DNA of 64,000 nucleotides, from contig NC_081391.1 in assembly GCF_030684315.1 (NCBI RefSeq), positions 20,048,629-20,112,628 of the forward strand, read 5' to 3'. The translations under genes and the position numbers were made by a program. Each line of letters begins with the position of its first letter. Within the stretch, counting starts at the first letter, position 1. Positions 1 through 64,000 of this stretch are shown piece by piece. The notes beneath the pieces are model-generated. The model saw nothing but the letters and a program-made list of their open reading frames with translations, ran no database searches and was not told where the DNA came from. The DNA comes from Stegostoma tigrinum. Its lineage: Eukaryota.

Positions 1-149
1 TGTTTTGTTGCCCAGCCGGCTTGGGGGGAAACTGAGCACGTTCTGGCCTTTTTAATTCGGCTTTCATATCTGCCCACTGCCACACGGTTATTACGGTGCT
101 GATGGTGACCATTCAGCCCATCGTATCCACCACCAACTCGCTGAGCGTT

Positions 150-704
150 TCACCTCTTGCCATTCTCCTGCACTGTCCCTGTAATCTCCATGTTATTCCC
201 TTTCAGATATCAGTCCTATTCCCTTTTGAATGCGTGAATTGAACCTGCCTCCAACACACTCTCGGACTATACATTTCACACCCTATCCACTCGCTGTGTT
301 GGAAGGTTTTTATTTTCGCAGATCACTTCAGCTTCTTTTGCCAATTTTAAACCTGTGCCTTCTTGCTCCTGACCCTTTCACAAATGGGAACATCGTGCCA
401 CTGTTTGTTCTTTCTGGATCCGTATTTGAGCCGTTTGCTTTCCAGAGAGAAAAGTCCCAGCTTCTCCAATATATCCTCACACCTGAAATTCCTCATTCCT
501 GTTGCCATTCCAGGAAGCCTCCTCTGCACTCTCTCCAGTACCTCCACTCTTTCCTTCAGTGTGATGTGCAGAATGAGACACAGTATTCCTGTTGGGGTCA
601 AACTTAAGCAGGTTCAGCATAATCACCTTGCTCTTGTACACTTGCCCCTACTAATAAAGCTCAGGGCGCTGCGAGCTTTATTAACCATTCGCTTGAACAG
701 TCCT
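150..704 (-). mobile_element. Old CR1 LINE fragment (3' part); copies at ~21457-22011 and ~45146-45700
   Basis: The minus strand gives LERVQRRLPGM...LEKLGLFSLESKRL, matching the CR1 ORF2 C-terminal region. Boundaries are approximate. Confidence 0.75.
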
Positions 705-2077
705 CAGAGATAATGGGAACTGCAGATGCTGGAGAATCCGAGAAAACAAAGTGTGGAGCTGGATGAACACAGCAGGTCAAGCAGCATCTTAGGAGCACAA
801 AAGCTGACGTTTTGGGCCTAGACCCTTCATCAGCAAAGGGGGTTTGGGGAAAGAATTCTGAAATAAATAGGGAGAGGGGTAGGCGGACCGAAGATGGATG
901 GAGGAGAAGGTAGGTGGAGAGGAGAGTATGGGTGGGGAGGTAGGGAGGGGATAGGTCAGTCCGGGGAGGATGGACAGGTCAAAGGGGCCAGGTGAGGTTA
1001 GTAGGTAGGAAATGGAGGTGTGGCTTGAGGTGGGAGGAGGGTCTAGGTGAGAGGAAGAACAGGTTAAGGAGGCTGGGATGAGCTGGGCTGGTTTTGGGAT
1101 GCAGTGGGAGGAGCGGAGATTTTGAAGCTGGTGAAAGCCACATTGATACCATTGGGCTGCAGAGTTCCCAAGTGGAATATGAGTTGCTGTTCCTGCAACC
1201 TATGGGTGGCATCATTATGGCACTGCAGGAGGACCAGGATGGACATGTTGTCACAGGAACGGCGGGGAGAGTTGAAATGGTGCACGACTGGGAGGTGCAG
1301 TTGTTTACTGCAAACTGAGCGTCGGTGTTCTGCAAAGCGGTCCCCAAGCCTCCGCTGTGTTTCCCCAATGTAGAGGAAGCCACGCCGTGTACAGCAGATG
1401 TAGTGTACCACATTGGCGGATGTGCAGGTGAAGATCTGTTTGATGTGGAAAGTCATCTTGGGGCCTGGGATGGGGGTGAGGGAGGAGGTGTGGGGGCAGG
1501 TGTAGCACTTCCTGCGGTTGTAGCAGAAAGTGCTGGGTGTAGTGGGTTTGGATGGGAGTGTGGAGCGAACAAGGACATCGCGGAGAGAATGGTCTCTCCG
1601 AAAGCAGACAATGGTGGGATAGAAAAATGTCTTTGGTGGTGGAGATGGATTGTAGATGGCAGAAGTGTCGGAGGACGATGCATTATATCCAGAGGCTAGT
1701 GGGGTGGTATGTGAGGACTAGGGGGATCCTCTTGGGGAAGTTATTGCGAGGGTAGTGTGTGAGGGATGAGTTGTGGGAAATGCGGGAGACACGATTGAGG
1801 ACATTCTCGCCCACTGCAAAGGGGGAAGTGGCGGTCCTGTAAGAACGAGGACATCTGGGATGTGCAGGAGTGGAATGCCTCTTCTTGGAGCAGATGGGGG
1901 AAGAGGCAAAGGAATTGGGAATAGGGCATGGAGTTTTTGCAGGAAGGTGGGTTGGAGGAGGCGTATCACAGGTAGCTGTGGGAGTTGGTGGGCTCGAAAT
2001 GGACATCGGTTTGTAGGTGGTTGCCTGCGATGGAGACAGAAAGTCCAGGAAGGTGAGGGATGTGTTGGAGATGGTCC
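705..2077 (-). mobile_element. Penelope-like element, 5'-truncated (RT C-terminus, GIY-YIG endonuclease, 3' terminal repeat), nested in CR1
   Basis: ORF 1064..1456 reads FTCTSANVVHYICC...FLYIGETQRRLGDRFAEH...LGTLQPNGIN (PLE GIY-YIG). IPLVLTYHP and PYSQFL motifs are frameshifted. Hammerhead-like motif at 806-833. Confidence 0.88.
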
Positions 2078-2660
2078 TTCCACCTTCAATGCTGTAATGC
2101 AAATACACCATGCAGTTCACTCACTCCTGCACCCTCTTTAGAAATGCACCTTTTATTTTGTATTGTCTCTACATGCTTTTCCCACCATTTTTTCTGTTTT
2201 GAACTTCATCTGCCACTTGCTTGCCGATTCCACCAATATGTCTGTGCCCTTTTGAGGTTCTACACCATTGTCCTCACTCGAAGTTTCTTATCATGTACAA
2301 ACTCTGAAATTGCATCCTTTATACCAGGATATAAGTCATTACTTTACTTTTGTAAAGCCTGGCTCCTCCCCATAACCCGTGGAACTCCACGACAAACCAT
2401 CCCCCTCGTCCAAAGAGCATCCATTAGCATCACTTATGTTTCCAGTAACGCAGCCAACTCCGTATCCCTGTCACTGCGCTGCCATTGATTACAGGGGCTT
2501 GAACATAGTTCACAAATCTAACGTGTGGCACTGTATTATATGTCTTTAGGAAGCCCACGTTGACCACACGAACAACAGCCCTCTCGCCTAACTCGTCAAA
2601 ATACTTGTGCTAGATAGCTAAAAGTGATTTTCCTTTTGAGGAGATCTGGCATGGATCTCA
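2078..2660 (-). mobile_element. Old CR1 LINE fragment (RT region), continuation of 150-704
   Basis: The minus strand gives degenerate YFDEL...VVNVGFLKTYNTVPHVRFV...IRSWLR...GVP, aligning to CR1 RT (DFQKAFDKVPH...GVPQGS). Confidence 0.65.
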
Positions 2661-3794
2661 AAAAAAAAGATTCATATTCATCCATATAACTATTATGCAA
2701 TTTTCTACTCATCTCCATTACTTCCTGTCTTCCACTCCCCAACATCACTCATGGAAATGACAGGCATCTACTCCATCACTTATCCCATTTGGAAACTGAA
2801 TGAAAAGCTGATGCAAAAGGACAATGCATCTAGAAGTTGTTGCCTCTTCTCAGTGTTCATAATTTATTGCAGCTACTAATTTCCAATTTCAAAACAATTT
2901 CTCACACAGATTTAAAATATCCACTCCCCATACAAGTCCCCTAACCGGCCATTTCCACATACATGCTGTATGTATTGCTGGGCTTCTATTCAAGCAGAGC
3001 TTCACAATGTTGGAGCTGTAAGAGTTTGCAAATAGGACCTCTCCTCAGCAATTTCTGTACCCTGTTCCCCTACTGAGAGCTTCACTTCAGACAAACAAGA
3101 GGTAAAGAAGTGACCCAAACAATGATTGGCTGCTGTGTATATAAAGCTATTGGGAGGCATGGAAGGGTAGGAGGAAGTAAGTAGTAGTTGCAGGGGGAGA
3201 GGTGGTGGGGTACAGAGTTGAAGAAGAAAGGCAGAAAAGCTTGGAATCCAACTCTGCCTCCTTTTATTATTCATCTGCTAAACCTCAGTCCCCAAAAAAG
3301 CAGAACAAATCCACAAGCTGCAGCTGGGAGGTTGGGGCAGCCCTTGCCGTCTGCAAACTTAGAAAGAGTTCACTTGACCCTTGCTGCTGTTGGAAGAAGG
3401 GCAAATGAGGACAGAGGAAGCACCTAGTGTCTAAAGTCATCCAGAGAGGAAAGTCATGTCACTAAGTGGTACACACCTGGAAGGCTAATGTAACACTAAA
3501 AAGGAAAGGGGAAACACCTCATTTACAAATTTGCCATGAAAAATGTATGTTCCATAGGTACATAAAATTTATGCTACCTTTGGAGGAAGATATCGAAGTG
3601 AGTGAAATTTCTATTGTGGATTTTTTCAGTCAAGTTTCCTGGTTAGCTGTTGGTAATTTAGTTAGCTTAAAAAACAAAGATCCAAAATCCAGTTCCACAA
3701 AGACTTGTATTTCCATTTGGAATGGCAGACAGAAAAAGGCAAAGTGGTCATCAGAATTAGGTCAGGAATGGATAAATTTCCTCTATAACCCCAT

Positions 3795-6700
3795 TCAGCT
3801 GAGTGTGAGCCTGTCAAACAGGTACTCTCCCATGCCATTGTCAGGAGCTCCCAGTCTCTTCAGGTTGGTGATGTGATCTCCCAGCTTCTTGATCATCTTC
3901 ACTTGCTCATCCAGGTAGTGCCTCTCCAGGAAGTCACACAGCTAGAACAGTCAGGTGCAGAGCTGGTTAGTGTGGAGGGGAACCGACAATTTGAATTGAA
4001 AGTGCCTTCCCCTCCCCCAACACCCCCAATTGATTCAGGCAAGTCGTGATACAAACACTTCTAGCTGAAGAGAAGTGAAATTTACTGAGTGGCAAGTCAC
4101 TATTTTTAAATTGCACAAATTAAGCTTCAGATCCATGGAATCACCACTTGCTCTTGGAGGGGGTGGGGTGAGGAAGAATTGATTGAAGCCAATTTTTCAT
4201 TCATTCATGTCCTAAAGCCACAGCCCCAAGCCCAGTGATTTTCAAAAATGCAGGAGGAGCACACATTCTCCATTTCTGTCTGAACAGCTCTACATATGGG
4301 GCTTCCAATTGGTTTTGTTCAGGGTCAGCATAAAAAGAACCAAGCTAAAAGCAAAGCAAACATTCCCTTGACAGTTCAGCAAGCCAGATTTTTCCTTATC
4401 AACAAGAAAACTCACTTTAACACAGGGTCTAGTGTCTGGAGAGACTGTACACTCGGACATGATGAGACCCCATGGTGTTAGGGTAGGACATGAAAGAGAA
4501 GACCGTCACCTATCATTTAGCCGCCGTCCAGAGAAAGGGAACGTTCAGGACATCAACTTAGCTGTCATGTGACCCTCGGGACAGATGGTTTGTTTTAAGG
4601 GAAACAGTGAAGCCTGCACTCAGCACAGAATGGAAAGGAGACCTCTCTAAAAGACAGGTTTCTATGGAGTGAGAGCTGAAGGCTCGAGGGAACCCATGGA
4701 ATTCCTGGCTGCAGAGGGTTGTTGGGGGTCAGGTAATTCAAGCATAAAGGCTGAGAACGTTAAATTCAGAAATCCTTCACTTTCCAGCCTTATCCCCTTG
4801 AATGAGGAGGATTCAGATCAACCATGATCGGAATGGCTAAAGAAACCTGATGGGCCGAGTGGCCTACTTAGAGTGAAGGGTAGGTGAAGCAGCATTCTCA
4901 GGTAAAAGAGATTGATGTAAAGGCTGAACAGCCAAGTAGGGGAGATAGAAGTACACAGTCATTTTAACAAAACTTCCATCACTTGGGTGAAACAGGAATA
5001 AAGAACTCACATGAGGGTCCGTGTGGCCAGAGGCTAGTTTGTGCAGATCCAGCAGACTCTGGTTCACATCCTTCTCCATCTGCAGAGCTCTCTGCATTGC
5101 CTCCAGACCATTGCCCCACTCATCCTGCTCTGGCTTCTGGAGGGAAGCAAAAAAGGAGATGCTTCACCCATGTGAATAATGAAGTGCAATGCAGTGAGAT
5201 GAGACTGCAACTAGGAACTAGTATGCCATATAGCATTACACCAGCTGAATTCAAGCATCAAATCCATGTCTAGTTCAGGTAGCTGTAACGTAGGTGGCTT
5301 CACCAACCTTGATGTCCTGCAGGAGGACTCGACCTCCACGTTTATTCTGGAATGCCATCAGTTTCTCAGCGTGTTCCCGTTCCTCATGGGACTGCTCCTT
5401 GAAGAACTCAGCAAAGTGATGCAGGGCAACGTCATCCCGGTCAAAGTAAGAGAACTGTGGGGAGAAGAGGAGAATGCAACAGAATCAGGCAACCTCCAGA
5501 TCTCATGCGGTGAGAAATGCCACAGAGCCTGTATGGCTTATTTTCAGCTTCAATAAAGGTGGTGTACAAATGGCCTAGACAAGGGAAGAACAGGTTGAGG
5601 CAGTAGAGTTCAGAACTAGAGATCATAATTTATCAAGGTGAAGGTCATTTTTTTGATGACCTTTGGTGAGAAGCTTGGATTTTGATCCTGCATTGTCTTC
5701 TCCAACTGTGACTGCCATTTGAGTGTAGGGGAAAGGAGACAACCCCTCAGAAGGGAGGGAATTGACATGGGAGCTAGCATTGCAACTTGCACCAAACACC
5801 TCAGTAGCCATTACTTCCCAGATCTCATGAGAAGGAACACAACCCCAATGCTAGAAACAGGAATTTTATCCTCAACCCAAGTGAGGTCAGAGACCCTGTC
5901 ACCAAAAGCCCTTCGTCACTGAATGCCAGTTGAGACAAAAATCCATTGACTTCAGTAACATCAGCATCATGGATGATGAAGTGCAAAGCTGGATGAACAC
6001 AGCAGGCCAAGCAGAATCTCAGGAGCACAAAAGCTGATCTTTCAGGCCTAGACCCTTCATCAGGGCCCAAGATGTCAGCTGTGGAGCACCCAAGATGCTG
6101 CTTGGCCTGCTGTGTTCGTCCAGCTTCACACTTCATCACCTTGGATTCTCCAGCATCTGCAGTTCCCATTATCTCTGACTATCATGGATGAACCTAGCAT
6201 GAAGGCCAACACAACAGGAATATGCTCATTTAGACACAGGTAGAAAAGGGCTCAGTTGGTTTCACTAATGAAACACCCAATTAGCTTTAAAATCAATTCT
6301 AAGAAAGTTTGATGAAGGGTCTAGGCCCGAAACGTCAGCTTTTGTGCTCCTGAGATGCTGCTTGGCCTGCTGTGTTCGTCCAGCCTCACATTTTATTATC
6401 TTGGAATCTCCAGCATCCCATTATCTCTAAGAAAGTTTGTTCAGGTTTATGCATTATGAAAAAGTCATCCACAGGAAAACATAAGGAATCTTGGATTTAG
6501 TTCCAACATAAACCACTTCAGAATAAAACCAATGTTACAGAATATAAAGCAAATCAGTTAACAAGGCAACCAAGAATCCTTAAATCACTCAAGTGGATGA
6601 GTTTGAAAGAAAGAGGCAAAACATTCAAAAGCTAATTTGTTGACTTAACATATAGTTTTAAAAAGTTAACTGAAACATATGGGGCATCAACATGACTGAC

Positions 6701-6890
6701 ATATTGCCCAGCCCAGACAACCTCAGTGGGGCAGAGTGGAATGACAGGCAGGAAAAAAAAAAATGACCTTCAAAATCACTAGGCTCACCATGGAGAGATA
6801 AACATAGGAGGAATAGAGCTCCAGGTTGATCTGTTTATTAACAGCAGCCTCACAGTCCTTGTGGTAGTTCCGACACACTTGGGAGGCCAT
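3795..6890 (-). CDS. Ferritin subunit (heavy chain B / middle-subunit-like), copy A1, intact, 173 aa
   Basis: Exons 6789-6890, 5308-5454, 5011-5136, 3795-3941, all GT-AG phase 0. Protein [173 protein letters not shown]. Ferroxidase ligands are present. Confidence 0.96.
5977..6180. mobile_element. Inverted (hairpin) Penelope terminal-repeat insertion in A1 intron 1; copy at ~27265-27468
   Basis: Two opposed copies of the PLE terminus, flanked by the direct repeat ATCATGGATGA (5966-5976 and 6181-6191). Confidence 0.8.
6311..6425 (+). mobile_element. Short Penelope 3'-terminal fragment with target-site duplication (TSD), unit-1 specific
   Basis: Flanked by TCTAAGAAAGTTT (6298-6310 and 6426-6438). 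The site is empty in A2 at ~27586-27599. Confidence 0.85.
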
Positions 6891-6957
6891 CTTCACTATT
6901 CCTGCTCACTTTCACCTGGGCAACTCCAGAACTCAGCCTCTCAGCCACAAGCTCTTG

Positions 6958-7103
6958 TATTTAACCTCCTGGAACATCCTGCACTCAACCAGGGAATGAC
7001 ATCACCAATGATGATTGACAATCCCTGATAGCCAATCAGGCATCTCCATGAATGCAGGAGCCAATGAAGGGCATGGGGTGGAATGAGATCCCCAGAGCCA
7101 ATC
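6958..7103 (-). promoter_or_regulatory. Putative proximal promoter of ferritin A1
   Basis: TTAAATA TATA variant at 6958-6964, ~70 nt upstream of the ATG. TGACATCA at 6997-7004. CCAAT boxes at 7005, 7032, 7061 and 7099. Confidence 0.65.
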
Positions 7104-7739
7104 AGAGCTTTGGAACTGAGGCATATTTGGAACATTCAGTGATTGTCGCTGATGAACAGGAGGTGGATGTTCTGCCCTGTCCTGCCACCCAATTGTATCA
7201 AGCTTGGTCTGTTGCTTCCTTACGCTCTTCCTACATTGGTCCTGTGTTCCTGTCACACCATGAACGAACGAACATCCAACTGTCTCACATCTGAGCAGTT
7301 TATTTGTTCCCAATATTTCTGGGAAAAAGATTGCAGAGTTCTGAATCCTTTTCCTGAGGAAATGATTCCTGGCACCTGCCCTGGATGGCCACAGCATAAT
7401 GATGGCATTGTACTCCTTGGTCACGCTAAAATAATTTCTCTCCCTCTGGCTCCTCAAACCCGATTGTTATTTTCCAAACTTCAATTGTAGTCAGCCCTAA
7501 ATCTTCATTACCCAAGTGAATGCAAGTACACTCTTTGCAAATTGTCCTCACAATTTAAGCCTGTTAGTCCTGGGATCGTTCTGGTGAATGCACACTGTAG
7601 CGCGACGATGGTGTTGTTGCTGAGCTAGTCACAGAGAGGCTCGGATTAACACCACGAGGGCAATAAGTGCTGACCTTAGTCAGCAATGCCCTCGTCCCAT
7701 GAATGAACTGAAGAAAACTATCATCGATTGCCTTGGAAA

Positions 7740-7930
7740 TCAATCTGGTTCACTGATATCTTTCAGGGAAGGAAATGGACTCCACGGCCTGTATATGACT
7801 ACAGACCCACAGCAATATCACTGACTCCTAACTTGCGTCTGAGATGGTCAGAAACCTTTTAATTCAAGGGCAGTGAGAGAGGAGCGACAGGGCTTGGTCT
7901 TGCCAGTGACATTCTCCTCCATGAAATCAT
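7740..7930 (+). mobile_element. Degenerate SacSINE/DeuSINE-like SINE fragment; copy at ~28897-29085
   Basis: TCTGGTTCACTGAT...AGGGAAGGAAAT...AGACCCACAGCAAT...TGACTC resembles the shark SINE core. Recognised from memory, not from a search. Confidence 0.55.
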
Positions 7931-8029
7931 TTCAAAAACACTTGCTCCAAGGCCGATATATCAGAACTGAATACTGTTCTCCAGGTGGGGTTCACCCTAC
8001 ACTTTCCACCAGTGTAGCACAACCTTTCT

Positions 8030-8336
8030 GGTGGCTCGGTGATTAGTACTACTGCCCCGGAGCGCCGCAGACCTGGGTTCAATCCCATCTTCGAGTGGCC
8101 GTTTGTGCATTCTCCCTGGGGCTGTGTGGGTCCCCTTCAGAAGCTCTGGGTTCTTCCCACAGTCTAAAGATGTGCACATCAGGTGGACTGGCCGTGCTAT
8201 GTTGCCTTTAGCAAGCAGGCTAGATGGGTTAGCCATGGGGAAATGGTGGGGTTACAAGGATGGGGTGGGCCTGGGTGCAATGCTCTTCTGAGGATCAGTG
8301 TGGGCTGAATGGCCTAGTTCCACACTGTAGGGATTC
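8030..8336 (+). mobile_element. tRNA-derived HE1/V-SINE-like element
   Basis: A box TGGCTCGGTGA, B box GGTTCAATCCC (8076-8086), V-domain-like TTCCCACAGTCTAAAGATGTGCA, and a CR1-like tail. Confidence 0.8.
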
Positions 8337-8884
8337 ACTGATTTATATTCCAGTTCCACTGCCTTGCAATGAACATTAAAATGCAATTAGCATTTTAAAA
8401 ACATCTCATTTACTCTCTACAAGTTGTTAATAATTTCTGCACGCAGATCCCCAAACACACTCTGCGCCTATTTAGCTCCTCGCACTACACTATTTCAGAA
8501 CACACTGATGTGTGTGTCTTGGTCTGAAGTACTCTTCCTCAGATTAAATTCTACTGGTCAATATTGTCTATTTGCTTTATTAGTGCCATCTGGTTCTGTG
8601 TGGCAGAGGCAGGTTTATTATTGGCAGTGTTCAAGAGGCACTGGGTAATTAAACAGGAACAACTTGCCAGTTTATAGGGAAAGGCAGAAGATTCACAGAA
8701 AGGGTAAAGTGCTCAGAAACCGAGTGCAAATGAGACAGTCTGATGGGCCGTCTTCTACAGTATGATAATGCTGTTGCGCTTCCATCAGGATGAGCTGGCT
8801 CACCTCCTCGGGAAACATGAAGACAACCAATATGAATGAATTAACTACCACTAGATCAAGGGCAGACTTTGAGACAAACCAAGA

Positions 8885-10221
8885 CATCAGTTGTTGGTAA
8901 AGTGTTGGAAAATGTTCCAAGAGATAGGATTTATAATCATCTAGAAAAGAATAATTTGATCAGGGATAGTCAGCACGGTTTTGTGAAGGGTAGGTCGTGC
9001 CTCACAATCCTTATTGCGTTCTTTGAGAAGGTGACCAAACAGGTAGATGAGAGTAAACCGGTTGATGTGGTGTATATGGTTTTCAGCAAGGCTTTCGATA
9101 AGGTTCCCCACAATAGGCTATTTACAAAATGTGGAGGAATGGGATTGTGGGAGATATAGCAGTTTGGATCAGAAGTTGGCTTGCTGAAAGAAGACAGGGT
9201 GGTGGTTGATGGGAAATGTTCATCCTGGAGACCAGTTACGAGCGGTGTACCGCAAGGGTCGGTGTTGGATCCACTGCTGTTTGTCATTTTTATAAACGGC
9301 CTGGATGAGGGCGTAGAAGGATGGGTTAGTAAATTTGCAGACGACACTAAGGTCGTTGGAGCTGTGGATAGTGACAAAGGATGTTGTAGGTTATAGAGAG
9401 ACATAGATAGGTAAGCTGCAGAGCTGGGCTGAGAGGTGGCAAATGGAGTTTAATGCGGACAAGTGTGAGGTGATGCACTTTGGTAGGAGTAACCGGAATG
9501 CAAAGTACTGGGCTAATGGTAACATTCTTGGTAGTGTAGATGAGCAGAGAGATCTCGGTGTCCATGTACACAGATCCTTGAAAGTTGCCACCCAGGTTGA
9601 CAGCGTTGTTAAGAAGGCATACAGTGTTTTAGCTTTTATTAATAGAGGGATCGAGTTCCGGAACCAAGAGGTTATGCTGCAGCTGTACAAAACTCTGGTG
9701 CGGCCACACTTGGAGTATTGTGTACAGTTCTGGTCACTGCATTATAAGAAAGATGTGGAAGCTTTGGAAAGGGTGCAGAGGAGATTTACTAGGATGTTGC
9801 CTGGTATGGAGGGAAGGTCTTACGAGGAAAGGCTGAGGGACTTGTGGCTGTTTTCGTTAGAGAGAAGCAGGTTGAGAGGTGACTTAATTGAGACATAAGA
9901 TAATCAGAGGGTTAGATAGCGAGAGCCTTTTTCCTAGGATGGTGACAGCGAGCATGAGGGGGCATAGCTTTAAATTGAGGGGTGAAAGATATAGGACAGA
10001 TGTCAGAGGTAGTTTCTTTACTCAGAGTAGTAAGGGAATGGAACACTTTGCCTGCAACAGAAGTAGATTCGCCAACTTTAAGTACATTTAAGTCGTCGTT
10101 TGACAAGCATATGGACGTACATGGAATAGTGTAGGTTAGATGGGCTTCAGATTGGTATGACATGTCGGCACAACAGAGGGCCAAAGGGCCTGTACTGTGC
10201 TGTAATTTTCTATGTTCTATA
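8885..10221 (+). mobile_element. CR1 LINE, 5'-truncated (RT fragment, 3' UTR, TTCTATG tail)
   Basis: [37 protein letters not shown] and LVRPHLEYCVQFWS in broken frames. Ends in TTCTATGTTCTAT. Confidence 0.93.
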
Positions 10222-10931
10222 AACATCTATCCCACGAGCTCCAGATTTAACCAGGAACTGGAAAAAACCAAACCCCATTCTCTTCAAGTCTGCTATTAGA
10301 AGGTCAGAGTAGAAGCTGATATCTTTTTATATCAGCTCACTAAAGCCTTAATTTAGGGAGGGTGGGGGTCTTAGCCTTTCTAAAAGAGAAATGACTTGCT
10401 GCCTGCCAGATGTAGTGTAAGGGAAGTCAGGTGCTGAGCAAAAAACCCTAAATAGATGCTTCAAATGTGGGAAGCCTCTGAACATCTGAGGGATGAGTCA
10501 AGCTTTCCTCAAAAAGTAAATAGACACCACAAGAGTGCTATTGACCTCTGGCTTTGAGAGTTGATTTCAATATTTTATCAGTACTGCTGCAACAGGGTGC
10601 AACATTTTGCTGAAGATAAACTTGGTTGCTCGTACTGCTGCAAACAAGGGGCAATTGCCCCATATATAGCCAAATGCTTGTCCACTCACTGACTCCAAGT
10701 ATCTTTGGACAGTCATCCCTGTTGACATTATCCAGCTGGTCCAAGGAGGTGGACCAAAGTCAGCAAACCATATCCATGTTGTTGGGAATGGACAAAATCC
10801 TTGGAAGATATTGGATAGGCTTTGGGCTGCAGAATTACAGAAAGCTAGACAGCTTTGGTTCAATGATTTTTATTTCATATTCCAGTACAAGCAAAAGAGA
10901 ATGCAAGGACCAAGTGATTGTAAAATCCCAC

Positions 10932-13089
10932 TCAGCTGAGTGTGAGCCTGTCAAACAGGTACTCTCCCATGCCATTGTCAGGGGCTCCCAGTCTCTTCAG
11001 GTTGGTGATGTGATCTCCCAGCTTCTTGATCATCTTCACTTGCTCATCCAAGTAGTGCCTCTTCAGGAAGTCACACAGCTGGAGAAAGAAAAGAAATGTG
11101 TAGCTCACTGAGCAGAAAGCATCTTTGTACTTCAAATGCTCAGTGCTATGTGAATAGGTACATTTAACCTAAAGGACCAATGCCTTATCACCTTTAGACC
11201 AAAAAAGTGAAGTGCTCACATGAGGGTCCATGTGGCCAGAGGCGGGTTTGTGCAGATCCAGCAGACTCTGGTTCACATCCTTCTCCATCTGCAGAGCTCT
11301 CTGCATTGCCTCCAGACCATTGCCCCACTCATCTTGCTCTGGCTTCTGGAAGAAGGGTTTTGTTAGTCCGAAGCTGCTGATGGGAGTTTGTACTAGAACT
11401 GAAGGCTGTGCCTTTTATGGCTAAAAACACTTGTTCGGGTTCTCGTAGAGATTGTTCTATTCAAAAGTTGATGGTGGCAGAGAGGGGGATAACCTGCCAC
11501 ATTCAGAAACAAAGCACACAAGGCACATGTGATGTTAGTGCTGGGAGCTTAAGAGGCTGATGTGGCGTTTGAAGTCAGTCACACTCCCCCATCCAGATGG
11601 GAATTGCTGGTGTCAGTGTGTGAATTACTAGACTATTGTACTTCCTAGTCAGTCCCAGCTGCAAATAAGGGAATGCCACACAACATGTTGCATTCCCCTA
11701 AGTGACTCCAGCCCGGATGTTTCCAATGGTCAATCGTTTAAGACCACCAGGATGATAGTGAAAAATCACTCGTCACTACAGCCCAATGAAGGGTCAAATT
11801 CCTTTGCTATTTGAGCATTTTAGAACTCAATTAAATTCTTAAACACCACCCTAACCATGTGGATGGAAACCTTGGTTAAAAACCCAGCAGGGGTCCTAAA
11901 ACCATGAATTTAAGTCAAGTACATGCCATACAGAGGAGTGCTCATCTCAATCAATTGTTTCTGATCACTCCACAAGCTCCATTGGATGAAAAAGCTATCA
12001 AAAACATTTCAGCCCATGCACTTGAATAAGTGCAGAATCAAAGATGCAGGATATCTAAAACACAGGCTTCTGTCAAAGTAAACCCTCAAGCTTTCCCCTT
12101 TTAAGTTAAAAGGGGGTTAAAAGTCCAACCTTGATGTCCTGCAGGAGGACTCGGCCTCCACGTTTATTCTGGAATGCAATCAGTCTCGCAGCATGTTCCC
12201 GTTCCTCATGGGACTGCTCCTTGAAGAACTGAGCAAAGTGATGGAGGGCAACATCATCCCGGTCAAAGTAAGAGAACTGTGGGAGAAAGGATTGGACAGA
12301 ATTCAATTAAAGTAGACCCAGACATTCTAAGAGCCAAGGGCTTGGTTACTCATTCTCTACCTGGCTTCAAGTTAGAGACTTGGAATTTTAGTCAAATATA
12401 TTGGCCTCAGCTAGTTTGAAATCTAGTCACGTCTGACCACATGCAAACCCCATCCTTGTTTGGGGGATCATGTTAAGAAACAGTAGATGTTAACAGTCCA
12501 GAGACAGCAGTAATTTTTTGCTTAGCATTCCACTGACTCTACTTAATGCCACAAAGACTTGCTTCCCTCACTAATCAGGGAGGGGATGCAGAAGAACCAT
12601 CTGAACAGCCTAACATTACTAATCCACATGAAGAGTCAATGTCAGTTCAGGTAAGGAAGATCTAGTCAGTTTTGGGGGCAGTGAAAACAAGATTGATCAG
12701 CTAGTTTCTCACCTCAACATTCAGTTTTACCATTAAAGTAAGGAATTAGATTGCTTCTATGGAGTAGAAAAATTCTTGTTGTCCAACCCACAGATTTGGC
12801 CATTTTAAATAACATGACAGTCACAAATGAGACAACACAGACTTGTATCTCAAAATTTAAATTGGCACAGGAGGCAGAGGTTAGAATTAAATCTTAACTG
12901 ACTGGTCACTAACACCAGAACTATTTACACAGCATACAGTGAATTAGTAATAACTTGGAAAAAGTACCCAAAAGATACAGCACTCACCATGGAGAGGTAA
13001 ACATAGGAGGAATAGAGCTCCAGGTTGATCTGCTTGTTAACAGCATCCTCACAGTCCTTGTGGTAGTTCTGACACACTTGGGAGGCCAT
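10932..13089 (-). CDS. Ferritin subunit, copy B1 (B-type body, D-type promoter), open ORF with L120P and E134K (human-H numbering)
   Basis: Exons 12988-13089, 12130-12276, 11220-11345, 10932-11078. Splice sites are canonical and there is no stop or frameshift. AATAAA lies at 10869-10874 (minus strand). Confidence 0.93.
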
Positions 13090-13156
13090 TGTCACTCTCC
13101 CTGCTCACTATCACCTAGACAGCTCTCATATCAAGTCTTTGTACCACAAGCTCCAG

Positions 13157-13282
13157 TATTTATACTCCTGGGACATCCTATGTTCAACGAGGGAATGACA
13201 TCACCAATGATGACTGACATTCCCTGAAAGCCAATTAGGAATCTCCCATGAATTTAGCCCCGCCTCTGCCCTCCCACCAATT
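13157..13282 (-). promoter_or_regulatory. Putative D-type proximal promoter driving B1
   Basis: TATAAATA at 13157-13164, TGACATCA at 13196-13203, CCAAT at 13204, 13231 and 13277, and GC box CCCCGCCT at ~13258. Confidence 0.7.
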
Positions 13283-13609
13283 AGAGAGAGGGTGTGGGTG
13301 TATGAGGCAGAGCTGATCAGAGGTGCAGATTGTTGTCAAGTCTGGATGGTTATTCTGTGATTGGATCAGCAGTCGGTCATTTAGAATCTCAAATCTGCCG
13401 GAACTCTCTGTCGGGTCATGGTTAGTTTGAAAAAAAAAACTAGATTTGGATTTGGAAAGCTTTTCTTTTTAAACTAAGCTTGTTGTGACCAACTGCAGGA
13501 GGTGCTCAATGAAGGAGAATCAGTGTCTGAGCATGTTCTGCTAGGATATTGGAGAGAAAGGTAGGAGATTGATGGTAGTTCCTAGAAATTTGTAACAGAA
13601 ACAAACAGG

Positions 13610-13915
13610 ACAAAGACAGGAAGGATGTTTCTGATGACCAATGCGCCCAGAACCAAGGGTCACTGTCTAAGGATATAGAGTAGTCTGTTTGGGATTGAGT
13701 TGAGGAGAAATGTCTTCAGCCAGACAGTGGGGAGTCTGTTGTATTGTCTGGGACAGGAAACAGTTGAGGCCAAAAGACTGAAGGTTTTGAAGAGTTAGAT
13801 GTAGCTGATAGGGCTATGGGGATCAAAGGGTATGGAGAGAGAGTGTGAAGATGGTACTGAGTTAAGGGATTACCCATCATCATATGGAATGTCAGAGCAG
13901 GCTGGAAGGGCTGTA
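13610..13915 (+). mobile_element. Old CR1 3'-end fragment; copies at ~40075-40375 and ~57348-57650
   Basis: AGGATGTTTC...AGAACCAAGGGTCAC...TGAGGAGAAAT...GGGATCAAAGGGTATGG, homologous to 15225-15500. Confidence 0.65.
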
Positions 13916-14484
13916 TCAAAATGGTTCATAATTTTGAACATTTCAATCAGGTGATCTTTTAATCTTCTCTGCTCCAAGGAGATAAGGCCAATTTTTAAAA
14001 TCTTTCCTGGTATCATTCCAGCAAATCTCCTTTGCACCGTGTCCAGGGCTTTAATGCCCTCCCTTAGAAACAGTGCCCAGAATTGAACACAATACTCTAA
14101 TGCGGTCTGACCAATGGTGTGTAGTGGTGTAGCGTTACTTCTTTGCTTTTATACTCTCGGGCTCTCCTTAAAAACACAAGGTTCCTATAAGCATTCTTCA
14201 TGACTGTTTCATCTTGCCTGGCCACCTTCAGGGAATTGTAGTTTTAAATCCTGAGGGCTCTCTGCTCCTGTACTCACCTTGACGTTGTTCCATTGAACCT
14301 GTATTATCTCTTCATGTCTCCATGTTTCTTCGACCAAAATGCATTTCTTGCATTTTTTTGTGTTGAAATTAAAAAGTGATTGCCAACATCAAATCTTACC
14401 CAATAAAAATCAAATGATCCTAATTCTGAAGTCTTCAACTGACCCCCCCCGCCCCGCTAATGTGTGTGTGTCCACTATATGATG

Positions 14485-15560
14485 CAAAGAGTAGTGATAA
14501 ACGGGTCCCCTTCGGAATGGCAGGCAGTGACCAGTGGGGTACCACAAGGTTCGGTGCTGGGACCACAGCTGTTTACGATATATATTAATGATATAGACGA
14601 AGACATTGAAAGTAGTATTAGCAAATTTGCTGATGACACAAAGTTGGGTGGCAGTGTGTAATGTGAGGAGGATGTTATGAGAACACAGGGTGACTTGAAC
14701 AGACGAGGTGAGTGGACGGATGCATAGCAGACGCAGTTTAATGTGGATAAATGTGTGGTTATACACTTTGGTGGCAGGAACAGGAAGGCAGATTACTATC
14801 TCAATGGAGTCAAGTTAGGTAAAGGGCAAGTACAACGAGATCTAGGTGTTCTTGTACATCAGTCAATGAAAGTAAGCATGCAGGTACAGCAGGCAGTGAA
14901 GAAAGCTAATGGCATGCTTGCCTTCATAACAAGAGGAATTGAGCATAGGAGCAAAGAGGTCTTTTTGCAGCTGTACAGGGCCCTGGTGAGACCGCACCTG
15001 GAGTATTGTGTGCAGTTTTGGTCTCCAAATTTGAGGAAGGATAGTCTTGCTATTGAGGGAGTGCAGCGTAGGTTCACAAGGGCAATTCCCAGAATTGCGG
15101 GACTATCATATGTTAAAAGATTGGAGCGACTGGGCTTGTATACACTTGAGTTTAGAAGGATGAGAAGGAATCTGATTGAGGCGTATAAGATTATTAAGGG
15201 ATTGGACACTCTGGAGGCAGGAAGCATGTTTCTGCTGATGGGTGAGTCCAGAACTAGAGGACACAGTTTAAACATCAGGGGAAGGCCATTTAGAACAGAG
15301 TTGAGGAAAAACGTCTTCACCCAGAGAGTGGTGGATATATGGAATGCTCTTCCCCAGAAGGCAGTGGAGGCCAACTCTCTGGATACTTACTAGAAAGAGA
15401 TAGATAGAACTCTTAAAGGTAGTGGGATCAAGGGTTGTGGGGATAAGGCTGGAACAGGATACTGATTGTGGATGATCAGCCATGATCATAATGAATGGTG
15501 GTGCTGGCTCGAAGGGCCGAATGGCCTACTCCAGCACCTAGTGTCTATTGTCTACTGTCT
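14485..15560 (+). mobile_element. Young CR1 LINE, 5'-truncated, unit-1 specific
   Basis: ORFs 14464..14661 ([18 protein letters not shown]) and 14743..15393 (216 aa CR1 C-terminus), with a GTCTATT-type tail. Absent at the paralogous sites ~40935 and ~58207. Confidence 0.93.
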
Positions 15561-16499
15561 GTCCCTTCTGTGAAGAGGCTGTTTCTGACATTATCCTGGA
15601 CAGTTTAGCTTTAATTTGAAGATTCTATTTCAAAATCCATACGCTCAGTCCTAGATGACCGATTGAGACGAAACAATTCCTCTCAATCTACCCTGTCAAA
15701 TCCACTAATGCTCTTAAAACTTCCAAATACCGCCGTCTCTTAACCTTCCATACTGAGGGACTCAGGCAAGCTGCCATCATCATTTAACCAGCTCTTTATC
15801 TCTGAGTTGATTCTGGAAATTCTCTGCTGCACCATCTTTAGGCCCAACCTGCCAAAAATGATATCCCAGAGATGGTTGAACCAGAACTTGACAATTTCAT
15901 AAAAAACCTCCACCCAGAGGTTTGCAAATCCCTTAGAGATCAGGACTGACATTGAATTAATTTCTTTGTTCAGTGTTTTTATATCTCGTCTCTAGTTTCA
16001 ATACATTTCTGTCCACTTGTCTCAGTTTCATTTTGATCATTAGTTTTGACAACCCAGCAGAAGATGTCCCCATTTCTAAAACACTCTGACTCATCTTTCT
16101 TGGTCAGGAGTGGATAACTTCACACTTCCCCTTATTGAACTGTATCAGCCTGTCTTCCCCACTCCATGGAAGTTTGAAACATTCTACTGTCATGATAAAG
16201 TGCCACTTGATGTAATGCCATCAGCAAATATTTGAATTGTGGCTGTCCATTTCTTCATCTGTAACATTTATAATCCAAGGAAAAGTTAAGACCCCAGTTT
16301 CTCTCCTTGGGGAAAGTAATGACATCTTGCTTTCTCTTTTATTACCTCATGGGGTGAACATTTTGTTGGCTGGCCCAGCATTTATTGTTCTTCCCTAATT
16401 ATTATTGTCTTCTTGAATTGCTGTTGTCCATTTGGTGCAGGGAGATCCATAATGCCATTTTGGACAGAATTCCAGGATTCAGATGGTATGACTGTAGAT

Positions 16500-16722
16500 T
16501 GAGTTTTGCCTCATGAGCTTCATTGAGTATTTTGAAGAAGTGATGAAGAGCAATGATGAGGGCAGAGTGGTGGGCGTGATCTACATGGACTGCAACGAAG
16601 CGTTTTACAATGTTGCTCATAGTAAGCTGTTTAGCAAAGTGAGATCACATGGAATCCATGGAGAATTATCCATTTGGATACAGAAATGGCTCAAAGGTGG
16701 AGGGCAAAGGGTGCCGGTAGAG
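16500..16722 (+). mobile_element. Old CR1 RT fragment; copies at ~41880-42100 and ~59155-59376
   Basis: FIEYFEEVMK...DEGRVVGVIYMD...AF.NVAH.KL..KVRSHGI.GEL..WIQ.WL. Confidence 0.8.
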
Positions 16723-16723
16723 G

Positions 16724-17430
16724 CAACAAAGTGCGGAGCTGGAGGAACATAGCAGGCCAGGCAGCATCAGAGGAGCAGGAAAGCTGTTGTTTCGGGTTGA
16801 GACCCTTCTACCGAAATTGGGAGGGGAGGGGAAGCTCAGAAATAAAGAGGAGGGGTGGGACTGGGAAGGTAGATGGGATGGTGATGGGTGAGTGCAGATA
16901 GGGAGTAGTCAGGAATGGCCAGTGAGGTGGGGGGGATGCAGATAGGTGGGAGAGAAGATGGACAGGTCAAAGAGGTGGGGATGAGAGGGAGAGAGGGGAT
17001 TGGTCATGGGGTGAGGAGATTTTGAAGTTAATAAGGTCCACATTTAGTGTCGTGGGCTGTAAGCTCCCAAGGCAGAATATGAGGTGCTTCTCTTCCAGTT
17101 TGAGGATGACATTGGTGTGATACTGGAGGATGCCCAAAATGGACAGGTCATCCAGGAATGGGAGCGGGAGGGAAGTTAAAACATTTTGCGATTGGAAAAC
17201 GTTGTTTTTTGTTGCACATTGAACACAGATGCTCTAGAAAAACTGTCTCCCTCATGTAGCGGAGGCCACATTGGGTGCAGCCGATACAACAGACCAACTT
17301 GAAACATGTGCAGGTTATCCCTGTCTGATGTCGAAGGTTTGTTTGTTTTTCTTTTGTTTTGAATGGAGACACGTGGGAGGCGGTTAGGTGTAGCTGTTCC
17401 TACAGTTGCAGGGAACCGGGCTGGGGTTAA
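16724..17430 (-). mobile_element. Degenerate Penelope-like element (second subfamily); copies at ~42103-42790 and ~59378-60070
   Basis: The minus strand gives TCTCFKLVCCIGCTQCGLRYMRET (GIY-YIG) plus a PLE terminal repeat. Confidence 0.75.
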
Positions 17431-17796
17431 TGGCGAGTACAGAGTGGATGAGGGAGTGGCAGGGATACCAGCGGAGAGGTACTGGGGTGTCCATAGTAAG
17501 AGGGGCTATGCCTGCTTCTGTCAGTTATGTGGAACAGTCCCTCTTCTGCTGCTACACTGTCACTATCCCGTACCTCTTCCTTACTCATAGATTGACAGTA
17601 AATAGCCAGCTACATTGCTGTGTGGGTGGTGAGTCAGCTGTCAGCCAACTGCTTTCCTTCCCTGAAAGGGTTAGAAAAACGTAGGACTGCTGAGAGTTGG
17701 CCTTTCAGCAAATTAAGTGAAGTGTCTCTTTTCTCTTCCACTCTTTCCCCGTCCTTTCGATCTCCTCTCTTCCCCCCTCCCTCCACCCCCTGCCCG

Positions 17797-17866
17797 AAGC
17801 CTGGATGCAATGCAGGGAACTCTGCAGAGAGAGAAGAAGGTGAACCAGAGTCTATTGGATCTCCAT
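17797..17866 (+). pseudogene. Inverted orphan ferritin exon-3 relic
   Basis: The plus strand reads [22 protein letters not shown] versus exon 3 [22 protein letters not shown]. It is preceded by a polypyrimidine tract. Confidence 0.8.
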
Positions 17867-18758
17867 GTCTGCAAATGTAGCTTTAATTGCACCAGCTGTC
17901 CCCAGCAGTTGATTGCTGGAGCGAGAACAGGAACTATGCCACGTTTGTCCCACAAGCTACAAGGTGGGCATTGAGGATAGGAGACACTGTTACAGGAGAG
18001 AGCAGATTCCTCACTCAGTCTCCTACAGTGGAGACTTGTTAGAAAATCCAATTCCTTAGCTTGGGAAACTAGAACAGTGGTGTCTTGCTTGTTCAAAGAA
18101 GCATGCCAAAAAAATGCAATGCACGTGCCAGATGCTATTGCTGTTCCTTTTTTATTAACAAAGTATTTTTTTAATGCTTGGTTTCTGCTCACCAAGTTAA
18201 GTGAAGGTTACTAGCAAAACTGAGGTCTGGCAGCACCTGTGGATAGACTTCAGTTGAGGAGTCACCAGACTCAACCATTAATTGGTGTATCAACACATGC
18301 AGAGTGCCACCTGCCCCCCTGACTCTAGCCGTTTGTATTGTGTTTGATCCCAGCTTTTAGGAAAGTTGGAGCATTGCTAGGGACAGGGCACCAGTTAAGT
18401 GGCTAACAGTTAGAATGGAGCAATTTTGGTGAAGCTATTGACTGGAGACTGCTCTTACAGAACTGTCACTGTGAGCACTGCTTAAAAGCCAAAAGCTTAA
18501 CAGTTTGATTTCCACAACAATGACTCATTTAAAAAAATCTTTTGACTTTGGATTCAGAAACTGAACAAAAATTGCCAGGGCAAGCATTGATTCAATGCAG
18601 AGAGCAAAAAGCCAAAGCGATTTAATAATCAGGTAATAAGCAGCCAAATAAGTGTAGTCAGATACATGGGCAATGTTTTCATTTTGTGCAGAGTGTGCAA
18701 AAAAAAAGTCATTCACTAGAACACCAGTGTACAACAAATGGAGTTGTTGAATCCTCAT

Positions 18759-20515
18759 TCAGCTCAGGCTGAGCCTGTCAAACAGATACTCTCCTTTGCC
18801 CTTCTGAGGGGCTCCCAGTCTCTTCAGGTTGGTGATGTGATCTCCCAGCTTCTTGATCATCTTCACTTGCTCATCCAAGTAGTGCCTCTCCAGGAAGTCA
18901 CAGCTGGAAGACAAGACAAGTTAGTGGAATCCACTGAAGACATTTGGAAGTGACCCTCAATTCAGATTTAACAAATCAATACCATGTTGAGGGAGAGGGG
19001 CACTCTGGTGATGCGTTTGGACTGTTGTAGATTTAACAGTCTGCAGGAGGCAGTTATGAGACAATTGTATTCCCCCTCCCCACAAGAGTACACAAACAGA
19101 TCACTTTCAGGTTGGAAACATTCACCTTTCCTGGAATTTGAAAGTCATCCTGGTAGTTTGTTGTTCGAAAGGTCATCAGCCCTACATGCTGAATTTAGCA
19201 GTGAAAGGCAAGGAAGCTTATTGGAGAGAAAGTGAGGAACTCACATGAGGGTCTGTGTGGCCAGAGGAGAGATTGTGCAGATCCAGCAAACTCTGGTTCA
19301 CATCCTTCTCCTTCTGCAGAGCTCCCTGCCTTGCCTCCAGATCATTGCCATGGTCAGTCTTCTGAAGCGGCAGCGTGGGGGTGGATGGTAAGAGACAAGA
19401 CACATCACTTAAAATGCAAGAAACCAGTGAAAAAAGCAACAAGACCTCCATCTCATTAGGAGAGTGTACAACAGCTAAGAGATTATATCCAAAGCATTAA
19501 AATGCTATAATATTCAGGGCTTAAAAAGCCTTCTTCAGGACAAAATGACATTTCATTAAACCCAATCTTGATGTCCTACAAGAGGAGCATGCACCCACAT
19601 TCTGGAATGCCATCAGTTTCTCAGCTGTTCCCATTCCTTCGAGGAACAGTGCCATGAGAACTCAAAGTGACACAGGACAACATCTTCCCAGTCAAAAGTG
19701 AAAGGATTGTAAACAGGGAAACCCATTGGGGTTTGTTGTTAAAGATCCTTCTCTACCTGAAATGCTTCTTCAGTCAGGCCTGCAGGTTCTGGAAGGGAAA
19801 GCCTCCCTTGTAAATCACAACAAAAACCACACCATAATAGATTGAGGTGTAGTTTCTTGCCTTGTGAAGCAGGAGGGAAGGGAGGGATCATCTTCCTACA
19901 AGTTGGGTCTTGAATATTTCATACTTGACACAAAATATTAAGTATTAAAATAAAACCTCATCATTCCAAAAGGCCATATGGGTAGGGAAAATGGCTCAGC
20001 TTCAGCAAGGAAACCTTCCAACACAGAACAGGATTCTCAGCTCTGGAGTGAACTAGCAAAGTTTATTAGTGAAGTATTGACAGCAAATAGAACTCAGGAT
20101 TGTGATAGTGTTCCTCCCTCTGGGATGGAGGTCCAGGGTCGCATACGCTCTAGAGGTCAGACATATTATCTCTAGACAGATTAACACTATTCAATAGAAT
20201 AAATCCAATTACATTGTACAGAAAAACACAGACAGACATCCCAGGTCATACATCAGGATCAAACCATTAAAAGATTATTCACTTCTCAAGGTCAGGGAAA
20301 GGCCACAGAAGATTCTAAAATATGAATTGAATGATGCAGAGAGACCCTACACCCACAATACATTGAGGCCACAGCTTGAAATCTGAAATAAATCCAGAAA
20401 ACACCACTGTCACCATGGAGAGGTAAACATGGGAGAAAGAAAGCACCAGGGTGATCTGCTTGTTAACAACATCCTCACAGGCCTTGTGATGGTTCTGCCA
20501 CACTTGGGAGGGCAT
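18759..20515 (-). pseudogene. Ferritin pseudogene C1
   Basis: Exon 1 20414-20515 (MPSQVWQNHH..., E27V). Exon 2 ~19567-19706 has a lost donor and acceptor, a TAG and an internal inversion. Exon 3 19245-19361 has a 9-nt deletion. Exon 4 18759-18903 has a 2-nt deletion giving CTG TGA. Confidence 0.93.
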
Positions 20516-20582
20516 CTTCACTATTGCTGCTCACAATCACTTGGACAACTCTAGAACTGAGTCTCCCTCCAACAAGCTCTTG

Positions 20583-20690
20583 TATTTATACTCCAGAGAC
20601 CATCCTGCACCAACCAGGGAATGACATCACTAACAATGATTGACAATCTCTGACAGCCAATCAGGAATCTGCAAGAACCCAGTCACCAAT
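20583..20690 (-). promoter_or_regulatory. Promoter remnant of pseudogene C1
   Basis: TATAAATA at 20583-20590, GGGAATGACATCA and CCAAT boxes at homologous spacing. Confidence 0.55.
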
Positions 20691-22011
20691 GAACAGAGGA
20701 GGAGGAGAGTGGGGCAATGTGCTGAGACCCAGAGTCAATCAGAGATTTGGGCAACAGTCAGGTTGAGATTATTATTCTGTGATAACGAGAGCACTTAGCC
20801 TCTCAAACCTGTCCCCTAATTCAACTGGATCGGTGCGAGTCTGAGTCTTCATTTAATATCTTTGCCTGGGTTCTGCATCGCATCATATTGCGAACTAGCA
20901 CAGCTCAACAAATCAGTTTCGAAATGTCCAAGGGGCTTGCAGAATTTTGGGAGTGATACTGTAATGTTTGAGATTAAGCATCATCACTGATTACCATAGC
21001 TTTGATCTGAAGATTATTCCCCCTTTTCCAGGATTACTTCGCCACAGGAAACAGTACATTGTCTAACGGCACGATTAGATCCATTAATAATCCAAAGTAC
21101 CTGGATAATATTCGTTCTCGAGTCTTCCACACTCTTGCAAGGACAAGGCTAGTTGATGTAAACTGTATTCATAACGTAACCAGCTTGGGGCTGAGAAAAT
21201 GCTGGTGAATCTGTGCTAAGGTCCCTCAAATAACCCTGTCAGAGCTCAGCACAGCGCTCCAAATGTGCTCTGATGCCACTTCTATGCTGTTGTATTACAA
21301 CCCATGCTGTTTTGTTGTCCAGCCGGCTTGGGGGGAAACTGAGCACGTTCTGGCCTTTTTAATTCGGCTTTCATATCTGCCCACTGCCACACGGTTATTA
21401 CGGTGCTGATGGTGACCATTCGGCCCATCGTATCCACCACCAACTCGCTGAGCGTTTCACCTCTTGCCATTCTCCTGCACTGTCCCTGTAATCTCCATGT
21501 TATTCCCTTTCAGATATCAGTCCTATTCCCTTTTGAATGCGTGAATTGAACCTGCCTCCAACACACTCTCGGACTATACATTTCACACCCTATCCACTCG
21601 CTGTGTTGGAAGGTTTTTATTTTCGCAGATCACTTCAGCTTCTTTTGCCAATTTTAAACCTGTGCCTTCTTGCTCCTGACCCTTTCACAAATGGGAACAT
21701 CGTGCCCCTGTTTGTTCTTTCTGGATCCGAATTTGAGCCGTTTGCTTTCCAGAGAGAAAAGTCCCAGCTTCTCCAATATATCCTCACACCTGAAATTCCT
21801 CATTCCTGGAGCCATTCCAGGAAGCCTCTTCTGCACTGTCTCCAGTACGTCCACTCTTTCCTTCAGTGTGATGTGCAGATCGAGACACAGTATTCCTGTT
21901 GGGGTCAAACTTAAGCAGGTTCAGCATAATCACCTTGCTCTTGTACACTTGCCCCTACTAATAAAGCTCAGGGCACTGCGAGCTTTATTAACCATTCGCT
22001 TGAACAGTCCT

Positions 22012-23373
22012 CAGAGATAATGGGAACTGCAGATGCTGGAGAATCCGAGAAAACAAAGTGTGGAGCTGGATGAACACAGCAGGTCAAGCAGCATCTTAGG
22101 AGCACAAAAGCTGACGTTTTGGGCCTAGACCCTTCATCAGCAAAGGGGGATGGGGGAAGAATTCTGAAATAAATAGGGAGAGGGGTAGGCGGACCGAAGA
22201 TGGATGGAGGAGAAGGTAGGTGGAGAGGAGAGTATGGGTGGGGAGGTAGGGAGGGGATAGGTCAGTCCGGGGAGGATGGACAGGTCAAAGGGGCCAGGTG
22301 AGGTTAGTAGGTAGGAAATGGAGGTGTGGCTTGAGGTGGGAGGAGGGTCTAGGTGAGAGGAAGAACAGGTTAAGGAGGCTGGGATGTGCTGGGCTGGTTT
22401 TGGGATGCAGTGGGAGGAGCGGAGATTTTGAAGCTGGTGAAAGCCACATTGATACCATTGGGCTGCAGAGTTCCCAAGTGGAATATGAGTTGCTGTTCCT
22501 GCAACCTATGGGTGGCATCATTATGGCACTGCAGGAGGACCAGGATGGACATGTTGTCACAGGAACGGCGGGGAGAGTTGAAATGGTGCACGACTGGGAG
22601 GTGCAGTTGTTTACTGCAAACTGAGCGTCGGTGTTCTGCAAAGCGGTCCCCAAGCCTCCGCTGTGTTTCCCCAATGTAGAGGAAGCCACGCCGTGTACAG
22701 CAGATGTAGTGTACCACATTGGCGGATGTGCAGGTGAACATCTGTTTGATGTGGAAAGTCATCTTGGGGCCTGGGATGGGGGTGAGGGAGGAGGTGTGGG
22801 GGCAGGTGTAGCACTTCCTGCGGTTGTAGCAGAAAGTGCTGGGTGTGGATGGGAGTGTGGAGCGAACAAGGATATCGCGGAGAGAATGGTCTCTCCGAAA
22901 GCAGACAATGGTGGGATAGAAAAATGTCTTTGGTGGTGGAGATGGATTGTAGATGGCAGAAGTGTCGGAGGACGATGCATTATATCCAGAGGCTAGTGGG
23001 GTGGTATGTGAGGACTAGGGGGATCCTCTTGGGGAAGTTATTGCGAGGGTAGTGTGTGAGGGATGAGTTGTGGGAAATGCGGGAGACACGATTGAGGACA
23101 TTCTCGCCCACTGCAAAGGGGGAAGTGGCGGTCCTGTAAGAACGAGGACATCTGGGATGTGCAGGAGTGGAATGCCTCTTCTTGGAGCAGATGGGGGAGA
23201 GGCAAAGGAATTGGGAATAGGGCATGGAGTTTTTGCAGGAAGGTGGGTTGGAGGAGGCGTATCACAGGTAGCTGTGGGAGTTGGTGGGCTCGAAATGGAC
23301 ATCGGTTTGTAGGTGGTTGCCTGCGATGGAGACAGAAAGTCCAGGAAGGTGAGGGATGTGTTGGAGATGGTCC
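22012..23373 (-). mobile_element. Penelope-like element (unit 2 copy)
   Basis: ORF 22370..22762 is a GIY-YIG domain near-identical to 1064..1456. Confidence 0.88.
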
Positions 23374-25083
23374 TTCCACCTTCAATGCTGTAATGCAAAT
23401 ACACCATGCAGTTCACTCACTCCTGCACCCTCTTTAGAAATGCACCTTTTATTTTGTATTGTCTCTACATGCTTTTCCCACCATTTTTTCTGTTTTGAAC
23501 TTCATCTGCCACTTGCTTGCCGATTTCACTGATATCGGTGCCCTTTTGAGGTTCTGCACCATGGTCCTCACTTGAAGTTTCTTATGTACAAACTCTGAAA
23601 TTGCATCCTTTATACCAGGACATAAGTCATTACTTTACTTTTGTAAAGCCTGGCTCCTCCCCATAACCCGTGGAACTCCACGACAAACCATCCCCCTCGT
23701 CCAAAGAGCATCCATTAGCATCACTTATGTTTCCAGTAACGCAGCCAACTCCGTATCCCTGTCACTGCGCTGCCATTGATTACAGGGGCTTGAACATAGT
23801 TCACAAATCTAACGTGTGGCACTGCATTACATGTCTTTAGGAAGCTCACGTAGACCACACGAACAACAGCCCTCTCGCCTAACTCGTCAAAATACTTGTG
23901 CTAGATAGCTAAAAGTGGTTTTCCTTTTGAGGAGATCTGGCATGGATCTCAAAAAGATTCATATTCATCCATATAACTATTATGCAATTTTCTACTCATC
24001 TCCATTAGTTCCTGTCTTCCACTCCCCAACATCACTCATGGAAATGACAGGCATCTACTCCATCACTTATCCCATTTGGAAACTGAATGAAAAGCTGATG
24101 CAAAAGGACAATGCATCTAGAAGTTGTTGCCTCTTCTCAGTGTTCATAATTTATTGCAGCTACTAATTTCCAATTTCAAAACAATTTCTCACACAGATTT
24201 AAGAGATCCACTCCCCATGCAAGTCCCCTAACCGGCCATTTCCACATACATGCTGTATGTGTTGCTGGGCTTCTATTCAAGCAGAGCTTCACAATGTTGG
24301 AGCTGTAAGAGTTTGCAAATAGGACCTCTCCTCAGCAATTTCTGTACCCTGTTCCCCTACTGAGAGCTTCACTTCAGACAAACAAGAGGTAAAGAAGTGA
24401 CCCAAACAATGATTGGCTGCTGTGTATATAAAGCTATTGGGAGGCATGGAAGGGTAGGAGGAAGTAAGTAGTAGTTGCGGGGGGAGAGGTGGTGGGGTAC
24501 AGAGTTGAAGAAGAAAGGCAGAAAAGCTTGGAATCCAACTCTGCCTCCTTTTATTATTCATCTGCTAAACCTCAGTCCCCAAAAAAGCAGAACAAATCCA
24601 CAAGCTGCAGCTGGGAGGTTGGGGCAGCCCTTGCCGTCTGCAAACTTAGAAAGAGTTCACTTAACCCTTGCTGCTGTTGGAAGAAGGGCAGGTGAGGACA
24701 GAGGAAGCACCTAGTGTCTAAAGTCATCCAGAGAGGAAAGTCATGTCACTAAGTGGTACACACCTGGAAGGCTAATGTAACACTAAAAAGGAAAGGGGAA
24801 ACACCTCATTTACAAATTTGCCATGAAAAAAATGTATGTTCCACATGTGCATAAAATTTATGCTACCTTTGGAGGAAGATATTGAAGTGAGTGAAATTTC
24901 TATTGTGGATTTTTTCAGTCAAGTTTCCTGGTTAGCTGTTGGTAATTTAGTTAGCTTAAAAAACAAAGATCCAAAATCCAGTTCCACAAAGACTTGTATT
25001 TCCATTTGGAATGGCAGACAGAAAAAGGCAAAGTGGTCATCAGAATTAGGTCAGGAATGGATAAATTTCTTCCATAACCCCAT

Positions 25084-28046
<2,963 letters not shown>

Positions 28047-28113
28047 CTTCACTATTCCTGCTCACAAGCACCAAGAAAACTCTAGAACTAAGCCTCTCAG
28101 CCACAAGCTCTTG

Positions 28114-28259
28114 TATTTAACCTCCTGGAACATCCTGCACTCAACCAGGGAATGACATCACCAATGATGATTGACAATCCCTGATAGCCAATCAGGCATC
28201 TCCATGAGTGCAGGAGCCAATGAAGGGCATGGGGTGGAATGAGATCCCCAGAGCCAATC
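28114..28259 (-). promoter_or_regulatory. Putative proximal promoter of A2
   Basis: Near-identical to 6958-7103. Confidence 0.6.
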
Positions 28260-29185
28260 AGAGCTTTGGAACTGAGGCATATTTGGAACATTCAGTGATT
28301 GTCGCTGACGAACAGGAGGTGGATGTTCTGCCCTGTCCTGCCACCCAATTGTGTCAAGCCTGGTCTGTTGCTTCCTTACGCTCTTCCTACATTGGTCCTG
28401 TGTTCCTGTCACACCATGAACGAACAAACATCCAACTGTCTCACATCTGAGCAGTTTATTTGTTCCCAATATTTCTGGGAAAAAGATTGCAGAGTTCTGA
28501 ATCCTTTTCCTGAGGAAATGATTCCTGGCACCTGCCCTGGATGGCCACAGCATAATGATGGCATTGTACTCCTTGGTCACGCTAAAATAATTTCTCTCCC
28601 TCTGGCTCCTCAAACCCGATTGTTATTTTCCAAACTTCAATTGTAGTCAGCCCTAAATCTTCATTACCCAAGTGAATGCAAGTACACTCTTTGCAAATTG
28701 TCCTCACAATTTAAGCCTGTTAGTCCTGGGATCGTTCTGGTGAATGCACACTGTAGCGCGACGATGGTGTTGTTGCTGTGCTAGTCACAGAGAGGCTCGG
28801 ATTAACACCACGAGGGCAATAAGTGCTGACCTTAGTCAGCAATGCCCTCGTCCCATGAATGAACTGAAGAAAACTATCATTGATTGCCTTGGAAATCAAT
28901 CTGGTTCACTGATATCTTTCAGGGAAGGAAATGGACTCCACGGCCTGTATATGACTACAGACCCACAGCAATATCACTGACTCCTAACTTGCGTCTGATA
29001 TGGTCAGAAACCTTTTAATTCAAGGGCAGTGAGAGAGGAGCGACGGGGCTTGGTCTTGCCAGTGACATTCTCCTCCATGAAATCATTTCAAAAACACTTG
29101 CTCCAAGGCCGATATATCAGAACTGAATACTGTTCTCCAGGTGGGGTTCACCCTACACTTTCCACCAGTGTAGCACAACCTTTCT

Positions 29186-29491
29186 GGTGGCTCGGTGATT
29201 AGTACTACTGCCCCGGAGCGCCGCAGACCTGGGTTCAATCCCATCTTCGAGTGGCCGTTTGTGCATTCTCCCTGGGGCTGTGTGGGTCCCCTTCAGAAGC
29301 TCTGGGTTCTTCCCACAGTCTAAAGACGTGCACAACAGGTGGACTGGCCGTGCTATGTTGCCTTTAGCAAGCAGGCTAGGTGGGTTAGCCATGGGGAAAT
29401 GTGGGGTTAGAAGGATGGGGTGGGCCTGGGTGCAATGCTCGTCAGAGGATCAGTGTGGGCTGAATGGCCTAGTTCCACACTGTAGGGATTC
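29186..29491 (+). mobile_element. HE1/V-SINE-like element (unit 2 copy)
   Basis: Paralog of 8030-8336. Confidence 0.8.
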
Positions 29492-30039
29492 ACTGATTTA
29501 TATTCCAGCTCCACTGCCTTGCAATGAACATTAAAATGCAATTAGCATTTTAAAAACATCTCATTTACTCTCTACAAGTTGTTAATAATTTCTGCACGCA
29601 GATCCCCAAACACACTCTGCGCCTATTTAGCTCCTCGCACTACACTATTTCAGAACACACTGATGTGTGTGTCTTGGTCTGAAGTACTCTTCCTCAGATT
29701 AAATTCTACTGGTCAATATTGTCTATTTGCTTTATTAGTGCCATCTGGTTCTGCGTGGCAGAGGCAGGTTTATTATTGGCAGTGTTCAAGAGGCACTGGG
29801 TAATTAAACAGGAACAACTTGCCAGTTTATAGGGAAAGGCAGAAGATTCACAGAAAGGGTAAAGTGCTCAGAGACCGAGTGCAAATGAGACAGTCTGATG
29901 GGCCGTCTTCTACAGTATGATAATGCTGTTGCGCTTCCATCAGGATGAGCTGGCTCACCTCCTCGGGAAACATGAAGACAACCAATGTGAATGAATTAAC
30001 TACCACTAGATCAAGGGCAGACTTTGAGACAAACCAAGA

Positions 30040-31385
30040 CATCAGTTGTTGGTAAAGTGTTGGAAAATGTTCCAAGAGATAGGATTTATAATCATCTAGA
30101 AAAGAATAATTTGATCAGGGATAGTCAGCACGGTTTTGTGAAGGGTAGGTCGTGCCTCACAATCCTTATTGCGTTCTTTGAGAAGATGACCAAACACATA
30201 GATGAGAGTAAACCGGTTGATGTGGTGTATATGGTTTTCAGCAATGCTTTCGATAAGGTTCCCCACATTAGGCTATTTACAAAATGCGGAGGAAAGGAAT
30301 TGTGGGAGATATAGCAGTTTGGATCAGAAATTGGCTTGCTGAAAGAAGACAGGGTGGTGGTTGATGGGAAATGTTCATCCTGGAGACCAGTTACTAGTGG
30401 TGTACCACAAGGGTCGGTGTTGGGTCCACTGCTGTTTGTCATTTTTATAAACGGCCTGGATGAGGGCGTAGATGGATGGGTTAGTAAATTTGCAGACGAC
30501 ACTAAGGTCGTTGGAGTTGTGGATAGTGACAAAGGATGTTGTAGGTTATAGAGACATAGATAGGTAAGCTGCAGAGCTGGGCTGAGAGGTGGCAAATGGA
30601 GTTTAATGCGGACAAGCGTGAGGTGATGCACTTTGGTAGAAGCAACCGGAATGCAAAGTACTGGGCTAATGGTAACATTCTTGGTAGTGTAGATGAGCAG
30701 AGAGATCTCGGTGTCCATGTACACAGATCCTTGAAAGTTGCCACCCAGGTTGACAGCGTTGTTAAGAAGGCATACAGTGTTTTAGCTTTTATTAATAGAG
30801 GGATCGAGTTCCGGAACCAAGAGGTTATGCTGCAGCTGTACAAAACTCTGGTGCGGCCGCACTTTGAGTATTGCATACAGTTCTGGTCACTGCATTATAA
30901 GAAAGATGTGGAAGCTTTGGAAAGGGTGCAGAGGAGATTTACTAGGATGTTGCCTGGTATGGAAGGAAGGTCTTACGAGGAAAGGCTGAGGGGCTTGAGG
31001 CTGTTTTCGCTAGAGAGAAGCAGGTTGAGAGGTGACTTAACTGAGACATAAGATAATCAGAGGGTTAGATAGGGTGGATAGCGAGAGCCTTTTTCCTAGG
31101 ATGGTGACAGCGAGCATGAGGGGGCATAGCTTTAAATTGAGGGGTGAAAGATATAGGACAGATGTCAGAGGTAGTTTCTTTACTCAGAGAGTAGTAAGGG
31201 TATGGAACGCTTTGCCTGCAACGGAAGTAGATTCGCCAACTTTAAGTACATTTAAGTCGTTGTTTGACAAGCATATGGACGTACATGGAATAGTGTAGGT
31301 TAGATGGGCTTCAGATTGGTATGACATGTCGGCACAACAGAGGGCCAAAGGGCCTGTACTGTGCCATAATTTTCTATGTTCTATA
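30040..31385 (+). mobile_element. CR1 LINE, 5'-truncated (unit 2 copy)
   Basis: Paralog of 8885-10221 with the same RT motifs. Confidence 0.93.
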
Positions 31386-32089
31386 AACATCTATCCCACG
31401 AGCTCCAGATTTAACCAGGAGCTGAAAAAAAAAACCAAACCCCATCCTCTCCAAGTCTGCTATTAGAAGGTCAGAGTAGAAGCTGATATCTTTTTATATC
31501 GGCTCACTAAAGCCTTAATTTAGGGAGGGTGGGGGTCTTAGCCTTTCTAAAAGAGAAATGACTTGCTGCCTGCCAGATGTAGTGTAAGGGAAGTCAGGTA
31601 CTGAGCAAAAAAACCCGAAATAGATGCTTCAAATGTGGGAAGCCTCTGAACATCTAAGGGATGAGTCAAGCTTTCCTCAAAAAGTAAATAGACACCACAA
31701 GAGTGCTTTTGACCTCTGGCTTTGAGAGATGATTTCAATATTTTATCAGTACTGCTGCAACATTTTGCTGAAGATAAACTTGGTTGCTCGTACTGCTGCA
31801 AACAAGGGGCAATTGCCCCATATATAGCCAAATGCTTGTCCACTCACTGACTCCAAGTATCTTTGGACAGTCATCCCTGTTGACATTATCCAGCTGGTCC
31901 AAGGAATTGGACCAAAGTCAGCAAACCATATCCAAGTTGTTGGGAATGGACAAAATCCTTGGAAGATATTGGATAGGCTTTGGGCTGCAGAATTACAGAA
32001 AGCTAGACAGCTTTGGTTCAATGATTTTTATTTCATATTCCAGTACAAGCAAAAGAGAATGCAAGGACCAAGTGATTGTAAAATCCCAC

Positions 32090-34262
<2,173 letters not shown>

Positions 34263-34327
34263 CTTCACACCTAATTACAAAAAGCAAACTCAAACAACAG
34301 CCTAACCCCACCGCCCATGAGCTCTAG

Positions 34328-34477
34328 TATTTATGTAAATGGGAATCTGCATTCCAACAGGAAGTTATCACCAATAGTGCTTGGCTATTAGGGATTTCCA
34401 ATCAGCAGGCTCCCATGAATACAGGCATTAATTAGGGAGAGGTGCTGGGGGGAGCTATGTACAAAGCAGAGCCAATC
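34328..34477 (-). promoter_or_regulatory. Putative B-type proximal promoter (B2); paralog at ~50738-50888
   Basis: CATAAATA at the TATA position and three CCAAT boxes. It lacks the TGACATCA site. Confidence 0.55.
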
Positions 34478-34644
34478 GGAGCAGTGGGAAACCAGCAGGT
34501 TTCAACAGTTTGGGCCATGGGAACAGGAGGAGACCATTCAGCCCCTCAAACCAATTTCAGTATTTAATTAGATCTTGGCTGGTCTGCTTCTCAGTTCCAT
34601 ATAAACTACCTTCTTCCATAAAGCGGAATCATAGAATCCCATCA

Positions 34645-34965
34645 CAAATTCACCAAAGATCCTCAGCTGGCACCTTCCAAGCAGATGACCATTTCCATCT
34701 AGACAGACAAGGGCAGCAGACACGTGAGACCACCACCAACTTCAAGCTCCCCTCCGAGCCACTCACCATCCCGACTTGGAAATATGTTGGCGTGCCTTCA
34801 GTGTCTCTGGGTGGAAATCCTGGAATTCCCTCTGTACGGCCATCGGGGTCGACATGGACTGCAGCGGTTCATGAAGGCAGCTGAACCCCACCTTCTCAAG
34901 GGGAATCTAGCAATGTACAACAAATGCTGGCCCAACCCATGACTGCCCTTGTCCCGCAAGTGAAT
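34645..34965 (+). mobile_element. LINE 3'-end fragment (shark CR1/L2-type tail shared with SINEs)
   Basis: CAAGGGCAGCAGA...CCACTCACCATCC.GACTTGGAAATAT...GGACTGCAGCGGTTCA.GAAGGCAGCT. A reverse copy lies at ~51945-52260. Confidence 0.55.
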
Positions 34966-35828
34966 ACTCAAAAAAATTACAGTGCCGTAGGAGGCACTGA
35001 GTGTAGATAGGTCAGCACAGACCTGATGTCTATGGCCCGAATGTCGATCTCTTTGTAATCCAGACAGTTCTGTGCCTGTCCACCAGCTCTTGCAATTTCT
35101 GCAGATGGATCCCATAACCTTATGGTGATCACCAATTCTGTTCCCCGAATTTCACCGTTTAGCTAATTTCTCTTTCTTGTTCCGAAGTGCATGGCCTCAC
35201 TCTTCCTCACATTGAGGCCTGCCTGCTGCTGTTTGCTCATTCATTTCAACAATGGCTTGTTGCAAACTTTCTGGTCCCATCCACACCATCCACTTTGTCG
35301 CTTAACTTTGTTTTGTCAGGAAATTTGGACATATATCTCTCGAGTCCTTCATCTACGTCAATCTGTCAATGTGAAACTGAAGCCCATGTGGAGATCCCTG
35401 GGAGTGAGAGTCAAATTTTGTCAATCAAAGTTGGCAGCCATTCTGTCAGCCACCTTCCCCCTTCCCAATTCCCAACCCATGTCCAACAGTAACTTCCTAT
35501 TGTACGCGCATGCATTTTTCCTAATTATGTCATGGATACTCGTCATTGTTGGAATTGATTTTAGTTGCTTTGACTGTTCTCAAACTGATAGCATCAGTCC
35601 TCCAGGTCAGAGCTCCCCAGTTCACCTTAGGGTTTGACGAGTTTGTAAATGAATATTTCTCCCTGTACATGATGTCGAATTAAATGACATCTGAAGGTTT
35701 GAAGCATCTCTCATCTGATCCAGAAGAGGTCAGGGACACTGACACTGATCACAGCAGTTGAGGATATTACCCTGCACGAGATAGCCTGCAGCAAATCTGC
35801 AAATCAACCAGTCCCACTGGGAAAACAG

Positions 35829-35921
35829 AGATAATGGGAACTGCAGATGCTGGAGAATCCAGGATAACAAAGTGTGGAGCTGGATGAACACAGCAGGCCC
35901 AGCAACATGTCAGGAGCACAA
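35829..35921 (-). mobile_element. Short Penelope terminal fragment with imperfect TSD; copy at ~53471-53563
   Basis: AGATAATGGGAACTGCAGATGCTGGAGAATCC..., flanked by CACTGGGAAAACAG and CACTGGGGGAAACAG. Confidence 0.75.
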
Positions 35922-37248
35922 CACTGGGGGAAACAGACAGGATGCCTCTATCGGAATCCTATCACTCCCATTGCTGTTAAGTTTCATGTAAAGCTTTATC
36001 CGATCAAGCTCAGGAGCTCTATCATCCATTCCTTCTTCTGTAAGGAAGTTGTCTGTTGGATTTCTCTCAGATTTGAGAAAAAAAATATGAAAAGCAGTAT
36101 TAATCTCAGGACGAGAATCAATTCTTTTGGTATTTCCTGACACCAGAAAATATAGTCCTTTCAATTTAGAGTGCAGGAAATTGTTGAACAAATTGCAGCC
36201 TGAGAATCTATGTCCAGTACCAGATTTAAGTCCTGCATGATAATGTCTCACTTCTGCACCCCTGCCCTCCTCAGGACTGACTCTGAGCACTGCAGTATAT
36301 GGAAAATCACTGTTCAGTTAGTTTGCGACATCCAGGGTAAGCACCAGGATTCCTTACTCATTTAATTGCATGCTTGTGACAAAAAAAAATGGGAGCCAGC
36401 GTCCACGTGGCGGACTCCCAGTGCAATGGCCACCTACCTCTGTACAACAGAGACTCTATCACTGGTGTGTCTCGCAAGCCAGCCGGCAAGCAGGCTGTTG
36501 TTTGGATAATGAGTGCTTTCCTGAAGTTTGGCAGAGGGCACAGTTGTTTGTCATAAACTCAGCTGTGTTAGCTGTTAATTGCCAGTGCCGAGGGCAGAAA
36601 GTAAAAGGAAGCATCAGCCCACCCACTATTAAACTTGGGGAAAAAAAAAGAGAGTTTTCTAACCACGTGCCAGCAGAATGTATTTCACATGTGCACCAAC
36701 TACATTGCTGAGATGCTCGAGTCACACGTAGGCCAGATCAGGTAATGGTAGCAGATTTCACTCCTCATGAAAGATTAGTCAAACAGAAGAATGGTAGATA
36801 TGCAAAACTGTCAGATAGTAAACTGCCCTGATACACCGGCTGTCTCTTTAGGTCTTTAAGGATTCTGCAAGCTCTCAGCTCACATTTGGAAGAAAGTTGA
36901 GCACTGGCTGCCAAACCTCAGTAAAGTAAGGAACTGCAAAAGCATGTTTAAGAGAAGTGTTGTGTAGTGACAGCATCGCTAGACCAGGGTGGTCAGATTT
37001 GAGCCCCACCTGAGAGGTGATTAACATCCAAAAATGAATTGATTAGCAGAGGGTTCAACTGTGTCAAAAGGTGACAGAAGCACCTGCCATACAACCTAGA
37101 TATGATGGATCTGAACAAAAATCAGTTATTCAATTTCACTAAAAGTGTTTCTTCATTATGGAGATTTTATTTTCCAATTCAACAAGGGTAGATAAAGTTT
37201 CTAAAAGACTAATCCATTCACAGCACTGATGGGATTCTAAAATCCCAC

Positions 37249-39567
<2,319 letters not shown>

Positions 39568-39634
39568 TGTCACTATTCCTGCTCACTATCACCGAGACAG
39601 CTCTCATATCAAGTCTTTGTACCACAAGCTCCAG

Positions 39635-39760
39635 TATTTATACTCCTGGGACATCCTATGTTCAACGAGGGAATGACATCACCAATGATGACTGACATTC
39701 CCTGAAAGCCAATTCGGAATCTCCCATGAATTTAGCCCCGCCTCTGCCCTCCCACCAATT
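39635..39760 (-). promoter_or_regulatory. Putative D-type proximal promoter (D2); paralog at ~56902-57027
   Basis: TATAAATA at 39635-39642, TGACATCA, three CCAAT boxes and a GC box. Confidence 0.7.
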
Positions 39761-42700
39761 AGAGAGAGGGTGTGGGTGTATGAGGCAGAGCTGATCAGAG
39801 GTGCAGATTGTTGTCAAGTCTGGATGGTTATTCTGTGATTGGATCAGCAGTCGGTCATTTAGAATCTCCAATCTGCTGGAACTCTCTATCGGGCCATGGT
39901 TAGTTTGAAAAATAAAACTAGATTTGGATTTGGAAAGCTTTTCTTTTTAAACTAAGCTTGTTGTGACCAACTGCGAGAGGTGCTCAATGAAGGAGAATCA
40001 GTTTCTGCTGGGATATTGGAGAGAAAGGTAGGAGATTGGTAGTAGTTCCTAGAAATTTGTAACAGAAACAAACAGGACAAAGACAGGAAAGATGTTTCTG
40101 GTGACCAATGCGCCCAGAACCAAGGGTCACTGTCTAAGGATATAGAGTAGACTGTTTGGGATTGAGTTGAGGAGAAATGTCTTCAGCCAGACAGTGGGGA
40201 GTCTGTTGTATTCTGTGGGAAGGAAACAGTTGAGGCCAAAAGACTGAAGGTTTTGAAGAGTTAGATGTAGCTGATAGGGCTATGGGGATCAAAGGGTATG
40301 GAGAGAGAGTGTGAAGATGGTACGGAGTTAAGGGATTACCCATCATCATATGGAATGTCAGAGCAGGCTGGAAGGGCTGTATCAAAATGGTTCATAATTT
40401 TGAACATTTCAATCAGGTCATCTTTTAATCGTCTCTGCTCCAAGGAGATAAGGCCAATTTTTAAAATCTTTCCTGGTATCATTCCAGCAAATCTCCTTTG
40501 CACCATGTCCAGGGCTTTAATGCCCTCCCTTTGAAACAGTGCCCAGAATTGAACACAATACTCTAATGCGGTCTGACCAATGGTGTGTAGTGGTGTAGCG
40601 TTACTACCTTGGTTTTATACTCCATGGCTCTCCTTAAAAACACAAGATTCCTATAAGCCTTCTTCATGACTGTTTCATCTTGCCTGGCCACCTTCAGGGA
40701 ATTGTAGTTTTAAATCCTGAGGGCTCCCTGCTCCTGTACTCACCTTGACGTTGTTCCATTGTACCTGTATTATCTCTTCATGTCTCCATGTTTCTTCGAC
40801 CAAAATGCATTTCTTGCATTTTTTTGTGTTGAAATTATAAAGTGATTGCCAACATCAAATCTTACCCAATAAAAATCAAGAGATGCAAATTTTGAAGTCT
40901 TCAACTGACACCGGACATGTGTGTGTGTCCACTACCCACTATCCTTTCTGTGAAGAGGCTGTTTCTGACATTATCCTGGGCCGTTTAGCACTAATTTGAA
41001 GATTCTATATCCGTTCCATACCTTAAGTCCTAGAAGACCCATTGAGAAGAAACAATTCCTCTGAATCTACCCTGTCAAGTCCATTAATGGTCTTAAAACT
41101 TTCAAGTACTGCCATCTCTTAACCTTCCATACTGAGGGACTCGGGCAAGCTGCCATCATCATTTAACCAGCTCTTTATCTCTGAGTTGATTCTGGAAATT
41201 CTCGGCTGCACCATCTTCAGGCCCAACCTGCCGAAAATGAGATCTCCAGGGATGGTTGAACCAGAACTTGACAATTTCATAAAAAACTCCACCCAGAGGT
41301 GTTCAAATCCCTTAGAGATCAGGACTGACATTGAATTAATTTCTTTGTTCAGTGTTTTTATATCTCGTCTCTAGTTTCAATACATTTCTGTCCACTTGTC
41401 TCAGTTTCATTTTGATCATTAGTTTTGACAACCCAGCAGAAGATGTCCCCATTTCTAAAACACTCTGGCTCACCTTTCTTGGTCAGGAGTGGATAACTTC
41501 GCACTTCCCCTTATTGAACTGTATCAGCCAGTCTTCCCCACTCCATGGAAGTTTGAAACATTCCACTGTCATGATAAAGTGCCACTTGATGTAATGCCAT
41601 CAGCAAATATTTGAATTGTAGCTGTCCATTTCTTCATCTCGAACACTTATAATCCAAGGAAAATTTAAGGCCCCAGTTTCTCTCCTTGGGGAAAGTAATC
41701 ACATCTTGCTTTTTCTTTTATTACCTCATGGGATGAAGGTGTTGTTGGCTGGCCCAGCATTTATTGTACTTCCCTAATTATTATTGTCTTCTTGAATTGC
41801 TGTTGTCCATTTGGTGCAGGGAGATCCATAATGCCATTTTGGACAGAATTCCAGGATTCAGATGGTATGACTGTAGATTGAGTTTTGCCTCATGAGCTTC
41901 ATTGAGTATTTTGAAGATTTGATGTAGAGCAATGATGAGGGCAGAGTGGTGGGCGTGATCTACATGGACTGCAATGAAGCGTTTGACAATGTTGCTCATA
42001 GTAAGCTGTTTAGCAAAGTGAGATCACATGGAATCCAGGGAGAATTATCCATTTGGATACAGAAATGGCTCAAAAGTGGAAGGCACAGGGTGCCGGTAGA
42101 GGCAACAAAGTGTGGAGCCGGAGGAACACAGCAGGCCAGGCAGCATCAGAGGAGCAGAAAAGCTGATGTTTCGGGTTGAGACCCTTAAGAAATTGGGAGG
42201 GGGAGGGGAAGCTCAGAAATAAGGAGGAGGGGTGGGACTGGGGATGGTAGGTGGGATGGTGATGGGTGAGTGCAGATAGGGAGTGGTCAGTGAGGTGGGA
42301 GAGAAGGCCAAGGAGGTGGGGATTGGTCATGGGATGAGGACACTTTGAAGTTAATAAGGTTAATAAGGTCCACATTTAGTGTCTTGGGCTATAAGCTCCC
42401 AAGGCAGAATATGAGGTGCTACTCCTCTAGTTTGAGGATGACATTGGTGTGATACTGGAGGATGCCCAAGATGGACAGGTCAGCCATGGAGTGGGAGGGG
42501 GGGGTGGAAGTTAAAACATTTTGTGATTGGAAAGTGTTGTTGTTTGTTGCTCATTGAGCGCAGATGCTCCAGAGAAACTGTCTCCCTCATGGTGGCTACA
42601 TTGGGTGCAGCCGATACAATAGACCAACTTGAAACAGGTGCAGGTGATCTGTGTCTGATGCCGAAGGTTTGTTAGTTTTTATTTTGAATGGAGACACGGG

Positions 42701-43101
42701 GTGGATGTGGTGGTGGGGCGAGGGGGTCAGGGAATGGTGTAGCTGTTCCTGCAGTTGCAGGGAACAGGGCTGGGGTTAATGGGGAGTACAGAGTGGATGA
42801 GTGAGTGGCAGGGACACCAGCGTAGAGGTACTGGGGTGTCCACAGTAAGAGGGGCTATGCCTGCTTCTGTCGGATATGTGGAACAGTCCCTCTTCTGCTG
42901 CTCCACTGGCACTATCCCCTACCTTTTCCTTACTCAAAGATTGAAAGTAAATAGCCAGCTACATTGCTGTGTGGGTGGTGAGTCAGCTGTCGGCCAACTG
43001 CTTTCCTTCCCTGAAAGGGTTAGAAAAGTTTAGAACTGCTGAGAGTTGGTCTTTCTGCAAATTAAGTGAAGTGTCTCTTCTACTCTGACCCGCCCCAACC
43101 G

Positions 43102-43166
43102 AAGCCGAGATGCTATGAAGGGAACTCTGCAGATAAAGAAGGTGAACCAGAGTCTCCCGGATCCCC
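43102..43166 (+). pseudogene. Inverted orphan ferritin exon-3 relic (unit 2 copy)
   Basis: Paralogous to 17797-17866 (GGAACTCTGCAGATAAAGAAGGTGAACCAGAGTCTC) and more degraded. Confidence 0.7.
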
Positions 43167-44106
43167 TTGTCTACAAATGTAGCTTTAATTGCACCAGCTG
43201 TCCTCAGCAGTTGATTGCTGGAGCAAGAACAGGGACTATGCCACGTTTGTCCCACACGCGACAAGGTGGGCATTGAGGATAGGAGACACTGTTACAGGAG
43301 AGAGCAGATTCCTCACTCAGTCTCCTACAGTGGAGACTTGTTAGAAAATCCAATTCCTTAGCTTGGGAAACGAGAACAGTGGTGTATTGCTTGCCCAAAG
43401 AAGCATGGAGAAAAAGCAACTTGCATGCCAGATGCTATTGCTGTTACAGTCTTATTAAGGAATATTTTGAATGCTTAGATTCTACCAGTAAAGTTAACAG
43501 AATATTACTGGCAAAACTGAGGCCTGGCAGCACCTGGAGACAGACTTCAGTTGTGGAGTCACCAGGCTCAAAGATTAACTGGTTTAATCAACACACATCC
43601 AGAGTTTCACCTGCACCTACCCCGCCACCCCGCAAACCCCAGCAATTTCTATTTTGTTTGATCCCAGCTTTTAGGAAAGTTGGAGCATTGCTCGGGACAG
43701 GGCACCAGTTAAGTGGCTAACAGTTAGATAGAGTGGAGCAATTTTGGTGAAGCTATTCACGAGAGACTACTCTTACAGAATTGTCACAGTGAGGACAAGA
43801 CAGATAGTGAGCATTGCGAACAAGCCAAAAGCTTAACAGTTGTGATTTCCGCAACAATTACTCACTTCAAAAATTCTCCTGGCTCTGGATTCAGAAACTG
43901 AACAAAAATTGCCAGGGCAAGCATCGATTCAATGCAGAGAGCAAAAAGCCGAAGGGACTGAATAATCAGATAATAAACAGCCAAATAAATGAAGCAGTCA
44001 CTCAAAGTCGTCAGATACATGGGCAATGTTTTCATTGACTTTTTTGTGCACTCTGCACTTGCACTAGAACACCAGTGTGCAACAGATGGAGTTGTTGAAT
44101 CCCCAT

Positions 44107-44565
44107 TCAGCTCAGGCTGAGCCTCTCAAACAGATACTCTCCTTTGCCCTTCTGAGGGGCTCCCAGTCTCTTCAGGTTGGTGATGTGATCTCCCAGCTTT
44201 TTGATCATCTTCACTTGCTCATCCAAGTAGTGCCTCTCCAGGAAGTCACAGCTGGAAGACAAGACAAGTTAGTTGAGTCCATTGAAGACATTTGGAAGTG
44301 ACCCTCAATTCAGATCTAACAAATCACTGCCAAGTTGAGGGAGAGGGGCACTCTGGTGATTCATTTGGACTGTTGTAGATTTAACAGTCTGCAGGAGGCA
44401 GTTATGAGACAATTGTATTCCCCCTCCCCCCAGGAGTAGACAAACAGATCACTTTCAGGTTAGAAACATTCATCTTTCCTGTAATTTGAAAGTCATCCTG
44501 GTAGTTTGTTGCTCTGAAGGCCATCAGCCCTACTTGCTGAATTTAGCAGTGGATGGCAAGGAAGC
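44107..44565 (-). pseudogene. Truncated ferritin pseudogene C2 (exon 4 and part of intron 3 only)
   Basis: Exon 4 at 44107-44251 has the same 2-nt deletion as C1. Homology to C1 stops at 44565, where a Penelope fragment begins. Confidence 0.9.
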
Positions 44566-44995
44566 ACACAACCAGCCCAGCTCTTCCCCTCCACCCACTG
44601 CATCCCAAAACCAGCCCAACCTGTCTCTGTCTCCCTAACCTGTTCTTCCTCTCACCCATCCCTTCCTCCCACCCCAAGCCACACCTCCATCTCCTACCTA
44701 CCAACCTCATCCCACCTCCTTGACCTGTCCATCTACCCTGGACTGACCTATCCCCTTCCCCACATCCCCACCTATACTCTCCTCTCCACCTATCTTCTTT
44801 TCTCTCCATCTTCGGTCCGCCTCCCCATCTCTCCCTATTTATTCCAGTTCCCTCCCCCCATCCCCCTCTCTGATGAAGGCTCCAGGCCCGAAACGACAGC
44901 TTTTGTGCTCTTGAGATGCTGCTGGGCCTGCTGTGTTCATCCAGCCTCACATTTTATTATCTTGGATTCTCCAGCATCTGCAGTTCCCATTATCA
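44566..44995 (+). mobile_element. Penelope 3' fragment at the unit 2/3 junction
   Basis: Reverse complement of ~709-1105, with CTGATGA...GAAAC at 44870-44894. No TSD; it replaces ~2.1 kb. Confidence 0.85.
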
Positions 44996-45700
44996 CTGTT
45001 TTGTTGTCCAGCCGGCTTGGGGGGAAACTGAGCACGTTCTGGCCTTTTTAATTCGGCTTTCATATCTGCCCACTGCCACACGGTTATTACGGTGCTGATG
45101 GTGACCATTCGGCCCATCGTATCCACCACCAACTCGCTGAGCGTTTCACCTCTTGCCATTCTCCTGCACTGTCCCTGTAATCTCCATGTTATTCCCTTTC
45201 AGATATCAGTCCTATTCCCGATTGAATGCGTGAATTGAACCTGCCTCCAACACACTCTCGGACTATACATTTCACACCCTATCCACTCGCTGTGTTGGAA
45301 GGTTTTTATTTTCGCAGATCACTTCAGCTTCTTTTGCCAATTTTAAACCTGTGCCTTCTTGCTCCTGACCCTTTCACAAATGGGAACATCGTGCCACTGT
45401 TTGTTCTTTCTGGATCCGAATTTGAGCCATTTGCTTTCCAGAGAGACAAGTCCCAGCCTATCCAATATATCCTCACACCTGAAATTCCTCATTCCTGGAG
45501 CCATTCCAGTAAGCCTCTTCTGCACTCGCTCCTATACCTCCACTCTTTCCTTCAGTGTGATGTGCAGAACGAGACACAGTATTCCTGTTGGAGTCAAACT
45601 TAAGCAGGTTCAGCATAATCACCTTGCTCTTGTACACTTGCCCCTACTAATAAAGCTCAGGGCACTGCGAGCTTTGTAAACGATTCTCTTAAACAGTCCT

Positions 45701-47087
45701 CAGAGATAATGGGAACTGCAGGTGCTGGAGAATCTGAGATAACAAAGCGTTGAGCTGGATGAACACAGCAGGCCGAGCAGCATCTTAGGAGCACAAAAGA
45801 TGACGTTTTGGGCCTAGACCGTTCATCAGAAAAGGGGGATGGGGAGGGAACTCTGAAATAAATAGGGAGAGGGGTAGGCGGACCGAAGATGGATGGAGGA
45901 GAAGGTAGGTGGAGAGGAGAGTATGGGTGGGGAGGTAGGGAGGGGATAGGTCAGTCCGGGGAGGACGGACAGGTCAAAGGGGCCGGGTGAGGTTAAGAGG
46001 TAGGAAATTGAGGTGTGGCTTGAGGTAGCAGGAGGGTCTAGGTGAGAGGAAGAACAGGTTAGGGAGGCTGGGATGAGCTGGGCTGGTTTTGGGATGCAGT
46101 TGGGGAAGGGGAGATTTTGAAGCTGGTGAAATTCACATTGATACCATTGGGCTGCAGAGTTCCCAAGCGGAATATGAGTTGCTGTTCCTGCAACCTACGG
46201 GTGGCATCATTATGGCACTGCAGGAAGACCAGGATGGACATGTTGTCTCAGGAACGGGAGGGGGAGTTGAAATGGTTCGCGACTGGGAGGTGCAGTTGTT
46301 TACTGCAAACTGAGCATCGGTGTGCTGCAAAGTGGTCCCCAAACCTCTGCTGAGTTTCCCCAATGTAGAGGAAGCCATGCCGTGTACAGCAGATGCAGTA
46401 TACCACATTGGCGGATGTGCAGGTGAACATTTGTTTGATGTGGAAAGTCATCTTGGGGCCTGGGATGGGGGTGAGGGAGGAGGTGTGGGGGGCAGGTGTA
46501 GCACTTTCTGCGTTGTAGCGGAAAGTGCTGGGTGTGGTGGGGTTGGACGGGAATGTGGAATGGATGAGCGTGGAGCGGACAAGGGAGTCGCGGAGAGAGT
46601 GGTCTCTCTGAAGGCAGACAATGATGGGGATGGAAAAATGTCTTTGGAAGCGGAGTTGGATTGTAGATGGTGGAAGTGTCGGAGGATGATGATTTGTATC
46701 CAGAGGTTAGTGGGGTGGTATGTGAGGACAAGGGGGAATCCTCTTGGGGAAGTTATTGTGAGGGTGGTGTGTGAGGAAATAATTGCAGGAAATGCGGGAG
46801 ACACGATTGAGGACATTCTCGCTCAAAACAAGGAGGAATTGGCAAGTGGCAGTCCTGGAAGAACGAAGACATTTGGGATGTGCAGGAGTGGAATGCCTCT
46901 CCTTGGAGCAGAGGCAAAGGAATTGGGAATAGGGGATGGAGTTTTTACAGGAAGGTGGGTTGGAGGAGGTGTATTCCAGGTAGCTGGGAGAAGTCGGTGG
47001 GCTCGAAATGGACATTGGTTTGTCGGTGGTTGCCTGCGATGGAGACAGAAAGGTCCAGGAAGGTGAGGAATGTGATGGAGGTGGTCC
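45701..47087 (-). mobile_element. Penelope-like element (unit 3 copy)
   Basis: GIY-YIG ORF pieces 46248..46451 and 46059..46241. Same insertion site as 705-2077. Confidence 0.88.
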
Positions 47088-48491
47088 TTCCACGATGTAA
47101 TGCAATTACTCCATGCAGTTCACTCACTCCTGCACCCTCTTTAGAAATGCACCTTTTATTTTGTATTATCTCTACCTGCTTTTCCCACCATTTTTTCTGC
47201 TTTGAACTTCATCTGCCACTTGCGTGCCCATTCCACCAATATGTCTGTGCTCTTGTGAGGTTCTACACCATGGCCGTCACGCTAAGTTTCTTATCATGTA
47301 CAAAGTATGAAATTGCATCTTTTATACCAAGGTCTAAGTCATTAGTTTGCTTTTGAAAAAGCCTGGTTCCTTCCCCTAACCCGTGGAACTCCACTACAAA
47401 CCATCCCCCTCGTCCAGAGAGCATCCATTAGCAGCAGTTCTGTTTCTAGTAATGAGTAACTCGTCAAAGTGACGAGCATCTACTCCTTCACTTGTCCCAT
47501 TTGGAAAGTGAATGAAAAGCTGATGCAAAAGGACAATGCATCTAGAAGTTGTGGCCTCTCAGTGTTCATAATGTATTGAACCTACTAATTTCCAATTTTG
47601 AAACTAGTCCTCAAGCAAACTTAAGAAATCTACTCCCCACCCAAGTCCCCTAACCTGCCATTTCTAAATGGATGCTGTATATGTTGCTTGGCTTCTATTC
47701 AAGCAGAGCTTCTGAATGTTGGAGCTGAAAAAAGTTCACAAACAGGACCTCTCCTCCTCAGCAATTTCTGAACCCTGTTCCCCTGCTGAGAGCTTCACTT
47801 CAGACAAACAAGGAGGAAAAGAAGTGACCCAAACAATGATTGGCTGCTGTGCATATAAAAGCTATTGGGAGGTATGGAAGGGTAGGAAGTAAGAAGTAAT
47901 GAGGAATCAGGTGGGGGTGGGGGCGTTGAAGAAGAAAGGCAGAAAAGCTTGGATTCCAACTCTGATTCCTTGAAATCATTCATCTGCTAAACCTCAGGGC
48001 CCAAAAATTAAAAACAAAACAAATCCACAAGCTGCAGATGGGAAGGTGTGGGACAGCCCTTACAGTCTGAAAGCTTAGAAAGAGTTTACTGACCCTTACT
48101 GCTGTTGGAAAAAGGGTAGAGGAAGCACCTAGTGTCTAGTGTCATCCAGAGAAGAAAGTCCTAGCACTAAGTGGTACACACCTGGAAGGCTAATGTAACA
48201 CTAAAAGCAAACACCTCATGTACATTTTCATATGGCAAATTTGTATGTTCCATATGTGCACACAATTTAAGCTACCTTTGGAAGAAGCTATAGAAGTGTG
48301 TGAAATTTCTATTGTGGATTTTTTCAGTCAAGTTTCCTGGTTAGCTGTTGGTAATTTAGGTAGTTTTAAAACAAAGATCCAAAATCCAGATCCACAAATA
48401 CTTGTATTTCCATTTGGAATGGCAGACAGAAAAAGGCAAAGTGTTTGTCAGAATTAGGTCACAAATGGACCAGTTTCTTCTATAACCCCAT

Positions 48492-50672
<2,181 letters not shown>

Positions 50673-51281
50673 CTTCACACCTAATTACAAAAAGCAAACT
50701 CAAACAACAGCCTAACCCCACCTCCCATGAGCTCTAGTATTTATGTAAATGGGAATCTGCATTCCAACAGGAAATGTTATCACCAATAGTGCTTGGCTAT
50801 TAGGGATTTCCAATCAGGAAGCTCCCATGAATACAGGCATTAATCAGGGAGAGGTGCTGGTGGGAGCTACGTACAAAGCAGAGCCAATCGGTTCATGAAG
50901 GCAGCTCAACCCCACCTTCTCAAGGGGAATCTAGCAATGTACAATAAATGCTGGCCCAGCCCATGACTGCCCTTGTCCTGCAAGTGAATACTCAAAAAAA
51001 TTACAGTGCCGTAGGAGGACGCTTGGTCAATTGTGCTGCACCAGATCCATTGTGCTCATCTCTTGCCATGTCCCAGCACATCACCACGATCCCAAAAGAA
51101 AACCCAATGTTCTCTTCAAAGCTTCAATTGTACCTGCCTTCCCCACATCTCCAGGCAGCACATTGCACAAACTCTCCACATTCTGTGTAAAAATGTTTTT
51201 TTTCTCACTTCACCCTTGCTTTGTTTGCACATCACTTTAACTATCCCCTCACGTATCTACTTTTTAAAATTTGTGGACGGG

Positions 51282-51617
51282 ATGAGGGCATTGCTGACTA
51301 GGCAGCATTTATTGCCCATCCCTAATTGCCCAGAGGGCAGTTAAGGGTCAACCACATTGCTGTGGGTTTGGAGTCTCATGTTGGCCATTTGGCAGTATGG
51401 CAAATGGCGGTTTCCTTCCTGAAAGGACATCAGAGGACCAGATGGATTTTTCCAACAATTGACAATGGACTCATGGTCATCATTAGATTCTTAAACTCCA
51501 GATATTTATTGAAATCAAATTCCACCATTTACCATGGTGGGATTTGAACCAAAGTCCCCAGAACATGATCAAGGTCTCTGGATTAACAGTCCACAATCAT
51601 ACCACGAGGCCATTGCC
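51282..51617 (-). mobile_element. SacSINE-like tRNA SINE
   Basis: CAGCATTTATTGCCCATCCCTAATTGCCC tail, core homologous to 7740-7930, and B-box-like GGTTCAAATCCC on the minus strand at ~51539-51550. Confidence 0.7.
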
Positions 51618-54600
51618 GAGTAAAAACTAAATGGGTTACTTAACAACAGCCAAGAATCTTGGATCTGAATGTTCAGTTTATTCCCAAGGTTTTGGCAGAG
51701 CAGGGTTTAGATTTCCAGTATTGTGTGTGTGAGGAGCACCATCCCTAATGGATGAGCTCTAACCTTTAGGTTATGCTGCTGTCTACACCTATTTCCCCTT
51801 GTCCGAAAATATCCCACCCGAGAACATCGTTTTTCTCTCGTTGACTCTATCAAATCAATTAATCAGCTTCAAATCTTAATAACAATTATTTCTTGTTCTT
51901 CTACACTCACAGGAACTTGAGGTTTTAAAAAATGTTGTTTTGGGATGTTGGCATCACTGGCGGGGCGTGTATTTATTGCCCATCCCTAGTTTCCTCTTGA
52001 GAAGGTGGTGGTGAGTTGCCTTTGTGAACAGTTGCAATGTCCATCTGGTGAAAATAGACTCAGATTGCCCCAAAGGAGAGAATTCCAGAAATCTGACTGA
52101 TTTAACACTGCAGTAACATTGAAGGGACGGTAATATATTTCCATGCCAGGATGGTGGATGGATTGGAGGGGAACCTGCAGGGGGTGGTGTTCCCACGTAT
52201 CTACTGCCCTTGTCCGACCAGATGGAAGTGGATGTGGCTTTGGAAGGAGCTGTCAAAATACCTGAATTTCATCTTCAATGCAAATTGCCTTCAAAGTTTA
52301 ACCCTTTCGACCTGTTGTCATCCTGTGCTGCATTCCCTCAAAGACTCAGAGATCGAGACCTGAATACAGTATCATAGATATGCACTCACTGGCATTTAAT
52401 AAATGGTAGCAGAACTGTCAGATCAATAACATGGGGGCATCATTTTAAGGTGAAGAGCAGTAGGTTTAGAGGGGATTTGCCAAAAACATTTTTCACCCAG
52501 ATGGTGTGATGGGAATCTGGAATGCACTGTGTGGGAGTGTAGTAGAGATGGGAAACCTCACAACTTTTGAAACGTACATGGATGGGCACTTGAAGTGTCA
52601 TTACACTTAAGGCTATAGGTGAAGTGCTAGAAAGTGAGATGAGTGTAGATAGGTCAGCACAGACCTGATGTCTATGGCCCGAATGTCGAGCTCTTTGTAT
52701 TCCAGACAATTCTGTGCCTGTCCACTAGCTCTTGCAATTTCTGCAGATGGATCCCGTAACCTTATGGTCACCACCAATTCTGTTCCCCGAATGTCACAGT
52801 TTAGCTAATTTCTCTTTCTTGTTCCGAAGTGCATGGCCTCACTCTTCCTCACATTGAGGCCTGCCTGCTCCTGTTTGCTCATTCATTTCAACAATGGCTT
52901 GTTGCAAACTTGCAGGTCCCATCCACACCATCCACTTTGTCGCTTCACTTTGTTTTGTCAGGAAATTTGGACATATATCTCTCAAGTCCTTCATCTACGT
53001 CAATCTGTCAATGTGAAACTGAAGCCCATGTGGAGATTCCTGGGAATGAGAGTCAAATTTTGTCAATCAAAGTTGGCAGCCATTCTGTCAGCCACCTTCC
53101 CCTTTCCCCATTCCCACCACATGTCCAACAGTATCTTCCTATTGTACGTGCATGCATTTTTCCTAATTATGTCATGGATACTCGTCATTGGTAGAATTGA
53201 TATTAGTTGCTTTGACTGTTCTCAAACTGATAGCATCAGTCCTCCAGGTCAGAGCTCCCGGATTCACCTTAGGGTTTGACGAGTTTGTAAATGAATATTT
53301 CTCCCTGTACATGATGTCAAATTAAACGACATCTGAAGGTTTGAAGCATCTCTCATCTGGTCTAGAAGAGGTCAGGGACACTGACACTGATCACAGCAGT
53401 TTAGGATATTACCCTGCACGAGATAGCCTGCAGCAAATCTGCAAATCAACCAGTCACACTGGGAAAACAGAGATAATGGGAACTGCAGATGCTGGAGAAT
53501 CCAGGATAACAAAGTGTGGAGCTGGATGGACACAGCATGCCAAGCAACATCTCAGGAGCACAACACTGGGGGAATCAGACAGGATGCCTCTCTCAGAATC
53601 CTATCACTCCCATTGCTGTTAAGTTTCATGTGGAGCTTTATCCGATCAAGCTCAGGAGCTCTATCATCCATTCCTTCTTCTGTAAGGAAGTTGTCTGTTG
53701 GATTTCTCTTAGATTTGAGAAGCGAGATTTTAGAAAAAAAATGAACAGCAGTATCATCTCAGGACCAGAGTCAATTCTTTTGGTATTTCCTGACACCAGA
53801 AAATATAGTCCTTTCAATTTAGAGTGCAGGAAATTGTTGAACAAATTGCAGCCTGAGAATCTACGTCCAGTACCAGATTTAAGTCCGGCATGATAATGTC
53901 TCACTTGTGCACCCCTGCCCTCCTCAGGACTGACTCTGAACACTGCAGTATATGGAGGATGACTATTCAGTTAGTTCGCTACATCCAGGGTAAGCACCAG
54001 GATCCCTTACTCATTTAATTGTATGCTTGCGACAACACAAAAAAAAAATGGGAGCGAGAGTCCACGTGGCGGACTCCCAAGGCAATGGCCACCTACCTCT
54101 ATACAACAGAGACTCTATCACTGGTGTGTCTCGCAAGCCGGCCGCTGTTTGGATAATGAGTGCTTTCCTGAAGTTTTGCAGTCGGCCCAGTTGTTTGTCT
54201 TAAACTCAGGGCTGTGTGAGCTGTTAATTGCCAGTGCTTAAACTTGTGGAAGAGTTTTCTAACCAAGTGCCAGCCGAAGCTATTTCACATGAGCACCAAC
54301 TGCATTGCTGAGCCACTCGAGTCACATGCAGGCCAGATCAGCTAAGGGTAGCAGATTTCACTCCCAGAGAAAGATTAGTCAAACAGAAGAATGGGAGATA
54401 TGCAAAACTGTCAGATAGTAAACTGCCCTGATACACCAGCCATCTCTTTCGGTTTTTAAAGACTCTCCAAATTCTCAACTGAAATTTGGAAGAAAATTGA
54501 TCACTGACGTTTGGCAGCCAGTAAAATAAGGAACTGCAAAAGCATGTTTAAGAGAAGTGTGGTGTAGTGGCAGCATCCCTAGACAAGGATGGTCAGGTTT

Positions 54601-54850
54601 GTGCCCCACCCGAGAGGCGATTAACATCCAAAAATGAATTGATTAGCAGAGGGTTCAACTGTGTCAAAAAGGTCAAAGAAGCACTTGCCATACAACTGAA
54701 ATATCATGGATCTGGACAAAAATCAGTTATTCAATTTCACAAAAAGTGTTTCTTCATTATGGAGATTTTATTTTCCAATTCAACAAGGGTAGATAAGGTT
54801 TCTAAAACACTAAATCCATTTACAGCACTGATGGGATTCTAAAATCCCAC

Positions 54851-56834
<1,984 letters not shown>

Positions 56835-59800
56835 TGTCACTATTCCTGCTCACTATCACGTAAACAAGTCTCATACGAAGTCTCTGTACCACATGCTCTA
56901 GTATTTATACTCCTGGGACATCCTATGTTCAACGAGGGAATGACATCACCAATGATGACTGACATTCCCTGAAAGCCAATTAGGAATCTCCCATGAATTT
57001 AGCCCCGCCTCTGCCCTCCCACCAATTAGAGAGAGGGTGTGGGTGTATGAGGCAGAGCTGATCAGAGGTGCAGATTGTTGTCAAGTCTGGATGGTTATTC
57101 TGTGATTGGATCAGCAGTCGGTCATTTAGAATCTCCAATCTGCCGGAACTCTCTGTCAGGTCATGGCTAGTTTGAACAAAAAATTAGATTTGGATTTGGA
57201 AAGCTTTTCTTTCTAAGCTTGTTGTGATCAACTGCAGGAGGTGCTCAATGAAGGAGAATCAGTTTCTGATCATGTTCTGCTGGGATATTGGAGAGAAAGG
57301 TAGGAGATTGGTGGTATTTCCTAGAAATTTGTAACAGAAACAAACAGGACAAAGACAGGAAGGATGTTTCTGATGACCAATGCGCCCAGAACCAAGGGTC
57401 ACTGTCTAAGGATATAGAGTAGTCTGTTTGGGATTGAGATGAGGAGAAATGTCTTCAGCCAGACAGTGGGGAGTCTGTTGTATTCTGTGGGACAGGAAAC
57501 AGTTGAGGCCAAAAGACTGAAGGTTTTGAAGAGTTAGATGTAGCTGATAGGGCTATGGGGATCAAAGGGTATGGAGAGAGAGTGTGAAGATGGTACTGAG
57601 TTAAGGGATTACCCATGATCATGTGGGATGCCAGAGCAGGCTGGAAGGGCTGTATCAAACTGCTTCATAATTTTGAACATTTCAATCAGGTCATCTTTTA
57701 ATCTTCTCTGCTCCAAGGAGATAAGGCCAATTTTTAAAATCTTTCCTGGTATCATTCCAGCAAATCTCCTTTGCACAGTGCCCAGGGCTTTAATGCCCTC
57801 CCTTAGAAACAGTGCCCAGAATTGAACACAATACTCTAATGTGGTCTGACCAATGGTGTGTAGTGGTGTAGCGTTACTTCTTTGCTTTTATACTCTCGGG
57901 CTCTCCTTAAAAACACAAGGTTCCTATAAGCCTTCTTCATGACTGTTTCATCTTGCCTGGCCACCTTCAGGGAATTGTAGTTTTAAATCCTGAGGGCTCT
58001 CTGCTCCTGTACTCACCTTGACGTTGTTCCATTGTACCTGTATTATCTCTTCATGTCTCCGTGTCTCTTCGACCAAAACGCATTTCTTGCATTTTTTTGT
58101 GTTGAAATTATAAAGTGATTGCCAACATCAAATCTTACCAAATAAAAATCAAGAGATGCTAATTTTGAAGTCTTCAACTGACACCGGACATGTGTGTGTG
58201 TCCACTACCCACTATCCTTTCTGTGAAGAAGCTGTTTCTGACATTATCCTGGACAGTTTAGCACTAATTTGAAGATTCTATTTCCATTCCAGACCCTACG
58301 TCCTAGATGACCCATTGAGACTAAACAATTCCTCACAAGCTACCCTGTCAAATCCACGAATGCTCTTAAAACTTTCAATTACCGCCATCTCTTAACCTTC
58401 CATACTGAGGGACTCGGGCAAGCTGCCATCATCATTTAACCAGCTCTTTATCTCTGAGTTGATTCTGGAAATTCTCTGCTGCACCATCTTCAGGCCCAAT
58501 CTGCCAAAAATGAGATCTCCAGAGGTGGTTGAACCAGAACGTGACAATTTCACAAAAAAACCTCCACCCAGGGGTGTTCAAATCCCTTTGAGATCAGGAC
58601 TGACATTGAATTAATTTCTTTGTTCAGTGTTTTTATATCTCGTCACTAGTTTTAATACATTTCTGTCCACTTGTCTCAGTTTCATTTTGATCATTAGTTT
58701 TGACAACGCAGCAGAAGATGTTCCCATTTCTAAAACACTCTGGCTCATCTTTCTTGGTCAGAAGTGGATAACTTCACACTTCCCCTTATTGAACTGTATC
58801 AGCCAGTCTTCCCCACTCCATGGAAGTTTGAAACATTCTCCTGTCATGATAAAGTGCCACTTGATGTAATGCCATCAGCAAATATTTGAATTGAGGCAGT
58901 CCATTTCTTCATCTGTAACATTTATAATCCAAGGAAAAGTTAAGGCCCCAGCTTCGCTCCTTGGGGAAAGTAATCACATCTTGCTTTTTCTTTTATTACC
59001 TCATGGGATGAAGGTTTTGTTGGCTGCCCCAGCATTTATTGTACTTCCCTAATTATTATTGTCTTCTTGAATTGCTGTTGTTCATTTGGAGCAGGGAGAT
59101 CCATAATGCCATTTTGGACAGAATTCCAGGATTCAGATGGTATGACTGTAGATTGAGTTTTGCCTCATGAGCTTCATTGAGTATTTTGAAGATTTGATGA
59201 AGAGCAATGATGAGGGCAGAGTGGTGGGCGTGATCTACATGGACTGCAATGAAGCGTTTGACAATGTTGCTCATAGTAAGATGTTTAGCAAAGTGAGATC
59301 ACATGGAATCCAGGGAGAATTATCCATTTGGATACAGAAATGGCTCAAAGGTGGAAGGCACAGGGTGCCGGTAGAGGCAACAAAGTGTGGAGCTGGAGGA
59401 ACACAGCAGCCCAGGCAGCATCAGAGGAACAGAAAAGCTGATGTTTCGGGTTGAGACCCTTGAGAAATTGGGGGGGGGGGGGGAAGGGGAAGCTCAGAAA
59501 TAAAGAGGAGGGGTGGGACTGGGAAGGTAGATGGGATGGTGATGGGTGAGTGCAGATCGGGAGTGGTCAGTGAGGTGGGAAAAGAAGATGAACATGAACA
59601 GGTCAAGGAGGTGGGGATTGGTCATGGGATTAGGAGACTTGAGGTTAATAAGGTTCACATTTAGTGTCTTGGGCTGTAAGCTCCCAAGGCAGAATGAGGT
59701 GCTACTCCTCCAGTTTGCGAATGACATTGGTGTGATACTGGAGGATGCCCAAGATGGACAGGTCAGCCATGGATTGGTAGGGGGGGAAAAGAAGTTAAAA

Positions 59801-60393
59801 CGTTTTGCGATTGGAAAAAGTTGTTTGTTGCTCATTGAGCACAGATGCTCTAGAAAAACTGTCTCCCTCATGGTGGCTACATTGGGTGCATCCGATACAA
59901 TAGACCAACTTCAAACAGGTGCAGGTGATCTGTGTCTGATGCCGAAGGTTTGTTTGTTTTTGTTCTGAATGGAGACACGGGCTGGATGTGGTGGTGGGGC
60001 GAGGGTGTCAGGGAATGGTTTAGCTGTTCCTGCAGTTGCAGGGAACAGGGCTGGGGTCAATGGGGAGTACAGAGTGGATGAGGGAGTGGCAGGGATACAA
60101 GCGTAGAGGTACTGGGGTGTCCACAGTAAGAGGGGCTATGCCTGCTTCTGTGGAATATGTGGAATATGTGGAACAGTCCCTCTTCTGCTGCTACACTGGC
60201 ATTATCCCCTACCTGTTCCTTACTCAAAGATTAACAGTAAATAGCCAGCTACATTGCTGTGTGGGTGGTGAGTCAGCTGTCGGCCAACTGCTTTCCTTCC
60301 CTGAAAGGGTGAGAAAAGTTTAGAACTGCTGATGGTTGGCCTTTCTGCAAATTGAGTGAAGTGTCTCTGCTACTCTGACCCACCCCCCCACTG

Positions 60394-60458
60394 AAGCCTC
60401 GAGGCAATGAAGGGAACTCTGCAGATAAAGAAGGTGAACCAGAGGCTCCTGGATCTCC
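60394..60458 (+). pseudogene. Inverted orphan ferritin exon-3 relic (unit 3 copy)
   Basis: CTCGAGGCAATGAAGGGAACTCTGCAG...GTGAACCAGAGGCTCCTGGATCTC matches exon 3. Confidence 0.7.
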
Positions 60459-61403
60459 TTCTCTGCAAATGTAGCTTTAATTGCACCAGCTGTCCTCAGC
60501 AGTTGATTGCTGGAGCAAGAACAGGGACTATGCCACATTTGTCCCACATGCTACAAGGTGGGCATTGAGGATAGGAGACACTGTTACAGGAGAGAGCAGA
60601 TTCCTCACACAGTCTCCGACAGTAGAGACTTGTTAGAAAATCCAATTCCTTAGCTTGGGAAACTAGAACAGTGGTGTATTGCTTGCTCAAAGAAGCATGG
60701 AACAAAAGCAACCTGATGCATTATCTCTGCATGCCAGATGCTATTGCTGTTACAGTCTTAGAATATTTTTAATGCTTAGATTCTACCAGTAAAGTTAACA
60801 GAAGATTACTGGCAAAACTGAGGCCTGGCAGTACCTGGGGACAGACTTCAGTTGTGGAGTCGCCAGACTCAAACATTAACTGATTTAATCAACACACATC
60901 CAGAGTTCCACCTGCACCTATCCCGCCACTCCCCAACCCCAATTTTTATTTTGTATGAACCCAGCTTTTAGGAAAGTTGGAGTATTGCTAGGGAGAGGGC
61001 ACCAGTTAAGTGGCTAACAGTTAGATAGAGTGGAGCAATTTTGGTGAAGCTATTCACTGGAGACTACTCTTACAGAATTGTCACAGTGAGGACAAGACAG
61101 ATAGTGAGCATTGCGAACAAGCCAAAAGCTTAACAGTTGTGATTTCCACAACAATTACTCACTTCAAAAATTCTTCTGACTCTGGATTCAGAAACTGAAC
61201 AAAAATTGCCAGGGCAAGCATCGATTCAATGCAGAGAGCAAAAAGCCGAAGGGATTTAATAATCAGATAATAAACAGCCAAATAAATGAAGCAGTCACTC
61301 AAAGTCGTCAGATACATGGGCAATGTTTTCATTGACTTTTTTGTGCACTCTGCACTTGCACTAGAACACCAGTGTACATGAAATGGAGTTGTTGAATCCC
61401 CAT

Positions 61404-63191
61404 TCAGCTCAGGCTGAGCCTGTCGAACAGATACTCTCCTTTGCCCTTCTGAGGGGCTCCCAGTCTCTTCAGGTTGGTGATGTGATCTCCAAGCTTCTTG
61501 ATCATCTTCACTTGCTCATCCAAGTAGTGCCTCTCCAGGAAGTCACACAGCTGGAAGACAAGACAAGTTAGTTGAGTCCATTGAAGACATATGGAAGTGA
61601 CCCTTAATTCAGATTTAACAAATCACCACCATGTTGAGGGAGAGGGGCACTCTGGTGATGCGTTTGGACTGTTGTAGATTTAACAGTCTGCAGGAGGCAG
61701 TTATGAGATAATTGTATTCCCCCTCCCCCCAGGAGTAGACAAACAGATCACTTTCAGGTTGGAAACATTCATCTTTCCTGTAATTTCAAAGTCATCCTGG
61801 TAGTTTGTTGCTCTAAAGGCCATCAGCCCTACATGCTGAATTTAGCAGTGAAAGGCCAGGGAGCTTCTTGGAGAGAAAGTGAGGAACTCACATGAGGGTC
61901 TGTGTGGCCAGAGGAGAGTTTGTGCAGATCCAGCAGACTCCGGTTCACATCCTTCTCCATCTGCTGAGCTCCCTGCATTTCCTCCAGACCATTGCCATGG
62001 TCAGCCTTCTGAAGTGGCAGCGTGGGGGTGGATGGTAAGAGACAAGACACATCACTTAAAACGCAAGAAACCAGTGAAAAAAGCAACAAGATCTCCATCC
62101 CATTAAGAGAGTGTACAACAGCCAAGAGATTATATCCAAAGCATTAAAATGAAATAATGTTCTAGGCTTAAAGAGGTCTTCATCAGGACAAGATCACATT
62201 CCATTAAACCCAACCTTGATGTCCTACAGGAGGACCCAGCACCCACATTCATTCTGGAATGCCATCAGTTTCTCAGCTGTTCCCATTCCTTCAAGGAGTA
62301 GTCCCATGAGAACTCAGCAAAGTGACACAGGGCAACATCTTCCCAGTAAAAGTGAAAGGATTGTAAACAGGGAAACCCATTGGGGTTTGCTGTTAAAGAT
62401 CCTTCTCTACTTGAAATGCTTCTTCAGTCAGGCCTGCAGGTTCTGGAAGGGAAAGCCTCCCTTGTCAATCACAACAAAAACAACACCAGAATATGTGGAG
62501 GCTCTTTCCTTGTAAAGCAGGAGGGAAGGGAAACAAGCATCTTCCTACAAGTTGGGGGGGGGGGGGGGGGGGCGGCGGCGTGAATATTTCATACTTGACT
62601 CCAAATATTAAGCATTAAATGACACCTCATCATTCTGAAAGGCCATATGGTTTAGTGAAAATGGCTCAGCTTCAGTGAGGAAACCTTCCAACACAGAACA
62701 GAGTTCCCCACTCTGAAGTGAACTTACAAAGTTTACTAGTAAAGTATTGACAGCAAATAGACCCAGAGATTGAGAGTGTTCCTTCCTCTGGGATTGGAGG
62801 TCTTGGGTCACATATGTTCTAGAAGTAAGAGATCAGGTCTCTGGGCAGATTGACTTACTCTAACTATTCAATAGAATAAATCCAATTACATTGAACAAAA
62901 GAAAAACAAACAGACTTCTCAGGTCAGACATCAAGATCAAACCATTGAAAGATTATTCACTTCTCAACGTCAGGGGAAGGCCACAGAAGATTCTAACATG
63001 AATTGAATGATGCAGAGAGATCCTACACCCACAATACAAGGAGACCACAGCTTTAAATCTGAAATAAATCCAGAGAACACCACAATCACCATGGAGAGAT
63101 AAACATGGGAGAAAGAAAGCACCAGGTTGATCTGCTTGTTAACAACACCCTCACAGTCCTTGTGGTAGCTCTGATGCACCTGGGAGGCCAT
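61404..63191 (-). pseudogene. Ferritin pseudogene C3
   Basis: Exon 1 63090-63191 (E27V). Exon 2 ~62215-62360 has a TAG, indels and a 22-nt inversion. Exon 3 61892-62008 has a 9-nt deletion. Exon 4 61404-61550 is full length. Confidence 0.93.
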
Positions 63192-64000
63192 CCTCACTAT
63201 TGCTGCTCACAATCACTTGGACAACTCTAGAACTGAGTCTCCCTCCCACAAGCTCTTGTATTTATACTCCAGAGACCATCCTGCACCAACCAGGGAATGA
63301 CATCACTAACAATGATTGACAATCTCTGACAGCCAATCAGGAATCTGCAAGAACCCAGTCACCAATGAACAGAGGAGGAGGAGAGTGGGGCAATGTGCTC
63401 AGACCCAGAGTCAATCAGAGATTTGGGTAACAGTCAGGTTGAGATTATTATTCTGTGATAACGAGAGCACTCAGCCTCTCAAACCTGTTCCCCAATTCAA
63501 CTGGATCGGTGCGAGTCTGAGTCTTCATTTAATACCTTTGCCTGGGTTCTGCATCGCATCATATTGCGAACTAACACAGCTCAACAAATCAGTTTCGAAA
63601 TGTCCCAGTGGCTTGCAGAATGTTGGGAGTGATAATGTAATGTTTGAGATTAAGCATCATCACTGATTACCATAGCTTTGATCTGAAGATTATTCCCCCT
63701 TTTCCAGGATTACTTCGCCACAGGAAACAGTACATTGTCTAACGGCACGATTAGATCCATTAATAATCCAAAGTACCTGGATAATATTCGTTCTCGAGTC
63801 TTCCACACTCTTGCAAGGACAAGGCTAGTTGATGTAAACTGTATTCATAACGTAACCAGCTTGGGGCTGAGAAAATGCTGGTGAATCTGTGCTAAGGTCC
63901 CTCAAATAACCCTGTCAGAGCTCAGCACAGCGCTCCAAATGTGCTCTGATGCCACGTCTATGCTGTTGTATTACAACACATGCTGTTTTGTTGTCCAGCC

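What the first reader, a model, noticed from the sequence alone, without database searches (positions are those of the whole stretch)
3795..63191. Large tandem ferritin array undergoing birth-and-death inside nested segmental duplications
Seen: 10 four-exon ferritin loci in 64 kb, all on the minus strand. They fall into four intron-defined types (A-D) re-amplified as 19-24 kb units, and a further unit begins at the right edge of the window. Only 4 have open ORFs; 3 carry a single lesion. Known: most vertebrates have few intron-containing ferritin genes, and mammalian extra copies are mostly retrocopies. Inference: an old four-gene cassette is being actively amplified and contracted, which suggests dosage selection or a lineage-specific role. 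I cannot tell whether this expansion is already described.
Basis: partly seen in the sequence, partly recalled or inferred. Interest (0 to 1): 0.7.

Follow-up and report, generated by a model that had tools for sequence, protein, structure and literature searches.

The report
Slice of giant shark ferritin array
This window is ten loci of a 1.6-million-base run of about 240 shark ferritin (iron-storage) genes, half of them intact and none with the usual iron-sensing RNA switch, which likely mass-produce ferritin for the ovary or egg; such shark expansions are already published.

Summary
Real and far larger than the window, but published in outline. The window holds 9 four-exon ferritin loci plus one orphan exon 4 (4 intact, 3 single-lesion, 2 decayed) in 19-24 kb blocks. 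It is part of a 240-locus array over 1.6 Mb: 123 intact, 117 broken or partial. The array has two tandem-block domains and a ~450 kb palindrome. No iron-responsive element (IRE) precedes any of 200 first exons; the two canonical IREs belong to single-copy FTH1 and an M-type gene beside the array. Ferroxidase ligands are kept; dN/dS is about 0.3. A 'four-gene cassette' is not supported (about 46-61 intron/flank types). Exons differ by only dS 0.12 where introns do not align, so gene conversion likely acts alongside birth-and-death. A second array of 140 or more L-like ferritins lies 5.5 Mb away. Shark ferritin expansions are reported by Sahm 2024 (ovary-specific) and Yang 2026. This scan already noted the IRE loss, second array and conversion on other windows. 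Best reading: an IRE-free, dosage-driven ovarian iron store (0.55); tissue untested here.

The parts
3795..6890 (-). g1, intact ferritin gene, type A (exons 6890-6789, 5454-5308, 5136-5011, 3941-3795; 173 aa)
   Evidence: all three junctions seen joined in contig(s) of guessed-RNA run X2, two in X1
6891..6970 (-). TATA-like box and short leader of g1 without an IRE
10932..13089 (-). g2, intact; chimera of a type-C upstream region and a type-B body
18759..20515 (-). g3, decayed type D (frameshift, lost splice sites)
25084..28046 (-). g4, type A, one stop codon in exon 1 (27969-27971)
32090..34262 (-). g5, type B, one extra base in exon 2 (same lesion in several other array copies)
37249..39567 (-). 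g6, intact, type C
44107..44253 (-). g7, orphan exon 4 of type D; exons 1-3 absent; 6 copies of this lesion class in the array
48492..50672 (-). g8, type B variant, 2 bases short at the 5' end of exon 2
54851..56834 (-). g9, intact, type C variant
61404..63191 (-). g10, decayed type D
1..13095 (.). duplicated block, 97-98% identical to 21308-34268
21308..44996 (.). second block (23.7 kb)
44997..63983 (.). third block (19.0 kb); a fourth starts at 63984
1064..1717 (-). GIY-YIG-like ORF remnant at block start (Penelope-like retroelement, recalled label); copies near 22370 and 46248
   Evidence: PF01541 E 0.0009, below curated cut-off
8845..9159 (+). LINE reverse-transcriptase fragment between genes
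   Evidence: PF00078 E 3e-7

Best explanation
The window is a slice of a 240-locus tandem array of IRE-less ferritin genes with intact ferroxidase ligands, which likely works as a gene-dosage device that mass-produces ferritin outside iron-regulatory-protein control in the ovary or oocyte to stock iron for the egg. Shown: array size and layout, about half the loci intact, no IRE, conserved ligands, low dN/dS, chimeric genes, and an elasmobranch-wide clade. Inferred: unequal crossing-over and inverted duplication add and remove multi-gene blocks, dead loci included, while exon-centred gene conversion keeps the coding sequence uniform. Taken from another species: ovary expression. Untested: iron loading, translation independent of iron, and co-assembly with the L-like subunits of the second array.
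For: 240 loci, 123 intact, 105 distinct proteins. E24, Y31, E58, E59, E104, E137, Q138 in 123 of 123 intact copies and H62 in 122. dN/dS 0.30 over 110 distinct CDS; 0.32 in 10 disjoint between-type pairs, p 3e-21; 0.29 in 12 palindrome pairs. IRE in 0 of 200 first-exon loci, while the same scan finds it at FTH1 and at the M-type neighbour. TATA-like box in 101 of 123 and CCAAT in 123 of 123 intact copies, no shuffle control. Between types dS 0.12, but under 20% of intron length aligns in 185 of 190 pairs. 51 of 112 non-CpG differences between palindrome partners are alleles found in 2 or more other types, against about 10% expected (28 of 60 vs 17% at third positions). Clade support 99.1/98 across nine shark genera, with genus-level grouping. 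Ovary-specific expression of the largest Greenland shark cluster (10.1101/2024.09.09.611499). Ferritin transcripts are abundant in fish follicles (PMC1488847).
Against: No tissue-labelled RNA for this genome; the spliced contigs come from runs only guessed to be RNA, of another organism label, about 96% identical. Yang et al. find some copies transcribed in fin and blood. Half the loci are broken and dead loci are amplified with live ones. A dead right-domain type still shows dN/dS 0.27 against g1, so low dN/dS may be inherited or converted in, and it says nothing on selection for copy number. Position 141 is Met where bullfrog M ferritin has Asp and the genome's H and M genes have Ser and Ala, so activity may be reduced. 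Shared alleles can also come from recurrent mutation. No Greenland shark sequence was compared directly.
Confidence: 0.55

Rival explanations
1. Mutational runaway: a recombination-prone locus inflates and deflates nearly neutrally; only a few copies are needed, and conversion spreads their constrained sequence to the rest.
For: 117 of 240 loci broken or partial; the same lesions are copied 3-9 times; dead copies keep low dN/dS; retroelement remnants at block edges; contig depths hint at about 8 vs about 4 type-A copies in two samples.
Against: Large clusters recur in distant lineages: 127, 180 and 138 member sequences in clusters named for Chiloscyllium, Heptranchias and Pristiophorus, syntenic clusters in Greenland and white shark, and a second, separate array of another subunit type. 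29 intact copies persist in the older middle domain.
Confidence: 0.22
2. Somatic protection against iron-driven lipid peroxidation (ferroptosis) in PUFA-rich sharks, linked to longevity, as speculated by Yang et al. 2026.
For: Some FTH1b copies are transcribed in fin and blood; ligands intact.
Against: This carpet shark has 123 intact copies in one array against 59 annotated in the Greenland shark, and the authors note high numbers in shorter-lived sharks; ovary-specific expression reported; loss of the IRE removes the fast iron response such a role would use (inference).
Confidence: 0.12
3. The subunit is a bulk structural or low-activity cage protein of the egg rather than an active iron loader.
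For: Clade-wide Met141 and usually Cys6 and Leu170 differ from H/M ferritins.
Against: Seven ferroxidase-site residues are near-invariant here and in most relatives.
Confidence: 0.08
4. Assembly artefact (duplicated haplotypes).
For: Right-domain blocks are 99-99.65% identical; unplaced C216 is 99.2-99.5% like them; one 33 kb gap. The exact count may be off.
Against: 46-61 distinct intron/flank types; blocks in the window differ by 2-12%; in two DNA runs exon bins sum to hundreds of times the depth of the single-copy neighbour, and type-A intron contigs in X4 are about 8 times single-copy, matching 8 assembled copies.
Confidence: 0.03

Closest known systems
   Same: Hundreds of clustered copies (155 'FTL', 179 'FTH1'; largest cluster 104 + 118), syntenic in Greenland and white shark, ovary-specific; here 240 H-like loci plus 140 or more L-like loci on one contig.
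   Different: Other species; about half the loci here are broken against over 85% full-length there; identity to human-type ferritins is about 73%, not 90% (against the genome's own H and M genes); the section read does not mention IRE loss, conversion or palindromes.
FTH1b tandem clusters of Yang et al. 2026 PNAS (PMC13214024; passages and supplement word search)
   Same: Tandem clusters on one chromosome apart from FTH1a, expanded in sharks generally, some 5'-truncated copies.
   Different: 59 copies; read as ferroptosis/longevity; 'IRE' and 'ovary' have 0 occurrences in the main text, 'iron-responsive' and 'gene conversion' 0 in five supplements.
Amphibian Fth cluster beside Ruvbl2/Gys1 (PMC13003380; passages and section 2.1)
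   Same: Small intron-containing ferritin cluster linked to RUVBL2; here four divergent single genes flank the array, RUVBL2 lies 1.4 Mb away and BAX 4.9 Mb away.
   Different: 4-7 genes, not hundreds; glycogen synthase hits here are on other contigs.
Bullfrog ferritin M (PDB 1mfr, 4mjy)
   Same: Best solved relatives of an array protein, E 7e-85, colinear.
   Different: Asp140 there is Met141 here.
Mammalian FTHL17 cluster (search listing only; details recalled)
   Same: Germline-biased extra ferritin copies.
   Different: Recalled as intronless, X-linked, few copies and ferroxidase-degenerate; an analogy only.

Membership tests
Ferritin (PF00210), vertebrate 4-exon gene | Ferritin domain; four exons with phase-0 GT-AG introns | tested here: met
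H/M-type (ferroxidase-active) subunit | Ligands equivalent to human E27, Y34, E61, E62, H65, E107, Q141 (numbering recalled; offset 3) | tested here: met
   123 of 123 intact copies, H62 in 122
H/M-type (ferroxidase-active) subunit | Small or acidic residue at frog-M 140 / human 144 | tested here: not met
   Met in 121 of 123
H/M-type (ferroxidase-active) subunit | Measured ferroxidase activity | not testable with these tools
   needs recombinant protein
Canonical IRP-regulated ferritin gene | 5' IRE (RF00037) | tested here: not met
   0 in window, 0 of 200 first-exon loci; both positive controls found
FTH1 orthologue | Position beside a bestrophin gene (human FTH1-BEST1 linkage recalled) | tested here: not met
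   That place is held by a single IRE-bearing gene on C20
FTL / ferritin M locus | Linkage to RUVBL2, BAX and GYS1 | tested here: inconclusive
   RUVBL2 and BAX on the same contig at 1.4 and 4.9 Mb, GYS not; tree backbone weakly supported
Published shark ferritin clusters (FTH1b / FTH1+FTL) | Large tandem intron-containing cluster, one clade across sharks | tested here: met
   (white shark proteins included; no Greenland shark sequence among hits)
Published shark ferritin clusters (FTH1b / FTH1+FTL) | Ovary-specific expression | not testable with these tools
   no tissue-labelled RNA run listed
Birth-and-death multigene family | Repeated duplication and many pseudogenes | tested here: met
Birth-and-death multigene family | Old paralogues with large silent divergence that group across species | tested here: not met
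   dS 0.03-0.26 between types with unalignable introns; grouping mostly by genus or order, from a 90%-clustered protein set with limited resolution
Concerted evolution by gene conversion | Homogenised exons, mosaic alleles, chimeric genes | tested here: met
   recurrent mutation not fully excluded

The most novel reading that the evidence does not exclude
Elasmobranchs run a second, IRP-independent ferritin system: twin mega-arrays on one chromosome, one ferroxidase-type (about 240 loci) and one L-type (140 or more), both stripped of the IRE, amplified for oocyte-scale dosage the way histone or oocyte 5S genes are, and held uniform by exon-limited gene conversion through hundreds of millions of years of block turnover.
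Probability: 0.4. Interest if true: 0.65.

Novelty: new member of a known kind. Interest (0 to 1): 0.35.

Why it matters
The expansion itself is known. If the best reading holds, it reframes it from a longevity/ferroptosis signal to maternal iron provisioning without IRP control, with direct tests (ovary RNA-seq, reporter, enzyme assay). The array is also a clean case of block-level birth-and-death combined with exon-level conversion.

Tried and rejected
Four-gene ancestral cassette: rejected. Whole-array assembly artefact: rejected; exact count open. Retrocopy origin: rejected; processed copies exist but are scattered on other contigs. IRE fossil in the leaders (lead from earlier notes): weak; 6 of 35 leader types align to the M-gene leader at p<=0.05 (median z 1.2), 0 of 35 to the FTH1 leader, types not independent. 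My interim idea that the published 'FTL' and 'FTH1' counts were the same loci counted twice: dropped after the second array appeared. Run search: no RNA holder listed on record; contig depth cannot rank expression. No ferritin copies in 80 kb left of the array (one E 0.95 fragment). No ferritin mention in the Squalomix preprint or the 2025 Greenland shark preprint (word searches). Literature searches showed no paper on IRE loss, conversion, the palindrome or a shark mitochondrial ferritin; the library lacks most subscription papers and bioRxiv supplements were not readable. No structure or complex prediction was run: ferritin folds and pairs would pass by likeness to solved cages. DNA of the second array was not read, so its intact fraction and leaders rest on pattern counts and database proteins. 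Only 90 of 267 kb of C216 was read.
Full report
Observation. Exon searches find ten ferritin loci on the minus strand. Nine have four exons; 44107-44253 is an orphan exon 4. Four are intact (173 aa), three carry one lesion, two are decayed. Self-alignment shows blocks starting at 1, 21308, 44997 and 63984, 88-98% identical.

Extent. The window is G000:C50:20,048,629-20,112,628. A 23-nt exon-4 pattern has 227 exact genome matches, control 0. I read C50 from 19.86 to 21.74 Mb. From 19,948,760 to 21,555,573 there are 240 loci (103 minus, 137 plus): 123 intact, 20 single-lesion, 49 multi-lesion, 48 partial, giving 105 distinct proteins. The classes come from BLAST-derived exon bounds, so a few may be misfiled. 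One 33 kb gap lies near the left end. Unplaced C216 (267 kb, 90 kb read) continues or duplicates the right domain at up to 99.5%. The nearest named proteins are from carpet sharks (Stegostoma, Rhincodon, Chiloscyllium) and are already annotated as ferritin-like.

Architecture. Left domain (includes the window): a 7-locus, ~44 kb unit repeated at 98% identity, plus rearranged pieces. Middle: about 35 mostly unique loci mirrored in a palindrome centred near 20.697 Mb, arms 93-99% identical. Right: blocks of 20-50 kb at 98-99.65%. Clustering at 90% gives 46-61 types per intron or flank, so the four types of the window are a local sample. Chimeras such as g2 (type-C upstream, type-B body) point to crossovers in or near exons. 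The same lesions recur 3-9 times, so dead loci are amplified with their blocks.

Real, not artefact. In DNA runs X3 and X4 the single-copy neighbour has contig depth 3-6 and 13-18; array exon bins sum to 2,400-3,600 and 10,500-19,600, and type-A intron contigs to 15-25 and 122-153. The tool warns that this is no copy number, but the X4 ratio of about 8 equals the 8 assembled type-A copies. X3 gives about 4, a weak hint of variation between samples. The youngest blocks and C216 could still inflate or deflate the count.

Protein. Closest solved structure is bullfrog ferritin M. Seven ferroxidase-site residues are invariant in 123 intact copies, His62 in 122. Met141 replaces Asp/Ala/Ser and marks the clade in other sharks. 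dN/dS is 0.30 overall, 0.32 in ten disjoint pairs and 0.29 in twelve palindrome pairs. Against over-reading this: only intact copies were compared, and one dead type also gives 0.27, another 0.58.

Regulation. Rfam finds nothing in the window. A hairpin scan finds a strict IRE before 0 of 200 first exons, 3 loose look-alikes, and both controls. Genome-wide, the covariance model (82 candidates scored) and a 22-nt pattern with two mismatches give canonical IREs only at the C20 gene beside bestrophin (FTH1) and at an M-type gene 52 kb right of the array; three 2-mismatch matches lie on other contigs, control 2. Promoters keep TATA-like (101 of 123) and CCAAT (123 of 123) motifs about 70-250 nt upstream of the ATG. 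A decayed IRE trace is only weakly supported.

Mode of evolution. Among 20 type representatives dS averages 0.12 (0.03-0.26), yet 185 of 190 pairs align under 20% of intron length. Upstream similarity fades beyond about 200 nt. Between palindrome partners synonymous sites differ more (0.050) than introns (0.021), and 51 of 112 non-CpG differences are alleles present in other types, against about 10-17% expected. In a 53-sequence protein tree (one to six per genus, chosen) the array type is one clade (99.1/98) with Heptranchias, Pristiophorus and carpet-shark subgroups. Birth-and-death describes the blocks; conversion likely describes the exons.

Locus. Four divergent single genes flank the array on the right: a partly L-like gene, a ferritin with an Arg-rich N-terminal extension, the IRE-bearing M gene and an L-like gene without ligands. 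RUVBL2 and BAX are on the same contig, echoing the amphibian cluster beside Ruvbl2; glycogen synthase is not. A second array at 12.99-14.40 Mb has 140 forward exon-1 pattern matches (99 places listed, all C50).

Expression. A 693-nt contig of run X2 joins all three introns at the predicted places and X1 joins two, with no intron cover; both are guessed RNA of another organism label and unknown tissue. DNA runs show joined forms at low depth, which the scattered processed copies explain. Ovary specificity comes from Sahm et al.; Yang et al. report some copies in fin and blood.

Verdict. A genuine new example of a published shark expansion. The IRE loss, conversion signal, palindrome and H-like/L-like twin layout were not found in print by my nine searches, but the scan has noted most of them before. 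Best mechanism: dosage-driven, IRP-independent ferritin supply for the ovary or egg (0.55). Interest 0.35.

Noticed in passing
G000:C50:21,591,488-21,601,909 (+); exon 1 in L016:1488-1757: Four-exon ferritin with an N-terminal extension of about 60 aa (11 Arg/Lys, no Asp/Glu), intact ligands, no IRE; similar leaders in 7 of 7 relatives examined from other sharks and a ray. Candidate intron-containing mitochondrial ferritin; localisation untested; noted before by the scan.
   Followed up: partly
G000:C50:12.99-14.40 Mb (+): Second tandem array, 140 or more loci, L-like subunit (Lys59, Glu138), no canonical IRE by genome-wide pattern.
   Followed up: partly
G000:C50:20.46-20.92 Mb: Palindrome of about 450 kb centred near 20.697 Mb, arms 93-99% identical.
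   Followed up: partly
G000:C50:21,570,7xx-21,580,354 (-) and 21,659,128-21,670,2xx (+): Two single, IRE-less ferritin genes with partly or fully lost ferroxidase ligands.
   Followed up: partly
G000:C17:12.13 Mb, C11:45.82 Mb, C2:16.74 and 140.65 Mb, C5:51.55 Mb, C43:36.44 Mb: Intronless decayed ferritin copies; the C17 one is array-type, which implies germ-line transcription of array genes at some time (inference).
   Followed up: no
window 3600-7100 vs L017, runs X3 and X4: Type-A intron depth is about 4 times single-copy in one sample and about 8 times in another: weak hint of copy-number variation.
   Followed up: no
array-wide, exon 4: Older middle-domain copies mostly keep a 175-176 aa C-terminus; 106 of 129 intact copies (C50 plus the read part of C216) stop at 173 aa.
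   Followed up: no
window 44585-44998 / 45701-46112 and 705-1117: Inverted repeat remnants of a GIY-YIG element sit at the block boundary where g7 lost exons 1-3.
   Followed up: no
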